64,000 nucleotides of DNA, from contig NC_135825.1 in the NCBI RefSeq assembly GCF_964213995.1, positions 12,276,001-12,340,000 on the forward strand. The letters are read 5' to 3'. The translations under genes were made by a program, and so were the position numbers. The notes under the pieces are model-generated. The model worked only from the letters and a program-made list of their open reading frames with translations. It did not search any database and was not told the origin of the DNA. This DNA comes from Mustelus asterias (lineage: Eukaryota). How positions within the stretch are numbered: the first letter of the stretch is position 1; every line of letters starts with the position of its first letter. Shown piece after piece: positions 1 through 64,000 of the stretch.

Positions 1-437
1 TTCTACAGAACTTCCTTGTGTCCTAAAATTCATTGAGTACCTTCTGTCAAATTAATCCTTCTAAAGTGTATCAACTCACACTTTAAGGGTTAAATTCTAT
101 CTGCCACTTATCTGGCCATTTGACCATTCTATCTGTATCTTCTTGTAGCCCAAGACACTCTGCCTCGCTGCTAACCACCCGTCCAATCTTTGTGTCAGCT
201 GCAAACGTACTAATCCTACCCCCCACAGAGTCATCTATGTCATTTATATAAGTCACAAATAATAGGGGCCCAACACAGATCCCTGCGGTACGCCACTGGA
301 CACTGGCTTCCAGTCACTAAAGCAGCCTTCTGTCATCACCCTCTGTCTCCAACATTTTGAATTCACTTTATTAAATTACCCTGTACCCAATGTGCATTTA
401 CTACTTTACAAGTCTCCCATGTGGGATCTTGCCATTC
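1..437 (-). mobile_element. CR1-type LINE RT fragment
   Basis: The minus strand encodes remnants of the SGVPQGSVLGP and FAAD(=FADD)TKI regions. Confidence 0.75.
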
Positions 438-944
438 TGAAATGTACAAGTTGTGGCTCTAATTCCCCAGTTTCCCCAGAGGCTGTTCTATGCTGATACC
501 TCACTGATAGAGGCAGCATGGAAACTGATGTAAAGACATGGGCCTGAATTTTATATCCTCCAAGGTTCAAGCAGGAGCTGAATGGGGCGGACTCGCCAGT
601 CAGTCAGTGCGAGCACCAGAGAGGATGGTGGATACAATTGACAGGGGGAGAAGGGTCATGAGGCAGGGATGGTCCCTTTCACTTGTACAGTGCTCCATGG
701 GCAGAGGATGCCAACAATCCAGCCCTCCAACACTGGCATACAGACAGGGAAATCCCAGTTGTCCCACCATGTGACCTGTTCATTATTGGAGATTTTAAAA
801 TTTGTTCAGGAACTTAAAAAATTGTTTTATTGTTATTTAGTTTTCATGGGAAATGAGTATTGCTGGCGAAGACAGCATTCATTCCCCATCATTAATTTCC
901 CTTGACAAGGTGGGGGTATGCCACTGTCTTGTACAGCAGGAAAT

Positions 945-2160
945 GCAGCAACACCCGTGCTGTTTGCCTGTGACAAATTCTGTGTCAATGCTGATCTTCT
1001 CACTGCTGCAAACACAGCTCTGCATTTGGTATCTGACACCTATTGTACATTCACAGGGTTTCTATCTCACACCACCCGGAGGATAGCAACACATATTTCT
1101 TGCAGTTTCAAACCATGAACATTGCAAGTTGCAGCAAACATGAAGCCACATTTATTTCCAATGTCAATCTCTCTCTTTGCCTTTCTCATCAACCGTTAAA
1201 GAATTTGAGGAGTTAATGGAATATTGCTGGAAATTGGTGCTTATTTAGGATGAAGCCGTCACTCACAGAATTCTATACTCAATAAAAAATGATCAAACAT
1301 TGGAACCATTTGGAAAATTCAGAACTCTGAGTTCAATCTGTTACACGTGGGTAAGAACTTCACTCTGAGTAAATCTAAAGTTAGAACTCTCATTGACCAC
1401 AGCCTTGGGTGGAGAAACATGTTCATTTTTTATTATTAACTCATTCGTAGAATCAACAACAACAGCAATAACTTGTTCTTTTTAAAGTGCCTTTCACTCA
1501 TAGAATTTTGCAGTGCAGATGGAGGCCATTTGGTCCATCAAGCCGACACAATGCCACCCAGATCCTATCCCCATAACTCCACATATTTGCCCTGCTGATC
1601 CCCTGACATAATGGGGCAATTTAACTTGGGCAATGAATCTAACCTTCACATCTTTGGATTGTGGGATGAAACCGGAGCGCCTGGAGGAAATTCACACAGA
1701 CCACGGGGAGGGAATTGTGCAAACTCCACACTGCCAGTCACCCAAGTTCGGAATTGAACCTGGGCACCTGGCACTGTGAGGCAGCAGTGCTAACCACTGT
1801 GCCACCGTACTGCCCGGTAAAACCTCCTCAGGCATTTTATGACATCAGACAAGTGCTGTTGCTGAGGCAAAGATTAGATCAAAGAGACTGGTCAGTTTTA
1901 GGGAGAGGTTGGTGGAGTTTTGAATCGAGACAATTGGAAACATTTCTGTTCGCGATGTGGTGAAGACTTGGAAATACACGAGAAGCCACGGCTGGGGAAC
2001 ATAAGATTCGCAGAAACATTTGTAAAGATGGGGACTGACGAGACCATGGAGAAATTTGAATAGGAGAATGAGAATTTAATATTGAGTTTATTTGATTTTG
2101 GGAACCACTCAATGAGCACATACACATGAGTGAAGGGCACCCGACAGGTATCACAACAAT
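945..2160 (+). repeat. Locus-specific intergenic block of about 1 kb, five copies (also 19915-21035 +, 22590-24185 -, 48090-48830 -, 59180-59925 -)
   Basis: Near-identical sequence, e.g. GCAACACCCGTGCTGTTTGCCTGTGACAAATTC, and recurring MSDTKCRAVF.. ORF translations. Confidence 0.88.
1500..1810 (-). mobile_element. SINE of the same family; other copies at about 10260-10385, 12490-12660, 17265-17570, 20595-20900, 22370-22580, 22955-23265, 27985-28310, 32640-32810, 39350-39480, 51096-51255, 63695-64000
   Basis: GGCACAGTGGTTAGCACTGCTGCCTCACAG head, GTGTGGAGTTTGCAC core and GGCCGAATGGCCTCC-like 3' part. Confidence 0.8.
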
Positions 2161-4392
2161 ATGTCATGTGAGATATGGAATAACACTCTTTAAATTTATC
2201 ACCTGGACAGATATGCGCTGAAACTCATTAAAGGGGCTTTTGCCGAGCAAAGTCACGACATACAAACACACAAATTAGGAACAGGAGGAGGCCATTCAGC
2301 CCCTCATGCCTAATTTGTCATTCAATAATATCATGGCTGATCTGATTGTGACCTCAACTTTATATCCCACTGACCCTGACAATCATTGACTTCCTTGTTA
2401 GTCTAGAATCTTCCAAGCCTCATCTGAAAAATATTTTTTGACCCTGCCTCCACCACCCTCTGTGAAAGAGAGTTCCAAAAATTCACAACCCTCTCAGAGA
2501 AAATAAATCTTCTCATCTCTGTCTTCAATGGGAGAAACCTTATATTGAAATGGTGTCGGTGAGTTGTAGCGTCTCTCAGCATCCACCCTGTCATGTCCTC
2601 CATTAGGGACCAAACCAGACACTCCAAGGTGTTTCATAAAGTTAGCCGAGACCCAAAGTTTTAGATTTGATTTTGGAATTAGGGTGAGCATAAGTTGTTT
2701 TACTCCAGGTATGATTCAAGTGACCCACGAGGAAACTTTAGTCAAAACTAACTTTATTTAAGAAACAGTTAGAATAGAGCAAAAAAGAATTAGCATAACT
2801 TTTACCAAGTAAAATACTTAAACATGACAAAGTATAATTTTTACAAGCTAGCTATCGCTATTGTTCCAATTTAGCACATCCCCCAGTGAGACATAAATCC
2901 CATCTTGAGAAACAGTTCGCAAAGAAAGCAAATATGCTTCATGAACACTTGGTTTCCAGCCTTTTAATACCTCTCGACAAACATCAGGACAGCACTTTCT
3001 AGAGAAGGATATATTCCAAACAACAGAACTTCAGAGAAGTAAACCTAATCTGTGGCAACTCCCAGTCTTCAGACTTCAGAATTGGAAATGGATTCCTCAC
3101 TCTGCAGCTTCCAAAACATCACCTTCTCAGAGAAAGAGACTTGTTTCCTGGCAAATTCCAGTCTCCAACTTCAGAGAGGGAAACTGAAAGGCACTACTCT
3201 CTAACAACTCAAAGCAGAATTTGACTTGATCTTTCTGTGTAAACCTAGCTCCACCTAGTGATACGACTGTACCTATCACTTAACCTAATCAAGCCCTACT
3301 CTGCAAAACCCCAGGGGCCCACTGAAAATCAAACAGAAAAACATTAGTCCAGATTAAAACAAACATCCTTGCAATTAGGAGCAATTATGCTGCTGCAGTA
3401 ACAACATATGGCTGCTGGACAAAGCGGCATGGATAACAAAAAGAATCTGCGAAAACAGACCTGCATAAGAAACGTAACAATACATTCCTTAATTCACAAT
3501 ATTTTCACATGAGCCAATCCTCTATCCATGCCAGAATATTCCCTACAAAACCATCTTGCGTATTAACATTTTGTATGGTACCTTATCAAATGCTTTTTGA
3601 AAATCCAAATATACAACGTCGACTGGTTCTCCTCTATCTACTCTGATTGATACCTCCTCAAAGAACTCTAGTAAATTTGCCATTCATGACTTTCCCTTCA
3701 TGAACCCAATCTGACTCTGCCTGATCACATTATAACTTTCCAAAGGCCCTGATAGTCTCTCCTTAATAATTGATTCTGACATTTATCCAACAACTAAATT
3801 TAAACTAATCCAGGGAATTTCCCATCCTGAGGTTATACAGGCGCATTGTTCCATCCTGGGAAAGTGGAATATATCATTGGAGCGACTGGTATCCAGTGCA
3901 TGGAAAAATCATGTTGCCAATTCCCTCCAGAATTTGTTCATCTTTAAATTGACAAAGATTAAGATAAGAATATGAAACAAGAAATGTAGACATTTAATCA
4001 GCAAACAGATCAATTATTCTCCAGATGTCGATATACAACCTGAAGGTCACAGCCACTGTTTGGATTTTGATTCCTCCACTAAATGTTTGATCCAAATCAT
4101 GTTGGTTGGTTTTTGTTTTTTTATTAGTGTCACAAGTCGGCTTACATTAACACTGCAATGAAATTACTGAGAAAATCCCCCAATCGCCACACTCCGGCGC
4201 CAGTTCGGGTCAACTGAACAAGAATTCAGCATGGCTAATGCACCCGAACCAACACATCTTTCAGACTTCATTTAATGATGATAAAACATACTATAATGTA
4301 GATTTGTTAAAAGAAATGTTCAAAGCTGGATGAGGATTGAATATTTGACCAGGATGCAAAATTGCTTCGATGTAGATGGAATGCCAGAATCT

Positions 4393-4440
4393 TCATTTTC
4401 CCACTTTGGTCCAACTGTGAGAATTGGATTCATTGAGTGA
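4393..4440 (-). CDS. Gene A putative terminal cytoplasmic exon (SLNESNSHSWTKVGK*)
   Basis: Strong acceptor ttttcttttccag, phase 0, short ORF to TGA, ATTAAA/AATAAA signals downstream; same peptide in gene B. Not verified by transcripts. Confidence 0.5.
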   Translation of the reverse strand, partial: SLNESNSHSWTKVGK

Positions 4441-7400
4441 CTGGAAAAGAAAATCATCAGATTCATTGAGACTGGGAGAACAATGCATCAATTGACATTT
4501 CAGTCTTGAACAGAATTCTGGAAATGGCAACAATTTGGGGCAGTTTCGAGATCACATTGATCGCCCTTTGCATGTGCGCTGGGAAACACTCGTTTGGATC
4601 CTTCATGAAGACACATAACCTTATTTCCCCACAGAAAACCAATGTTCCCCTGCAGCTGTGATTACGGACAATTGACTGAAGAAATTGATTGTTATGTCCA
4701 TGTTTCTAAAAATATTTTATACAGTCCAGTTGGTGCTTCCAGCAACAACATCATTGGGTCTGTGTCTCAGCCTCTTACTGCTATCTGCATAATTTGAAAT
4801 CTCTTCCAGTTCCTGTCCAGAAACAGTCAGCCCTGTTGCCTTTTTATAGCCTTTCCAATTTCCTTCCTTATTCTTTTGCTGACAGTTTAATAAGATTGGA
4901 TGATAAGATGGAAGGGTTCTTCCATGGATGGGTTACACAGGAACACAGCAACAAGAGCAGCTCATTCAGCCCCTCGAGCCTGTCACACCAACCTGCAACT
5001 CCACACAGACACTCACCCAAGGCCAAAATCGAACCTGGGTCCCTGTCTTATCTAATCCCAGCTGTGAGAATTCTAATTGGCCCAGCATCCACAGATTTTA
5101 GGATGGATTAGTTCCAGATTTCCATGACTAGCTGTGTGAAAATAATACTTCCTAATTTCACTCCTAAGTATCTAAGCCCTCACTTTTGGGAGAGAGCGGG
5201 TAAATGGAGTTGAAATCAACCATGATTGAATGGTGGAGTGGACTCGATGGGCCGAATGGCCTTACTTCCGCTCCTATGTCTTATGGTCTTATGGTCTTAT
5301 GGCCCCGTGTACTCCATCTCCCCACTGGGCAAAGAGTTTCTCTGTACCCACCATACTGAATCCCATAAAAACTTCAATCACCGATCCCAGCAACCTCCAA
5401 GTGTGAGGAAATGCAGCAAAGTTGTGCAATCTCTGCACATAATTTACTCCATTTTCCCTGTATCATTCTGATGTATTGATATTGCAGAGATGATGGTTTA
5501 GTGTCAATGTCACTGGGCTAGTAATCCAGAGGCTGATAGTAAAGTGCTGGGAACATGATTTCAACATAGTAGCTGGTGGAATATAAATGCAATGAATTCA
5601 AATTCAATTGATGAATCAATCTGGAATTGAAAATCTGACCAATGGTGGCCAGGAAGCTTGTCATCAATTGCTGTAAAAACCCATCTGGTTGGTTGGAGAT
5701 GGTGATAAACTGTCATAAATTGTCATAAATCCTCACTAATATCCTTCAGGGAAGGATATCTATTTTCCTTATGCAGTCTGACCTCCATGTGACCCCAGAC
5801 CCACCGCGATGTGTTTGATTCCTAACTGTCTTCTGAAATGGCCGAGCAAGCCACTCGGATCTGGCAATTAGGGATGGGCAACAATTCTGCCCTTGCCAGT
5901 GACGTCCACATCCCGTGAAATAGAACAAAAAGACACTGCATCCCTTCCGAGGCCAATATTTTGTTCCTGTGATTCGGACACCATCCAGAACAAACAATTC
6001 AACATTGCATTATAAAATCCTCCAGTGATAAAGTGAAACTTCCATTTATGAGTGGAAGTTATCCTGGACAAAGACAGCTGATCACTTCAGGATGGATGCA
6101 GCTGCAACAAGGATCAGGAACATTGACACAATCGAAAACAAACAGTCCCCTTGATCTTTCCTCCATAACATCAGCAACACTTCAGAACCAAACCATATAA
6201 TCTGTAAGATACTTTGGGTGGACTTTCCACCCAAGTTCCTCTGGAAGGTGGGTGCGGGAGGAGGGGGGAGGGGGCTGGACAAGAGCAGAAGATCTCGCGA
6301 GAGCCCCAATATTACTTTGATGGGAAGTCTCTTTGTGATTGTCCCCAGCTCCCATCACTGACTTCACAGGATTCCCAACGTTGAACAACATAATCAATTT
6401 GCATGTCATTATCAAGACCCGGCACCTGATCAACCCCCGCTCCCCCCACACCCCCCAACCCTCACTTCCACTGTTCGATGATCCACTCATGTCAGTGTGA
6501 GGGCACACTGGTGTGCATTATGATTGATGGCCATGGCATGTACCAGGAGGAAGAGTTTTAACAACACCTGGTTAAAGTCCAACAGGTTTATTTGGTAGCA
6601 AATACCATTAGCTTTCAGAGCGCTGCTCCTTCATCAGATGGAGTGGGAATTTGCGCTCAAACAGGGCACAGAGACACAGAATCAAGTTACAGAATACTGA
6701 TTGGAATGCGAATCCCAAAGCCAACCAGATCTTAAAGACCAGGAGGGCAGACCCACTGGAGATGCTCAGGTGAGTGCATCGCTCAAAGTTACTGTCAAGG
6801 GGCAGTGTCCATTCAGTGCCAGGGGTCAGTGCCAGGGCAGTGCCCATGCTGTGCCAGTGGTCAGTGCCAGTGTCAGTGTCCATTCAGTGCCAGGGGTCAG
6901 TGCCAGGGCAGTGCCCATGCTGTGCCAGTGGTCAGTGCCAGTGTCAGTGTCCATTCAGTGCCAGGGGTCAGTGCCAGGGCAGTGCCAATGCTGTGCCAGT
7001 GGTCAGTGCCAGTGTCAGTGTCCATGCAGTGCCAGGGGTCAATGCTAGGGCAGTGTCCATGCAGTGCCAGTGGTTAGTGCCAGTGTCAGTGTCCAGGCAG
7101 TGCCAGGGGTCAGTGCCAGGGCAGTGCCCATGCTGTGCCAGTGGTCAGTGCCAGTGTCCATGCAATGCCAGGGGTCTGTGCCAGTGTCAGTGTCCATGCA
7201 GTGCCAGGGGTCAATGCTGGGGCAGTGTCCATGCAGTGCCAGTGGTCAGTGCCAGTGTCAGTGTCCATGCAGTGCCAGGGGTCAATGCTGGGGCAGTGTC
7301 CATGCAGTGCCAGTGGTCAGTGCCAGTGTCAGTGTCCATGCAGTGCCAGGGGTCAATGCTAGGGCAGTGTCCATGCAGTGCCAGTGGTTAGTGCCAGTGT

Positions 7401-10400
7401 CAGTGTCCATGCAGTGCCAGGGGTCAGTGCCAGGGCAGTGCCGATGCTGTGCCAGTGTTCAGTGCCAGTGTCAGTGTCCGTGCAATGCCAGGGGTCAGTG
7501 CCTGTGTCAGTGTCCATGCGGTGCCAGGGGTCAGTGCCTGTGTCAGTGTCCATGCAGTGCCAGGGGTCAGTGCCAGTGTCGATGCAGTGCCAGTGGTCAG
7601 TGCCAGTGTCAGTGTCCATGCAGTACCAGGGGTCAATGCTAGGGCAGTGTCCATGCAGTGCCAGGGGTTAATGCTGGGGCAGTGTCCATGCAGTGCCAGT
7701 GGTCAGTGCCAGTGTCAGTGTCCATGCAGTGCCAGGGGTCAATGCCAGAGGCAGTGTCGGGGGATGGGGGGGGCGGGGGGGGGGGTGCATGAGGTTGTGC
7801 AAGGGGAGGGGGCTTCCGTTTTCACTTTTGTGCATCAAGTTGACTTTCAAAAATATCATTTTGATCTTGAAGAAACTGAAATTTCTGGTGGGATGGGCAG
7901 TATCCTGTCCCTTCAACATTTATACACATATTCTTCACCATATTTCTTCACCGCCTCTTTTCCCGCCCCTGCCACACTTGGAAATGAAAGGTAAAATTCC
8001 CCCCTGTGTTTAGTCCTGTGGACATTGACATCAGTGCAAGTTTCTCTGCACAATATCTGTGATAATTACAAAGTGCTCAGAATGATTGTTGTAAAGTCCA
8101 TAATCCTCACCTGAGATTTTCTCGTGTACCATGTGACCGAAATCACACAAATCACCAGGAGGGTAAAGAGCCCCCAGCGAATCACATTCCAGATGAAGGA
8201 ACTGAGCAAACTGGAAGAAATACAGAATGATTTGAAGGGAATGAGGCAGCTTCGTGTTTGAAACATGAATCTCCTCTTTACACTGTGACCTATTGTAGCA
8301 GCATCGCACAGACAAGGCACGTTAGCTGGAGCAATCAACTAAAGTTTCACTGATCAACTTCATGATCATTAGATACAGATCAAATGGAGCTGGTTTCATT
8401 AACTTTCCTCAGTATATCTGTAATGCTGAGTAAAATCTTAGAAGTAAGAATGTTATGAATTGACTGGTCATTGGGACAGAAACATTGTCTGGTGCAACAT
8501 AACATTGGTGAGATATCTGTTCAGTGAGTAAGAAACTTCCAATAACATCATCCCACACTGTTCCAAAGTAGAATCATATTCCACTCAATATTAACTCTGC
8601 TCCTCTCTCCACAGATGCTACCGGACCTGCTGAGATTTTCCAGCACTTTCTGTTTTTATCATCCCACGATTCCCTGGTGCACAGGAAATTCGGAACCAGC
8701 CGGAAGCAGATGGCCTCAGTTTGGGAACAATGTATTAAACTGGGCAACTGAGAAGGGGAAGATGACAGTGAATGCAATGTTCCTGTCAGCGATACTCCAG
8801 AACACACCGGGTTAAGGGAATCTGGCATCGCTGGAGTGTGACAAACACAACTCCATGAGATTGGGTTCACGGTGAAGTGATTAACATGAATAATGAAAAC
8901 TGCACCATCTAAGGTGTGGCAAACAGAGAAAGCTCACTTCTTAGTCTGAATTTCCACTGACAGAAACAGCAACTTTGTTAGGAAGCAACACAATAGCATT
9001 ATGTAAACACAGCTACCGGGTGGGATGGTGAGCCCAGGTTGGGGGACCACAGGAATGCTGTTGGAGATTCAATATCTGGCAAAACCTGGAAGGCGCAGGC
9101 GACTTCATCAGATTCACGGCCATAGTGGGTGAGAACCTGATTTACATACATTTTAATATATTTCCATATCATTAAAGACCCCCCCACTCCCCAGATATTG
9201 AGCCCTCGCTGTGTTTTCAAACTGGGGCAACGTGACATCACATTGGTGCATTTTACAACAGGTTCACCTGGACATGATGGGGAACCCCCTTCCTGGGCAA
9301 GAGGGATATGGTCAGGCAGTGGCCTGGCAATGCCCTCTGGCACTCTCCCTTGGTGCAGGTTGGCACTGCCAAGTTGGCACCATGCCATTCCAACATTGCC
9401 AACCTGGCAGTGCCCACCTGTATCAGTGGAAGTTCCGGGGTGGACCTCAGTGGGAGTGTCATAGGGGAGGAGTTATTCGTTTACAAGTGAGGGTGGGCCG
9501 GAGCGGACAGGGGAGCTGGAGCAGCCGTTTGTGGGAAGGGGCTGGGTTTGTCGGCAATGGCTGTGTGGGTGGAGGGTTGGAGGGAAGGGCTCCAATGTTC
9601 GGGGGGAAGGGGGGTGGTGCCAACACTGACTGCTGGAGGGGGGAAAGGGTCTGATATTCGGGGGAGGGGATTGGTGTCAGCACTGATTGCTGAGGGCTGA
9701 TGTGGGGGGAGAATTGCTGGCGCATCACAGGAGGATGCGAATGCCGACTCTGATCAGGGTGTGGTGGGATTTGGGGGGAGCCCCTGAGAGCTCTGTGGTG
9801 GGGTGGGGAGGAGGTTACATTTTGCTTTGATTGGGCCGCCATGTTTGTGCACTGTCAGCTTACTGCAGCCAGGATTTGCGTATTGAGGCCCCGCCCCCTA
9901 CATGATGATGTGAAACATGCCCAGCTGTTTTTTTGTGACAGAGTGTGGTAAGTTCTGGAGACAAAGCCAACCTGCTTCGAGCCAGAACCAACAGTTTTCA
10001 GTAAGATTTCCCTAATATTGTCTTTTATGTTTACGGGGGCTGTTTACAGATTCAGCTTTATTCTGGAGGCAGTCGGTGTGTCTGTAAAACATTCAGTTCA
10101 GATGCTGGGAGAGCAGGATAATGGCTCATTTTAGCCATGGAGGGGGGAAGCTAAGCAAAAAATGACAGTGTTGTTTCCGGCAAGAAAAATGACAGGTGTC
10201 TCTCCAGAGAAACAGGTTAGATTTCTGTGCAGATCTTTGACTGAGAGAGGAAACCGGAGCACACGGAGGAAACTCACGTAGGTTCAGAGAATGTGCAGAC
10301 TCCAGGCAGACAGTCACCCAAGGCCAGAATTGAACTTGGATCCCTCGTGCTGCGAGGCAGCACTGCTAACCACAGTGCCTCTGTGTCACCTGTTGTCATA

Positions 10401-13400
10401 CCGTTATTAGGTTAAAATCCTGGAAGTTCTTACCACTCACTTTCCGTCCATGCCACACCAAAGCTGTCGATCTGTGTCACACAACTGCAGTTCTCCCGTG
10501 ATCTGTTGATCACTGACACTGTAACCATTTCACTGGATTTTTCTCCCTGGTGATTTGAGGCTGTGCAGTAATATTGATGATGTTGCTGTGTGAAGGGTTG
10601 ACAATGTAGATCCAGTTTATTGGTGTCAGAGATCTTTGAATCTTCAGACGGGGCCTTTTCATACCATGTGTACTGAATGGGAAGTGATCCCTGGACAGAC
10701 TCACAGGAGACGGACACTGAGCCCCCAGAACATGAGGCATTTGGTGGTGATAGAAATTTAAGTTCAGGAATAGACACGGTTTCTGTGGGAAAAAGACAAT
10801 CATTATCGGATTTTCACAGTAACTTCATTGCCGTGTTAATGTGAGCCTACTTGTGACACTAATTTAGAAAAGCTTTAACTTTAAACTTTAAAACTTTAAA
10901 CTTCAGAATGACCAAAAAATTAAATAGTTTCATATTACCAATATTTCTACACCTCATCCAGGGTGTGAGGAGGAAGGGAAAGTGTTAGAGAGAGAGAGAG
11001 ATGGCAGTGGGAGCTTGGCCGAATGCACGTAGTATCTATTGATTGCTGTCATGGACAGCAGATATCCATGATAGCAGATTAGTTAGTAACAAGCATTGGA
11101 GTGTGACCTGAGATAGACTGTGGATGTTTACTGAGATAACGGAGACTTAAATATCTTTCTAAAAATCTAATATCGGCCAGAATTCTCCGATATCAGATGC
11201 TTTGCCCCCGCTACCAGTGAGAACTGAGACTTTGGCGCTCAGCCAAACCTCTGTTCACAGCTGCGGGACTCGGCAATCTCGGCCGCGGGTTTGGTGAATT
11301 CCGGACATTGTTTGTATTTGTATTTGACATTTAACAGTAAGTACCATTTAAGATTTAAGTGTGAGTACTGTTTAAAGTTGAGGGCGGGGTTTTATGGCCT
11401 CGAATGAGCGAGACTGGAAAATCCCATCCAATGTCTGCTCATCATCACATTGCTCCTTGAGGGAGCTTATTGCTCACAAATTGGTGCTGAGCTTCCTACA
11501 TCACAACAATGGCTCTGAATCAGTTCCAGCATTGACCAGAACGGACTTTAAAACTGTCCTGAAGATGTGAAAAGTGCAAAGTAAATGCAATTCTATTTTA
11601 ATTCCAATTGCTTCGAGCAACTGATAGAACTTAAACCATGAGCAATTCAGACTGATGTTAATTAAACATTCGTTGTACTTTTTGAAGCGAAAAGAGATAT
11701 TTACCAATGTTGCTGATTTGTGTTAAATAACTGCAGTCATTCTCTGAAATGTGGATCACTGACACTGTAACCATTTCACTGTATTTTTCTCCCTGGTTAT
11801 TTGAGGCTGTGCAGTAATATTGATGACGTCGCTGTGTGAAGGATTGACAATGTAGATCCAGTTTATTGGTGTCAGAGATCTTTGAATCTTCAGACGGGGT
11901 CTTTTCATACCATGTGTACTGAATGGGAAGTGATCCCTGGACAGACTCACAGGAGACGGACACTGAGCCCCCAGAACATGAGGCATTTGGTGGTGATAAA
12001 AATCTAAGTTCAGGAACAGACACGGGTTCTGTGGGAAAGAAACAAACATTCAGAAACTGACTGAGCATCTAAAAATCAAACACTCTGTGAATTTCAGCTC
12101 ATCAACCTCTCATTCTGGTTCAGTCATGTTGCAATCTCACCAACACATCCAGCTCTCCATATCTCTCCATCCTCCAAGCAGCCTGAACTACAATGTCTAC
12201 TATTATATCAGAACATCACAGCTCTCCAGATCAGACCATGAACCAGGACCGAAAGATTTAAATTTAATGGTGAGTGGATTAGATGAGATTTGGGGCAATG
12301 GGTTATTTCACACGGGGGATGTTGAGGGTCTGGAATTCACTGCCTGGAAGAGTGGTAGAGGGTGGGAGAGGCGGATAACCTGATCACATTAAACAAAATG
12401 GATTCAACTTGAGATCCTGTAACCTACAGAGCTCTGGATCAAGAAATATATGGTGGGATTAGATTGGATTGCTTGTTCAGTCAACCCAGTGTGGCACAGT
12501 GGCACAGTGATTAGCACTGCAGCCTCACAGCGCCAGGGACCCGGGTTCAATTCTAGCATTGGCTGTGTGGTCAGTGTGGAGTTTGCACGTTTTCCCCGTG
12601 TCTGCGTGGCTTTCCTCTGGGTGCTTCAGTTTCCTCCCACAACCAAAGATATGCAGATACCCATGGGGAGGTGATGGCCCAGTGGTGTTATCGCTCGCCT
12701 ATTAATCCAGAATCTCATCTAATGTTCTGGGGACCAGGGTTCGAATCCCGCCATGGCAGCAGTTGGAATTTGATTTCAATAAAGAAAATCTGGAATTAAG
12801 AATCTACTGATCACGATGAAACCATTGTCAGTTATTGGAAAACCCATCTGGTTCACTCATGTCCGTTAAAGAAGGAAATCTACCATCCTTTCCTGGTCTG
12901 GCCTACATGTGATGCCAGAGCCAAAGCAATGTGGTTAATTCTTGACTGTCCTCTGAAATGGCCTCGCAAACCTCTCAGGATGGGCAATAAATGCCACCCA
13001 GCCAGCGATGCCCATGTCCACAAATGAATAAAACAAATACTGGCACCTCGCACCAGGCAGTGCCAATGTGGGTGGTGCTGGCGGGGGAGTTGGCATTCTG
13101 GGGGGTGGGGCCTATTGGGGGCTCAATGAGTTGGGGGGTTTTCAGTGACACTGTGCACTGGGATCAGTGTGAGAGGGAGAGAGGAGGGGGATCAGGGCTG
13201 GCCATCTGGGTGGGGGGAGATCGGGGCTGGCCCAGGAGAGCTCTGGTAGGCCAGTGATTGGATGGTTGTGGGGGGTCGGGATGGCCAGCGATCGGGAGGC
13301 TAGCGGTGAGGGGGCCACTGTGCATGCGCCACTCTCCGCAGTGACAGATCGGTGTGTGTGCAGTGGCTCACTCAGCACTATACTGCCGGCCTCTCCAGTG

Positions 13401-16400
13401 GGATTTGGACCCGCTCACCACATTTCAGAGTGAATCAATCTGTGTTGGAGAATCGTTCTGGTCCGTCCCTTATGTTGTCAAATGAGCCTCTTCAGACACT
13501 GGAGTTGCAACACATCAAGGAAGCTGATCAGGAAACGTATACTCCCTGTGTTGTGGGATTGCCCGTCAGTGAGTTGCTTGTCTCTGTTCATTCCTTTGTC
13601 TTGTGGAGCTCAGGGTCTGTGTGGAGGAGGCAGTTGCTGCTATTGGTGCTGTTGGTCACCTGGGTCCTCATCTGAGGCCCAAAATAAAACAGTCTGAGAA
13701 CCACCCATGCTGATCTGATAGATACAATCACCAAAATGTAACCCAGAAATACACATTACCATCTCTGTTGTGAAAGTCAACACCCTGTAAATACTGATAT
13801 TAAACCTTTCACACAATCAGGCGAGAAATAAGCAGTGAGGTTCCAGTGCTTCTTGGCATCTTTCCCAGTCACTTCTTCAGCCTCCCCCATTGCCTCTGTC
13901 TTCTGCCCTTGCTCAGTAACCCGAGCCGCCACAGGTAGATTCCACTAATTGCACTCACTGAGCGATTAATAGACTGAAATTGATAACCCGTCTCTCACTG
14001 GGGGGATTTGATCACACACGGATTGACACATTTAATGTTTCCATGGAGATTTTTATGATCATTTGGAACATTTGGAATATTGTGTCCAATTCTGGTCACC
14101 ACACAACCAGAAGGATGTGGGGGCTTTGGAGAGAGTGCAGAAAAGGTTGACCAGGATGTTGCCTGGTATGGAGGGTATTACCTATGAGGAGAGTTTGAAT
14201 GAGCTGGGATTGTTCTCCCTGGAAAGACAGAGGCTGAGGGGCAACCTGAGAGAAGTTTATAAAATTATGAGAGGTGTGGATAGAGTGAACAGTTGGAAGC
14301 TTTTTCCCAGGGCAGAAATGACAATTAGAAGGACGCACAAGTTCAAGATACCGGGTCAAAGATTCAGTGGAGATGTGCGGGAGAACTTTTTTACACAGAG
14401 GGTGGTGGGCGCCTGGAATGCACTGCCAAGTGAGGAGGTTGAGGCACTTATGTTAGCTATATTTAAGGTTTTATCTTGATAGACGTATGAACAAACAGGG
14501 AATAGAGGAATATAAGCATTGGTAAACGTGATCAGCGCAGGAAGGGCCTGTTCCTGTTCTGTACTGTTCTTTGTTCTTTGTTCTTTGATCCCTTTAAGGG
14601 GCTTTCACCATATTGGATTATTTAATTGTTTAATTTGCCGATTTGTTAACTTTTAATCTGTCAGCTTCACCCTGAATTTTCAGTGGTTTATTTGAAAGAA
14701 GCACAAACTGACACATTGCGGATACATCCGGATGTTGGGGGTTTGACTGGCTTCCCAACATATTGTCAATTTCTGTGTATTTAACCCCTCTATGCTCCCC
14801 CACCCACCCCCACAGCCCCACCATTCAGCGCTAAACCAACAAGGTACAATTACTACCAACTGGCTGCTCACTTCACTTTGTTAATGTCTGACTATTGGAT
14901 TGATCCGGACTGTAAAAATCTGACAGTGTGATATTTAATACATTTCAGAGACAGGGAAATATTCTGAGAATCACAGGTAATGTCTTTCACAATATCCTAT
15001 AGTTAAAGGAATTGTTTGTCTGATTATGTTTGAAGTTCTTGATCAGAATGTTGGACAGGCCACGAATTGAGTTTGTGTCACAAGAGTCGGATTTCCAGAT
15101 CTCTGCCCTCTGGCTGCCAGACTCTGCATTGCTGCAGAGCCTCGGGATATCGGAGCTGTCAATGTTTCCTTGCGGATAAAACATGGATCAGACATTTCAG
15201 TAATAAAGAAAGTCATTGAGAATAATGTACCGTAAGATATTTGCAGCTCCACAGAAAACTTTCGATCGAAGTCAGGTTTATCAATTCCACAGCTGTACCA
15301 TCCTGCATCTCCTGAGCGAAGATCCTCCATCGTAACAGCAAATATTGCTTGTGACTTGTTATCTGTGATCGACAATCTCCCTCGCCGTCCATCTGGATCA
15401 TCCGTTCTCACTAAATATGAGCAATCTTCAGTCCAACTGTTACACCAATATTTCACATATTGTTTGTATTGTCCATTATATTTGCAATTTATTGTGATCG
15501 ATCTTCCCACAATTCCTGTGACTTTCATTTCTGCCCGCAATGCACCTGAAACTGAGGAGACAACATTTCAGCGATTGACCAAGTAAATAACTGCTTAATG
15601 CAGAGAGAAACATTTTAATAAGATTTACCACTGTGTACAGAGGAAACTCTCCAATATCTGTATTCATCATTCTCTTTCTGGTTTGTGATGAATGAAAACA
15701 TGAATATAGAGCCGTGCTGTCAGTGCCAAAGTCCTTCACTGACAATGATTTCTTGTTAATGTACAGTGGCCATTTTTATTGTGTCACCTTGTCACTCAAG
15801 CTTTGCACTGGCGCCTCTGAATGGGTGGATTGCAGGGTCAGGTCCCACTCCAGAGACTGGAGTATAAAATCTACACTAACATTCCAGTGTAATACTGAGG
15901 GACAAGATGGCTCAGATTTTCCTGCCCCCAGTCATGTTCACAGAGCTCGGTGATGTCTTTCAGTTGAAAGGTTAATCTGACACCCAAGTCTGGACATTCC
16001 CTGTCATGGAGAAAATCCCAGGAATGGCTGGAATTTCAAAGGCCGGAGAGTGGGCGTGGGACTGGAATCGGGCTGGCATTCACACATGCGCGATTCGTTC
16101 AACTCTGGATTGCCTTAAATTCATCATCTGCCTCGACTGAAGTGGGATTTTGGATGAACAGAAGTGTGTGTGGAATCTGGAATGTGCAGATTAGAATATT
16201 GAAGAAAAGGTCTGAACTTGGTGGATTCTTATAGACAGCCAGGGTACAACTTCTGGAGAGGGAAGTTACTCTTTGGGAGGGGAAAGTTTCTCTTTGAGAC
16301 AAACTCTGGTGAGCGGTCAGGGCCGGAGTGATTATTTGATTGTTTAAATTATTTTATTTATTAACCATGGCGCTGGGGCACTGAAACAGGCCTTGTGTCC

Positions 16401-18302
16401 AGCTCACCTCCGGGCCGAGCAGCCTGTGGATTTGTTCCCGGGTCACCCGTCCCGACTCACTTTTTAATGCCTTTCCCGACTCAGTGAACACGACCCAGGG
16501 ACGGCGATCTGGGCCTCAGTCTGCCCCACAGGTCAGTGCACCAGGAATGACACATTACTCAGGAAAAAGTGCAATGAAGGTTCCCAAGACTGGTTCCTGG
16601 GATAAGGGGATGGGATGGGAACAGGTTGAGTCCACAAGGTGCATGTTTCCTGTTAGTTGGAAGTATCAGAGGTGATTGAATTGAAATGTGTACAATTCTT
16701 AAGGAGCTTGACAGGATACATTTTGAGCATATATGTACCACCCTACCAGGGCTGGGCATTCTGCATCACAGGATCACAGTCTCGGAATAAAGTGAGAGAC
16801 ACGAAGGATGAGATGAGGAGATTTTTATTCACTCAAGGTGTTGTGAATCCTTGGAATTCTCTGCACCAGAGAGCTTTAGATGTTCGGTCTTGAAGGATAT
16901 TAAACACAGAGATTTATACAATTTTTTGGTCCCAACATAATCGAGGGGTATGGGGATAGTGAAGGAAATACGAATTGAAGTTGGAGATCAGTGAGCATGT
17001 TGCTGAATGATGGAGCAGGCTCAAAGGGACAAAGGCCAACTCCTGTTCCTATTTATAATGTTCTTCTTGAGGAGGAGAGGTGGCAGTATGAATCAAAAAT
17101 TCCATTGCAGACAGCATAATAGCATCAGTTTAGTAAGGGGCTGGTGTGAAAATTTAGATTTACTTTGTTAAATGTTAAAGAATGAAAAGAAAATGATTCC
17201 ATCTTGGATGGACAAAGTAGACAAAGCATGTACAAGTGATTGGGCGGCACGTTGATACAGTGGTGAACACAGCTACGTCACTGCGCCAGGGACCCGGGTT
17301 CAATTCCAGCCTCGGCTGACTGTGTGGAGTTTGCACCTTCTCCCCATATCTGTGTGGGTTTCCTCTGGGTATTCCAGTTTCCTCCCACACTCCAAAGGTG
17401 TTCAGGTTAGGTTGATTGGCCGTGCGAAATTCCCCCTTATTGTCTCAAGATGTATAGTTTAAGAAAATTAATGAGGTAAATATGTGGCGTTACGGGCATG
17501 GGTAACACGCTCTTTGGTGCAGACTCAATGGGCCGAATGGCCTCCTTGTGCACTGTAGGGATTCTATGAAGCAGACTCACTGACAGAGATTGATAAAACT
17601 TTCATCAGATGTAATTTAAATAATAGAAACAATTGCAAACTTGAGGAATATTTTCCTGGAGCCTTTGTTGCCTCTGCAGTCTTCAGAGTCAATTCAATGA
17701 GCAATAATCTGCAATGGATCACAGGCATCTCTCAACATTAGGGAAAGATAATTGGTTACATTTAGTGTGGGGGGCACCACTCCACAGGAATGGGGAAAGG
17801 TGAGGAGGCAGATTTCCATAAACTACCACAGCCGCTCTGAGGATTGAACCCCTGCCATTGGAATCATTCTGCATTGCACTCCAAACAACTGAGCCAATCA
17901 AACCCTCCAGTCTCCAGGATATACTGAGCATGAAACTACATTAACAAGTTAACTTTTATTGGACTGAAATGTGTTGCTTCTGCATTTTAATTATATTAAT
18001 CATATAGCTTTTTAACAAAAATAAATAGGTTAATTTATATTCACAATCAATAATGCCGTTTATTATTTGCTGGGTAAATATTTCTGTGGGACAATACTAT
18101 CAACAAAATAGCTACAACTTTCACACAAATGTCATTAATTTATTTTTGCTGCGTTTTTGTAGCTTTACATGTCTCCAAGTATTTAAATATCTCTGCCGTA
18201 GAAACCATGCACTAGACTTAATCCAACACTCATCATCTCGGGATCCATTTTTGTCCCTTACTCACCAGGCAGAGAAAAGATGAAAAGAATCAGAATCCAC
18301 AT
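4393..18302 (-). CDS. Gene A: spliced pIgR/CD300-like Ig-superfamily receptor, L-V-C2-C2-TM-short tail. Predicted exons 18266-18302, 15231-15551, 11705-12028, 10434-10782, 8111-8210, 4393-4440; about 392 aa
   Basis: All introns are GT-AG with compatible phases (1,1,1,2,0). Exon lengths sum to 1179 nt with no internal stop. Leader, Ig V, Ig C2 and TM signatures occur in the expected order, and each exon has a paralog in gene B. The last exon is the least certain. Confidence 0.8.
6548..6745 (-). mobile_element. Penelope-like 3' fragment with a hammerhead motif at 6605-6641
   Basis: Minus strand CCAT-CTGATGA-A-GGAGC-AGC-GCTCT-GAAA-GCTA-ATGG, followed by the same ..CCAAATAAACCTGTTGGACTTTAACC tail as the 23728 insert. 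Confidence 0.7.
6790..7760. repeat. Complex CAGTG(C/T)-based satellite in the post-TM intron of gene A (shorter paralog at 41990-42308)
   Basis: Hierarchical repeats of CAGTGC, CAGTGT, CCATG and CAGGGGT units. Confidence 0.9.
8111..8210 (-). CDS. Gene A transmembrane exon (LLSSFIWNVIRWGLFTLLVICVISVTWYTRKSQ)
   Basis: Acceptor atttcttccag, donor CAG|GTGAGG; hydrophobic helix followed by an RK stop-transfer; same peptide as gene B. Confidence 0.85.
8950..10010. mobile_element. Probable non-autonomous DNA-transposon-like repeat in the C2-TM intron (paralog about 39715-40780)
   Basis: GC-rich insert with GGCACTGCC/GGCAGTGCC motifs shared with the other MITE-like repeats; termini not firmly resolved. 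Confidence 0.45.
10434..10782 (-). CDS. Gene A membrane-proximal C2-type Ig exon
   Basis: Same C2 motifs, ending ..NCSCVTQIDSFGVAWTESE. The phase-2 donor TG|GTAAGA matches the phase-2 acceptor of the TM exon. Confidence 0.82.
11705..12028 (-). CDS. Gene A C2-type Ig exon 1 (FCRL/PECAM-like)
   Basis: EPVSVPEL..VSVSCESVQGSLPIQYTWY..YYCTASNNQG; acceptor ttcccacag, donor G|GTAAAT; 324 nt. Confidence 0.88.
14063..14590 (+). mobile_element. CR1-type LINE 3' end (paralog about 30715-31250, minus)
   Basis: LEYCVQFWSPH..LERVQKR..LGLFSLE..LRG..FFTQRVV..WNALP plus a (TTCTTTG)n tail. Confidence 0.9.
15231..15551 (-). CDS. Gene A V-set Ig exon, pIgR/CD300 type
   Basis: GRSITINCKY..KYWC-x6-C..GRLSITDN..FAVTMEDLRSGDAGWYSCGI has the B/F cysteines plus the extra C-C' cysteine pair of pIgR/CD300/TREM V domains. 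Acceptor tctcctcag, donor G|GTACAT. Confidence 0.9.
18266..18302 (-). CDS. Gene A exon 1, signal peptide (MWILILFIFSLP)
   Basis: ACAATGTGG start, hydrophobic 12-mer, phase-1 donor G|GTGAGT; joins in frame to (V)SGALRAE of the V exon. Confidence 0.85.
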
Positions 18303-21229
18303 TGTTATCTTGGCAATGTTTCGATCAGTATTTATCGTCTGTCACCCAGCTCTTTGTTGAGATGTTGAAAGGCGGATCCAATAAACTCTGATACGGAATT
18401 GAAATAAGATTGAAGAAAGCAGCAAGCCAGGCCTCAGGAAATTCCACCCTTCAGAAAGCTCCAGGACGGAGGTCCCAGCTGGCCACTGCTATCACTGGTT
18501 GTGCCAGCTCTAAAGATCCCTTTTAGCTGCTGATCTCCTTGTTCCAGCAGGCACAGCTCTACATCTGCCTCTTTGGTGATCTGTGGACAGTTACTGTCCG
18601 GCTTTGACAGTGTCACTCAGTGTGGTTGTTGATATCATGGGAGGTGTGATTCACCCTGACACTTCCTGCACTATTGCTGAAAACAGAAAGGCCCCGAATT
18701 TGCTGAAAATACCACAGTGTGTAAACTGGCCAATGAACTGAGACAATGAAGAGATATCAAACTCATTACAAGTTATTGGCTGCTTTTTACACCTCCTCCA
18801 TTAGCTTTGAGAAAATGGTGGATCTTTCTTAAACCCGCTCTGACTTTGATGAACTTGTGACATTTACCAAATAAATCCCAAATAAACAGGCCACAGAATG
18901 TTCAGTCTCGTAACATCAGCCTCCCTGGCCCAGAATGTGAACAATTATAAACTCTGGAGTTTCACTCTCTCCTGAATTGAATAATTGACCTGGATTTTCC
19001 AATGAGAGGAATGGCGAAGGTTAACAAACATTCACTGTTATTATGGAGTAAATGAGGCGGTAAAGAGGGTGCGCATGTGCAATTAAATTCAGAAATGTAC
19101 AAGTTGTGGCCCTAATTCCCCAGTTACCCCAGAGGCTGTGCTATGCTGGTACCTCACCGACAGAGGGAGCATGGTTTTCAAATCTAGCCGGTTCCTTGAC
19201 TCCTGTTGGAGCTGCACTCATCCAGTGAAGTGGAGAATATTCCATCACACTCCTGACTTGTGCCTTGCAGATGGTGGACAGGACTTAGAGAGTCAGGAGG
19301 TGAGTTACTTGCTGAAGCATTCACAGCCTCGGACCCGCTTTTGTATAAATAGTATTTATATGGCTGATCCAGTTCAGTTTCTGGTCAACAGTAACTCCCA
19401 GGATGTTGATAGTGTGGGATGTAGCAATGATAATGCCACTGAATGACCGGGGAAGGTGCTTAGGTTATATCCATTTTGACATGGTGTAAGATTCTCCAGA
19501 CACGTCTGCGGTTCAACCCATTGTGAGCGAGAATGGAAAATTTGGCGTTCCAGCCCAAACTTCTTTCAGTGTCAGCGGCAGTGGTAAAACTCCAGCCGTG
19601 AAAGAGGACAGAAGATTTTGCCCATGGTTTATGTCTGAGAATTAGGTGGTGCTGATGTCACTTGGCATTCATCAGTACATATCTTAGTGCTGTCCAGATC
19701 TTGCTCCATATATGGACACAGACTTTTCTAGTATCTGAAAATTGCTGAATGGTTCTGAACATTGTGCAACCACCAGTCGACATCTTCACATCTGGCCAGA
19801 TGCTGAAGGGAAGGATTATGGGCAAGATTGAGGATCTGGGATGGAGCTTGACTCTTGTTCACTGAGTCAGCTCGAACAATGAGGTGAATTAATTCCTTCT
19901 ATTCTGCCGTTTCTAGGTTTCTGATACACACTCACTGATGCCTCTCTCTCTGGGGTAACTTGTCCGCACCATGGTGTAGCTGCTATGATCCCTGGTCATT
20001 CCTTCTTCACCCTGCATCATCTGATGTTCAAGGAATGTAGCAACACCCGTGCTGTTTGCCTGTGACAAATTCTGTATCAATGCTGATCTTCTCGCTGCTG
20101 CAAACACAGCTCTGCATTTGGTATCTGACACCTATTGTACATTCACAGGGTTTCTATCTCACACCACCCTGAGGACAGCAACACATTTTTCTTGCAGTTT
20201 CAAACCATGAACATTGCAAGTTGCAGCAAACATAAACCCACATTTATTTCCAATGTCAATCTCTCTCTTTGCCTTTCTCATCAACCGTTAAAGAATTTGA
20301 GGAGTTAATGGAATATTGCTGTAAATTGGTGCTTATTTAGGATGGAGTCGTCACTCACAGAATTCTATACTCAATAAAAAATGATCAAACATTGGAACCA
20401 TTTGGAAAATTCAAAACTCTTGAGTACAATCTGTTACACGTGGGTAAGAACTTCACTCTGAGTAAATCTAAAGTTAGTACTCTCACTGACCACAGCCTTG
20501 GGTGGAGAAACATGTTCATTTTTTATTATTAACTCATTCGTGGAATCAACAACAACAGCAATAACTTGTTCTTTTTAAAGGGCCTTTCACTCATAGAATC
20601 CTACAGTGTAGATGGAGGCCATTCGGTCCATCGCGCCGACACAATGCCACCCAGATCCTATCCCCATAACTCCACATATTTACCCTGCTGATCCCCTGAC
20701 ACAATGGAGCAATTTAACATGGGCAATGAATCTAACCTTCACATCTTTGGATTGTGGGATGAAACCGGAGCTCCTGGAGGAAATTCACACAGACCACGGG
20801 GAGGAAATTGTGCAAACTCCACACTGCCAGTCACCCAAGTTTGGAATTGAACCTGGGCACCTGGCACTGTGAGGCAGCAGTGCTAACCACTGTGCCACCA
20901 TATTGCCCGGTAAAACCTCCTCAGGCATTTTATGACATCAGACAAGTGTTGTTGCTGAGGCAAAGATTAGATCAAAGAGACTGGTCAGTTTTAGGGAGAG
21001 GTTGCTGGAGTTTTGAATCTCGACAATTGGAAACAGGAGGGACTAGGAGGAAGGGTCTGAGAGTCTGAGAGTTGGCACTCAGCCTCTGCAACAACATCAT
21101 TACACTTCATCGCAGGTCAAGGCTGCTCCCACAACAATTTTAAAGGAAATATGTGGTCTGCAAAAGAGGAAGTGAAACCACTTGTAATAACTCAGAAAGC
21201 CACTGGAAAGGCATGGTGTTTTATTTCAC

Positions 21230-22340
21230 AAAGCAGAAGTGAAACCACAAGCCTGCGGTGCAGGTACACAAGTGCCAGCCGCCTTCATCTTTTTCCTGCG
21301 TCTTCTTTCCATTTCGTACTCTGCCTGGACAGGTGAGCTATACCGGGTCCGTGAGCGTCTCTTTCTGGATGACCGCCAATCTATCACTGGAGGCGTCTCA
21401 CTCTTAGCAACAACCTCTCGCTGAGGTTCTGCTCCCTTTGTTTCCATTTCAGAGGTGGAGCCCTCGTAGGCAGTCTTTGAGCCTCCAGTTGGTTGGGTTC
21501 CTTCACTGCCTCGTGTTGTAGCTGGTGTCCCAGATGGTATTCCCGCTGTGTTAGTTGTTTCTGTCAACAGTTCCCGACAGCGCAGGTGGTCAACATGTTT
21601 CCTTAAGATCTTATCCCAGACTTTTCCCGTATAAGACAATGAAAGGATCGTCCCTGGTGTCCATGGGTTCTGTCTTCAAAATGTCAGATCTGGATGGTGT
21701 CTCCTGGTGAAAAACTCCACCAGGTTTACGTCCACCGTGGCCCCTTTTTGGGGCTTCTTGCTTTTCTTCAATTCTTCCACTTAAATTCGGGAAGGTGAGG
21801 CTTAGCCTGGTCTGCAGGTGTCCGCCCATGAGGAGTTCTGCCGGGGTTAACCCCGTCGTTATGTGTGGTGTTGTCCTGTAATTAAAAAGGAATCTGCTTG
21901 AGACTTTCAATGGGATTATATGATGTGGTGGAAGCCATCAGGTGTACATCAATCCACTTGGAGTGTCCTCGATTAGTATCAGACACATTGGGCCCATAAA
22001 TGGTCTTGAAAATCCCCATGCACACAAACCCATGGTTCCTTGGTCAGTCCCAGGGGTGCAGGGAGGCTAGTGATGGGGTCCTCTGCTTATCTTGGCACAT
22101 TCTGCATGTTTTAAACATCTTCTCTACTTCCCCATCTCTGTCAGGCTACCAAACATAGCTTCTCGGTAACATTTTCATTTTTCAGGTCCCCAGATGGCCG
22201 TTATGTGGCTCTTGGGGAATCGGCCTTTGGGAGGGATATGAGAAAGCTATCCAGCTTACAATGCCTTGTTCGATACTTAGTTCCTGGTATTTTCTTGCAT
22301 ATGGTTTTAAGTCTTGAGACCGCTGAGTATTTGGCATAAG
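21230..22340 (-). mobile_element. Decayed Ty3/Gypsy integrase and 3' region remnant at the palindrome centre
   Basis: Frameshifted peptides FLFNYRTTPHITTGLTPAELLMG..LQTRL and KILRKHVDHL, typical of Gypsy integrase C-termini. Confidence 0.8.
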
Positions 22341-23727
22341 TGATTTAGCGACCCAAAGGTGGCTGTTCACCTGGAGGAAACCCCCCACAGACATGGGGAG
22401 AATGTGCAGACTCCGCACAGACAGAGACCCAAGCCATGCTAAATTGCCCCTTAGTGTTCCAGGATGTATAGGTTAGAGGCATTAGGAGGGTAACGGGGAT
22501 AAGGCCTAGGTGGGATTGCTGTTGGTGCAGACTTGAATGGCCTCCTTTTGCACAGTAGGGTTTCTATGATTCTATGATTATTCCACATCGTACATAACAG
22601 ATTGTTGTGATACCTGTCGGGTGCCCTTCCTTCATGTGTATGAATTCATTGAGTGGTTCCCAATATCAAATCAACTCAACATTAAATTCTCATTCTCCTA
22701 TTCCAATTTCTCCATGGTCTCATCAGCCCCTATCTTTACAAATGTTTCTGCAAATCTTGTGTTTCCCCCAACCGTGGCTTCTCGTATATATCCAATTCTT
22801 CACCACACCGCTGACAGTAATGTTTCCAATTGTCTCCATGCAAAACTCCAGCAACCACTCCCTAAAACTGACCAGTCTCTTTGATCTAATCTTTGCCTCA
22901 GCAACAACACTTGTCTGATGTCATAAAATGCCTGAGGAGGTTTTACCGGGCAGTATGGTGGCACAGTGGTTAGCACTGCTGCCTCACAGTGCCAGGTGCC
23001 CAGGTTCAATTCCGAACTTGGGTGACTGGCAGTGTGGAGTTTGCACAATTCCCTCCCCGTGGTCTGTGTGAATTTCCTCCAGGAGCTCCGGTTTCATCCC
23101 ACAATGCAAAGATGTGAAGGTTAGATTCATTGCCCATGTTAAATTGCCCCATTGTGTCAGGGGATTAGCAGGATAAATATGTGGAGTTATGGGGATAGGA
23201 TCTGGGTGGCATTGTGTCGGCGTGATGGACCGAATGGCCTCCATCTGCACTGTAGGATTCGATGAGTGAAAGGCCCTTTAAAAAGAACAAGTTATTGCTG
23301 TTGTCGTTGATTCCACGAATGAGTTAATAATAAAAAATGAACCTGTTTCTCCACCCAAGGCTGTGGTCAATGAGAGTTCTAACTTTAGATTTACTCAGAG
23401 TGAAGTTCTTACCCACGTGTAACAGATTGTACTCAGAGTTCTGAATTTTCCAAATGGTTCCAATGTTTGATCATTTTTTATTGAGTATAGAATTCTGTGA
23501 GTGACGGCTCCATCCTAAATAAGCACCAATTTACAGCAATATTCCATTAACTCCTCAAATTCTTTAACGGTTGATGAGAAAGGCAAAGAGAGAGATTGAC
23601 ATTGGAAATAAATGTGGCTTCATGTTTGCTGCAGTTTGCAATGTTCATGGTTTGAAACTGCAAGAAAAATGTGTTGCTGTCCTCAGGGTGGTGTGAGATA
23701 GAAACCCTGTGAATGTACAATAGGTGT

Positions 23728-23961
23728 GATGTGGAGATGCCGGCGTTGGACTGGGGTAAACACAGTAAGAAGTTTAACAACACCAGGTTAAAGTCCAACA
23801 GGTTTATTTGGTAGCAAAAGCCACACAAGCTTTCGAGGCTCTGAGCCCCTTCTTCAGGAGAGTCACCTGAAGAAGGGGCTCAGAGCCTCGAAAGCTTGTG
23901 TGGCTTTTGCTACCAAATAAACCTGTTGGACTTTAACCTGGTGTTGTTAAACTTCTTACTG
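23728..23961. mobile_element. Penelope-like element remnant forming a near-complete foldback, flanked by a 14-bp duplication
   Basis: 99-bp perfect inverted arms (23760-23858 and 23866-23964). TGTACAATAGGTGT is duplicated at 23714-23727 and 23962-23975. The insert is absent from the four other copies of the host block. Confidence 0.8.
23864..23900 (+). ncRNA. Minimal type-I hammerhead ribozyme motif (Penelope-associated)
   Basis: CAC-CTGAAGA-A-GGGGC-TCAGA-GCCTC-GAAA-GCTT-GTG: core boxes CUGANGA and GAAA, stem II hairpin, short stem I (CAC/GTG). Confidence 0.65.
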
Positions 23962-24188
23962 TGTACAATAGGTGTCAGATACCAAATGCAGAGCTGTGTT
24001 TGCAGCAGTGAGAAGATCAGCATTGACACAGAATTTGTCACAGGCAAACAGCACGGGTGTTGCTACATTCCTTGAACATCAGATGATGCAGGTTGAAGAA
24101 GGAATGACCAGGGATCATATCAGCTACACCATGGTGCGGACAAGTTACCCCAGAGAGAGGCATCAGGGAGTGAATATTAGAAACCTAT

Positions 24189-25210
24189 GGGGGCGATTCT
24201 CCCAAAAGTGCTGAATTTGTGGGAAAACTGTTCTGGATCACGACTGTTTTTTCAGTGCAGTTTCTCACTCGAATCTCCGCACTCTGTGCAATGCCGAGGT
24301 CACAATCGGGAATCTTATTAAACACCCAGGGGGCGGGGCCTATTCACGCGGGAGTCTGACAGCTCCGGATCTCTGCTCATGTGCAGTGGTACCGATCTGT
24401 CAGTCTCTCCGTTTCCAGGCCAGCTCGATGGCTGGCTAGCCCAGGACCCCCACAGTGCTGTCCCTCAGGCCCCCCACACACCTTGATCGCGGCCCTCAAG
24501 ATAATTCCTGTGCCAGCTCTGACCCATCCCCCGCCCCAGAGCGCCCCGATGACCAACACACCCACCCACTGGTGGCAATCCCACCACCCCACTTACCCCA
24601 GCAGAAACCCCCCACCCCACGCCACAGCCTGCCCTGATCGCTGGCCTCCCTCCATCCCAGACCGATCGCCATGCAGAGTGGCAGCAAGACACTCCCCCCA
24701 CTGATTACCCCTCGGCTCCACACACAATGGGCCTCGCCCCCTTGTCATTGCCCGATGCCCAATGGGCAGCGCCAAGGCAGTCTCTGGGCATGGACAATTG
24801 GCACCTTGTGCAGTGCTGGGGGCACAGGCTGGCACTGCCAGGGTGTCCATGCCAAATGGGGGCACCTGACCCCCGCACCTGACCCCTGCGGGGCTCCGAG
24901 TTTGCCCCCTTCAGTCCGGCGGGGTCTCCCGCTAGTTCCCCGAATGTGGGGATCTTCTCTAAACCCCGCCGGAATGAAGTGCTCCTGGTGGGGTGGGAGA
25001 TTCAATCGGGCCCGGCAAGTTCCCGATAATTGCAAATCACTTACCCGTCTTCCCGCCGATTTCCAGCATGGTCTGGACTCCAACTGTTCTCCGTCTCTGG
25101 GAGAAGCGCATGTATTCCCGGCGCATGCGCAAATCCCGGAAAAAGGCCGACGACGCGTAGCACCCAGCCTGAACCACCGCAAAAGTCGCAGATCACGAGA
25201 ATCACCCCCC
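24189..25210. mobile_element. Non-autonomous TIR element (MITE, probably Harbinger-type); copy at 59926-60932 and a related truncated element at 48833-49705
   Basis: Terminal inverted repeats GGGGGCGATTCTC ... GAGAATCACCCCC; GC-rich non-coding interior. Confidence 0.7.
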
Positions 25211-26581
25211 GCTCTAGAAACTACAGAACAGAAGGAATTGATTCAGCTCATTGTGCCCGAGTTGGCTCACTGAACAATAGTCAAACTCAGTCCCAAATCC
25301 TCAATTTTCATAAGTGAGAGGGACCATCCCTGATTCATGACCCTCCTCCCCCTGTCAATTGTACCCACCATCCTCTCTGGGGCTAGCACTGACTGACCCG
25401 AGCGAATCCACCCCATTCAGCTCCTGCTTGGACCTTCATCGTTCCGAGACTGACTGCAGTCCCTGCAGTGACCACAGCTCCTGGTGGCGCTGCTGTGACT
25501 GAAGTGCTGCCAACCCCCTGATTGGCCAGCAGGTCTCCTATCCTTGCTGTAACTGTGCTTCAGTGGGCAGGAGAAGGACTGCTCGCAGAGGCCAAGCCCA
25601 GGAACAGCCATGGCCTTGCCAGCCTCAGTGTAAAATCACTGAGAGCTCAGAGTGGGCAGGAACCCGGAAATAATCCCATCTCTGCAATTTTACGCACTCT
25701 CCCCACCGAAACACCTGCTGGGTGGGGGTGGGGGGGTTGGGGGGTCGGGGGGGTATGGCTGGGGTTGGGGCGGGGGGGGGTGGGGGGGTTGTGGAATGTA
25801 AAACTCAGACCCATGTCTTTATATCAGTTTCCATGCTGCCTCTATCAGTGAGGTATTGACACAGCCTCTGGGGTAACTGGGGAATTAGGGCCACAACTTG
25901 TACATTTCTGAATTTAATTGCACATGCGCACCCTCTTTACCGCCTCATTTACCCCATAATAACAGTGAATGTTTGTTAACCTTCGCCGTTCCTCTCATTG
26001 GAAAATCCAGGTCAATAATTCAATCCAGGAGAGAGTGAAACTCCAGAGTTTATAATTGTTCACATTCTGGGCCAGGGAGGCTGATGTTACGAGACTGAAC
26101 ATTCTGTGGCCTGTTTATTTCGTTTGACATCTCTTCATTGTCTCAGTTCATTGGCCAGTTTACACACTGTGGTATTTTCAGCAAATTCTGGGCCTTTCTG
26201 TTTTCAGCAACAGTGCAGGAAGTGTCAGGGTGAATCACACCTCCCATGATGTCATCAACCACACTGAGCGACACTGTCAAAGCCGGACAGTAACTGTCCA
26301 CAGGTCACCAAAGGTGCAGATGTAGAGCTGTGCCTGCTGGAACAAGGAGATCAGCAGCTAAAAGGGATCTTCAGAGCTGGCACAACCAGTGATAGCAGTG
26401 GCCAGCTGGGACCTCCATTCTGGAGCATTCTGAAGGGTGGAATTTCCTGAGGCCTGGCTTGCTGCTTTCTTCAATCTGATTTCAATTCCGTATCAGAGTT
26501 TATTGGATCCGCCTTTCAACATCTCAACAAAGAGCTGGGTGACAGACGATAAATACTGATCGAAACATTGCCAAGATAACA

Positions 26582-26618
26582 ATGTGGATTCTGATTCTTT
26601 TCATCTTTTCTCTGCCTG
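26582..26618 (+). CDS. Gene B exon 1, signal peptide (MWILILFIFSLP)
   Basis: ATG at 26582, donor G|GTGAGT. Confidence 0.85.
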
Positions 26619-29600
26619 GTGAGTAAGGGACAAAGCTGGATCCCGAGATGATGAGTGTTAGATTAAGTCTAGTGCATGGTTTATCCCGCAGAGATATTTA
26701 AATACTTGGAGACATGTAAAGCTTCAAAAACTCAGCAAAAATAAATTAATGAATTTGTGTGATATTTGTAGCTATTTTGTTGATAGGATTGTACCACAGA
26801 AATATTTACCCAGCAAATAGTAAACGGCATTATTGATTGTGAATATAAATTCATCTATTTATTTTTGTTAAAAAGCTATATGATTAATATAATTAAAATG
26901 CAGAAGCAACACATTTCAGTCCAATAAAAGTTAACTTGTTAATGTAGTTTCATGCTCAATATATCCTGGAGACTGGAGGGTTTGATTGGCTCAGTTGTTT
27001 GGAGTGCAATGCGGAATGATTCCAATGGCAGGGGTTCAATCCTCAGAGCGGCTGTGGTAGTTTATGGAAATCTGCCTCCTCACCTTTCCCCATTCCTGTG
27101 GAGTGGTGCCGCCCACACTAAATGTAACCAATTATCTCTCCCTAATGTTGAGAGATGCCTGTGATCCATTGCAGATTATTGCTCATTGAATTGACTCTGA
27201 AGACTGCAGAGGCAACAAAGGCTCCAAGGAAATATTCCCTAAGTTTGCAATTAGAAACATAGAAAAATAGAAACTAGAAGCAGGAGTAGGCCATTCGGCC
27301 CTTTGAGCCTGCTCCGCCATTCATTTTGATCATGGCTGATCATCCAATTCAATATCCTGATCCCCTTCTTCCCATATTCCTTGATCCCTTTATCCCCAAG
27401 AGCTATATCTAATTTTTTCTTGAAATCACACAACGTTTTGGCCTCAACTACATTCTGTGGTAGTGAATTCCATACATTCACCACCCTCTGGGTGAAAAGA
27501 TTTCTCCTCATCTCAGTTCTTTGTGGTTTGCCCCTTATCCTCAAACAATGACCCCCTAGTTCTTGACTCCCTCACCATTGAGGGCATTCTTTCTGAATCT
27601 CCCCTGTCTAACCCTGTTCAAATTTTATGAATTTCTATGAGATCCCGTCTCACTCTTCTAAACACCAGTGAATATAATCCTAACTGACTTAGTCTCTCTT
27701 CATATAGCAGACCTGTCATCCCAGGAATCAGCCTGGTCAACTTTCACTGTACTTACTCTATAGCAAGGACATCCGTCCTCAGATAAGGACACCAAAACTG
27801 CACACAATACTCTCGGTGAGGCTATACCAATGCCCTGTACAATTGCAGCAAAACATCCCTATCCCTGTACTCAAATCCTCCCGCTATGAAGGCCAACAGA
27901 CCATTTGCCTTCTTTTGTTTGTATTATTTAAATTATTACGAATGAAATATTGTTTTATGAAGCTCTGTTGGTGACTCTGCTTCAAAGAATCCCTACAGTA
28001 CAAAAGGAGGCCATTTGGCCCATCATATTTGCAACAACTCTCCGACAAAGCATGTTACCCAGGCCCTATCCCCGTAACATCACATATTTCCCTCACTAAC
28101 TTTCCTAACCTATACATCTTTGGACATTAAGGGACAATTTAGCATGGCCAATCAACTTAACCTGCACATATTTGGACTGTAGGTAGAAACTGGAGCACCC
28201 TGCGATATCCCACGCAGACATGGGAGAAAATGCAAGCTCCACACAGTCACCTGAGGCCAGAATTGAACCCAAGTCACTGGCCCTGTGAGGCAGCCGGGCT
28301 CACCATGGTACCATCCAATCACTTGTACATGGTTGGTCTACTTTGACTTTCAAAGATGTAATCATTTTCTTTTTAAAGTAAATCTAAATTTTCACACCAG
28401 CCCCATATTAAACTGATGCTATTATGCTGGCTGCAATGGAATTTTTGATTCATACTGCCACCTCTCCCCCTCAAGATGAACATTAGAAATAGGAGCAGGA
28501 GATGGCCATTTGTCCCTTTGAGCCTGCTCCATCATTCAACAACATCCTGACTGATCTCCAACCTCAAATCTTATTTCCCGCACTATTCCCATATCCCTCG
28601 ATTATGTTAGTACCACAAAAATGTATAAATCTCTGTGTTTAATATCCTTCAAGACTGCACATCTAAAGCTCTCTGCGGTGGAGAATTCCAAAGATTCCCA
28701 ACACCTTGAGTGAAAACAATCTCCTCATCTCATCCCTGGGTCGTGTTCATTGAGTCAGGAAAGGCATCAAAAAATGAATCGAGACGGGTGACCCAGGAAC
28801 AAATCCACAGGCTGCTCAGCCCGGAGGTGAGCTGGACACAAGGCCTGTTTCTGTGCCCCAGCGCCATGGCTAATAAATAGAATAATTGAAACAACCAAAT
28901 AATCACTCCGGCCCTGACCACTCACCAGAGTTTGTCCCAAAGAGTAAATTTCCCCCCACAAAGAGGAACTTTCCCCCCTCAAAGAGTAACTTTCCCCTCC
29001 CAAAGAGTAACTTTCCCCTCCCAAAGAGCAACTTTCCTCTTCCAAAGAGTAACTTTCCTCTCCAGAAGGCATACCCTGGCTGTCCATAAGAATCCACCAA
29101 GTTCAAACCTTCTCTTAACTATTCTAATCTGAAAACACCGGATTCCACACTCCTGTTCATCCAAAATCTCACTTCAATCAAGGCAGGTGTTGAATTTAAT
29201 GACAATTCGCCTCCACGAATCGTGTATGCAGCCTGATTCCAGTCCCGCTCCCACTCTTAGGACTTTGAAATTCCAGCCATTCCCGGGATTTTCTCCATGA
29301 CAGGGAACCTCCAGACCTGGGTGTCAGATGAACCTTTCACCTGAAAGGCATCACCGAGCTCTATGAACATGACTGAGGGAGGAAAATCTGAGCCATCTTG
29401 TCCCTCAGTATTACACTGGAATGTTAGTGTAGATTTTATACTCCAGTCTCTGGAGTGAGACCTGACCCTGCAATCCACCCATTCAGAGGCGCCAGTGCAA
29501 AGCTTGAGTGACAAGGTGACACAATAACAATGGCCACTGTACATTCACAAGAAATCATTGTCAGTGAAGTACTTTGGCACTGACAGCACGGCTCTATATT

Positions 29601-32600
29601 CATGTTTTCATTGATCACAAACTAGAAAGAGAATGATGAATACAGATATTGGAGAGTTTCCTCTGTACACAGTGGTAAATATTATTAAAATGTTTCTCTC
29701 TGCATGAAGCAGTTATTTACTTGGTCAATTGCTGAAATGTTGTCTCCTCAGTTTCAGGTGCATTGCGGGCAGAAAAGAAAGTCACAGGAATTGTGGGAAG
29801 ATCGATTACAATAAATTGCAATTATGATGGAAAATACAAACAAAACGTGAAATATTGGTGTCACGGTTGGACTGAACGGTGCTCATATTTAGTGAGAACG
29901 GATTATACAGATGGACGGCGAGGGAGAATGTCGATCACAGATAACAAGGCACAAGGAATATTTGCTGTTACGATGGAGGATCTTCGCTCAGGAGATGCAG
30001 GATTGTATCGCTGTGGAATTGTTAAATATTTCTCAGATCCAAAGGTAACCGTGGAGCTGCAAATATCTGAGGGTACATTATTCTCAATGATTTTCTTTAT
30101 TACTGAAATGTCTGATCCATGTTTTATCCACAAGGAAACATTGACAGCTCCGATATCCCGAGGCTCTGCAGCAATGCAGAGTCTGGCTGCCAGAGGGCAG
30201 AGATCTGGAAATCCGACTCTTGTGACACAAACTCAATTCGTGGCCTGTCCAACATTCTGATCAAGAACTTCAAACATAATCAGACAAACAATTCCTTTAA
30301 CTGCAGGATATTGTGAAAGACATTACCCGCGATGCTCAGAATATTTTCCTGTCTCTGAAATGTCTTAAATATCACACTGTCAGATTTTTACAGTCCGGAT
30401 CAATCCAATAGTCAGACATTAACAAAGTGAAGTGAGCAGCCAGTTGGTAGTAATTGTACCTTGTTGGTTTAGCGCTGAATGGTGGGGCTGTGGGGGTGGG
30501 TGGGGGAGCACAGAGGGGGTTAAATGCACAGAAATTGACAATATGTTGGGAAGCCAGTCAAACTCCCAACATCCGGATGTATCCGCAATGTGTCAGTTTG
30601 TGCTTCTTTCAAATAAACCACTGAAAACACAGGGTGAAGCTGACAGATTAAAAGTTAACAAATTGGCAAATTAAACAATTAAATAATCCAATATGGTGAA
30701 AGCCCCTTAAAGGGATCAAAGAACAAAGAACAGTACAGAACAGGAACAGGCCCTTCCTGCGCTGATCACGTTTACCAATGCTTATATTCCTCTATTCCCT
30801 GTTTGTTCATACGTCTATCAAGATAAACCTTAAATATAGCTAACATAAGTGCCTCAACCTCCTCACTTGGCAGTGCATTCCAGGCCCCCACCACCCTCTG
30901 TGTAAAAAAGTTCCCCTGCACATCTCCACTGAACCTTTCCCCCGTTATCTTGAACTTGTGCCCCCTTGTAATTGTCATTTCTGCCCTGGGAGAAAGCTTC
31001 CAACTGTTCACCCCATCGATATCTCTCATAATTTTATAAACTTCTATCAGGTCGCCCCTCAGCCTCCGTCTTTCCAGGGAGAAGAATCCCAGCTCATTCA
31101 AACTCTCCTCATAGTTAATACCCTCTATACCAGGCAACATCCTGGTAAACCTTTTCTGCAATCTCTCCAAAGCCTCCACGTCCTTCTGGTTGTGTGGGAC
31201 CAGAATTGGACAAGTATTCCAAATGTTCCAAATGATCATAAAAATCTCCAAGGAAACTTTAAATGTGTCAATCTGTGTGTGATCAAATCCCCCCAGTGAG
31301 AGACGAGTTACCAATTTCAGTCTATTAATCGCTCAGTGAGTGCAATTAGTGGAATCTGCCTGTGGCTGCTCGGGTTACTGAGCAAGGGCAGAAGACAGAG
31401 GCAATGGGGGAGGCTGAAGAAGTGACTGGGAAAGATGCCAAGAAGCACTGGAACCTCACTGCTTATTTCTAGCCTGATTGTGTGAAAGGTTTAATATCAG
31501 CATTTACAGAGTGTTGACTTTCACGAGAGTGATGGTAATGTGTATTTCTGGGTTACATTTTGGTGATTGTATCTATCAGATCAGCATGGGTGGTTCTCAG
31601 GCTGTTTTATTTTGGGCCTCAGATGAGGACCCAGGTGACCAACAGCACCAATAGCAGCAACTGCCTCCTCCACACAGACCCTGAGCTCCACAAGACAAAG
31701 GAATGAACAGAGACAAGCAGCTCACTGACGGGCAATCCCACAACACAGGGAGTACATGTTTCCTGATCAGCTTCCTTGATGTGTTGCAATTCCAGTGTCT
31801 GAAGAGGCTCATTTGACAACATAAGGGACGGACGAGAATGATTCTCTGACACAGATTGATTCACTCTGAAATGTGGTGAGCGGGTCCAAATCCCACTGGA
31901 GAGTCCAGCAGCGTATTGCTGAGTGAGCCACTGCACACACACCGATCTGTCACCGTGGAGAGTGGCGCATGCACACTGGCCCCTTCACCGCTGGCCTCCC
32001 GATCGCTGGCCATCCCGACCCCCCACCACCATCCGACCACTGGCCGACCAGAGCTCTCCCGGGCCAGCCCCGATCTCCCCTCACCCAGATGGCCAGCGCT
32101 GATCCCCCTCCTCTCTCCCTCTCCCACTGATCCCAGTGCACAGTGTCACTGAAAAACCCCCAACTCATTGAGCCCCCAATAGGCCACACCCTCCAGCATG
32201 CCACCCACCCACGCTAGCACCACCCACTTTGGCACTGCCTGGTGCCTGGTGGGAGGTGCCAGTATTTGTTTTATTCATTTGTGGACATGGGCATCGCTGG
32301 CTGGGTGGCATTTATTGCCCATCCTGAGAGGTTTGCGAGGCCATTTCAGAGGACAGTCAAGAATTAACCACATTGCTTTGGCTCTGGCATCACATGTAGG
32401 CCAGACCAGGAAAGGCTGGTAGATTTCCTTCTTTAACGGACATGAGTGAACCAGATGGGTTTTCCAATAACTGACAATGGTTTCATGGTGATCAGTAGAT
32501 TCTTAATTCCAGATTTTCTTTCTTGAAATCAAATTCCACCACCTGCCATGGCGGGATTCGAACCCTGGTCCCCAGAGCATTAACTGAGATTCTGGATTAA

Positions 32601-35600
32601 TAGGCTAGCGATAACACCACTGGGCCATCACCTCCCTGTGGGTATCTGCATATCTTTGGTTGTGGGAGGAAAATGAAGCACCCAGAGGAAAACCACGCAG
32701 ACACGGGGGGAATGTGCAAATTCCACACTGACCACACAGCCAATGCTGGAATTGAATCCGAATCGCTGGCGCTGTGAGGCTGCAGTGCTAATCACTGTGC
32801 CACTGTGCCCCACTGGGTTGACTGAACAAGCAATCCAATCTAATCCCACCATCTAGTTCTTCATCCAGAGCTCTGTAGGTTACAGCATCTCAAGTTTAAT
32901 CCATTTTGTTTAATGTAATCAGGTTATCCGCCTCTCCCACCCTCGACCACTCTTCCAGGCAGTGAGTTCAGGACCCTCAACATCCCCCGAGTGAAATAAC
33001 CCATTGCCCCAAATCTCCTCTAATCCATTCACCAATTAATTTAAATCTTTAGCTCCTGGTTCATGGTCTGATCTGGAGAGCTGCGATGTCCTGATATAAT
33101 AGTAGACATTGTAGTTCAGGCTGCTGGGAGGGTGGAGAGATATGGAGAGCTGGATGTGTTGGTGAGATTGCAACATGACTGAACCTGAATGAGAGGTTGA
33201 TGAGCTGAAATTCACAGAGTGTTTGATTTTTAGATGTTCAGTCAGTGTCTGAATGTTTGTTTCTTTCCCACAGAACCCGTGTCTGTTCCTGAACTTAGAT
33301 TTTTATCACCACCAAATGCCTCATGTTCTGGGGGCTCAGTGTCCGTCTCCTGTGAGTCTGTCCAGGGATCACTTCCCATTCAGTACACATGGTATGAAAA
33401 GACCCCGTCTGAAGATTCAAAGATCTCTGACACCAATAAACTGGATCTGCATTGTCAATCCTTCAAACAGCAACATCATCAATATTACTGCACAGCCTCA
33501 AATAACCAGGGAGAAAAACCCAGTGAAATGGTGAATGAGTCAGTGATCAACATTTCAGAGAATGACTGCAGTTATTTAACACAAATCAGCAACATTGGTA
33601 AATATCACTTTAAGCTTGAAAAAGTACAACTAATTTTTAAATTAACATCAGTCTGAATAGCTCACAGGTTAAGTTCCATCAGTTGCTTGAAGCAATTGGA
33701 ATGAAAATAGAACTGCATTTATTTAGCACTTTTCAGAACTTCAGGACAGTTTTAAAGTCTGTTCTGGTCAATGCTGGAACTGATTCAGAGCCACTGTTGT
33801 GATGTAGGAAGCTCAGCACCAATTTGTGAGCAATAAGCAATAAGCACGGTAGCACAGTGGTTAGCACTGCTGCTTCACAGCTCCAGGGTCCCGGGTTCGA
33901 TTCCCGGCTCGGGTCACTGTCTGTGTGGAGTTTGCACATTCTCCTCGTGTCTGCGTGGGTTTCCTCCGGGTGCTCCGGTTTCCTCCCACAGTCCAAAGAT
34001 GTGCGGGTTAGGTTGATTGGCCAGGTTAAAAAATTGCTCCTTAGAGTCCTGGGATGTGTAGGTTAGAGGGATTAGTGGGTAAAATATGTGGGGGTAGGGC
34101 CTGGGTGGGATTGTGGTCGGTGCAGACTCGATGGGCCGAATGGCCTCCTTCTGCACTGTAGGGTTTCTATGATTTCTATGATTTCTTCTATGATTTCAAA
34201 GAGCAATGTGACCCTGAGCAGACAATCTGCTGTCTGACAATTGCTGTTTGAGAATACAATAACTCCAGGAGCCGGCTGTGAAGGAACCGTGCTTTTGTTA
34301 CACAAAATGAAAATAAAGAATAACCCCATGCCTGTGGTGAACACAAAGGTCCCAACCAGGACTGAAATGTGAATGGATCCTCTCAAGGTCTTGCTTCGTA
34401 CAAAGCTTGGTATATGAGCTCCACATGATTGGCTAATTATCACTCCCCAGGGAGCTCACATTCAATGAGGCCAACGGGGAGGTCAATGAGTGATTCCCCA
34501 CGCAGATCATGGGGTTTATCACAGAGAGATAAACTTTCCCCACTCCTCCTTTGTTCCCCTTGTCCACTGGGGTTCCCGATGTCCATGGGGTGGGGCCTGA
34601 TATTTTTGGGCAATGGCGGGGGGGATTGTGCATGCAGTGTGGTGGAGACTTTGAATGGGAGGTTTGGCATCGAGGCTGTGGGGAGTGTGAATGGGGATGC
34701 TGGCAGAGAAGGGCAGGTGTTGGGTGGAGTGCCCTGTTCTTTGAGTGGCGGGATGTTGAGGGGAGGCTGACCCTTTACATGAGGGGTGTTCCCCTTGTCC
34801 ACTGGAGGTCCCAGTGTCCATGGGGTGGATCCTGATATCTGTGGGCAATGGGGGGATTCTTTCACTTAACTTTAACTTCAACTTTAAAAATGGTGCCCAA
34901 TCTCTATGGAGACGGCCTTGCCAGCTCAATCAGGCCCCGCCCCACCAGGGTGACAACACAAAACACGCCCCCTGATGTTTTTTTGACAATGGCAGGAGAT
35001 CTGGTGGGGAAAGCAGTCTGTCTTTCTGGAGAGAAACTCACCGGTTTTCAGTCCCAACCTGAGAAGTTGAATTTTTTCTGGAAAATTCCACTAATTGTAT
35101 TAATGTTCCCAACATCTCAAACAAGAAAGTATTCAATTGCATTAGAAGATGTATTGGAGAGATTTCTCTGAACACAGTGGTAATTCCTATTGAAATATAT
35201 CTGTTTGTATGAAGCAATTATTTTCAGTTCAGTTTTTGACCTGTTGTCTTTTCAGCTCCGAGTGCATTGTGGGCAAAAAATAAAGTAACAGGAGTTTTGG
35301 GAAGATCGATCACTATAGATTGTCACTATGACAAATTGTCCCAGTCACATGTGAAAACTTGGAGTCGTCAGTGCTCTGTTTTGGTAAAATCAGACGATCC
35401 AGATGGACGGCGAGGGAGAATGTCGATCACAGATAACAAGACACAAGCATTATTTGTTGTTACTATGGAGGATCTTCGCTCAGGAGATGCAGGATGGTAC
35501 AGCTGTGGAATTGATAAGCCCGGCCTCCTTTCAATATTTCCTGTAAAGCTACAAATATCTGACGGTACATTGTTCTCAGTGATTATCTTTATTACTCTCG

Positions 35601-38600
35601 ACTGAAATGTCTGATCGGTGCTTTATCTGGGAGGAGACATTGACAGCTCCGATATCCCAAGGCTCCGCAGCAGTGCAGAGTCTGGCAGCTAGAGGGCAGT
35701 TAGAACAATGATTATGTTGGAGGAATTGTAATTCAGAGGCCCAGAGTAATGATCCAGAGAGATAGGATCAGATTTATTGCACCTTGGAACCAGCTCTCCT
35801 GGTTAACCAGTTGGCAAGGACCCCACCCATGCTCCTGATGGCTGGAAAATGGACCTTGACCACTTCCCGGATACTCACCAGATACTCACCAAAAGCTCAC
35901 TTCTTCCCCTGTAGTAAATTCCTTCAGCTCATTAAACCTCCACATTCGGTCGGAGTCAGACTCCAGTGCTGGTTGCACTGAGAATGTCTGAATTTATATG
36001 TTCAAAAACAAAGGGACTCAGTACAAAAAGACCAGTTCAAGCCAGTTTCCCCAATTAACTATTCCAGTTGCTGCCAGTGGATAGCTTCTATCGCCCAGCT
36101 CATGCCCTTTGGATGGTACTTATGTCAAAATTTTACTGCCTCGCCCGCCATGGTATCGGAGCGGGTGTGGGGCAGACAACGGAAATGTCTGTTGACCTTG
36201 GCCGGGATTTTACAGTCTCGCTCATTCGAGGCCATAAAACCCCACCCTGAAATTGAAACAGTACTCACACTTAAATGTTAAATGGTACTTACTGTTAAAT
36301 GTTAAATAAAAATACAAACAATGGCCGGAATTCACCGAACCCGTCCGCAGCTGGAATTATCCAGTCCTGCTGCTGTGAATGGAGATTTGGCTGAGCGCCA
36401 AATTCCCTATTCCAACTGGCAGCAGGGGCGGATCACTCGATATCAGAGATTTCAGGTCAAGATTAGATTTTTAGATAGATATTTTAAGTCTCCGTTATCT
36501 CAGCAAACATCCACAGTCTATCTCAGGTCACACTCCAATGCTTGTTACTAACTAATCTGCGATCATGAATATCTGCTGTCCGTGACTGCAATCAATAGAT
36601 ACTACCTGCATTCGGCCAAGCTCTCACTGCCATCTCTCTCTCTCTCTAACACTTTCCCTTCCTCCTCACACCCTGGATCAGGTGTCGAAATATTGGTAAC
36701 ATGAAACTATTTAATTTTTTGGTCATTCTAAAGTTTAAAGTTTTAAAGTTTAAAGTTAAACCTTTATTTAATTCGTGTCACAAGTAGGCTTACATTAACA
36801 CTGCAATGAAGTTACTGTGAAAATCCATTAATGATTGTCTTTTTCCCACAGAACCCGTGTCTGTTTCTGAACTTAGATTTTTATCACCACCAAATGTCTC
36901 ATGTTCTGGGGGCTCAGTGTCCGTCTCCTGTGAGTCTGTCCAGGGATCACTTCCCATTCAGTACACATGGTATGAAAAGACCCCGTCTGAAGATTCAAAG
37001 ATCTCTGACACCAATAAACTGGATCTACATTGTCAATCCTTCAAACAGCAACATCATCAATATTACTGCACAGCCTCAAATAACCAGGGAGAAAAATCCA
37101 GTGAAATGGTTCCAGTGTCAGTGATCCACATTTCAGAGAATGATTGCAGTTATTTAACACAAATCAGCAACATTGGTAAATATCACTTTAAGCTTCAAAA
37201 AATTCAACTAATTTTTGAATTAATGTCTGTCTGAATTGCTCACGGGTTTAGTTCTATTGCTCGAAGCAATTTTAATAAATATAGTATTGCATTTTTTTCG
37301 CTTTTCACAACTTCAGGTCAGTTTTAAAGTCAGTTCTGGTCGATGCTGGAACTGATTCAGAGCCATTGTTGTGATGTAGGAAGCTCAGCACCAATTTGTG
37401 AGCAATAAGCTCCCTCAAGGAGCAATGTGATCATGAGCAGACAATCTGCTGTCTGACAATTGCTGTTTGAGAATATAATAACTCCAGGAGCCGGATGTGA
37501 AGGAACCGTGCTTTTATTGTACAACATGAAAATAAGCAATAACCACACACCTGTGGTGAACACAACAGGTCCCAACCAATACTAAAAGATTAATGGACCC
37601 TCTCAAGGTCTTGCTTTATAAAGGGAATGTCATACAATCTCAATATGGTTGTCTAATTATCAACCCACGGGGAGCACATATTCAGTGATACCAACGATCT
37701 CAAACAAGGAAGTATCCAATTGCATTAGAAGATGTATTGGAGAGATTTCTCTGAACACAGTGGTAAATCCTATTGAAATATATCTATTTGTATGAAGCAA
37801 TTATTTTCAGTTCAATTTTTGACCACTTGTCTTTCCAGCTCCAAGTGCCTTGTCAGCAAAAAATAATGTAACAGGAGTTTTGGGAAGATCGATCACTATA
37901 GATTGTCACTATGACAAATTGTCCCAGTCACATGTGAAAACTTGGAGTCGTCAGTGCTCTGTTTTGGTAAAATCAGATGATCCAGATGGACGGCGAGGGA
38001 GAATGTCGATCACAGATAACAAGACACAAGGATCATTTGTTGTTACTATGGAGGAACTTCACTCAGGAGATGCAGGATGGTACAGCTGTGGAATTGATAA
38101 GCCCGGCTTCCTTTCAATATTTCCTGTAAAGCTACAAATATCTGACGGTACATTGTTCTCTGTGATTATCTTTATTCCTCTCGACTGAAATGTCTGATCG
38201 GTGCTTTATCTGGGAGGAGACATTGACAGCTCCGATATCCCGAGGCTCCGCAGCAGTGCAGAGTCTGGCAGCTAGAGGGCAGTTGGAACAATGATTATGT
38301 TGGAGGAATTGTAATTCAGAGGCCCAGAGTAAAGGTCCAGAGAGATGGGGTCAGATTTATTGCACCTTGGACACTGCTCTGCTGGTTAACAAGTTGGCAA
38401 GGACCCCACCCATGCTCCCGATGCCTGGACAATAAACCTTGACCACTCCCCGGAAAGTCACCAGATACGCACCAACAGCTCACTTCTTCCCCTGTTGTAA
38501 ATTCCTTCGGATCATTAAACCTCCACACTCGGTCGGAGTCAGACTCCAGTGCTGGTTGCACTGAGAATGCCTGAATTTATATGTTCAAAAACAAAGGGAC

Positions 38601-41600
38601 TCAGTACAAAAAGACCAGTTCAAGCCAGTTTCCCCAATTAACTATTCCAGTTGCTGCCAGTTATTAGCTTTCATCTTCCAGCTCATGTCCTTTGGATGAG
38701 ATTTAGACTTCAATCAGTACATGTCGTCAAAATGTTAAACAGTTCTCACAATTAAATCCCAGACAGCGATCAATAGATACGACTTGCAATTGGCCAAACT
38801 CCCACTGCCATCACTCTCTCTCTCTCTCTAACACTCTCCCTTCCTCCTCATACTCTGGATGAGATGTAGAAATATTGGTGACATGAAAGTATTTAATTTT
38901 TTGGTCATTCAATTTGTATCTGAATGTTTGTTCCTTTCCTACAGAACCCGTGTCTGTTCCTGAACTTATATTTCTATCACCACCAATTGTCTCATGTTCT
39001 GGGGGCTCCGTGTCCGTCTCCTGTGAGTCTGTCCAGGGATCACTTCCCATTCAGTACACATGGTATGAAAAGACCCCATCTGAAGATTCAAAGATCTCTG
39101 ACACCAATAAACTGGATCTCCATTGTCAATCCTTCACACAGCAACATCATCAATATTACTGCACAGCCTCAAATAACCAGGGAGAAAAATCCAGTGAAAC
39201 GGTTACAGTGTCAGTGATCAACAGATCAGGGGAGAATTGCAGTTGTGTGACACAGATCGACAGCTTTGGTGTGGCATGGACGGAAAGTGAGTGGTAAGAA
39301 ATACCATGATTTTGACCTAATAACGGTATGACAACAGGTGACACAGGGGCACTGTGGTTAGCAGTGCTGCCTCGCAGCACGAGGGATCCAAGTTCAATTC
39401 TGGCCTTGGGTGACTGTCTGCCTGGAGTCTGCACGTTCTCTGTACCTATGTGAGTTTCCTCCGTGTGCTCCGGTTTCCTCTCTCAGTCAAAGATCTGCAC
39501 AGAAATCTAACCTGTTTCTCTGGAGAGACACCTGTCGGTTTTCTCGCCGGAAACAACACTGTCATTTTTTGCTTAGCTTCCCCCCTACATGGCTAAAATG
39601 AGCCATTATCCTGCTCTCCCAGCATCTGAGCTAAATGTTTTACAGACACACCGACTGCCTCCAGAATAAAGCTGAATCTGTCAACAGCCCCCATAAACAT
39701 AAAACACAAGATTTGGGAAATCTGACTGAAAACTGTTGGTTCTGGCTCGAAGCAGGTTGGCTTTCTCTCCAGAACTTACCACATTCTGTCACAAAAAAAA
39801 CAGCTGGGCGTGTTTCACATCATCATGTAGGGGGCGGGGCCTCGATACACCAGCAAATCCTGGCTGCAGTAAGCTGACAGTGCACAAACATGGCGGCCCA
39901 ATCAAAACAAAATGTTTCCCCCAAATCCCACCACACCCCGGTCAGAGTCGGGGCATCCTCCTATTATGAGCCAGCAATTCTCCCCCCACATCACCCCTCA
40001 GCAGTCAGTGCTGACACCAAGCCCCTCCCCCAAATATCAAACCCTTCCTCCCTTCGTGCAGTCAGTGCTGGCACCACCCCCCTTCCCCCCGAACATTGGA
40101 GCCCTTCCCTCCAACCCTCCACCCACACAGCCATTGCCGACAAACCCAGCCCCTTCCCACAAACGGCTACTCCAGCTCCCCTGTCCGCTCCGGCCCACCC
40201 TCACTTGTAAATGAATAACCCCTCCCCCATGAGACTCCCACTGAGGTCCACCCCGGAACTGCCACTGGTACAGGTTGGCACTGCCAAATTGGCAATTTTG
40301 GGGTGGCATGGTGCCAACTTGGTAGTGCCAACCTGTGCCAAGGGAGAGTGCCAGAGGGCATTGCCAGGCCACTGCCTGACCATATCCCTCTTGCCCAGGA
40401 AGGGGGTTCCCCATCATGTCCAGGTGAACCTGTTGTAAAATGCACCAATATAATGTCACGTTGCCCTGGTTTGAAAACACAGCGAGGGCTCAATATCTGG
40501 GGCGGGGGACGGGGGGGTGGGGAGAGGGGCGGTGGGGGTCGGTGGGGGGTCTTGAATGATATCCAAATATATTAAAATGTTTGTAAATCAGGTTCTCACC
40601 CACTATGGTGGTGAATCTGATGAAGCCACCTGCGCCCTCCAGGTTTTGCCAGATATTGAATCCCCAACAGCATTCCTGTGGTCCCCCAACCCGGGCTCAC
40701 CATCCCACCCAGTGGCTGTGTTTACATAATGCTATTGTGTTAGCTTCCTAACAAGTTGCTGCTTCTGTCAGTGGAAATTCAGACTAAAAAGTGAGCTTTC
40801 TCTGTTTGCCACACCTTAGATGTTGCAGTTTTCATTATTCATGTTAATCACTTCACCGTGAACCCAATCTCATGGAGTTGTGCTTGTCACACTCCAGCGA
40901 TGCCAGATTCCCTTAACCCGGTGTGTTCTGGAGTATCGCTGACAGGAACATTGCATTCACTGTCATCTTCTCCTTCTCAGTTGCCCAGTTTAATACATTG
41001 TTCCCAAACTGAGGCCATCTGCTTCCGGCTGGTTCCGAATTTCCTGTTAGGAGGTGCACCAGGGAATTGTGGGATGATGAAAACAGAAAGTGATGGAAAA
41101 ACTCAGCAGGTCCGGCAGCATCTGTGGAGAGAGGAGCAGAGTTAATATTGAGTGGAATATGATTCTACTTTGAAACAGTGTGGGATGATGTTATTGGAAG
41201 TTTCTTACTCACTGAACAGATATCTCACCAATGTTATGTTGCACCAGACAATGTTTCTGTCCCAATGACCAGTCAATTCATAACATTCTTACTTCTAAGA
41301 TTTTACTCAGCATTCCAGATATACTGAGGAAAGTTAATGAAACCAGCTCCATTTGATCTGTATCTAATGATCATGAAGTTGATCAGTGAAACTTTAGTTG
41401 ATTGCTCCAGCTAACGTGCCTTGTCTGTGCGACGTTGCTACAATAGGTCACAGTGTAAAGAGGAGATTAATGTTTCAAACACGAAGCTGCCTCATTCCCT
41501 TCAAATCATTCTGTATTTCTTCCAGTTTGCTCAGTTCCTTCATCTGGAATGTGATTCGCTGGGGGCTCTTTACCCTCCTGGTGATTTGTGTGATTTCGGT

Positions 41601-43736
41601 CACATGGTACACGAGAAAATCTCAGGTGAGGATTATGGACTTTACAACAATCATTCTGAGCACTTTGTAATTATCACAGATATTGTGCAGAGAAACTTGC
41701 ACTGATGTCAATGTCCACAGGATTAAACACGGGGGGGAATTTTACCTTTCATTTCCAAGTGTGGCAGGGGCAGGAAAAGGGGCGGTGAAGAAATATGGTG
41801 AAGAATATGTGTATAAATGTTGAAGGGACAGGATACTGCCCATCCCACCAGAAATTTCAGTTTCTTAAAGATCAAAATGATATTTTTGAAAGTCAACTTG
41901 ATGCACAAAAGTGAAAATGAAACCCCCCTCCCCTTGCACAACCCCATGCACACCTCCCCCCCGCCCCCCCCGCCGCCCCCCCCATCCCCTGACACTGCCT
42001 CTGGCACTGACCCCTGGCACTGCATGGACGCTGCCCCAGCAGTGACCCTTGGCACTGCATGGACACTGACACTGGGGCACTGACCCCTGGCACTGCATGG
42101 ACACTGACACAGGCATTGACAACTGGCACCGCATGAACACTGACCCCTGATACTGCATGGACGCTGCCCCAGCATTGACCCCTGGTACTGCATGGACACT
42201 GACACTGGCACTGACCACTGGCACTGCATGGACACTGTCCCCGCACTGACCCCTGGCACTGCATGGACACTGACACTGGCACTGACCATTGGCGCTGCAT
42301 GGACACTGTTCTATTTCACGGGATGTGGACGTCACTGGCAAGGGCAGAATTGTTGCCCATCCCTAATTGCCAGATCCGAGTGGCTTGCTTGGCCATTTCA
42401 GAAGACAGTTCGGAATCAAACCCATCGCGGTGGGTCTGGGGTCACATGGAGGTCAGACTGCATAAGGAAAACAGATATCCTTCCGTGAACGATATTAGTG
42501 AGCACTTATGACAATTTATGACCGTTTATCACCATCTCCAACCAACCAGATGGGTTTTTACAACAATTGATGACAAGTTTCCTGGTCACCATTGGTCAGA
42601 TTTTCAATTCCAGATTGATTCATCAATTGAATTTGAATTCATTGCATTTATATTCCACCAGCTACTATGTTGAAATCATGTTCCCAGCACTTTATTATCA
42701 GCCTCTGGATTACTAGCCCAGTGACATTGACACGAAACCACCATCTCTGCAATATCAATACATCAGAATGATACAGGGAAGAATGGAGTAAATTATGTGC
42801 AGACATTGCACAAATTTGCTGCATTTCCTCACACTTGGAGGTTGCTGGGATCGGTGATTGAAGTTTTTATGGGATTCAGTATGGTGGGTACAGAGAAACT
42901 CTTTGCCCAGTGGGGAGATGGAGTACACGGGGCCATAACCCAAAAGTGAGGGCTTAGATACTTAGGAGTGAAATTAGAAAGTATTATTTTCACACAGCTA
43001 GTCATGGAAACCTGGAACTAATCCATCCTAAAATCTGTGGATGCTGGGCCAATTAGAATTCTCACAGCTGGGATTAGATAAGACAGGGACCCAGGTTCGA
43101 TTTTGGCCTTGGGTGAGTGTCTGTGTGGAGTTGCAGGTTGGTGTGACAGGCTCGAGGAGCTGAATGAGCTGCTCTTGTTGCTGTGTTCCTGTGTAACCCA
43201 TCCATGGAAGCACCCTTCCATCTTATCATCCAATCTTATTAAACTGTCAGCAAAAGGAAAAGGAAGGAAATTGGAAAGGTTATAAAAAGGCAACAGGGCT
43301 GACTGTTTCTGGACAGGAACTGGAGGAGATTTCAAATGATTCAGACTGCAGTAAGAGGCTGAGACACAGACCCAATGATGTTGTTGCTGGAAGCACCAAC
43401 TGGACTGTATAAAATATTTTTAGAAACATGGACATAGCAATCAATTTCTCCAGTCAATTGTCCATAATCACAGCTTCAGGGGAACATTGGTTTTCTGTGG
43501 GTAAATAAGGTTATGTGTCTTCATGAAGGATCCAAACGAGTGTTTCCCAGCGCACATGCAAAGGGCGATCAATGTGATCTCGAAACTGCCCCAAATTGTT
43601 GCCATTTCCAGAATTCTTTTCAAGACTGAAATGTCAATTGATGCATTGTTCTCCCAGTCTCAATGAATCTGATGATTTTCTTTTCCAGTCACTCAATGAA
43701 TCCAATTCTCACAGTTGGACCAAAGTGGGAAAATGA
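26582..43736 (+). CDS. Gene B: spliced pIgR/CD300-like Ig-superfamily receptor, L-(V-C2)x3-TM-short tail. Predicted exons 26582-26618, 29752-30072, 33274-33597, 35256-35564, 36852-37175, 37839-38147, 38945-39293, 41526-41625, 43689-43736; about 706 aa
   Basis: GT-AG introns with phase-1 junctions between Ig exons. Lengths sum to 2121 nt in one open frame. Confidence 0.8.
27251..27915 (-). mobile_element. CR1-type LINE 3' end inserted only in intron 1 of gene B
   Basis: RRNLFTQRVVNVWNSLP peptide and microsatellite tail; the site is empty in genes A (near 17630) and C (near 63628). Confidence 0.85.
28935..29065. repeat. 21-bp tandem repeat, about 6 copies, in intron 1 of gene B (about 2-3 copies in gene A near 16250-16300)
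   Basis: Unit CCAAAGAGTAACTTTCCCCTC. Confidence 0.85.
29752..30072 (+). CDS. Gene B V1 exon (pIgR/CD300-type V domain)
   Basis: GRSITINCNY..KYWCHGWTERC..DAGLYRCGI; 321 nt, canonical splice sites. Confidence 0.9.
30715..31250 (-). mobile_element. CR1-type LINE 3' end
   Basis: ALERLQKRFTRMLPG..RRLRGDLIEVYKIM..FFTQRVV. Confidence 0.9.
33274..33597 (+). CDS. Gene B C2 exon 1
   Basis: EPVSVPEL..CESVQGSLPIQYTWY..YYCTASN; ttcccacag acceptor and G|GTAAAT donor. Confidence 0.88.
33845..34197 (+). mobile_element. Full-length tRNA-derived SINE (HE1/V-SINE-like), specific to gene B
   Basis: Box A/B head (TAGCACAGTGG..GGTTCGATTCC), central GTGTGGAGTTTGCAC domain and (TTTCTATGA)n tail. The site is empty near 37410 and 11465. 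Confidence 0.88.
35256..35564 (+). CDS. Gene B V2 exon (shortened C-C' region)
   Basis: APSALWAKNKVTGVLGRSITIDCHY..KTWSRQC..DAGWYSCGI; 309 nt; ttttcag acceptor and G|GTACAT donor. Confidence 0.85.
36852..37175 (+). CDS. Gene B C2 exon 2
   Basis: Near-identical to C2 exon 1; 324 nt; canonical splice sites. Confidence 0.87.
37839..38147 (+). CDS. Gene B V3 exon (near copy of V2)
   Basis: APSALSAKNNVTGVLGRSITIDCHY..DAGWYSCGI; 309 nt; ctttccag acceptor and G|GTACAT donor. Confidence 0.85.
38945..39293 (+). CDS. Gene B membrane-proximal C2 exon 3
   Basis: C2 motifs, ends ..NCSCVTQIDSFGVAWTESE; donor TG|GTAAGA (phase 2). Confidence 0.82.
41526..41625 (+). CDS. Gene B transmembrane exon with N-x-x-R motif
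   Basis: ttcttccag|T TTG CTC..; peptide WNVIRWGLFTLLVICVISVTWYTRKSQ; donor CAG|GTGAGG. Confidence 0.85.
43689..43736 (+). CDS. Gene B putative terminal cytoplasmic exon (SLNESNSHSWTKVGK*)
   Basis: Polypyrimidine acceptor, phase 0, TGA at 43734-43736, ATTAAA near 43853 and AATAAA near 44003. Confidence 0.5.
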   Translation, partial: SLNESNSHSWTKVGK

Positions 43737-44265
43737 AGATTCCGGGATTCCATCCACATCGAAGGAATTTTGCATCCTGGTCAAATATTCAATCCTCATC
43801 CAGCTTTGAACATTTCTTTTAACAAATCTACATAATAGAATGTTTTTTCATTATTAAATGAAGTCTGAAAGATGTGTTGGTTCGGGTGCATTGGCCATGC
43901 TGAATTCTCGCTCAGTGACCCGAACCGGCGCTGGAGTGTGGCGACTGGGGGATTTTCACAGTAACTTCATTGCAGTGTTAATGGAAGCCGACTTGTGACA
44001 CTAATAAAAAAACAAAAACCAACCAACATGATTTCGACCAAACATTGAGTGGAGGAATCAAAATCCAAACCGTGGTTGTGACCTTCAGGTTGTATATCGA
44101 CATCTGGAGAATAATTGATCTGTTTGCTGATTAAATGTCTATATTTCTTGTTTCATATTCTCATCTTACTCTTTGTCAATTTAAAGATGAACAAATTCTG
44201 TTAGGAATTGGCAACATGATTTTTTTCATGCACTGGATATCAGTCGCTCCAATGATATATTCCAC

Positions 44266-44327
44266 GATGATATATTGCTACCAAATGAACCTGTTGGACT
44301 TTAACCTGGTGTTGTGAGACTTCTTAA
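44266..44327 (+). mobile_element. Short Penelope-like tail insertion specific to the gene B arm
   Basis: TGCTACCAAATGAACCTGTTGGACTTTAACCTGGTG flanked by duplicated ATATTCCACG; absent near 3870 in the left arm. Confidence 0.6.
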
Positions 44328-44339
44328 TATTCCACGTTC

Positions 44340-45930
44340 CCAGGGATGGAACAATGCGCCTGTATAACCTCAGAATGGGAAATTCCTTGGATTCGTCTAA
44401 CTTCAGTTATTGGATAAATGTCAGAATCAATTATTAAGGAGAGAATATCAGGGCCTTTGGAAAGTTATAATGTGATCAGGCAGAGTCAGGTTGGGTTCAT
44501 GAAGGGAAAGTCATGCATGGCAAATTTACTAGAGTTCTTTGAGGAGGAATCAATCAGAGTAGATAGAGGAGAACCAGTCAATGTTGTATATTTGGATTTT
44601 CAAAAGGCATTTGATAAGGTACCATACAAAATGTTAATACGCAAGATGGTTTTGTAGGGAATATTCTGGCATGGATAGAGGATTGGCTCATGTGAAAATA
44701 TTGTGAATTAAGGAATGTATTGTCACGTTTCTTACGCAGGATCTGTTTTCGCAGATTCTTTTTTGTTACCCATGCCGCTTTGTCCAGCAGCAGTGTGTTG
44801 TTACTGCAGCAGCATAATTGCTCCTAATTGCAAGGATGTTTGTTTTAATCTGGACTAATGTTTTTCTGTTTTATTTTCAGTGGGCCCCTGGGGTTTTGCA
44901 GAGTAGGGCTTGATTAGTATGAGTGACAGGTGCAATCGTATCACTGGGTGGAGCTAGGTTTACACAGAAAGATCAAGTCAAATTCTGCTTTGAGTTGTTA
45001 GAGAGTAGTGCCTCTCAGTTTCCCTCTCTGAAGTTGGAGACTGGAATTTGCCAGGAAACAAGTCTCTTTCTCTGAGAAGGTGATGTTTTGGAAGCTGCAG
45101 AGTGAGGAATCCATTTCCAATTCTGATGTCTGAAGACTGGGAGTTGCCACAGACTAGGTTTACTTCTCTGAAGTTCTGTTGTTTGGAATATATCCTTCTC
45201 TAGAAAGTGCTGTCCTGCTGTTTGACTGGAGGTGCTAAAAGGCTGGAAACCAAGTGTTCATGAAGCATATTTGCTTTCTTTGCAAACTGTTTCTCAAGAT
45301 GGGATATATGTCTCACTGAGGGATGTGCTAAATTGGAACAATAGAGATCGCAAGCTTGTAAGAATTATACTTTGTCATGTTTAAGTATTTTAATTGGTAA
45401 AAGTTATGCTAATTCTTTTTTGTTAGATTCTAACTGTTTCTTAAGTAAAGTTAGTTTTGACTAAAGTTTCCTCGTGGGTCACTTGAATCATACCTGAAGT
45501 AAAACACCTTATGTTCACCCTAATTCCAAAATCAAATCTAAAAGGTTGGGTCTCGGCTAACTTTATGAAACACCTTGGAGTGTCTGGTCTGGTCCCTTAA
45601 TGGAGGACACGACAGGGTGGATGTTGAGAGACACTACAACTCACCGACACCATTTAAATATAAGGTTTCTCCCATTGAAGACAGAGATGAGAAGATTTAT
45701 TTTCTCTCAGAGGGTTGTGAATTATTGGAACTCTCTTTCCCAGAGAGTGGTGGAGGCAGAGTCAATAAATATTTTTCAGATAAAGCTTGGAAGATTCTAG
45801 ACTAACAAGGAAGTCAAAGATCAGTGGGTTATAAAGTTCAGGTCACAATCAGATCAGCCATGATATTATTGAATGACAGATGAGGCATGAGGGGCTGAAT
45901 GGCCTACTCGTGTTTCTAATTTGTATGTAG
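44340..45930 (+). mobile_element. CR1 RT fragments interrupted by an LTR-like repeat (about 44691-45572); mirror copy at about 2260-3860, minus
   Basis: GFMKGKSC..NLLEFFE..VYLDFQKAFDKV, then a TG..CA non-coding block with a poly(A)-like signal, then RRFIFSQRVVNYWNSL. No TSD found for the LTR-like part. Confidence 0.7.
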
Positions 45931-46036
45931 TGACTTTGCTCGGCAAAAGCCCCTTTAATGAGTTTCAGCGCATATCTGTCCAGGTGATAAATTTAAAGAG
46001 TGTTATTCCATATCTCACATGACATATTGTTGTGAC

Positions 46037-48088
46037 ACCGGCAGCGAAGCCTACAGCCCGGGCCTCCTGCTGTGCACGGCCCACATCAAAGTTTATGTAC
46101 TGTCCTGCCCAGGCACACAGGGCATCTGTGACCTGCTGCACACATCTGTGCATGGAGGCCTGGGAGATCCCACTGTTGTACCTGTAAAACCTCAGATAAT
46201 TTCGGCCATTTTACTCACTCAGACGTTTTACCCTGGTGCCCTTATTTGCAAGATGGACAAAGGACAAACTCAGGTAGTCGTTCAATAACTTTATTAAGAA
46301 TAACACTATTAACCCTTAAATTACCCACATAAAACAAGAGGTTAACCCAGATTCAAGTGTACCAACCGCAAAGGTGGTTTGGTTAAACTGCAGGCCCGAT
46401 TCTCTGAGACCCTCTGGTCCGTCGTCACGAAGGTGATTCTCGATGGCAGCTTCTTCCTTCCTTCCTTCTCTGGCCAGTCTTCCGGATGGTTAATGTCGCC
46501 TCCCTCATCGAGTCTTCGCTGCTGGTATATCCGAGATGCGTACATTTGTCCCCCTCCCCCTCCGCCTTTCCAGAAACTTCTCTGGCTTCCAGCCAATGAG
46601 GTCTCGGGAGGGGGTTCCAATACCCAGGTGTACGAGCACCTCACACAGGTGCCGCACCGTGCTCTTGGACAGCCGCAGCCACTGATGGCACATCGCCTCC
46701 GAGAAGGCCTCAAATGAATTCCAGGGCCTGTACCTCCTTGCCCTCTGCACCCTCCGCCTAATGTGCACCCATTTGGGAGATGACTCACCCACCTCCTGGC
46801 CCTCAGTGGCAGCCCCCTGCCCTCCTTTCTGAGGGACTGGTATTGGCTGCTCCTGCGGTGTTCTCCCCACACTCTCCACCTCCTGAGCTGCCTCCTCCTC
46901 TTCCTCATCTGCCACCATAATGGCCAGCTCCAAATCGACCAGTCCAAGATCCATCTGCACAGAGGGGTTTGGAAAGAGCAAAGAATGACAGATTAATGTC
47001 ATTGGCTGCATCGACCCAGCATCAACCCAATCCCTCACTTGGGCCGGTACACGCACTTGTGGGAGCTGGCAACACCACACAATCCTTGGTGCCATGCGTG
47101 ACCTGATTAGGTTGTGTGAGCTTCCCATCATGACAAATGCTGGCACAGATTATGCAGGTCGGTGTGCAGCCGTGGGCAATGCGCGCCCTTGAGCCATTGC
47201 CATGTTTACAACTGCAGCATCCGTTACAGGCAGGTGTTGCTGGTCATTGTCACGGGGCAGAGACAGACTGCAAATCAGCACCAGATGGGTGCCCAGAGAC
47301 AGCAGATCCCATGCAGTCTATGTCTGAACCTCAGCACCCCGGCCTGGAGCACCAGCTGGTTCTTCTGGTTGGGCCTCAGTCAGCACATGGTGCACTCCTC
47401 CCCCCCGCCCCCCCCTTTCCCCCCAGAACCCCAGCACTCAGTGCAGTCTCTGACCACCCCCCCGCAGCAAGACAATGCCACTGCACAGTGCCCTCAAGGG
47501 GAAGGCTGAGCACAACTCCTTCAATGCCCCTCCCCCACAGAGCTCTGAGAAAATAAACCACCCCCCCCCCGACCCCCCGCCCGCCCCCCCGCCCCCCCCC
47601 CCCCACCTCAGGTATCACTGGTCCATGGGCCAGCCCCTGAACACAGCCAGGAGGAAGTCCACCAAGCATCTCCAGGGCCTGCCTGCCAGCAACATCCCCC
47701 GCACTCTGCTCACTTCAGGTCCTCATCACTTCCCTCCTCACACCTGCTCAACGCTGCCACGCCAGCTTGAGACTTTTCTAAACCGACCCTGATTCGGGCC
47801 AAATGGACATCACACCAAAGAGGTGGGAGACGCTAACGTGGGCGGAGCTTGCCGTGTCGATCCTGATAATGGAATGCTAAAGTATGGTAAGTTATGCAAA
47901 TTAGCGGTAGACCGGCTATCAGCGCGGTCCCAACGGTGCCATTTGTTTTCCGGTTGGGAGATGCGCGCGGCTCGTAAACGCTCGCGGGGATCCCGGGAAA
48001 TGGCCGACACGCACATCTCCCAACCCGACGCGCACAAAACTTCGCGGGTCGGAATGGGAGAATCGCACTCCCCGCCCGCACCCCCCTC
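46037..48088 (-). mobile_element. Second, internally deleted copy of the Harbinger element (no Gypsy insertion)
   Basis: Near-identical to 51926-52520 plus 53015-53784 plus 58505-59175. Confidence 0.75.
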
Positions 48089-50412
48089 TAATCTTTGCCT
48101 CAGCAGCAACACTTGTCTGATGACATTCCTGTAAAATGCCGGAGGAGGTTTTACTGAGTGAAAGGTACTTTATAAAGAGCAAGTTATTGTTGTTGTTGTT
48201 GATTCCACGAATGAGTTAATAATAAAAAATGAACCTGTTTCTCCACCCAAGGCTGTGGTCAGTGAGAGTTCTAACTTTAGATTTACTCAGAGAGAAGTTC
48301 TTACCCACGTGTAACAGATTGTAATCAGAGTTCTGAATTTTCCAAATGATTCCAATGTTTGATCATTTTTTATTGAGTATAGAATTCTGTGAGTGACGGC
48401 TCCATCCTAAATAAGCACCAATTTACAGCAATATTCCATTAACTCCTCAAATTCTTTAACGGTTGATGAGAAAGGCAAAGAGAGAGATTGACATTGGAAA
48501 TAAATGTGGGTTCATGTTTGCTGCAACTTGCAATGTTCATGGTTTGAAACTGCAAGAAAAATGTGTTGCTGCCCTCAGGATAGTGTGAGATAGAAACACT
48601 GTGAATGTACAATAGGTGTCAGATACCAAATGCAGAGCTGTGTTTGCAGCAGTGAGAAGATCAGCATTGACACAGAATTTGTCACAGGCAAACAGCACGG
48701 GTGTTGCTACATTTCTTGAACATCAGATGATGCAGGGTGAAGAAGGAATGACCAGGGATCATATCAGCTCCACCATGGTGCGGACAAGTTACCCCAGAGA
48801 GAGGCATCAGGGAGTGAATATTAGAAACCTAGGGGGGCGATTCTCCCAAAAGTGCTGAATTTGTGGGAAAACTGTTCGAGATCACGACTGTTTTTTCAGT
48901 GCAGTTTCTCACTCGAATCTCCGCACTCTGTGCAATGCTGAATTCACAATCGGGAATCTTATTGAACACCCAGGGGGCGGGGCCTATTTACGCCGGAGTC
49001 TGACAGCTCCGGAACTCTGAGCATGTGCAGTGGCCCCGATCTGTCAGTCTCCCCGTTTGCTGGCCAGCCCGATCGCGGCCCCACGACAATTCCCAGGCCA
49101 GCCGTGACGCCCCCCCCCCCCGGCCCGGAGCATCCCGCTATCCAGCCCAGCCCCACCAGCAGTGGCGATCCCCCCATTCCCCTCACCCTGATAGAACCCT
49201 CCGCCCTGCTGACCACCCCCCCCCCGCCCCCAGAGTCAGACCCCCCCATGCCCGGGAGGCAGGCCCCCCCCGTACAACCACACCCCCAGCCCACCCCGAT
49301 CACTGGCCTCCCTCCGTCCACTCAGATCGATCGCCATGCAGAGTGGCAGCGGGACCCCCCACCCCCACCGATTGCCCCTACGCCCCACCCACAATAGGCC
49401 CCAACACCTTAGCACTGCCCGATGACTGGTGGGCTCTGTCAAGGTACCTCTGGGCATGGACACTTTGCTACTTGGGAAGTGCCAAGGGGCACAGGTTGGC
49501 ATTGCCAGGGTGCCCATACCCAGGGGGCACCAATCTCCCCCACTGCCCAAACACCTGGGAGGCCCCGATTGCTCCCCCTTCGTTCCGGCGGGTTCTCCTG
49601 CTCATTCCCTGAAAGTGGGGATCTTCTCCAAACCCCGCCGGAATGAAGTGCTCCTGGTGGGGTGGGAGATTCAATCGGGCCCGGCAAGTTCCCGATAATT
49701 GCATGCAAAAACATATTCAAACAAGTTAGTTTTGACTAAAGTTTCCTCGTGGGTCACTTGAATCATACCTGGAGTAAAACACCTTATGCTCACCCTAATT
49801 CCAAAATCAAATCTAAAAGTTTGGGTCTCGGCTAACTTTATGGAACACCTTGGAGTGTCTGGTCTGGTCCTTAATAGAGAACATGACAGGGTGGATGCTG
49901 AGAGACGCTACAACTCACCGACATCATTTCAATACAATGTTTCTCCCATTGAAGACAGAGATGAGAAGATTTATTTTCTCTCAGAGGGTTGTGAATTTTT
50001 GGAACTCTCTTTCCCAGAGGGTGGTGGAGGCAGGGTCAATAAATATTTTTCAGATAAAGCTTGGAAGATTCTAGACTAACAAGGAAGTCAAAGAGTATCA
50101 CGGTCAGTGGGATATAAAGTTGAGGTCACAATCAGATCAGCCATGATATTATTGAGTGACAGATTAGGCATGAGGGGACGAATGGCCGACTCCTGTTCCT
50201 AATTTGTGTGTTTGTATGCAGTGACTTTGCTCGGCAAAAGCCCCTTTAATGAGTTTCAGCGCATATCTGTCCAGGTGATAAATTTAAAGAGTGTTATTCC
50301 ATATCTCACATGACATATTGTTGTGACACCTGTCGGGTGCCCTTCACTCATGTGTATGAGCTCATTGAGTGGTTCCCAAAATCAAATAAACTCAATATTA
50401 AATTCTCATTCT

Positions 50413-50895
50413 CTCCCCCCCCATACTGACATCACTGGCCTCATCTCCCCCCTCCCTCCCCCCCATACTGACATCACTGGCCTCATCTCCCCCCTCCCTC
50501 CCCCCCATACTGACATCGCTGGCCTCATCTCCCCCCTCCCTCCCCCCCATACTGACATCACTGGCCTCATCTCCCCCCTCCCTCCCCCCCCATACTGACA
50601 TCGCTGGCCTCATCTCCCCCCTCCCTCCCCCCCATACTGACATCGCTGGCCTCATCTCCCCCCTCCCTCCCCCCCATACTGACATCGCTGGCCTCATCTC
50701 CCCCCTCCCTCCCCCCGATACAGACATCACTGGCCTCATCTCCCCCCTCCCTCCCCCCCATACTAACATCACTGGCCTCATCTCCCCCCTCCCTGCCCCC
50801 CATACTGACATCACTGGCCTCATCTCCCCCCTCCCTGCCCCCCATACAGACATCACTGGCCTCATCTCCCCCCTCCCTGCCCCCCATACAGACAT
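50413..50895. repeat. 42-bp minisatellite, about 11.5 copies, truncated by an assembly gap
   Basis: Unit ATACTGACATCACTGGCCTCATCTCCCCCCTCCCTCCCCCCC. Confidence 0.95.
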
Positions 50896-51390
50896 NNNNN
50901 NNNNNNNNNNNNNNNNNNNNNNNNNNNNNNNNNNNNNNNNNNNNNNNNNNNNNNNNNNNNNNNNNNNNNNNNNNNNNNNNNNNNNNNNNNNNNNNNNNNN
51001 NNNNNNNNNNNNNNNNNNNNNNNNNNNNNNNNNNNNNNNNNNNNNNNNNNNNNNNNNNNNNNNNNNNNNNNNNNNNNNNNNNNNNNNNNNNNNNNCTAGT
51101 TTGATTGGCCAGGTTAAAATTGCCCCTTAGTGGTCCTGGGATGCGTAGATTAGAGGGATTAGCGGGGTAAAATATGTAGGGATATAGGGGTAGGGCCTGG
51201 GTGGGATTGTGGTCGGTGCAGACTCGATGGGCCGAATGGCCTCTTTCTGTACTGTNNNNNNNNNNNNNNNNNNNNNNNNNNNNNNNNNNNNNNNNNNNNN
51301 NNNNNNNNNNNNNNNNNNNNNNNNNNNNNNNNNNNNNNNNNNNNNNNNNNNNNNNNNNNNNNNNNNNNNNNNNNNNNNNNNNNNNNNNNN
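50896..51390. other. Assembly gaps: 200 N (50896-51095) and 135 N (51256-51390) around a SINE fragment
   Basis: N runs in the sequence. Confidence 0.99.
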
Positions 51391-52070
51391 NTCCTCCTCC
51401 TGCTCCAGCTGGTCTTCCCGCTGCTGGGTGATGTTGCGCCGAGCGCAGCAAACGATGATGATGCGTGAAGCACGCACAGGGTCAGACTGGAGGCCCCGCC
51501 CCCCCCCCCCCCCCCCCCAGGAGCGGAACCGCATTTCACACGGGCCATGCACCACTCTCCGATGGACCGGGGGGCTGTGTGGGCCTCATTGTCGCGGGTC
51601 TCCGCCTCGGTCTCGGGCCTCCGCACAGGCATCATCAGCCATGACCTTAGCGGATAACCTTTGTCACCCAGTCGCCATCCTGGCAGCCTGCGCTGGTCTT
51701 CAAAGAGGCCAGGGATGTCTGACTGCCTGAGGACAAAGCTGTCGTGGACACTCCCTGGATGGCGTGCATCGATCTGCGTGATCCACATGAGATGGTCACA
51801 CACGATCTGCACATTCAGGGAGTGGAACCCTTTTCCGTTGACGAATGGCTGCAGTGCTCCATGTGGGGCCCGCAAGGCGATGTTAGTCCCGTCCACTGCT
51901 CCCTGTACATTCAGCATCCCTGAAACGGCAGCGAAGCCTACAGCCCGGGCCTCCTGCTGTGCACGGCCCACATCAAAGTTTATGTACTGTCCTGCCCGGG
52001 CACACAGGGCATCTGTGACCTGCTGCACACATCTGTGCATGGAGGCCTGGGAGATCCCACTGTTGTACCT
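51391..52070 (-). pseudogene. PIF/Harbinger transposase catalytic region (HARBI1-like), degenerate
   Basis: GAVDGTNIAL..NGKGFHSLNVQIVCD..HPGSVHDS..LGDKGYPL motifs; frameshifted towards the C-terminus and running into a gap. Confidence 0.88.
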
Positions 52071-52910
52071 GTAAAACCTCAGATAATTTCGGCCATTTTA
52101 CTTACTCAGAAGTTTTACCCCGGTGCCCTTATTTGCAAGATGGACAAAGGACAAACTCAGGTAATAGTTCAAAAACTTTATTAAGAATAACACTATTAAC
52201 CCTTAAATTACCCACATAAAACAAGAGGATGCCCCAGATTCAAGTGTACTACCCGCAAAGGTGGTTTGGTTAAACTGCAGGCCCGATTCTCTGAGTCCCT
52301 CTGGCCTGTCATCACGAAGGGGATTCTCGATGGCAGCTTCTCCCTTCCTTCCTTCCTTCTCTGGTCAGTCTTCCGGCTGGTCAAGGTCGCCTCCCTCGCC
52401 GAGTCTTCGCTGCTGGTGTGTCTGAGATGCGTACCTTTATCCCCCTCCCTCTCCACCTTTCCAGAAACTTCTCTGGCTTCCAGCCAATGAGGTCTTGTGT
52501 GGGGATCCCAATATCCAGTGGGTTTCTTGATGTCTGCCTTCGAGGACACCGGGCCCGCCCCCAGGTGTCCATCTCCATGGTGTTGCTGACATGGAACCTG
52601 TTGCCAGATAAGGTAACTGCAGCAACTCTCAGTGACAGAAAGTCTGGCCCGATCTGGGCTTCTAACAATAGGCCGGTGCTTTTCAATGGAGTGCGATGAT
52701 CTCCTGCTGGGTCTCAGTGCGATGATCATTGATGGGTGATTGATGGGCCAGGCCCAGACATGTTTCTGTCTCTTTGTATATTTGACCTCAGTCAAGTCTG
52801 GTCTGCCCGACGTCTGACTGTGTTTGATTTTAATTTGCCCCAATTCTTTAATTTAGGAGATCCAATTTAATCAGCCTTAAAACTAGGCCCTGATCACCAA
52901 ACCACTGAGG

Positions 52911-53784
52911 TCACCACCGGGTGCCTGAAATGACCCAGATGCAAAAAAGGTTCAGGGCAGCCGTCACCTTAACTTCCACAGGGAGCGGGTGGCCACCCTT
53001 CCCCTGAGGTGCCAGGTGTGCGAGCACCTCACATAGGTGCCGCACCGTGCTCTTGGAGAGCTGCAGCCAGTGATGGCACATCGCCTCTGAGAGGGCCTCA
53101 AATGAATCCCGGGGCCTGTACCTCCTTGCCCTCTGCACCTTCTGCCTTCTGTGCACCCTTTCGGGAGACTGCTCACCCACCTCCTGGCCCTCAGTTGCCT
53201 CCTTCCTGAAGGACTGGTATTGGCTGCTCCTGCGGTGTTCTCCCCACAGTCTCCACCTCCTGAGCTGCCTCCTCCTGATCTGCCACCATAATGGCCAGCT
53301 CCAAATCGACCAGTCCAAGATCCATCTGCACAGAGGGGTTTGGAATGAGCAAAGAATGACAGATTAATGTCATTGGCTGCATAGACCCAGCATCACCCCA
53401 ATCCCTCACTTGAGCCGGTGCCCCCACTTGTGGGAGCTGTCAACACCACACAATCCATGGTGCCATGCGTGACCCGATTAGGGTTGTGTGAAATTCCCAT
53501 CATGACAAATGCTGGCACAGATTATGCAGGTCGGTGTGCAGCCGTGGGCAATGCGCGCCCTTGAGCCATTGCCATGTTTACAACTGCAGCATCCGTTACA
53601 GGCAGGTGTTGCTGGTCATTGTCACGGGGCAGAGACAGACGGCAAATCTGCACCAGATGGGTGCCCAGAGACAGCAGATCCCATGCAGTCTCAGTCTGAA
53701 CCTCAGCACCCCGGCCTGGAGCACCAGCTGCTTGTTCTGATTAGGCCTCAGTCAGCACATGGTGCACTCCTCCCCACCGCCCCC
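52911..53784 (-). mobile_element. Harbinger element 5' part and transposase N-terminus; continues at 58505-59175 beyond the Gypsy insertion
   Basis: EAMCHHWLQLSKSTVRHLC..HPLPVEVKVTAAL resembles the Harbinger transposase N-terminal region. TIR-like GCGATTCTCCC lies near 59150 on the minus strand. Confidence 0.7.
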
Positions 53785-54078
53785 TGATGCACCTCAATGA
53801 GCACCCGGAAACAAGGCTTTAGAACTGAAGGCTTTAATACATTAACAATGAAACTACTAACACAAATTCACCCGTTCAGACTGAAGGGGTCCTGCCGGAG
53901 CAGGGGGTCTTATACCCTGCCACCGGAGGCGGGACCCCACTGGAGTGTGCCATGATAACACTTGGGACAGGTAAACACCCTAACCCAACAACATAGTACA
54001 ACCCCCATAACAACAACACCCTAGCCCAACAGTAACACAATAACAACCCCAGTGGTGAACCAACGATGGTTCACCACA
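53785..54078 (-). repeat. 3' LTR
   Basis: Direct repeat of 58211-58504, preceded by the polypurine tract on the minus strand. Confidence 0.92.
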
Positions 54079-54150
54079 TTCACCCCTCCTTTAGGAACCA
54101 AAGGTGGCGGGGTGGATGAAAACAGACAATGACAAAAAAAATAACAGGAT

Positions 54151-57100
54151 TCACAAGTCCAGACGGTCTGGAGGACCACACCGACGCTGCGATCTTCTCA
54201 ACACCGGTTGCGAAACCGGAGCAGGTGCTTGCGGTGGCTCTCTCAAAGCAACATCTGGCTGTCCCCTCAAAGACTCCCGGGCCGGCCGGCCCTGATGAGG
54301 CGATGGTGTAGGGGATCCTGGAACGTTTGGTGGTGGTGGTGGTGGTGATGATGGTGGCGCCGATCTCCGAGTCTCAGGCAAGCTGTACATGGGAGTAAAA
54401 GTGTTATGCACTGGTCCCGGTGCTGACCGCGCCACGTCTGGGGAAGTAATGAGGAGTAGTGGATCTGTGACTGGGGGAATAGGAGCGACAGGAGTTGCTA
54501 CGTCCCCTGCGGGCGCCAGGTCTCTAATGGAGACAGTGTCCTCTCGCCCGTCAGGATATGCCACATAGGCATACTGAGGGTTGGCGTGGAGGAGTTGGAC
54601 CGGTTCGACCAAGGGGTCGGACTTGCGAGCCCTCACATGGCGCCGCAGAAGGACGGGTCCTGGGTACGTCAACCAGGCTGGCAATGAGGTCCCCGAGGAC
54701 GACTTCCGAGGGAATGAGAACATCCTCTCGTGGGGAGTAGCATTGGTTGCCGTACACAGGAGGGAGCGGATAGAATGGAGCGCAGTTGGAAGGACCTCCT
54801 GCCACCGGGAGACTGGAAGGCCCTTGGATTTCAGTGCCAGTAGGACAGCCTTCCAGACTGTAGCATTCTCCCTTTCCACCTGTCCGTTACCCCTAGGGTT
54901 GTAGCTCGTGGTTCTACTAGAGGCAATCCCGAATGAGAGCAGGAATTGCCTCAAGTCGTTGCTCATGAACGACGAGCCCCTGTCGCTATGAATATAGCAG
55001 GGGTACCTGAACAGGGTAAAAAGCTCACTGAATGCCTTGATGACGGTGGCAGTCGACGTGTCCGCACAGGGGAAAACAAACGGAAACCGGGAAAATTCGT
55101 CTATTATGTTAAGAAAATAGACATTCCGATCCGTTGAGGGAAGGGGGCCCTTAAAATCTACACTCAGCCTCTCAAAAGGGCGAGTGGCCTTGACCAAATG
55201 TGCCCGGTCTGGTCGATAAAAGTGTGGTTTGCATTCTGCGCAAATCCGACAACTTCTAGTAACTGACCTGACCTCCTCCACCGAGTAGGGTAGGTTGCGG
55301 GCTTTTATGAAGTGGTAGAGTCTGGTGACTCCAGGATGACACAGATCATTGTGGAGAGCCTTCAAGCGGTCCTCCTGCATGATGGCGCATGTTCCGCGCG
55401 AGAGGGCATCCGAGGGCTCATTGAGCTTCCCTGGACGATACATAATATCGTAATTATAGGTGGAGAGCTCAATTCTCCACCGCAAGATCTTATCGTTCTT
55501 GATCTTGCCCCTCTGCGTGTTACTGAACATAAACGCCACGGATCGTTGATCCATGATCAGGGTGAACCGCTTACCTGCCAGATAATGGCGCCAGTGTCTG
55601 ACTGCCTCCACAATGGCCTGAGCCTCCTTTTCCACCGCTGAGTGCCGAATCTCTGGGCCTTGAAGGGTGCGGGAAAAAAACGCGACGGGCCTGCCTGCCT
55701 GGTTTAGTGTGGCAGCTAGGGCGAAGTCCGATGCATCACTCTCCACCTGGAAAGGGATGGATTCATCCACCGCGTGCATCGTGGCTTTCGAGATGTCGCT
55801 TTTCAAAACCTTGAAGGCCAATTGGGCCTCCGGCGTAAGTGGGAAGGTCGTGGACTTAATGAGCGGACGAGCTTTGTCCGCGTAGTTGGGGACCCACTGT
55901 GCATAATACGAAAAGAACCCGAGGCATCTCCTCAGTGCTTTCGTGCTAGCGGGCAAGGGAAGTTCAGTGAGTGGGCGCATACGGTCTGGATCAGGGCCAA
56001 TGACCCCGTTTTCCACCACGTATCCGAGGATGGCTAACCTACGCGTACGGAATACGCACTTCTCCCTGTTATAGGTCAGATTCAGGCGAGATGCAGTGCG
56101 TAGAAAGTGTTGGAGATTCGTGTCGTGGTCCTGCTGGTCATGGCCGCAGATGGTGACGTTATCCAGGTACGGGAAGGTAGCCCGCAACCCGTTCTGGTCC
56201 ACCATTCGGTCCATAGCACGCTGGAAGACCGAGACCCCATTGGTGACACCAAATGGAACCCTGAGGAATTGGTATAGACGACCATCCGCCTCAAAAGCCG
56301 TATATTGTCGGTCCTCTGGGCGGATGGGGAGTTGATGGTAGGTGGACTTAAGGTCTATGGTAGAAAACACTCGGTACTGCGCAATCTGATTGACCATATC
56401 AGAAATGCGCGGGAGAGGATACGCATCCAGCTGCGTGTATCTATTAATGGTCTGACTATAGTCGATGACCATCCGAGGTTTGTTCCCGCTTTTGACTACC
56501 ACGACCTGCGCTCTCCACGGACTAGCACTGGCCTGTATGATCCCTTCCTTGAGGAGCCGCTGAACCTCAGATCTAATAAAGATCCGGTCCTCAGCGCTGT
56601 AACGCCTACTTTTAGTAGCGATGGGCTTGCAACCAGGTACCAGATTTTTAAAAAGGGATGGTGTCGTGATCTTCAGGGTGGATAGATTGCACGCGGGGCG
56701 CTTTGGGCAATTTGGAGGCTGCGGCTGGTTCCCTACTGCCAGTGAAGGGAGTGGCCCACCGTACTGTAGGATCACACTCCTCATGTGGGCCATAAAGTTT
56801 AGTCCGAGGAGAATTGGCGCGCAAAGGTGAGGTAGCACAAGGAGCCTGTATTGCTCGTAAACTGTGCCCTGTACCTCAAGAGTTACCATACATCGTCCTT
56901 GGATCGGTGCAGACCGGGACTGTGATGCCATGGAAATTGTCTGTTTGGCAGGGAGAACCCGGAGTCCACACCTTTTAGCAGTTTCAGGGTGTATGAAACT
57001 TTCGGTGCTTCCACTGTCAAACAGACAATTCACAGTTCTGCCACTAACCTTTACCTCCATCATGGAATGTTCCAGTCTGTAATGCCTGGCCTGATCCAGA

Positions 57101-58188
57101 GAGATCGACGCCACCGTTGGCCCCTGGGCGTCACTGCATGCTGCCGATGTGGATGCTGAGGACCCCTGCTGGTCGCTGCTGCATGCTGCCGATGTGGATG
57201 CTGAGGACCCCTGCTGGTCGCTCCTAGTCGTCGTGGACCATGATGGCCGCCCCCATGAATCGCATGTGGCCGAGGGCTCCAAGCGCAGCGACTCCTGGTG
57301 GTCTTCCTCCTCCTCTGTCTGCCACGATGGCGCCGTCCTGAGATCGCACGTGGTCGGACCTCGTGGGTACTGCGACGCCGAAAGAGATGGTCTCCGTTCA
57401 GGAGGGTTACAAGCTGCACTGCCGTTTTTAGGTTTGGACCTGCAGACTTTGCCGTAGTGGCCTTTTTTACCGCACTGGCTGCAGATAGCCGTTCTTGCCG
57501 GACACTGTTGCCGTGGATGCTTGGCCCCACCGCAAAAATAGCATCGCTGGCCACCTGGAGCTGCCGCCGTCGTCGAATCGATCTGGGAGCGCGGGTTCGC
57601 GGGGTGAGGAGGGAGCAGAGCTTGCTCCAACCACGTTGACTGCACGTGGTCCTCGGGGTACAGCGCCAAGCTCTTCGACGCCACCTCCAACCTCACGGCC
57701 ATCCCCATTGCCTGGGTCAAGTTGAGTTTCCCCTTTTCTAATAATTTAAGTCTGATGTACGAGGACCCTACCCCTGCTACGAACGCGTCTCGGGCGAGGT
57801 CTTGCATGTACTGCTCGGCGGAGACATCCTTACAGTCACAACCCCTGGCAAGCTGCAGGAGTTCATTGGCGTAGTCTTCTATGGTCTCGCCCGACTGCCG
57901 ACGTCGTGTAGCGAGGAGATAACGAGCGTGAATCTCGTTGGGTGGCGTAATGTACCTATTCTTTAGGAGCTCGACGGCACCCTGGTAAGTGGAAGCTGCA
58001 CGAATGGCTAGGTAAATCGTGTCGCTTACCCTTGCGTGGAGGACCTGGAGTCTATCACTGTCTGTAGTGATAGCTACCGAGGCTGCCAGGTAGTCCTCGA
58101 AGCACTTCCACCAATGTTCGAACATGTTAGCTGCACCGACCGCACGTGGGTCCAGTGTCAGACGATCCGGTTTTAGGATCTGTTCCAT
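54151..58188 (-). CDS. Gag-Pol polyprotein, about 1345 aa from the first ATG: Gag with two CCHC knuckles, aspartic protease, RT, RNase H, integrase
   Basis: CYFCGGAKHPRQQC and CSQCGKKGHYGKVC; LFDSGS; RMVIDYS..PFGV..YLDN; ESDASD; H..H..CRIC plus SVDFKG, HSDRG and ERE. The order PR-RT-RH-IN is Gypsy. Confidence 0.95.
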   Translation of the reverse strand: MEQILKPDRLTLDPRAVGAANMFEHWWKCFEDYLAASVAITTDSDRLQVLHARVSDTIYLAIRAASTYQGAVELLKNRYITPPNEIHARYLLATRRRQSGETIEDYANELLQLARGCDCKDVSAEQYMQDLARDAFVAGVGSSYIRLKLLEKGKLNLTQAMGMAVRLEVASKSLALYPEDHVQSTWLEQALLPPHPANPRSQIDSTTAAAPGGQRCYFCGGAKHPRQQCPARTAICSQCGKKGHYGKVCRSKPKNGSAACNPPERRPSLSASQYPRGPTTCDLRTAPSWQTEEEEDHQESLRLEPSATCDSWGRPSWSTTTRSDQQGSSASTSAACSSDQQGSSASTSAACSDAQGPTVASISLDQARHYRLEHSMMEVKVSGRTVNCLFDSGSTESFIHPETAKRCGLRVLPAKQTISMASQSRSAPIQGRCMVTLEVQGTVYEQYRLLVLPHLCAPILLGLNFMAHMRSVILQYGGPLPSLAVGNQPQPPNCPKRPACNLSTLKITTPSLFKNLVPGCKPIATKSRRYSAEDRIFIRSEVQRLLKEGIIQASASPWRAQVVVVKSGNKPRMVIDYSQTINRYTQLDAYPLPRISDMVNQIAQYRVFSTIDLKSTYHQLPIRPEDRQYTAFEADGRLYQFLRVPFGVTNGVSVFQRAMDRMVDQNGLRATFPYLDNVTICGHDQQDHDTNLQHFLRTASRLNLTYNREKCVFRTRRLAILGYVVENGVIGPDPDRMRPLTELPLPASTKALRRCLGFFSYYAQWVPNYADKARPLIKSTTFPLTPEAQLAFKVLKSDISKATMHAVDESIPFQVESDASDFALAATLNQAGRPVAFFSRTLQGPEIRHSAVEKEAQAIVEAVRHWRHYLAGKRFTLIMDQRSVAFMFSNTQRGKIKNDKILRWRIELSTYNYDIMYRPGKLNEPSDALSRGTCAIMQEDRLKALHNDLCHPGVTRLYHFIKARNLPYSVEEVRSVTRSCRICAECKPHFYRPDRAHLVKATRPFERLSVDFKGPLPSTDRNVYFLNIIDEFSRFPFVFPCADTSTATVIKAFSELFTLFRYPCYIHSDRGSSFMSNDLRQFLLSFGIASSRTTSYNPRGNGQVERENATVWKAVLLALKSKGLPVSRWQEVLPTALHSIRSLLCTATNATPHERMFSFPRKSSSGTSLPAWLTYPGPVLLRRHVRARKSDPLVEPVQLLHANPQYAYVAYPDGREDTVSIRDLAPAGDVATPVAPIPPVTDPLLLITSPDVARSAPGPVHNTFTPMYSLPETRRSAPPSSPPPPPPNVPGSPTPSPHQGRPARESLRGQPDVALREPPQAPAPVSQPVLRRSQRRCGPPDRLDL

Positions 58189-58210
58189 ATTCTCAGTTAA
58201 TGTATTAAAT

Positions 58211-58504
58211 TGATGCACCTCAATGAGCACCCGGAAACAAGGCTTTAGAACTGAAGGCTTTAATACATTAACAATGAAACTACTAACACAAATTCACCCG
58301 TTCAGACTGAAGGGGTCCTGCCGGAGCAGGGGGTCTTATACCTTGCCACCGGAGGCGGGACCCCACTGGAGTGTGCCATGATAACACTTGGGACAGGTAA
58401 ACACCCTAACCCAACAACATAGTACAACCCCCATAACAACAACACCCTAGCCCAACAGTAACACAATAACAACCCCAGTGGTGAACCAACGATGGTTCAC
58501 CACA
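58211..58504 (-). repeat. 5' LTR (TATAA at about 58340, Inr-like TCAGT near 58308, ATTAAA near 58264)
   Basis: Direct repeat of 53785-54078; promoter and poly(A) motifs read on the minus strand. Confidence 0.92.
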
Positions 58505-61440
58505 CCCCCCCCCCCCCTTTCCCCCCAGAACCCAGCACTCAGTGCAGTCTCTGACCACCCCCGGCAGCAAGACAATGCCACTGCACAGTGCCCTCAAGGG
58601 GAAGGCTGAGCACGACTCCTTCAATGCCCCTCCCCCACAGAGCTCTGAGAAAATAAACCCCCCCCCCCCCCCCCTGCCAGCCCCCCCCCCCCCCACCTCA
58701 GGTATCACTGGTCCATGGGCCAGCACCTGAAGACAGCCAGGAGGAAGTCCACCAAGCATCTCCAGGGCCTGCTTGCCAGCAACATCCCCCGCACTCTGCT
58801 CACTTCAGGTCCTCATCACTTCCCTCCTCACACCTGCTCAACGCTGCCACGCCAGCTTGAGACTTTTCAAAACCGACCCTGATTCGGGCCAAATGGACAT
58901 CACACCAAAGAGGTGGGAGACGCTAACGTGGGCGGAGCTTGCTGTGTCGATCCTGATAATGGAATGCTAAAGTGTGGTAAGTGATGGAAATTAGCGGTCG
59001 GCCGGTTTTCAGCGCGGTCCCAACGGTGCCATTTTTTTTCCGGTTGGGAGATGCGCGCGGGTCGTAAACGCTCGCGGGGATCCCGGGAAATGGTCGACAC
59101 GCACATCTCCCAACCCAACGCGCACAAAACTTAGCGGGTCGGAATGGGAGAATCGCCGCCCCCCGCCCGCGCCCCCCTCTAATCTTTGCCTCAGCAGCAA
59201 CACTTGTCTGATGACATTCCTGTAAAATGCCGGAGGAGGTTTTACTGAGTGAAAGGTACTTTATAAAGAGCAAGTTATTGTTGTTGTTGTTGATTCCACG
59301 AATGAGATAATAATAAAAAATGAACGTGTTTCTCCACCCAAGGCTGTGGTCAGTGAGAGTTCTAACTTTAGATTTACTCAGAGTGAAGTTCTTACCCACG
59401 TGTAACAGATTGTACTCAGAGTTCTGAATTTTCCAAATGGTTCCAATGTTTGATCATTTTTTATTGAGTATAGAATTCTGTGAGTGACGGCTCCATCCTA
59501 AATAAGCACCAATTTACAGCAATATTCCATTCACTCCTCAAATTCTTTAACGGTTGATGAGAAAGGCAAAGAGAGAGATTGACATTGGAAATAAATGTGG
59601 CTTCATGTTTGCTGCAGTTTGCAATGCTCATGGTTTGAAACAGCAAGAAAAATGTGTTGCTGTCCTCAGGGTGGTGTGAGACAGAAACCCTGTGAATGTA
59701 CAATAGGTGTCAGATACCAAATGCAGAGCTGTGTTTGCAGCAGCGAGAAGATCAGCATTGATACAGAATTTGTCACAGGCAAACAGCACGGGTGTTGCTA
59801 CATTTCTTGAACATCAGATGATGCAGGGTGAAGAAGGAATGACCAGGAATCATATCAGCTACACCATGGTGTGGACAAGTTACCCCAGAGAGAGAGGCAT
59901 CAGGGAGTGAATATTAGAAACCTTGGGGGCGATTCTCCCAAAAGTGCTGAATTTGTGGGAAAACTGTTCTGGATCACGACTGTTTTTTCAGTGCAGTTTC
60001 TCACTCGAATCTCCGCACTCTGTGCAATGCCGAGGTCACAATCGGGAATCTTATTAAACACCCAGGGGGCGGGGCCTATTCACGCGGGAGTCTGACAGTT
60101 CCGGATCTCTGCGCATGTGCAGTGGTCCCAATCTGGCAGTCTCCCCGTTTGCTGGCCAGCCCAGGACCCTCACAGTGCTGTCCCTCAGGCCCCCCGCACA
60201 CCTTGATCGCGGCCCTCAAGACAATTCCTGGGCCAGCTCTGACCCATCCCCCGCCCCAGAGCGCCCCGATGACCAGCACACCCACCCAGTGGTGGCGATC
60301 CTACCAGCCCCCTCACTCCATCAGAACGCCCCCACCCCCGCCACAGCCTGCCCTGATCGCTGGCTTCCCCCCATCCCAGACCGATCGCCATGCAGAGTGG
60401 CAGTTTGACACCCCTCACCACTGATTACCCCCAGGCCCCACCCACAATGGGCCTCGCCCCCTTGTCATTGCCCGATGCCCGATGGGCAGCGCCAAGGCAG
60501 TCTCTGGGCATGGACAATTGGCACCTTGTGCAGTGCCGGGGGCACAGGCTGGCACTGCCAGGGTGTCCATGCCCAGGGGGGCACCTGACCCCCGCACCTG
60601 ACCCCCTGTGGGGCTCCGATTTTGCCCCCTTCATTCCGGTCGGGTCTCCCGCTAGTTCCCCAAATGTGGGGATCTTCTCTAAACCCCGCGGGAATGAAGT
60701 GCTCCTGGTGGGGTGGGAGATTCAATCGGGCTCCCGGCAAGTTCCCAATAATTGAAAATCACTTACCCGTCTTCCCGCCGATTTCCAGCGTAGTCTGGAC
60801 TCCGACTGTTCTCCGTCTCTGGGAGAAGCGCATGTATTCCCGGGGCATGTGCAAATCCTGGAAAAAGGCCGATGACGCATAGCACCCAGCCTGAACCGCC
60901 GGAAAAGTTGCAGATCACGAGAATCACCCCCCGCTCTAGAAACTACAGAACAGAAGGAATTGATTCAGCTCATTGTGCCCGAGTTGGCTCACTGAACAAT
61001 AGTCAAACTCAGTCCCAAATCCTCAATTTTCACAAGTGAGAAGGACCATCCCTGATTCATGACCCTCCTCGCCCTGTTAATTGTACCCACCATCCTCTCT
61101 GGGGCTAGCACTGACTGACCCGAGCGAATCCACCCCATTCAGCTCCTGCTTGGACCTTCATCGTTCCGAGACTGACTGCAGTCCCTGCAGCGACCACAGC
61201 TCCTGGTGGCGCTGCTGTGACTGAAGTGCTGCCAACCCCCTGATTGGCCAGCAGGTCTCCTATCCTTGCTGTAACTGTGCTTCAGTGGGCAGGAGAAGGA
61301 CTGCTCGCAGAGGCCAAGCCCAGGAACAGCCATGGCCTTGCCAGCCTCAGTGTAAAATCACTGAGAGCTCAGAGTGGGCAGGAACCCGGAAATAATCCCG
61401 TCACTGCAATTTTACGCACTCTCCCCACCGAAATACCTGC

Positions 61441-61580
61441 TGGGTGGGGGTGGGGGGGTCGGGGGGTGTGGGGGGCGGGGGGGGTCGGGGGGTGTGGGGG
61501 GTGTGGGGGGTGGGGGGGTCGGGGGGTGTGGGGGGGGGTCGGGGGGTGTGGGGGGGATGAGGGGGTCGGGGGGGTGTGGA
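61441..61580 (+). repeat. G-run tract (G-quadruplex-capable), longer than its paralog at 25720-25795
   Basis: Repeated G4-G8 runs separated by T, TC or TGT. Confidence 0.8.
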
Positions 61581-61891
61581 ATGTAAAACTCAGACCCATG
61601 TCTTTATATCAGTTTCCATGCTGCCTCTATCAGTGAGGTATTGACACAGCCTCTGGGGTAACTGGGGAATTAGGGCCACAACTTGTACATTCCTGAATTT
61701 AATTGCACATGCGCACCCTCTTTACCGCCTCATTTACCCCATAATAACAGTGAATGTTTGTTAACCTTCGCCGTTCCTCTCATTGGAAAATCCAGGTCAA
61801 TAATTCAATCCAGGAGAGAGTGAAACTCCAGAGTTTATAATTGTTCACATTCTGGGCCAGGGAGGCTGATGTTACGAGACTGAACATTCTC

Positions 61892-62372
61892 GAACATAGA
61901 ACATAGAACAGTACAGCACAGAACAGGCCCTTCGGCCCACAATGTTGTGCCGAGCTTTATCTGAAACCAAGATCAAGCTATCCCTCTCCCTATCATCCTG
62001 GTGTGCTCCATGTGCCTATCCAATAACCGCTTAAATGTTCCTAAAGTGTCTGACTCCACAATCACTGCAGGCAGTCCATTCCACACCCCAACCACTCTCT
62101 GCGTAAAGAACCTACCTCTGATATCCTTCCTGTACTCCCACCATGAACCTTATAGTTATGCCCACTTGTAATAGCTCCATCCACCCGAGGAAATAGTCTT
62201 TGAACGTTCACTCTATCTATCCCTTTCATCATTTTATAAACCTCTATTAAGTCTCCCCTCAGCCTCCTCCGCTCCAGAGAGAACAGCCCTAGCTCCCTCA
62301 ACCTTTCCTCATAAGACCTACCCTCCAAACCAGGCAGCATCCTGGTAAATCTCCTCTGCACTCTTTCCAGCC
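61892..62372 (-). mobile_element. CR1-type LINE 3' end inserted only upstream of gene C
   Basis: LERVQRRFTRMLPGLEG..RRLRGDLIEVYK peptide and (TTCTATG)n tail; the site is empty near 26105 and 18895. Confidence 0.88.
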
Positions 62373-62958
62373 TGTTTATTTGGTATTTATTTGGCAAATG
62401 TCACAATTTCATCAAAGTCAGGGCGGGTTTAAGAATGATCCACCATTTTCTCAAAGCTAATGGAGGAGGCGTAAAAAGCAGCCAATAACTTGTAATTATT
62501 TTGATATCTCTTCATTGTCTCAGTTCATTGGCCAGTTTACACACTGTGGTATTTTCAGCAAATTCTGGGTGTTTCTGTTTTCAGCAACAGTGCAGGAAGT
62601 GTCAGGGTGAATCACACCTCCCATGATATCAACAACCACACTGAGCGACACTGTCAAAGCCGGACAGTAACTGTCCACAGATCACCAAAGAGGCAGATGT
62701 AGAGCTGTGCCTGCTGGAACAAGGAGATCAGCAGCTAAAAGGGATCTTTAGAGCTGGCACAACCAGTGATAGCAGTGGCCAGCTGGGACCTCCATTCTGG
62801 AGCTTTCTGAAGGGTGGAATTTCCTGAGGCCTGGCTTGCTACTTTCTTCAATCTTATTTCAATTCCGTATCAGATTTTATTGGATCCGCCTTTCAACATC
62901 TCAACAAAGAGCTGGGTGACAGACGATAAATACTGATCGAAACATTGCCAAGATAACA

Positions 62959-62995
62959 ATGTGGATTCTGATTCTTGTCATCTTTTCTCTGCCTG
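62959..62995 (+). CDS. Gene C exon 1, signal peptide (MWILILVIFSLP); the rest of the gene lies beyond the window
   Basis: Third copy of the leader exon with intact ATG and G|GTGAGT donor; the flanks match those of genes A and B. Confidence 0.8.
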
Positions 62996-64000
62996 GTGAG
63001 TAAGGGACAAAAATGGATCCCGAGATGATGAGTGTTAGATTAAGTCTAGTGCATGGTTTATCCCGCAGAGATATTTAAATACTTGGAGACATGTAAAGCT
63101 ACAAAAACTCAGCAAAAATAAATTAATGAATTTGTGTGATATTTGTAGCTATTTTGTTGATAGTATTGTACCACAGAAATATTTACCCAGCAAATAGTAA
63201 ACAGCATTATTGATTGTGAATATAAATTAACCTATTTATTTTTGTTAAAAAGCGATATGATTCATATAATTAAAATGCAGAAGCAACACATTTCAGTCCA
63301 GTAAAAGTTAACTTGTTAATGTAGTTTCATGCTCAATATATCCTGGAGACTGGAGGGTTTGATTGGCTCAGTTGTTTGGAGTGCAATGCAGAATGATTCC
63401 AATGGCAGGAGTTCAATCCTCAGAGCGGCTGTGGTAGTTTATGGAAATCTGCCTCCTCACCTTTCCCCATTCCTGTGGAGTGGTGCCCCCCACACTAAAT
63501 GTAACCAATTATCTCTCCCTAATGTTGAGAGATGCCTGTGACCCATTGCAGATTATTGCTCATTGAATTGACTCTGAAGACTGCAGAGGCAACAAAGGCT
63601 CCAGGAAAATATTCCTCAAGTTTGCAATTGTTTCTATTATTTAAATTACATCTGATGAAAGTTTTATCAATCTCTGTCAGTGAGTCTGTTTCATAGAATC
63701 CCTACAGTGCACAAGGAGGCCATTCGGCCCATTGAGTCTGCATCAAAGAGCGTGTTACCCATGCCCGTAACGCCACATATTTGCCTCATTAATTTTCTTA
63801 ACCTATACATCTTGGGACAATAAGGGGCGATTTAGCATGGCCAATCAACCTAAACTGAACATCTTTGCAGTGTGGGAGGAAACTGGAGTACCCAGAGGAG
63901 ACCCACACAGAAATAGGGAGAAGGTGCAAACTCCACACAGACAGTCAGCCGAGGCTGGAATTGAACCCGGGTCCCTGGCGCAGTAAGGTAGCAGTGCTCA

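What the first reader, a model, noticed from the sequence alone, without database searches (positions are those of the whole stretch)
4393..43736. Expanding family of modular (V-C2)n immunoreceptors combining pIgR/CD300-type and FcR-like domains
Seen in sequence: two complete spliced genes and the start of a third. Their ectodomains pair a V domain (KYWC-x6-C, DAGxYxCG) with a C2 domain (CESVQGSLPIQYTWY), in different numbers: A is V-C2-C2, B is V-C2-V-C2-V-C2. Established: mammalian pIgR, FcmuR, Fca/muR and CD300 use only such V domains, while FcR/FCRL/PECAM proteins use C2 arrays. Inference: this is a chondrichthyan receptor family mixing the two, possibly binding Ig, lipid or pathogen ligands. 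Automated annotation would probably call it 'pIgR-like'; I cannot tell whether the architecture has been characterised.
Basis: partly seen in the sequence, partly recalled or inferred. Interest (0 to 1): 0.85.

Follow-up and report, generated by a model that had tools for sequence, protein, structure and literature searches.

The report
Shark MDIR-family immune receptor genes
Two neighbouring shark genes, plus the start of a third, encode cell-surface immune receptors built from alternating V-type and C2-type antibody-like domains; they are real, but belong to the MDIR receptor family first described in a skate in 2006.

Summary
The window has 4 V exons and 5 C2 exons and no others. They form two intact genes placed head to head.

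- **Gene A**, minus strand: leader, V, C2, C2, TM, tail.
- **Gene B**, plus strand: leader, (V-C2)x3, TM, tail.

All Ig exons are phase 1-1 and multiples of three. The V exons are pIgR/CD300-like. The C2 exons are FCRL5-like.

The architecture is not new. Clearnose-skate MDIR5 (V-C2-V-C2, Arg in the TM, short tail), MDIR2 and MDIR3 are clear homologues: V 51-56% and C2 53-69% identical. The family also occurs in chimaera, many sharks and rays, and as V-C2-TM(Arg) in ray-finned fishes.

A and B have a TM arginine (N-V-I-R) and a roughly 20-residue tail with no signalling tyrosine, so they look like activating receptors. The third gene matches an NCBI 12-Ig model with ITIMs, so the cluster looks like a paired-receptor locus.

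First readers of this scan noted the same family in other windows of this genome.

Verdict: a new member of a known kind, of moderate interest.

The parts
18266..18302 (-). Gene A leader exon, coding part: MWILILFIFSLP plus 1 nt, donor G|GTGAGT, phase 1
   Evidence: tblastn of P0001 residues 1-12, 100%; sequence read
15231..15551 (-). Gene A V exon (321 nt, phase 1-1), CD300/pIgR-type with the C-x6-C extra cysteine pair
   Evidence: Exact match to P0001 residues 16-119. The upstream acceptor is taken from P0001's 'SLPVSGALRAE'
11705..12028 (-). Gene A first C2 exon (324 nt, phase 1-1)
   Evidence: exact match in P0001
10434..10782 (-). Gene A second C2 exon. The Ig part is 10782-10459. It is extended to 10434 if the TG|GTAAGA donor is used, which is the only one of three candidate donors that stays in frame with the TM exon. 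Its 5' flank aligns with the flank of B's C2-2 and its 3' part with B's C2-3
   Evidence: donor choice inferred
8111..8210 (-). Gene A transmembrane exon (100 nt): LLSSFIWNVIRWGLFTLLVICVISVTWYTRKSQ, donor CAG|GTGAGG, ends in phase 0
   Evidence: tblastn with shark homologues; sequence
4393..4440 (-). Gene A terminal coding exon: SLNESNSHSWTKVGK plus stop
26582..26618 (+). Gene B leader exon, coding part; identical peptide to gene A's
29752..30072 (+). Gene B V1 exon. 23 of 106 residues differ from A's V, clustered in the loop regions
33274..33597 (+). Gene B C2-1 exon
35256..35564 (+). Gene B V2 exon (309 nt): internal V subtype with a single Cys in place of the extra pair
36852..37175 (+). 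Gene B C2-2 exon
37839..38147 (+). Gene B V3 exon: tandem duplicate of V2 (11 of 306 nt differ)
38945..39293 (+). Gene B C2-3 exon. The Ig part ends at 39268. It extends to 39293 with the in-frame TG|GTAAGA donor, which would give ...GVAWTESE-C- joined to the TM exon
   Evidence: donor choice inferred
41526..41625 (+). Gene B transmembrane exon, with N-V-I-R in the outer part of the helix
43689..43736 (+). Gene B terminal coding exon: SLNESNSHSWTKVGK plus stop. An AATAAA-type hexamer lies 116 nt downstream
62959..62995 (+). Leader exon of a third gene (MWILILVIFSLP). It equals the N-terminus of NCBI model LOC144511684 (P0267): leader, (V-C2)x6, TM, ITIMs
2186..18762 (.). Left arm of the large inverted duplication (gene A with flanks). 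It pairs with 26122-46000 at 90-97% identity in the long blocks

Best explanation
The window comes from a Mustelus asterias-like shark. [quoted passage not shown]

**Structure.** Each ectodomain module is one CD300/pIgR-type V exon followed by one FCRL-type C2 exon. All Ig exons are symmetric (phase 1-1), so modules can be duplicated or deleted without breaking the reading frame.

**Origin of A and B.** They are inverted, head-to-head paralogues about 5% diverged. B has three modules; modules 2 and 3 are a recent tandem duplicate. A aligns with B minus V2, and minus the stretch between C2-2 and C2-3 that holds V3. That leaves V-C2-C2.

**Signalling (inferred).** Both genes end in a TM helix with an arginine (N-V-I-R) and a tail of about 20 residues with no signalling tyrosine. 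I infer that they are activating receptors. The membrane-distal V binds a ligand, and the TM arginine recruits an ITAM-bearing adaptor (FcR-gamma-like or DAP12-like).

**Paired locus.** The third gene's leader matches a 12-Ig NCBI model with an ITIM tail, so the cluster would act as a paired activating/inhibitory system.

**Ligand.** It is unknown. By analogy with CD300 and, from recall, DICP, it may be a lipid or a pathogen surface. Immunoglobulin is a less likely possibility.

**Confidence.** The stated confidence is for family membership and gene structure. The adaptor-coupled activating mechanism alone I would put at about 0.6.
For: **Exons.** Counts, splice sites and phases. Pfam V-set E about 1e-10. 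V matches pIgR at 6e-41 and CLM-1 at 1e-20. C2 matches FCRL5 at 9e-34.

**Family membership.**
- MDIR5 (P0216), MDIR2 (P0253) and MDIR3 (P0305) of Rostroraja eglanteria were retrieved by name.
- The window's V exons are 51-56% identical to them (E 1e-32 to 1e-38). Its C2 exons are 53-69% identical (E 1e-34 to 1e-45).
- MDIR5 is leader-V-C2-V-C2-TM(WKVGRWLLF)-short tail. MDIR2 is V-C2-TM-ITIM. MDIR3 is V-V-C2-V-C2-TM-ITIMs.
- The elephant-shark entry AFK11143.1, named 'MDIR2', is V-C2-TM-ITIMs.

**Exon joins.** The V-to-C2 junction predicted here...QIS(D/E/Y)|E|PVSVPEL..., is collinear with ...QVSDEPVSVPVL... in those proteins.

**Architecture census.** Of the 266 proteins held: VC 98, VCVC 14, VCVCVC 3, VCC 4.

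**Gene ends.** Leader, TM and terminal exons were found with intact splice sites in both genes.

**Reading frames are maintained.**
- 0 indels in 1506 aligned exon positions, against 3.8 expected at the non-exon rate (P=0.023).
- 0 stop codons, against 5.2 expected among 87 exon substitutions (P=0.006).

**Origin of A.** The block alignment is.

**Inhibitory partners in the same species.** P0243, P0285 and P0267.

**Adaptor.** NxxR-type TMs associate with FcR-gamma in Xenopus FcR-like and mammalian LRC receptors (PMC2413239 and PMC4536121, passages read).
Against:
- **Exons are not better conserved than introns** (0.058 against 0.049 substitutions per site). dN/dS is 0.6-0.95 for C2 pairs and 1.5 for V1, on few changes. 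Purifying selection on the protein is therefore not shown.
- **The N of N-x-x-R is not conserved.** 0 of 34 xxxRWxLF motifs in retrieved V+C2 homologues have N; they have K 10, D 7, E 6, S 5, T 4, L 2. Homology to the FcR-gamma-coupling TM type, and the choice of adaptor, remain open.
- **NCBI models fit poorly.** The model holding gene A's Ig exons (P0001) is an 11-Ig chain without a TM and is probably chimeric. None of the 7 Mustelus asterias models checked contains a gene B exon exactly.
- **The join of the last C2 exon to the TM exon** rests only on reading frame.
- **No ligand evidence of any kind.**
Confidence: 0.8

Rival explanations
1. The genes encode the missing immunoglobulin (Fc or polymeric-Ig) receptors of cartilaginous fish. 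The pIgR/FcmuR-type V and FcR/FCRL-type C2 domains would bind IgM, IgW or IgNAR. This is a claim about the ligand, and it is compatible with MDIR membership.
For: Both domain types come from families that include Ig-binding receptors. One ray homologue is auto-named 'high affinity immunoglobulin alpha and immunoglobulin mu Fc receptor-like'. That no pIgR or Fc receptor has been characterised in sharks is my recollection, not a tool result.
Against: No binding data exist. Most CD300, TREM and FCRL members do not bind Ig. As I recall, the teleost analogue DICP binds lipids. The short tail has none of the long cytoplasmic part of pIgR, so a transcytosis role is unlikely. The distal V differs sharply between paralogues, which fits varied ligands better than a conserved Fc.
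Confidence: 0.1
2. A and/or B are non-functional recent duplicates drifting neutrally, or the inverted duplication is an assembly artefact.
For: Exon divergence equals or exceeds intron divergence. dN/dS is near 1. Gene B is absent from the 7 Mustelus asterias NCBI models checked. A is a deletion derivative. The DNA runs listed hold at most 0.46 of the sampled words.
Against: There are no stops (P=0.006) and no indels (P=0.023) in any exon. All splice sites examined are canonical in both genes. About 5% divergence plus structural differences between the arms does not fit a collapsed or duplicated haplotype. The VCC layout also occurs in a ray protein (P0009, one of 4 VCC rows).
Confidence: 0.07
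3. The genes are true orthologues of pIgR, CD300 or FCRL rather than a separate family.
For: Automated names and domain-level similarity.
Against: pIgR and CD300 have V domains only, and FCRL has C2-type domains only, whereas here the two alternate. FCRL genes split the signal peptide 30/21 bp over two exons (PMC2413239, passage read). Here one leader exon carries 37 coding nt and the rest lies in the V exon. The best full-length relatives are MDIRs.
Confidence: 0.03

Closest known systems
Modular domain immune-type receptors (MDIR1-5) of the clearnose skate Raja/Rostroraja eglanteria. Cannon et al. 2006, Immunogenetics 58:362: paper not held here. It is cited and summarised in PMC3031540, and its abstract is recalled.
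   Same: - The same two domain types in the same order. MDIR5 is V-C2-V-C2 with an Arg-containing TM (xxxRWLLF) and a short tail. MDIR2 is V-C2 with an ITIM tail. MDIR3 is V-V-C2-V-C2 with an ITIM tail.
- 51-69% identity per domain.
- A multigene family with activating-like and inhibitory forms.
   Different: - Not one-to-one orthologues. Shark V domains fall into two shark-specific subtypes, and skate MDIR V domains group apart.
- Mustelus has N at the -3 position of the TM Arg.
- The genomic layout seen here was not found in the searchable papers: inverted paralogues, cassette duplication and deletion, and NCBI models of up to 12 Ig domains in Mustelus and 19 in Amblyraja. The 2006 paper itself could not be read.
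[quoted passage not shown]
   Same: Clustered multigene family. Two Ig classes pair as D1-D2 and duplicate as D1a-D2a-D1b-D2b. There are inhibitory (ITIM), activating (TM arginine), secreted and ambiguous forms (bioRxiv 10.1101/2021.06.11.448072, passages read). That D1 is V-like and that DICPs bind lipid is recalled from Haire et al. 2012, which I did not read here.
   Different: Homology was not tested, because no DICP sequence was retrieved. None of the 52 proteins matched by the gar V-C2-TM(R) protein, the query itself included, carries a DICP name. The preprint's passage lists chondrichthyans among the lineages in which such families had been thought absent.
CD300 / CMRF35-like molecules and pIgR (V domain)
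   Same: V-set fold with the extra Cys pair after the W of strand C (KYWC-x6-C) in V1-type exons. pIgR E 6e-41, CLM-1 E 1e-20.
   Different: Those proteins have V domains only. Here each V is followed by a C2. The internal V exons have lost one Cys of the extra pair.
FCRL / FcR-like receptors, including the Xenopus XFL family with NxxR transmembrane segments
   Same: The C2 exon aligns to six of the FCRL5 Ig domains shown and shares GSLPI.Y and YYCTA.N. Both are paired activating/inhibitory families. N-x-x-R lies at the outer end of the TM, as in XFL TM1, which associates with FcR-gamma (PMC2413239).
   Different: FCRL ectodomains lack V domains. The FCRL signal peptide is split 30/21 bp over two exons, whereas here there is a single leader exon. 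The N of NxxR is not conserved in this family.
Unnamed V-C2-TM(Arg) proteins of ray-finned fishes (gar XP_015197915 and 51 matched proteins)
   Same: The same V-C2 pair (V 29-34%, C2 37-38% identical to the window's exons). The TM motif is xxxRWLLF and the tail is short.
   Different: One module only. Most species appear once in the list. None is characterised.

Membership tests
MDIR (modular domain immune-type receptors) | CD300/pIgR-like Ig domain homologous to the MDIR N-terminal domain | tested here: met
   The 4 window V exons against MDIR5 and MDIR2: 51-56% identity, E 1e-32 to 1e-38
MDIR (modular domain immune-type receptors) | FcR-homologue-like C2 domain homologous to the MDIR second domain | tested here: met
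   The 5 window C2 exons against MDIR5 and MDIR2: 53-69% identity, E 1e-34 to 1e-45
MDIR (modular domain immune-type receptors) | Modular ectodomains with a variable number of Ig domains (one to six, as I recall from the abstract) | tested here: met
   A has 3 Ig domains and B has 6. MDIR2 has 2, MDIR5 has 4 and MDIR3 has 5
MDIR (modular domain immune-type receptors) | Forms with a charged TM and short tail, and forms with cytoplasmic ITIMs, in one multigene family | tested here: met
   A and B have Arg in the TM and a tail with no signalling tyrosine. Same-species ITIM forms are P0243, P0285 and P0267; the last shares its leader with the window's third gene
MDIR (modular domain immune-type receptors) | Expressed as spliced mRNA joining the modules | not testable with these tools
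Only indirect support: the homologous skate and chimaera protein entries are collinear across the predicted junction
pIgR | Ectodomain of V-type domains only, and a long cytoplasmic tail | tested here: not met
   C2 exons alternate with V exons. The tail after the TM is about 20 residues and the TM holds an Arg. The criteria themselves are from general knowledge
CD300 | A single V domain on a stalk | tested here: not met
   3 and 6 Ig domains, including C2
FCRL / classical FcR | C2-type domains only; signal peptide split over two exons with a 21-bp second exon | tested here: not met
   V exons are present. There is a single leader exon of 37 coding nt, with the rest of the signal peptide in the V exon. 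The rule is taken from PMC2413239
DICP | D1 and D2 domains with their diagnostic cysteines, grouping with DICP domains in trees | not tested
   No DICP sequence was obtained. 0 of 52 proteins in the gar-homologue search carry that name
NxxR-type (TM1) FcR-gamma-coupled receptors | Conserved N-x-x-R at the N-terminal end of the TM, homologous to the LILRA/GPVI/FcalphaR/XFL TM | tested here: inconclusive
   The motif N-V-I-R is present in A and B. The N is absent from all 34 homologous xxxRWxLF motifs. No LRC or XFL TM sequence was compared

The most novel reading that the evidence does not exclude
The V-C2 module is an ancient gnathostome unit, with a CD300/pIgR-type V fused to an FCRL-type C2 and an Arg-bearing TM. 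Ray-finned fishes keep it as a single module. Elasmobranchs have turned it into a cassette system. Because every Ig exon is symmetric in phase, modules are duplicated and deleted in the genome: n = 1 to at least 6 in Mustelus NCBI models, and 19 Ig domains in an Amblyraja model. Modules could also be skipped in splicing, which would give a combinatorial receptor repertoire. The variable distal V might recognise pathogens or the shark's own immunoglobulins, making these candidate Fc-type or pIg-type receptors in a lineage where, as I recall, none is characterised.
Probability: 0.15. Interest if true: 0.8.

Novelty: new member of a known kind. Interest (0 to 1): 0.38.

Why it matters
It shows that what automated annotation labels variously as pIgR-like, FCRL5, CMRF35-like, titin-like or uncharacterised in shark genomes is one family, the MDIRs. 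I found only one paper in the searchable library that mentions that family.

The locus gives a clear picture of how such receptors diversify:
- inverted gene duplication;
- tandem duplication and deletion of symmetric-phase V-C2 cassettes;
- faster change in the membrane-distal V;
- activating and inhibitory forms sharing near-identical 5' regions.

It also gives concrete candidates to clone when looking for ligands, including shark immunoglobulins.

Tried and rejected

**NCBI gene table.** I tried to reach it through the look-up of encoding contigs.

**The MDIR paper and a review by the same group.** Neither is held. What I say about the 2006 abstract is recalled. Supplementary files were not opened. 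They could bear on the DICP and MDIR domain definitions.

**A stalk exon between the last C2 and the TM.** tblastn with 8 homologues found none at E<=1. I therefore propose a direct join through the only in-frame donor. This is inference.

**pIgR, CD300 and FCRL orthology.** Rejected on architecture and leader structure.

**PECAM similarity.** Not seen in the 60 PDB rows shown.

**Structure prediction.** Not run. Sequence matches to solved structures were already significant, and a multi-exon model would have needed a joined sequence.

**Spliced model.** I searched it exon by exon and left out the joined step. No concatenated A or B protein was made, searched or folded.

**C2 domain tree.** The sequences were prepared, but the tree was not built or shown.


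Full report
**What is in the window**

Six-frame ORFs and a tblastn of the window's own V and C2 translations against the whole window give exactly four V exons and five C2 exons at E<=1e-3. Reading their flanks and locating acceptors and donors shows three things. Every Ig exon starts after an AG and ends before a GT. Every one is in phase 1-1. Every one is a multiple of three: V1-type 315 nt from the inner acceptor or 321 nt from the outer one, internal V 309 nt, and C2 324 nt.

Pfam calls the V exons V-set (41-44 bits, cut-off 26). It places the C2 exons just below the Ig_3 and Ig_2 cut-offs (29.1-29.7 against 30).

DAGxYxCG is in 4 of 4 V exons, and CESVQGSLPIQYTWY is in 5 of 5 C2 exons. 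KYWC-x6-C is only in the two membrane-distal V exons. V2 and V3 read KTWSRQC.

**Gene models**

The spliced model was searched exon by exon. I made no joined protein.

A public protein found with the C2 exon, XP_078098046.1 of Mustelus asterias (P0001), contains gene A's V, C2a and C2b translations exactly. This identifies the source species or a very close relative.

- **Leaders.** P0001's first 12 residues locate three leader exons: 18302-18267(-), 26582-26617(+) and 62959-62994(+). Each is followed by G|GTGAGT, phase 1.
- **TM exon.** Shark homologues locate it at 8210-8111(-) and 41526-41625(+). It reads LLSSFIWNVIRWGLFTLLVICVISVTWYTRKSQ and ends at CAG|GTGAGG in phase 0.
- **Terminal exon.** The tail of a catshark homologue locates a last coding exon, SLNESNSHSWTKVGK plus stop, at 43689-43736(+) and 4440-4393(-).
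- **Last C2 to TM.** The TM exon begins with one base that completes a codon. Of the three GT donors after the last C2 exon, only TG|GTAAGA (39293|39294 in B, 10434 in A) keeps the frame. This join is inferred.

So A is leader-V-C2-C2-TM-tail and B is leader-(V-C2)x3-TM-tail. They lie head to head, with their leaders 8.3 kb apart.

**Relation of A to B**

The two genes lie on arms of a large inverted duplication. Block alignment shows:

| Gene A | Gene B | Identity |
|---|---|---|
| 16299-11465 | 29019-33838 | 93.8% |
| 11435-10457 | 36194-37177 | 89.9% |
| 10804-7401 | 38923-42308 | 91.4% |

Relative to B, A therefore lacks the segment holding V2. A's second C2 exon combines the upstream flank of C2-2 with the body of C2-3, which removes V3. 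V2/C2-2 and V3/C2-3 are a recent tandem duplicate; V2 and V3 differ at 11 of 306 nt.

**Are the genes maintained?**

The results are mixed.

- Exons are not more conserved than non-exon sequence: 87/1506 = 0.058 against 503/10334 = 0.049 substitutions per site.
- dN/dS is 0.58-0.95 for C2 pairs, 0.62 for V2 against V3, and 1.51 for A_V against B_V1, all on few changes.
- The distal V exon differs at 10.7% of bases and 23 of 106 residues, clustered in loop regions. Its downstream flank differs at 2.3% (16/693) but its upstream flank at 8.2% (56/685). The excess is therefore clear on one side only.
- Exons hold 0 indel events where 3.8 are expected at the non-exon rate (P=0.023).
- Exons hold 0 stop codons where 5.2 are expected from 87 random substitutions (P=0.006).

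I read this as open reading frames kept under selection while the protein sequence evolves fast. It is not proof of function.

**What the domains are**

Against solved structures, V1 matches pIgR (E 6e-41 over several domains) and CD300/CLM-1 (E 1e-20). TREM2, NKp44 and TIM follow far behind.

The C2 exon matches FCRL5 (E 9e-34 in all; best single domain 29.2 bits), sharing CE..GSLPI.Y and YYCTA.N. CD22 d6-d7 (2e-4) and FCRL4 (9e-4) come next.

**What the family is**

The whole-library HMMER search with one C2 exon gave 760 proteins at E<=0.001. The top ones are elasmobranch proteins with several V and C2 stretches.

Cluster look-up named an elephant-shark entry 'modular domain immune-type receptor 2' (AFK11143.1), which is V-C2-TM-ITIMs. 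Searches seeded with the catshark protein P0026 and with P0001 retrieved MDIR5, MDIR2 and MDIR3 of Rostroraja eglanteria by name.

| Skate protein | Layout |
|---|---|
| MDIR5 | leader-V-C2-V-C2-TM(WKVGRWLLF)-short tail |
| MDIR2 | V-C2-TM-ITIM |
| MDIR3 | V-V-C2-V-C2-TM-ITIMs |

The window's V exons are 51-56% identical to the skate MDIRs and its C2 exons 53-69%. [quoted passage not shown] 2006. That paper is not held. I recall that its abstract reports one to six Ig ectodomains and a similarity to FcR homologues.

The architecture has therefore been characterised. The window holds new members of that family.

**Breadth of the family**

- **Census.** Of the 266 proteins held, 248 had a V or C2 hit: VC 98, VCVC 14, VCVCVC 3, VCC 4. 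The many C-only rows are the distant FCRL-like hits. Some long rows are fused gene models.
- **Long models.** Mustelus asterias has L-(V-C2)x6-TM-ITIMs (P0267, 1458 aa), L-(V-C2)x6 (P0268, auto-named 'titin-like') and L-(V-C2)x3-TM-ITIMs (P0285). An Amblyraja model has 19 Ig domains. These are predictions that I could not check against RNA.
- **Third gene.** P0267's first 12 residues equal the third leader exon in the window. The 'start of a third' gene is therefore most likely this inhibitory 12-Ig gene.
- **Ray-finned fishes.** A gar protein (P0143) and 51 other ray-finned-fish proteins share V-C2-TM(xxxRWLLF). None carries a curated name or a DICP name.
- **V tree.** With 44 V domains, the window's V1-type exons sit in a starred clade with the N-terminal V of other sharks (96/93). 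V2 and V3 sit in a starred clade with the internal V domains of Mustelus, Hemiscyllium and Chiloscyllium (95/94). Skate MDIR V domains group apart (85/65, not starred). So there are two old shark V subtypes, lineage-specific expansion, and no one-to-one orthology.

**How it most likely works**

- **Shown:** type I membrane layout, an Arg in the TM, and a tail of about 20 residues with no signalling tyrosine, in both A and B. ITIM-bearing relatives exist in the same species, one of them starting in this window.
- **Inferred:** A and B are activating receptors that need an ITAM adaptor bound through the TM Arg.

The N-V-I-R arrangement resembles the NxxR TM that couples Xenopus FcR-like and mammalian LRC receptors to FcR-gamma (PMC2413239 and PMC4536121, passages read). 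However, the N is not conserved: 0 of 34 homologous motifs have it. The conserved element is R-W-x-L-F, and the adaptor is open.

The ligand is unknown. Lipid or pathogen surfaces are the most likely, by analogy with CD300 and, from recall, DICP. Immunoglobulin is an attractive but unsupported possibility.

**What I could not do**

- Gene B's exons are in none of the 7 Mustelus models I checked.
- P0001 looks chimeric. After gene A's three Ig exons it continues with Ig exons that are not in this window. It ends in a piece similar to sequence lying between the last C2 and the TM exon.
- DICP homology was not tested.

**Earlier notes of this scan**

First readers noted the same family in several other windows of this genome, from about 398 kb before to 595 kb beyond this window. 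Those notes are unchecked. I used them as leads only, mainly for the TM exon position and the third gene.

**Verdict**

This is a real and intact pair of MDIR-family receptor genes, plus the first exon of a third. They are new members of a known kind. The mechanism of module gain and loss is clearly visible in the locus, and ligand and expression remain open.

Noticed in passing
window 54151-58230 (-): Uninterrupted 1359-aa gag-pol ORF of an LTR retrotransposon: aspartyl protease, RVT_1, RNase H, integrase zinc finger and integrase core (Pfam E 1e-4 to 5e-25).
   Followed up: partly
window 51393-52040 (-): ORF with a DDE_Tnp_4 (PIF/Harbinger-type) transposase domain, E 2.7e-23. It runs into an N run, which I left alone.
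   Followed up: partly
window 6838-7758 (gene A) and 41991-42308 (gene B): A minisatellite in the intron between the TM exon and the terminal exon. It reads as long Cys/Gln/Ser-rich ORFs on both strands. It is much longer in A: blastn gives many offset matches about 70 nt apart.
   Followed up: no
P0001 (XP_078098046.1), and window 9002-9139 (-) / 40589-40726 (+): The NCBI model joins gene A's V-C2-C2 to eight further Ig domains that are not in this window. It ends in a 46-residue piece that is 87-93% identical to sequence lying between the last C2 and the TM exon. It is either a chimeric model or an alternative 3' end.
   Followed up: partly
P0143 and 51 other proteins: Ray-finned fishes from gar and sturgeon to percomorphs have an unnamed V-C2-TM(xxxRWLLF) protein of about 300-360 aa that resembles the shark activating form. 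Most species appear once in the list.
   Followed up: partly
window C2 exons (e.g. 36852-37175) and internal V exons (35256-35564, 37839-38147): Each C2 exon has five cysteines, and each internal V has an odd cysteine. The stalk Cys seen in one-module homologues is spliced out of internal modules. An inter-domain disulfide is conceivable but untested.
   Followed up: no
window 17631-18762, 26122-27252, 62370-63944: The 5' regions, including the leader exons, of all three genes are 96-97% identical, although the third gene's matching NCBI model is inhibitory and A and B look activating. Promoter and leader seem to be shared across the paired forms.
   Followed up: partly

Follow-up and report, generated by a model that had tools for sequence, protein, structure and literature searches.

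A divergence peak at the distal V exon of shark MDIR-type receptor genes, consistent with selection on binding loops and short-tract gene conversion

Results and discussion

The distal V exon of a family of shark receptor genes forms a divergence peak inside a homogenised trough, and we consider it probable (roughly 70%) that selection for differing binding loops, together with short-tract conversion among close copies, explains this peak. In such a process, short conversion tracts would homogenise the flanks of the exon and reshuffle loop variants among close copies, and selection would retain residue differences, and add new ones, in loops that face outward from the distal domain. Pathogens are the usual driver of such selection. 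The reading fits divergence-peak and MHC-type shuffling models, as presented in the accessible part of PMC3924837. The pattern at the distal V exon is real, and is a new example of one expected and already known from immune receptors. The window throughout is the 64,000-nt stretch of Mustelus asterias DNA analysed here (NC_135825.1, 12,276,001 to 12,340,000), and coordinates up to 64,000 are window positions.

Receptor cluster

The distal V exon of genes A and B corresponds to a Pfam V-set domain. Among solved structures, it is closest to pIgR and CD300 in sequence and to CD300a/CD300lf in fold. The predicted model of the gene B domain has a pLDDT of 87, and its top folds are CD300a/CD300lf with TM-scores of 0.88-0.90. 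The extra C-C' cysteine pair of the CD300/pIgR-type V (C36 and C43) is invariant in the six paralogs compared below. Clearnose skate MDIR proteins (e.g. MDIR5, P0075) have a near-identical leader, alternating V/C2 domains and an arginine transmembrane (TM) motif, and MDIR5 is 58% identical over 432 aa to the cluster protein P0001 (a fused model), which on sequence comparison places the shark genes in the MDIR (CD300/pIgR-like) receptor family. Unlike the skate genes, shark A and B are without a stalk exon and the shark inner VB domains are minus one C-C' cysteine. MDIRs are characterized as multigene activating/inhibitory CD300/pIgR-like receptors in the accessible part of PMC3031540. In the literature searched, outside subscription journals, we found no study of MDIR evolution (selection, conversion) in sharks, and a search for V-sized homologues gave zero candidates.

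The genome contains 59 V matches, on a single contig and all inside 0.9 Mb. In the mapped 664 kb there are 20 leader exons, 51 V exons (11 VA, 30 VB and 10 VC by subfamily) and 53 C2 exons in modular V + C2/I arrays. Of the TM exons, 12 are arginine-type and 4 are neutral; IVYASV/VTYATL motifs follow the neutral ones. We take these tyrosine motifs to be of the ITIM type. With signalling roles assigned from such motifs, the cluster would be a multigene family having both activating-type and inhibitory-type members. A separate leader exon accompanies every one of the ten close VA exons; therefore, all ten are truly distal. The NCBI models P0001 and P0002 contain internal VA domains and were read as gene fusions, since each close VA has a leader. 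The database models P0001, P0002, P0005 and P0008 seem to merge separate genes, skipping leader and TM exons.

Genes A and B are both arginine-type and form an inverted duplicate (11465-16501 versus 33838-28733, 92%). Their exons, with the basis of each assignment, are as follows.

29752-30072, plus strand: distal V exon of gene B, a V-set of the CD300/pIgR type with both ends in phase 1 (Pfam, splice contexts, model)
15231-15551, minus strand: gene A distal V exon (Pfam, splice contexts, A/B comparison)
26582-26618, plus strand: gene B leader exon (exon map)
18266-18302, minus strand: gene A leader exon (exon map)
33271-33597, plus strand: gene B C2 exon 1, used as control domain (exon map)
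11705-12031, minus strand: gene A C2 exon 1 (exon map)
10459-10785, minus strand: gene A C2 exon 2 (exon map)
35259-39268, plus strand: gene B inner VB-C2-VB-C2 exons, limits approximate, VB used as control (Pfam, exon map)
41526-41625, plus strand: TM exon of gene B, bearing an arginine, with no stalk exon found upstream (exon map)
8111-8210, minus strand: TM exon of gene A, bearing an arginine, with no stalk exon found upstream (exon map)

Most cluster genes have a stalk exon, and for A and B no match to one was found within the window. The last C2 exon and the TM exon of both genes are out of phase, so that a direct C2-to-TM splice is out of frame. The missing stalk exon and the phase mismatch suggest that A and B may either give secreted products or be dead. 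One candidate for a cryptic stalk is an open stretch rich in Ser/Thr/Pro that has a GT donor, at 40062 in B and 9629 in A. The gene with its TM exon at G000:C25:11923803 is laid out like the stalkless spans of A and B (8111-10785, minus strand, and 38944-41625, plus strand). The inner VB exons of gene B (35261-35560 and 37844-38143) still show the remnant of a signal peptide (SALWA/SALSA). Four residues are missing from them, among these the first C-C' cysteine, so that one cysteine has no partner; the exons are under purifying selection (dN/dS 0.55).

Divergence of the distal V exon

The initial annotation described the V domains of A (15232-15549, minus strand) and B (29754-30071) as differing at 23 of 106 residues, the read-through translation of the adjacent intron at 2 of 62 positions and C2 exon 1 at about 7 of 108 residues, with identical leader and TM. 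Our recount gave the same values, and the leader and TM exon DNA is identical over the stretches printed. At the DNA level, the exon differs at 34 of 320 sites (10.6%), compared to 9/350 and 10/350 in the adjacent 350-bp flanks (Fisher p=5e-7); for the downstream intron over its full length, the figure is 140/3189 (p=1e-5). In order to have independent sequences we used six distal exons (g1, g2, g3, A, B and g10) from one haplotype, a small set from which g4-g7 were left out as near-copies of g3 (0-1 nt). The exon is more divergent than the downstream 550 bp in 15/15 pairs of these paralogs, by 2.2 to 5.2 fold.

The exon had been called far more divergent than its own flanking intron. This holds for the near flanks, but outer non-coding sequence is equally divergent: about 500 bp upstream, at 29101-29300, A and B have 16 and 19 differences per 100, and 28736-29752 as a whole differs at 75/933. 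The near flanks are unusually alike, and therefore the exon/intron contrast partly reflects similar flanks. We profiled gene B against the five other paralogs, of which g2 is alignable only from the exon onward. Divergence is low within approximately 29350-30750 and rises up to 17% beyond it (8-17% in outer non-coding sequence), so that the exon stands out as a peak within a trough. The profile delimits two regions.

29350-30750: homogenised tract of about 1.4 kb, mostly 1-4% between paralogs outside the exon (profile of B versus five paralogs, limits approximate)
28950-29300: older, unhomogenised non-coding block, in which the divergence of B is 14-17% relative to A, g1 and g10, but 1-3% relative to g3 (profile)

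The upstream intron alignment of g2 (L009, G000:C25:12025406) breaks off a few bases upstream of the V acceptor, at what looks like a repeat insertion beside the splice site.

The exon-like divergence (8-17%) of the outer non-coding sequence favours an account without positive selection, one that we regard as unlikely, in which the loops are unconstrained and the exon, by escaping homogenisation or being mutation-prone, shows older true divergence that was erased in the flanks. That A and B may be non-functional points the same way. However, this account gives no reason for the exon to escape between two homogenised flanks, and the framework Cys and Trp positions are invariant. Other evidence on it is given with the loops and the selection tests.

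Position of the changes

The observation that A/B changes cluster in loops was borne out on the model topology: they fall at 16/37 loop or loop-edge positions versus 7/64 elsewhere (p=0.0004), with loop limits drawn after seeing the data. Variability at these loop sites is likewise higher among 201 V domains, taken from 96 proteins of other cartilaginous fish (2.19 versus 1.21 bits, p=2e-5). The six framework Cys/Trp positions are all invariant. Two patches stand out.

29820-29879, plus strand: variable patch from the BC (CDR1) loop to the CC' loop, where B equals inhibitory-type g2 at 16 consecutive polymorphic sites
30021-30050, plus strand: densest patch, FG (CDR3) loop and start of the G strand, where the motif of B is found besides only in inhibitory-type g1

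Synonymous variation in the loops is raised too (pS 7/18 versus 44/529 in the intron), a point for escape without selection. According to the accessible part of PMC7162533, mouse CD300lf binds murine norovirus through its CC' and CDR3 loops. By homology to CD300lf, the BC, CC' and FG loops are the putative ligand-binding face.

Probable conversion and shuffling among paralogs

The variants form a patchwork shared among paralogs. Both states occur among the other four close paralogs for 25/34 of the A/B differences, and private alleles number 8 in A and 1 in B. In a PHI-like test, informative sites close together were more compatible than sites far apart, with p=0.010 for the exon at 30 bp and p=0.0003 for the intron at 100 bp; for the exon at 100 bp the test gave p=0.27. 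The run of 16 polymorphic sites common to B and g2 over BC-CC' has p=0.0056 (uncorrected, best of 15 pairs), and none of the pairwise longest-run tests over the 15 pairs is significant after correction. Conversion among close copies is present, and we infer that gene conversion made the patchwork. The initial annotation had put positive selection and exon-limited gene conversion as alternatives. Conversion indeed occurs here, in short tracts and among close paralogs, but the either/or was wrong.

The form of conversion that is limited to the exon, with divergent loops brought in from a distant paralog, is very improbable in our estimate, and this part of the earlier proposal was abandoned. Among 80 variant alleles, 54 are in none of the 41 mapped distant V exons (eight further genome V matches were left out of the comparison) and 26 are in some. 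B is nearer a distant V in 0/48 windows; for A this holds in 5/48, which lie in the conserved F-strand region and where the margin is 1-2 mismatches. The CDR3 26-mer of B has 2 genome matches, in B and g1 only, which also argues against distant import, although a donor could sit on another haplotype. Sequencing-run contigs mapped to the exon were a mixture of paralogs and were excluded as evidence.

Shark antibody hypermutation is AID-like and produces tandem substitutions. Tandem changes are enriched in the distal V exon (13/34 versus 24/140 in the intron, p=0.010), as they might be if an AID-like mutator acted on it, the least probable of the accounts considered. On the other hand, WRC/GYW motifs are not enriched (8/30 versus 25/101, p=0.81), and the variants are common to genomic paralogs and therefore germline. 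A more speculative and in our view doubtful extension of the conversion reading is a germline loop-shuffling cassette: the tract of about 1.4 kb, with the distal V exon at its centre, would be conversion-prone, and stalkless genes like B would gather inhibitory-receptor loops (BC/CC' as in g2, FG as in g1) and act as a secreted chimeric decoy or a loop donor.

Tests for selection: counts and internal controls

For the A/B pair, dN is 0.125 and dS 0.083, and the ratio of 1.5 is not significant (Fisher p=0.66). In the six paralogs each variant was scored once per codon, and the count therefore ignores shuffling; the distal V then has a pN of 0.286 and a pS of 0.158 (ratio 1.81). In these six genes, C2 exon 1 has a pN of 0.090 and a pS of 0.191. 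The first inner V of five genes has a pN of 0.068 and a pS of 0.106, and the distal V of these genes 0.253 and 0.160, respectively. Synonymous variation of the distal V is ordinary for the cluster and nonsynonymous variation is about threefold higher. These internal controls are the clearest evidence for selection and tell against simple escape from homogenisation, in that the exon pS equals that of C2, yet its pN is threefold higher. The positive selection proposed from A and B is thus moderately supported by the six paralogs and the internal controls, and not by the A/B pair alone. We accordingly hold, with moderate confidence, that the distal V is under diversifying selection, which would maintain the loop differences.

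Equally elevated synonymous divergence in the exon had been put forward as an indication of conversion from a distant paralog rather than selection. We looked at it, and V pS (0.158) is ordinary next to that of C2 (0.191). It is not decisive as a refutation, since linked dS also goes up when selection acts against conversion (accessible part of PMC3924837).

The M0 estimate of dN/dS is 1.63 for the distal V versus 0.59 for C2 (p=0.039), and 0.55 for 26 inner V. Whole-exon dN/dS is 1.63-1.90, and its excess above 1 is not significant (p=0.12, 0.08). Counting along the most synonymous pathways gives a ratio of 1.36 (p=0.18, uncalibrated), and one of 0.98 for CDR3 alone. The VC subfamily shows no excess (0.77-0.83). 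The A/B changes in the exon are transversion-rich, with transitions at 9/34 versus 77/140 in the intron (p=0.004). Under a home-made, star-shaped neutral simulator tuned by eye (conversion plus hot sites), the ratio of 1.81 was reached in 0/400 and 0/400 simulations, so that the observed value lies beyond what escape without selection produces there. For the four inhibitory-type genes alone, the ratio of 1.54 was reached in 2/400 and 0/400 neutral simulations; an earlier under-scaled simulation gave 2, 1 and 0 of 250 neutral runs.

Tests for selection: codon site models

A dN/dS check with site models had been proposed. Run in this way on the six paralogs, M1a/M2a and M7/M8 give a 2dL of about 44 (19 with multi-nucleotide changes), and 46 with unique g4-g7 copies retained. 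In neutral simulations with conversion alone, 13/26 pass the 5% cut-off and 0/26 reach 44; with conversion and hot sites, 27/28 pass and 4/28 reach 44. A neutral fast-site model also fits as well as M2a (-898.72 versus -898.69), again in favour of escape without selection. The check is therefore unreliable here, and both comparisons were dropped as evidence for selection since neutral simulations attain similar values. A like bias is reported in the accessible part of 10.1101/174839. High-scoring sites 5 and 106 are outside the fold, and their scores are probably due to conversion homoplasy.

We then freed dN/dS in the fast-site class. The estimate was 3.0 (p=0.039), became 5.0 when multi-nucleotide changes were allowed (p=0.031), and lay at 3.7-6.6 when kappa was held at an intron-like 2.5 (p=0.008-0.010). 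The test statistic was reached by 1/28 neutral simulations. Addition of a seventh, distant paralog weakens the signal (p=0.16 and 0.08). There is moderate evidence, in the six paralogs, for dN/dS above 1 after rate variation and recombination (p 0.008-0.04).

Comparison to known systems

Exon 5 of the red/green opsins is similar in that one exon is highly divergent and the flanking introns are low (accessible part of PMC3924837). However, the opsins represent two fixed alleles, whereas the shark has at least six sequence types swapping variants, closer to MHC-type haplotype shuffling. The Xenopus and mammalian CEACAM paired receptors share with the shark genes inverted orientations, conversion in a ligand-binding exon and a build-up of nonsynonymous changes on the CC'C''FG face; in contrast to the shark, it is there the exon that is homogenised and the introns that diverge (accessible part of PMC5112662). 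Mammalian CD300lf/CD300a are the best fold matches of the shark V, itself a predicted model, and their locus is said in the accessible part of PMC7162533 to be under positive selection. Unlike the shark proteins, they are single-V receptors (37-44% identity).

The V domains of g3 and g4-g7 differ by 0-1 residue, and these near-identical activating/inhibitory members are pairs from recent tandem duplication, a textbook paired-receptor set. A and B are not paired: they are 12-27 residues from every inhibitory-type V, and B matches loop by loop only. If the selection-plus-conversion reading is true, the paired-receptor arms race of mammals and frogs would extend to the oldest lineage of jawed vertebrates. 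Some dozen loop residues can be named as candidates in the search for MDIR ligands. In practical terms, database models seem to fuse several genes here, and plain site-model tests give too strong a signal of selection in clusters of this kind.

Other observations

The paired set occupies five tandem units of about 37 kb (G000:C25:12100000-12272000), with one inhibitory-type (g3) and four arginine-type genes (g4-g7). The arginine-type copies use the inhibitory-type stalk exon, and the number of units could partly be an assembly effect. Three of the four inhibitory-type tails, which include G000:C25:11964761, 12081174 and 12384307, end directly after VTYATL; that of g3 runs on. The inner V exon 12044429 has two stop codons. 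Leader exons at G000:C25:11954173, 12086705 and 12393195 have no nearby V of their own, and some lie beside tail-exon fragments. Within the window, an element at 53785-58515 carries direct repeats of 305 bp that are 98% identical, along with a long open frame whose motifs are presumably retrotransposon-like, and a transposase-like frame lies at 52097-51162 on the minus strand.

What the first reader, a model, noticed from the sequence alone, without database searches (positions are those of the whole stretch)
41526..41625. Transmembrane N-x-x-R motif plus short tyrosine-free tail predicts an FcR-gamma-coupled activating receptor
Seen in sequence: the TM begins WNVIRWGLF in both genes (also 8111-8210), and the predicted tail (RKSQ-SLNESNSHSWTKVGK) has no ITIM or ITAM. 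Established: an Arg near the outer end of the TM in an N-L-(I/L/V)-R context is how FcalphaRI, GPVI, OSCAR, NKp46 and LILRA pair with FcR-gamma, whereas DAP12-coupled CD300/TREM receptors use a more central Lys. Inference: CD300-like V domains are wired to an LRC-type activating TM, which argues against a transcytotic pIgR role. Inhibitory partner genes may lie nearby.
Basis: partly seen in the sequence, partly recalled or inferred. Interest (0 to 1): 0.75.

Follow-up and report, generated by a model that had tools for sequence, protein, structure and literature searches.

The report
Shark MDIR immune receptors, arginine transmembrane
These are two recently duplicated shark genes of the known MDIR immune-receptor family whose membrane segment carries an arginine typical of adaptor-coupled activating receptors, but both lack the usual stalk exon, so they may make mainly secreted protein.

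Summary
Both TM exons (41526-41625 +, 8111-8210 -) are identical and read W-N-V-I-R-W. One contig from a relative's run joins TM directly to the tail exon, giving the short Tyr-free tail. The genes are head-to-head members of the elasmobranch MDIR family (CD300-like V plus C2-type domains), 51-69% identical to skate MDIR5, which has the same TM class. Across homologues the Arg is invariant (46 of 46) but the Asn is not (5 of 46): this is an Arg TM, not a conserved N-x-x-R motif. ITIM-bearing paralogues are on record for the same species. Two caveats were missed. (1) Both genes lack the family stalk exon. The TM is in frame only through a second donor 25 nt past the last Ig exon; the canonical donor gives secreted products, and one relative's contig skips the TM. 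(2) Two papers report no FcR-gamma in cartilaginous fish, so CD3-zeta is an equal candidate, and CD300 with FcR-gamma is already known in mouse. Most likely a zeta/gamma-coupled activating MDIR plus a soluble isoform; binding untested. New member of a known family.

The parts
41526..41625 (+). Gene B TM exon (phase 2 in, phase 0 out); Arg codon 41557-41559, Asn codon 41548-41550; second possible acceptor at 41535, same phase
   Evidence: joined to tail exon in X20 record 19
43689..43736 (+). Gene B tail exon, coding part (15 aa, no Tyr, stop); candidate polyA signal at 44003
26582..26618 (+). Gene B signal-peptide exon
   Evidence: tblastn with P0022; borders
29752..30072 (+). Gene B V1, CD300/pIgR-like V domain with both extra cysteines
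   Evidence: Pfam V-set E 3e-11; PDB hits CD300f and pIgR
33274..33597 (+). Gene B C1, MDIR C2-type Ig domain
35256..35564 (+). Gene B V2 (shortened loop, one extra Cys lost)
36852..37175 (+). Gene B C2
37839..38147 (+). Gene B V3 (as V2)
38945..39268 (+). Gene B C3, last Ig exon, to the canonical phase-1 donor (TTG|GTGTGG, weak)
   Evidence: joined to tail exon at 39268|43689 in X20 record 18
39269..39293 (+). 25-nt extension ending in a phase-2 donor (GTG|GTAAGA) that puts the TM exon in frame; possible stalk-exon remnant. Use not shown.
18266..18302 (-). Gene A signal-peptide exon (ATG 8280 nt from that of gene B, head to head)
15231..15551 (-). Gene A V domain
   Evidence: Pfam V-set E 8e-12; letter for letter in P0001
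11705..12028 (-). Gene A C1
10434..10782 (-). Gene A C2, last Ig exon (canonical end 10459, extended end 10434)
8111..8210 (-). Gene A TM exon, identical to that of gene B
4393..4440 (-). Gene A tail exon, coding part
62959..62995 (+). Signal-peptide exon of a third family gene that runs out of the window

Best explanation
Genes A (SP-V-C-C) and B (SP-V-C-V-C-V-C) are recent duplicates in an elasmobranch MDIR cluster and belong to its Arg-TM (MDIR5-type) class. In that class a single Arg at the outer end of the TM core binds the paired aspartates of a zeta/gamma-family ITAM dimer (CD3-zeta or FcR-gamma). The receptor's own 19-residue tail carries no signal, and uncharged ITIM-tailed paralogues with near-identical ectodomains are the inhibitory partners. 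A and B have lost most of the stalk exon. They reach the TM in frame through the donor at 39293 (A: 10434), giving 706- and 392-aa membrane forms, and also make soluble forms (652 and 338 aa) from the canonical donor. Shown: gene anatomy, family, Arg conservation, tail phase in relatives, paired paralogues, reading frames. Inferred: adaptor binding, adaptor identity, use of the second donor, activation.
For: Every Ig domain is 51-69% identical to skate MDIR5 and 50-73% to MDIR3; TM exon 16 of 33 identical to MDIR5. Arg in 46 of 46 segments found with the Arg column ignored; no segment scored between 5 and 56 bits. 35 of 37 terminal Arg-type proteins lack ITIM-like motifs; 50 of 53 uncharged-type have them. 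On a tree of membrane-proximal C domains the two classes interleave (43 Arg-type, 11 ITIM-type rows; at least 4-5 changes forced by starred branches). An N-terminal TM Arg selects Fc-gamma and needs little flanking sequence (PMC1440944); the same Arg site serves zeta (PMC13107469). For the second donor: better consensus match than the canonical one (6 vs 4 of 9); such a donor arises within 30 nt by chance in 2.8% of trials; the 8-residue extension resembles the start and end of family stalks (joint p 0.001-0.015, post hoc); spacing to the Arg (57 aa) lies at the short end of the family range 44-154; the TM exon differs at 0 of 99 nt from a paralogue-like contig whose tail exon differs at 14 of 163 (p 0.001), as expected if it is still in use.
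Against: No stalk exon found in either intron. No contig shows the 39293 donor in use, and none of 140 stored proteins carries the extension peptide. X20 record 18 joins the last C exon at the canonical donor straight to the tail exon, and at three listed sites its tail matches the window genes while the TM-bearing record 19 differs. RefSeq model P0001, identical to gene A over three domains, uses the canonical donor and omits this TM. FcR-gamma is reported absent from cartilaginous fish. Conservation of the TM exon could also come from gene conversion or a very recent stalk loss. In 19 of 46 homologues the -3 residue is Lys, so the segment might sit in the head-group region.
Confidence: 0.5

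Rival explanations
1. A and B are soluble (decoy-type) MDIRs. After stalk loss the TM exon is skipped or read out of frame, so the Arg motif is a leftover here and works only in stalk-bearing paralogues such as P0022.
For: Canonical donor is phase 1, TM acceptors are phase 2: product ends V-T-Q (skip) or stops 71 nt before the last junction. C-to-tail joint seen in X20 record 18. P0001 omits the TM. 27 of 120 relatives are modelled without a TM.
Against: One contig at depth 3.3, from a relative, and stalk-bearing genes could make the same skip. The in-frame donor is kept in both copies and is the stronger site. TM exon unchanged against paralogues.
Confidence: 0.27
2. The membrane form is made, but the Arg is an interfacial (snorkelling) residue or binds another partner (DAP10/DAP12, or itself), so the receptor is not zeta/gamma-coupled.
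For: Arg is flanked by Trp residues and followed by 18 uncharged residues that could span a membrane alone. Asn not conserved. Residue type does not fix the adaptor in CD300s (LMIR8). No binding data.
Against: Arg invariant over sharks and batoids, never Lys (46 of 46), and confined to the short-tail class, as expected for an Arg-specific site (PMC1440944). Position does not match the central Asp of DAP12 (same paper).
Confidence: 0.16
3. An unseen small exon shifts the tail exon to phase 2, giving a 39-residue tail with an ITIM-like V-K-Y-S-I-L, i.e. an inhibitory or dual receptor.
For: That frame is open and has the motif in both genes.
Against: Direct phase-0 joint in X20 record 19; homologous tails incl. 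the MDIR5 record align to the phase-0 reading.
Confidence: 0.03
4. A transcytotic polymeric-Ig receptor, as the automatic names of many homologues suggest.
For: V domains hit pIgR structures; gene B has six Ig domains; a soluble form resembles secretory component in outline.
Against: Alternating V and C2-type domains, charged TM, 19-residue tail without Tyr; PIGR reported absent from cartilaginous fish.
Confidence: 0.04

Closest known systems
Skate MDIR5 (ABC86800.1, P0072) and MDIR3 (ABC86797.1, P0069), modular domain immune-type receptors
   Same: Same signal peptide type, V and C2-type modules (50-73% identity), variable module number. MDIR5 has the homologous Arg TM (W-K-V-G-R-W) and a 19-residue Tyr-free tail; MDIR3 has the uncharged TM with three ITIM-like motifs.
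   Different: Window genes have Asn rather than Lys at -3 and lack the stalk exon present in MDIR5; V2/V3 of gene B have a shortened loop lacking one Cys.
NxxR-TM receptors: FcalphaRI, GPVI, OSCAR, NKp46, activating LILR; Xenopus FCRL (XFL TM1) and SLAM-like receptors
   Same: Arg near the outer end of the TM, Asn three residues before it (in the window), short tail, uncharged ITIM-bearing partners (PMC2413239, PMC6557307, PMC4536121).
   Different: Ectodomain is CD300/pIgR-like V plus MDIR C, not LRC or FCRL C2; no DYT and no acidic C-end residue; tail on its own exon (same exon as the TM in Xenopus TM1 genes); Asn variable in the family; no such receptor reached by the TM profile.
Mammalian CD300/LMIR activating receptors (e.g. 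CLM-6/LMIR8)
   Same: V domain is closest to CD300f by sequence and fold; paired activating and inhibitory forms; FcR-gamma coupling known for LMIR8 (PMC5974347).
   Different: LMIR8 has one Ig domain and a TM Lys; MDIRs are multi-domain and use an outer Arg.
pIgR
   Same: Tandem V domains of the same subfamily.
   Different: Interleaved C2-type domains, charged TM, very short tail.

Membership tests
MDIR | Ig domains homologous to skate MDIR domains | tested here: met
   All 9 window domains hit MDIR5 and MDIR3 at 50-73%, E 1e-32 or better; both MDIRs are among the hits
MDIR | Modular, variable arrays of CD300/TREM/pIgR-like and C2-type domains in a multigene cluster | tested here: met
   V-C-C and V-C-V-C-V-C plus a third leader exon; family description as given in PMC3031540 passages
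MDIR | Activating-type and inhibitory-type members share ectodomains | tested here: met
   no ITIM-type TM or tail inside this window
MDIR | Cys- and Ser/Thr-rich stalk exon before the TM (feature seen here in homologues, not taken from a paper) | tested here: not met
   Not found in either intron or elsewhere in the window; the profile finds it in P0005, P0022, P0072, P0011, of which the first three were in its training set. Read as a derived loss.
LRC-type NxxR TM module | [quoted passage not shown] | tested here: met
LRC-type NxxR TM module | Invariant Asn before the Arg | tested here: inconclusive
   Present in both window genes but in only 5 of 46 homologous segments (K 19, D 12, S 6, N 5, T 2, E 1, M 1)
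LRC-type NxxR TM module | Consensus DYT at the N-terminus (PMC6557307) | tested here: not met
   Window has S-S-F. Family has Tyr or Phe at Arg-7 in 39 of 46; that this equals the LRC Tyr position is recalled, not from a call
LRC-type NxxR TM module | Acidic residue(s) at the C-end of the TM (PMC6557307) | tested here: not met
   TM ends W-Y-T-R-K; alignment A2 shows none
LRC-type NxxR TM module | Detectable sequence homology to LRC/FCRL TMs | tested here: inconclusive
   30-column profile against 1.84 billion proteins: 15 hits, 14 elasmobranch MDIR-type, 1 low-complexity repeat; little power at this length
FcR-gamma-coupled activating receptors | Arg-dependent association with an FcR-gamma dimer | not testable with these tools
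FcR-gamma-coupled activating receptors | FCER1G exists in the organism | not testable with these tools
   No genome held. Reported absent in cartilaginous fish; I recall later shark gene models named FCER1G-like, unverified
pIgR | All-V ectodomain, uncharged TM, long sorting tail | tested here: not met
   defining features recalled

The most novel reading that the evidence does not exclude
The MDIR Arg TM is the same ancient exon module as the NxxR TM of LRC, FCRL and SLAM receptors. Asn would be ancestral: it is scattered over sharks and batoids, and its codon is one base from Lys, Asp, Ser and Thr, the other common states. The aromatic residue at Arg-7 would match the Tyr of DYT. That would date the module to the jawed-vertebrate ancestor and add CD300-like V domains as a fourth host family. 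If sharks truly lack FcR-gamma, the module first worked with CD3-zeta. Genes A and B would further show a stalk collapse that lets donor choice switch between an activating and a soluble form.
Probability: 0.15. Interest if true: 0.65.

Novelty: new member of a known kind. Interest (0 to 1): 0.33.

Why it matters
Adaptor use by cartilaginous-fish innate receptors has, in the papers I could search, not been tested. The Arg TM is a family-wide, directly testable candidate: seen in 17 species among 120 hits, plus catshark. It bears on when Arg-type coupling to the zeta/gamma adaptors arose, and it sharpens the question whether sharks have FcR-gamma. Many of these genes are auto-named pIgR-like, which misleads. 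For the two window genes the practical point is that the membrane form hangs on one unproven splice site. As a system it is the ordinary paired-receptor design.

Tried and rejected
Own-genome search: no genome held, so flanking genes and adaptor genes could not be read. Sequencing runs: no RNA holder listed on record; best share of words 0.38; laid contigs come from relatives or paralogues. The joints table was filled by repeat-derived rows (56 not shown), so exon joints were read from the pieces table, itself cut. ITIM-type TM/tail in the window: 10 inhibitory C-termini gave no hit beyond Ig exons. Hidden stalk exon: tblastn of 51 stalks and a profile of 36 found none; enumerated phase-1-to-2 candidates were 6 in B and 2 in A, one shared (25 nt, 40399-40423, no stalk likeness). 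The TM profile failed to build (one short row) and was replaced. First stalk-remnant test had a one-residue offset (joint p 0.31-0.44) and was redone; the split into head and tail was chosen after seeing the sequence. Three donor positions were mis-set by 1-2 nt and fixed. TM profile against PDB: 8 chance hits, E above 1. TM-region word search found only the query. ESM Atlas: best feature score 0.81, below the useful level. Tree holds only 11 ITIM-type rows because the pattern missed many, and has few columns; used only to show interleaving. Earlier findings of the scan: none. The original MDIR paper (PMC3701310) is not held. Complex prediction not run: no adaptor sequence available.

Full report
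Observation. The exon at 41526-41625 and its copy at 8111-8210 (-) are identical and encode a hydrophobic segment that begins S-S-F-I-W-N-V-I-R-W and ends W-Y-T-R-K-S-Q. Self-comparison shows they lie in a 91-97% identical inverted duplication, so they are one observation, not two (P of no difference 0.10). The tail exon begins at 43689 and 4440. In phase 0 it gives 15 residues without Tyr. In phase 2 it would give 39 residues with an ITIM-like motif, in both genes. Contigs of four public runs from relatives were laid on 38880-44100. X20 record 19 joins TM to tail exon at 41625|43689, phase 0. X7 and X10 probably do the same (inferred from depths); X1 had no cover there. The runs are not on record as RNA; that the contigs are spliced transcripts is inferred from joints at exon borders.

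What the genes are. Gene A (-) has leader, V, C, C, TM and tail exons. Gene B (+) has leader, V, C, V, C, V, C, TM and tail. They stand head to head, 8280 nt apart, and a third leader exon lies at 62959. Ectodomain frames are open. A search with the last C domain returned 127 proteins; the 120 listed are all from sharks, rays and skates and include skate MDIR3 and MDIR5. All nine window domains match these two at 50-73%. The V domain is closest to CD300f and pIgR by sequence and, for homologue P0130, by fold. Gene A's three domains occur letter for letter in P0001, a Mustelus asterias RefSeq model. These are MDIR genes.

The TM class. With the Arg and Arg-3 columns ignored, a profile found 46 homologous segments in the 120 proteins, all at 56 bits or more and none between 5 and 56. 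All 46 have the Arg. Position -3 is Lys 19, Asp 12, Ser 6, Asn 5, Thr 2, Glu 1, Met 1. Position -7 is Tyr or Phe in 39. By last TM, 37 proteins are Arg-type with nothing folded behind it (35 without ITIM-like motif), 53 are of the other, largely uncharged type (50 with ITIM-like motifs), 27 have no TM and 3 are fused models. MDIR5 is Arg-type and MDIR3 ITIM-type. M. asterias has both: P0005 and P0022 against P0002, P0011 and P0082, all on a contig of the same length. The classes interleave on a tree of proximal C domains (few columns). No ITIM-type exon lies in this window. A model of P0130 places the Arg 9 residues into a 28-residue helix, at the outer end of the hydrophobic core. The TM profile reached only elasmobranch MDIRs and one repeat protein among 1.84 billion; a 30-column profile has little reach.

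Family members carry a Cys- and Ser/Thr-rich stalk between the last C domain and the TM. It was not found in either window gene. The TM acceptors are phase 2 and the canonical donor at 39268 is phase 1. Joined to the TM exon it stops 71 nt before the last junction; joined to the tail exon it gives a secreted protein. X20 record 18 shows exactly that skip, and at 43733, 43763 and 43792 only record 19 differs from the window, the first change giving the P0022-type tail end. P0001 also uses the canonical donor and leaves the TM out. On the other side, a donor 25 nt further on (39293; 10434 in A) is phase 2, matches the consensus better (6 vs 4 of 9), and restores the frame. Such a donor appears by chance in 2.8% of trials. 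The eight added residues resemble the start and end of family stalks (joint p 0.015 for 36 stalks, 0.008 for 18 shark stalks, 0.001 for P0022; post hoc). The TM exon is unchanged against record 19 while the tail exon differs at 14 of 163 nt (p 0.001). I put the membrane form at about 60-65% for these two genes. No read shows it.

Mechanism. [quoted passage not shown] PMC13107469 (passages) states that TCR-alpha, CD89, NKp30 and NKp46 use an upper-TM Arg with zeta or gamma, and that the role of the polar residues above the Arg is untested. So an invariant outer Arg with a short tail predicts a zeta/gamma-family adaptor whether or not the Asn is kept; I put this at about 0.7-0.8 for the class. 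Which adaptor is open: PMC4016189 and PMC5742104 (passages; related author groups, older assemblies) report no FcR-gamma in cartilaginous fish. I recall later shark gene models named as FCER1G-like but could not check.

Comparison with what is known. NxxR TMs are described in LRC receptors and in Xenopus FCRL and SLAM families (PMC2413239 passages; PMC4536121 passages; PMC6557307 passages and Discussion), so the module on a non-LRC ectodomain is not new. Of the LRC features named in PMC6557307 the window meets the Arg and the Asn, not DYT or the acidic C-end; in Xenopus TM1 genes the tail shares the TM exon, here it does not. It works like an NxxR receptor by prediction but is not shown to be one. 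A CD300 coupled to FcR-gamma is known in mouse (PMC5974347, abstract and passages). MDIRs are described as a multigene family of activating and inhibitory receptors (PMC3031540 passages). From memory, the 2006 MDIR abstract gives MDIR1 a positively charged TM residue and MDIR5 no activating or inhibitory motif; the paper is not held, so I cannot say whether the MDIR5 Arg was noted. Searches for MDIR, NxxR and shark adaptors or pIgR listed no paper that, by its listing, treats MDIR adaptor use; the library lacks most subscription papers. No supplements were read; those of the papers above may hold TM alignments that bear on the homology question.

Verdict. These are new members of a known family with a predicted Arg-type adaptor site. 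The family-wide Arg and the stalk loss are useful, testable additions, but the design is the usual paired-receptor one. Interest 0.33; the bolder reading (one ancient TM module, perhaps older than FcR-gamma) has probability 0.15 and would merit 0.65.

Noticed in passing
window 35256-35564 and 37839-38147 (+): V2 and V3 of gene B have a 4-residue shorter loop and lack the first of the two extra cysteines kept in V1, leaving one Cys unpaired; the same V type occurs in M. asterias models P0001, P0003, P0005.
   Followed up: partly
window 39240-39250 (+) and the matching place in gene A: The last C domain of both genes has Cys where other copies have Tyr (C-S-C against C-S-Y), and the second donor would create another Cys at the TM junction; possibly offsets the lost stalk Cys.
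   Followed up: no
window 53785-58515: LTR retrotransposon with a 1380-aa open frame on the - strand (protease, RT, RNase H, integrase) and two 305-nt terminal repeats 98% alike: a young insertion between gene B and the third gene.
   Followed up: partly
window 51500-52097 (-) and 46039-47412 / 51926-53784: DDE_Tnp_4 transposase fragment (E 2e-23) in a duplicated block next to assembly gaps at 50896-51095 and 51256-51391.
   Followed up: partly
window 23760-23964: 205-nt near-perfect palindrome (98.5%) between the two leader exons; may mark the junction of an inversion.
   Followed up: no
P0001, P0005, P0008, P0012 and others: Several RefSeq models fuse neighbouring MDIR genes (internal leader or TM); 9 of 46 Arg TMs are followed by further Ig domains. 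Annotation of these clusters is unreliable.
   Followed up: partly
window 41986-42309 (+) and about 6790-7760: 36-nt minisatellite in the TM-to-tail intron, about 320 nt in gene B and about 960 nt in gene A.
   Followed up: no
window 43658 (+) and matching place in gene A: A partial duplicate of the tail-exon acceptor lies 31 nt upstream of the used one and runs into a stop or frameshift if used.
   Followed up: no

Follow-up and report, generated by a model that had tools for sequence, protein, structure and literature searches.

How does a Ty3/Gypsy retrotransposon without a tRNA primer site begin reverse transcription? This question is raised by one element on the minus strand of the window, by which we mean the whole stretch of 64,000 nucleotides of Mustelus asterias DNA analysed here (contig NC_135825.1, positions 12,276,001 to 12,340,000). 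The element is a young LTR retrotransposon with neither env nor a chromodomain. Its domain order is gag-PR-RT-RH-IN, its protein carries the RNase H acidic motifs, and the Ty3 RT is the nearest solved structure. In window coordinates, its main parts are the following.

58505 to 58509, no strand: target site duplication GGGGG, with the other copy at 53780 to 53784; related copies also show 5-bp duplications.
58211 to 58504, minus strand: 5' LTR, TG...CA, 294 bp, with one mismatch to the 3' LTR.
54151 to 58188, minus strand: single gag-pol ORF of 1345 aa with two CCHC knuckles, protease, RT (YLDN), RNase H and integrase.
54079 to 54092, minus strand: polypurine tract (PPT).
53785 to 54078, minus strand: 3' LTR, 294 bp.

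Past the 5' LTR the minus strand reads CATCA-A-TTTAATACATTAAC, and TGG is absent. The stretch at the primer position is complementary to the LTR itself, and the following features are involved.

58210, minus strand: one-base spacer A between the LTR end and the primer site.
58196 to 58209, minus strand: primer binding site without TGG, the exact complement of 58259 to 58272.
58259 to 58272, minus strand: partner stretch in the 5' LTR, the predicted self-primer, with ATTAAA (58259 to 58264) at its 3' end.
53833 to 53846, minus strand: copy of the partner in the 3' LTR, containing the predicted working poly(A) signal, and the primer in a rival model.

A sequence-only reading of this locus had described the 14-mer at 58196 to 58209 as a perfect reverse complement of its own LTR at a site without TGG, which we confirm. 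The identical junction is present in 30 out of 30 close copies of the window element and the exact junction is found 484 times genome-wide; comparison with the 3' LTR served to verify the LTR end in 38 of 39 copies. With these counts, and with pairing that is kept between different sequences in related families, the complementarity is no chance match. When the RNA is folded from the predicted start, the 14 pairs have a probability of 0.95-1.0, and the whole segment has a z-score of -2.5. The same reading held that the pairing can form solely at the 5' end of the transcript. This is too strong: the 3' LTR also holds a copy of the partner, and pairing is therefore not restricted to the 5' end, although the primer site itself is unique to it.

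None of the junctions examined starts with TGG. The complement of the 14-mer occurs 127 times outside an LTR context before A or C, and ARAGORN placed no tRNA over the match in the 30 of these 127 loci that were examined. This is a partial test of a point on which the sequence-only reading would have been given up, namely a host tRNA matching the site. Rfam detected no tRNA within the element. Among the representatives of 45 related families there are 41 distinct primer sites, each tracking its own LTR, which is hard to reconcile with host tRNAs. As a separate observation, the 14-mer recurs every ~8-14 kb in G000:C17:77407587-77500540, which is probably a large tandem array and likely unrelated to the element.

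These families were collected from the same genome and from metagenome contigs. Motif searches for sister families in the own genome gave 76, 1052 and 4535 matches. From the own genome 126 loci were analysed; a junction could be recognised in 120 of them, and one inverted piece was excluded. A gag alignment led to 80 metagenome loci at 30-42% identity. We analysed 74 of them, leaving out six that matched only deep in gag, skipped 14 with short flanks or no CA-A motif and kept 60, with their LTR ends assumed from the CA-A motif. The resulting 179 loci fall into 45 clusters, and the medoid of each serves as family representative.

At least 12 of 13 positions pair in 37 of the 45 medoids and in 60 of 1980 swaps between families under the same register search; the families are related, so counts such as the 37 are not independent events. 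Positions 8-13, which lie outside the hexamer, are paired in 93% compared to 51% in the swaps. The pairing begins one base past the LTR end and ends at 13-16 nt, dropping off past position 15. The eight misses comprise the truncated contig L075, for which a separate look showed 14-nt pairing, probable deletions and offset copies. Complementarity and co-variation thus hold across the clade, in the same genome and in metagenome contigs, and the check for compensatory change in relatives proposed earlier came out in favour of the pairing. Database relatives are named in corals and a jellyfish, and no relatives were found in the viral contig set searched. As a negative control we used 20 of 150 Mag-like gag matches, whose longest inverted repeats are 5-10 nt; the control is weak, since it consists of decayed copies with unlocated LTR junctions. 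Two departures from the common layout were also seen. In L132 and L133 the complement is offset by ~5 extra bases past the LTR end. In L235, L277, L287 and L211 the primer site fits the LTR of a sister subfamily and not their own, which suggests recombination or priming between co-packaged RNAs.

The duplex carries signs of being inherited by templating. In the 40 of 45 representatives with at least 11 pairs there are 509 Watson-Crick pairs, no G-U pair and 11 mismatches, where the register was picked to maximise Watson-Crick pairs and the G-U count is therefore biased down. Across all 119 own-genome copies there are 1489 Watson-Crick pairs, 16 G-U pairs and 42 mismatches. Within a 48-copy cluster, variability over a 50-nt segment peaks at duplex positions 8-9, and one matched double change is found in at least four places of a 59-row gag tree, although this change is of CpG type and the tree has many open forks and one long row unplaced. 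A duplex that is nearly pure Watson-Crick yet fast-changing is what copying of the primer back into its binding site should produce. In Tf1, the primer is reported to be turned into DNA at the terminus of the cDNA (PMC11042837, in excerpt). Selection for a perfect duplex could give the same pattern. We set aside a contrast in G-U pairs with a neighbouring second helix (49 of 216 pairs), since the search for that helix favours G-U.

Where the partner lies in the transcript depends on the promoter, which we placed from two motifs.

58334 to 58340, minus strand: predicted TATA box TATAAGA.
58306 to 58310, minus strand: initiator TCAGT, a sequence motif, with the predicted start at 58308.

TATA together with TCA(G/T)T is present in 86 of 119 own-genome copies, at a spacing of 31-34 nt in 84 of the 86, and the start motif lies 50-55 nt before the 3' end of the partner in 72 of the 86. 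Because TATA and initiator are found ~50 nt before the partner end in these copies, the partner is probably internal to the transcript, ~36 nt past the predicted start. The internal position had been proposed from the window alone; conservation of the motifs in 86 of 119 copies speaks for it. The candidate poly(A) signal downstream of the predicted start was also borne out, with ATTAAA beginning 44 nt after 58308.

A different geometry of self-priming, with the start at or near the partner as in Tf1, or with a short LTR-derived RNA acting in trans, would match the known Tf1/Tj1 layout. Some sister families (L056, L226, L230) have TATATAA ~25 nt before the partner, and four discordant positions in two-LTR copies fit the partner of a sister subfamily, as would follow from trans priming or recombination. 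We nevertheless consider such a geometry improbable, given the TATA and initiator ~50 nt before the partner end, the lack, in all 119 copies, of any TATA box lying entirely in the interval 20-36 nt upstream of the partner, and the read-throughs of up to 28 nt described below.

At the 3' end of the partner, 35 of the 40 families have AATAAA or ATTAAA, and one more has a hexamer that takes in the following base; four of the 40 pair without a canonical hexamer in the partner. The metagenome families L076/L081, L082, L097 and L070 have the duplex with no canonical hexamer in the partner. GCC or ACC follows directly 3' of the partner in 34 of the 40 families, and at this flank a second helix is predicted.

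58250 to 58258, minus strand: 5' arm of the predicted second helix, from the first base past the partner (GCC...).
58215 to 58224, minus strand: 3' arm of the predicted second helix, at the U5 end.

The mean pairing probability of this helix over the 40 families is 0.64 compared to 0.36 in shuffled sequences; it lies above the shuffles in 28 of 40 families and reaches p<0.05 in 3 of 40, which gives the predicted helix moderate support. In the folding the hexamer has an unpaired probability of 0.00-0.04 at the 5' LTR and of 0.75-0.95 at the 3' LTR. The 5' poly(A) hexamer is thus predicted to be masked by the duplex with the primer site, with the four families lacking a hexamer showing that such masking would not be universal.

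The hairpin could have this masking as its sole role, or could stay perfect by template switching at an inverted repeat, while some other RNA primes. A canonical hexamer inside the duplex in 35 of 40 families, which folding predicts to be buried in the 5' LTR but accessible in the 3' LTR, would fit, as would a tRNA search that covered 30 of 127 loci. We regard it as quite unlikely: there is no TGG, the primer position has 41 different sequences, the pairing starts one base past the LTR end and stops at 13-16 nt, and four families pair without the canonical hexamer. Integrated by-products of reverse transcription also bear on it.

If the plus strand copies a self-primer, rare junctions are predicted that run on from the primer site as the reverse complement of the LTR. 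In the window family, all six junctions that deviate at the base after the site carry the predicted A and none carries C or G. Four of the six run antisense through R and U3, two of these four stemming from a single event that lies in a 9.9-kb duplication; another gains 3 nt before jumping inward, and the last is a point variant. The duplication, of at least 9.9 kb and 99.7% identity, carries the one aberrant insertion twice, at G000:C9:132232100-132242000 and 132620100-132630000. The same prediction in sister families yielded 11, 16 and 32 loci (2 of the 32 not fetched) against 0 control matches. Nearly all of the 63 candidate loci thus collected extend beyond the primer site with further reverse complement of their own LTR.

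An exact 5-bp target duplication flanks 44 of the 63 loci; the other 19 have none, some of these being too short. Among the 44 there are 27 with two U3 ends, 12 with U3 and U5 ends around an inverted part and 5 with normal ends. Two U3 ends together with a target duplication mean that the structure formed before integration, and these elements are most simply explained by a fold-back of plus strong-stop DNA ending in the primer site. Fold-backs could, on the side of a hairpin that only masks, follow a Ty3-like plus-strand transfer without primer copying (PMC5371799, in excerpt). Against chromosomal template switching stand both the formation of the two-U3 by-products before integration and the mirror-image inward extension that such switching should leave, for which all four matches (0/4) were ordinary LTRs in a small test.

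In eight loci the complement extends for 17-28 nt, with one mismatch in two of the eight, before the sequence switches back to sense; L161 from an unselected set is a further short read-through of 21 nt. Reading on for as much as 28 nt requires a primer that exceeds the duplex in length. Four by-products are LTR-sized. In L340 and L376 the minus strand leaves its template at the first base past the partner, both with 2-4 nt microhomology, whereas L346 leaves at +7 and L345 at a palindrome. Three longer cases, L330, L335 and L342, have the order LTR, A, primer site, followed by R, U3, PPT and ORF in antisense, running 645, 805 and 2749 nt past the LTR start; L335 and L342 have target duplications. 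The antisense segments of L330 and L358 stop 5 and ~10 nt short of the predicted start. As the junction point is set by the homology itself, these fossils do not map the cut. Two other readings of the loci were dropped. The antisense ends 5-10 nt inside the partner in L317, L324, L325, L339, L357 and L372 were rejected as strong-stop ends, because in L357 this point is where an internal deletion begins in what is a complete fold-back, and what looked like extension into the PPT in L313 and L315 proved to be the target duplication.

The integrated by-products back the tRNA-independent priming that had been proposed for the window element, and we think it very likely that the element primes reverse transcription with its own RNA. 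As to which copy of the partner primes, we lean towards the 5' copy, folded onto the primer site and cut right after AUUAAA as in Tf1. Transcription would start at 58308, and nt 37-50 would pair with the primer site, also concealing the 5' poly(A) signal, across a 49-nt loop that contains the second helix. RNase H cleavage frees the Tf1 primer. The RNase H of the window element would likewise cut at AAA^GCC and leave a capped primer of ~50 nt with 14 bases paired. Minus strong-stop DNA of ~48 nt would then transfer to the short stretch between hexamer and poly(A) site at the 3' end, and plus-strand synthesis would restore the primer site from the primer. In this way the site would follow mutations of the LTR, which would explain the strict Watson-Crick match.

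This 5' cut is favoured by the proximity of the partner, the adjoining helix, the presence of the RNase H acidic motifs, the precedent of Tf1 self-priming (bioRxiv 10.1101/2022.12.06.519325, PMC4600332 and PMC11042837, each in excerpt), the exact departures in L340 and L376, and GCC or ACC after the partner in 34 of 40 families. Other points count against it. L330, L335 and L342 arise most simply from a primer joined to the RNA 3' end. No short read-through ends at the predicted cap, with 17-28 nt seen and ~50 expected. The overlap for first-strand transfer would be just ~10-30 nt, and the loop of the duplex is only 24 nt in L078.

The RNA 3' end as primer, which the sequence-only reading had also named, stays a live rival. 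In this case the partner in the 3' LTR would sit on the primer site, on a circular or a second packaged RNA, and would be cut or trimmed to AAUAAA; strong-stop DNA would extend to the cap and transfer via the at least 36 bases from start to partner. The partner is indeed present at both ends, and L335 and L342, both with target duplications, as well as L330 run antisense through the PPT into the ORF. The distance from start to partner is conserved (72 of 86 copies at 50-55 nt), as a transfer overlap would be, 35 of 40 families have the primer end at the poly(A) hexamer, and the antisense ends of L330 and L358 fall close to the predicted start. On the other side, the 5' copy is just 24-72 nt away and folds onto the site at pair probabilities of 0.95-1.0, annealing of plus strong-stop DNA to the 3' end of a second RNA is another possible origin of the three long cases, and the template departures in L340 and L376 fall on the 5' cut position. 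Neither set of evidence is decisive; we give the 5' cut a modest preference and see priming by the 3' end as possible but rather doubtful. The same tentative standing applies to its widest form, in which a widespread animal Gypsy lineage would prime with the 3' end of genomic RNA trimmed to AAUAAA, the poly(A) signal would serve as terminator, 5' mask and primer, and ~1 in 100 window-family insertions would keep the joint of primer and cDNA.

The closest known systems are Tf1 and Tf2 of Schizosaccharomyces pombe, Tj1, Tosmo1-3 and the Tf1/sushi chromoviruses. They share with the window element the lack of a tRNA site, a primer position complementary to their own 5' LTR and neighbouring helices. 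In Tf1/sushi elements the primer is the first nucleotides of the RNA, whereas here the partner is 13-16 nt long, lies ~36 nt past the start predicted from a conserved TATA/initiator and ends at the poly(A) hexamer. Their integrase has a chromodomain, in contrast to 0 of 9 proteins here at E<=0.1. The Tf1 'pretzel' consists of three duplexes; folding of the present families gives a central duplex and one adjacent predicted helix, the latter with moderate support. As the chromodomain is absent in 9 of 9 proteins and the primer is seemingly internal, we do not file the lineage in the Tf1/sushi group, though it is Tf1-like in its working.

The HIV-1 hairpin masks the 5' poly(A) signal, and the hexamer is likewise predicted to be hidden in a stem here. 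HIV-1 is tRNA-primed and has its stem within R/U5, whereas in our element the masking strand is the primer site itself; the 5' poly(A) hairpin of HIV-1 is named in an excerpt of PMC6088434. Self-priming has further been predicted from complementarity between primer position and LTR for the plant elements Tcn1 (gypsy) and TAR/Houba/Osr-1 (copia) (PMC6317226, in excerpt). These belong to other lineages and hosts, and the available part of PMC6317226 mentions neither a poly(A) signal nor integrated by-products.

Within Gypsy, Mag-like elements likewise have a single gag-pol ORF and two CCHC knuckles, and there is distant gag similarity to P0013 and P0015, which we take to be Mag-like. The RT-RNase H identity is 52-65% inside the group compared to 30% to P0013/P0015. 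We presume a possible link of the window lineage to Cigr-1. The Cigr-1 and MolGy clades are named in PMC6238403. Excerpts give the Saci-2 clade a CCCH Gag motif and a 4-bp target duplication (PMC2582038, PMC12471100) and the CsRn1 clade a CHCC Gag motif, a tRNA-Trp site and a 4-bp duplication (PMC2582038). Membership in Saci-2 was rejected on the two CCHC knuckles and 5-bp duplications found here, and membership in CsRn1 on Gag motif and duplication length. We found no description of the feature in the freely accessible literature that we searched.

So far, self-priming has been demonstrated in Tf1, and most predictions of it concern chromovirus relatives and a single plant copia lineage. A separate and abundant animal lineage, present in thousands of copies in this genome, seems to have found a way of its own, in which the primer ends at the poly(A) signal. 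If true, these elements would not depend on a host tRNA and, we infer, could escape silencing by tRNA fragments. Annotation tools that demand a tRNA site would mislabel them. The integrated by-products let intermediates of reverse transcription be read from genome sequence alone, and they make the choice between 5' and 3' primer directly testable.

Several further features were noted in the element. The RT active site is YLDN and not YxDD (window 56158-56169, minus strand; RT residues 674-677). Most relatives likewise have YLDN, YIDN or YVDN, and YLDD is kept in two clusters, although the family is young and abundant; YLDN was absent from the text of the paper supplements searched. The gag ATG lies 7 nt 3' of the primer site (window 58186-58195, minus strand) and the predicted fold reaches over it, so the hairpin at the primer site might also affect gag translation. 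The LTR opens with a 26-nt self-complementary stretch (window 58478-58503), and sister families begin similarly. Between gag and protease, a tandem duplication (window ~57135-57225, minus strand) gives an in-frame repeat of a serine-rich peptide.

In the surrounding window, 47110-47867 matches 53482-53781 and 58658-58957 at 95-96% identity, and the Gypsy element appears to be inserted into a copy of a repeat that is also found near 47100-47900. Positions 2605-15926 and 29377-45597 form a long series of inverted arms at 93-97% identity, which suggests a large inverted duplication. Two tandem arrays are also present, with a unit of 71 nt at 6696-7780 and a unit of 42 nt at 50332-50927.
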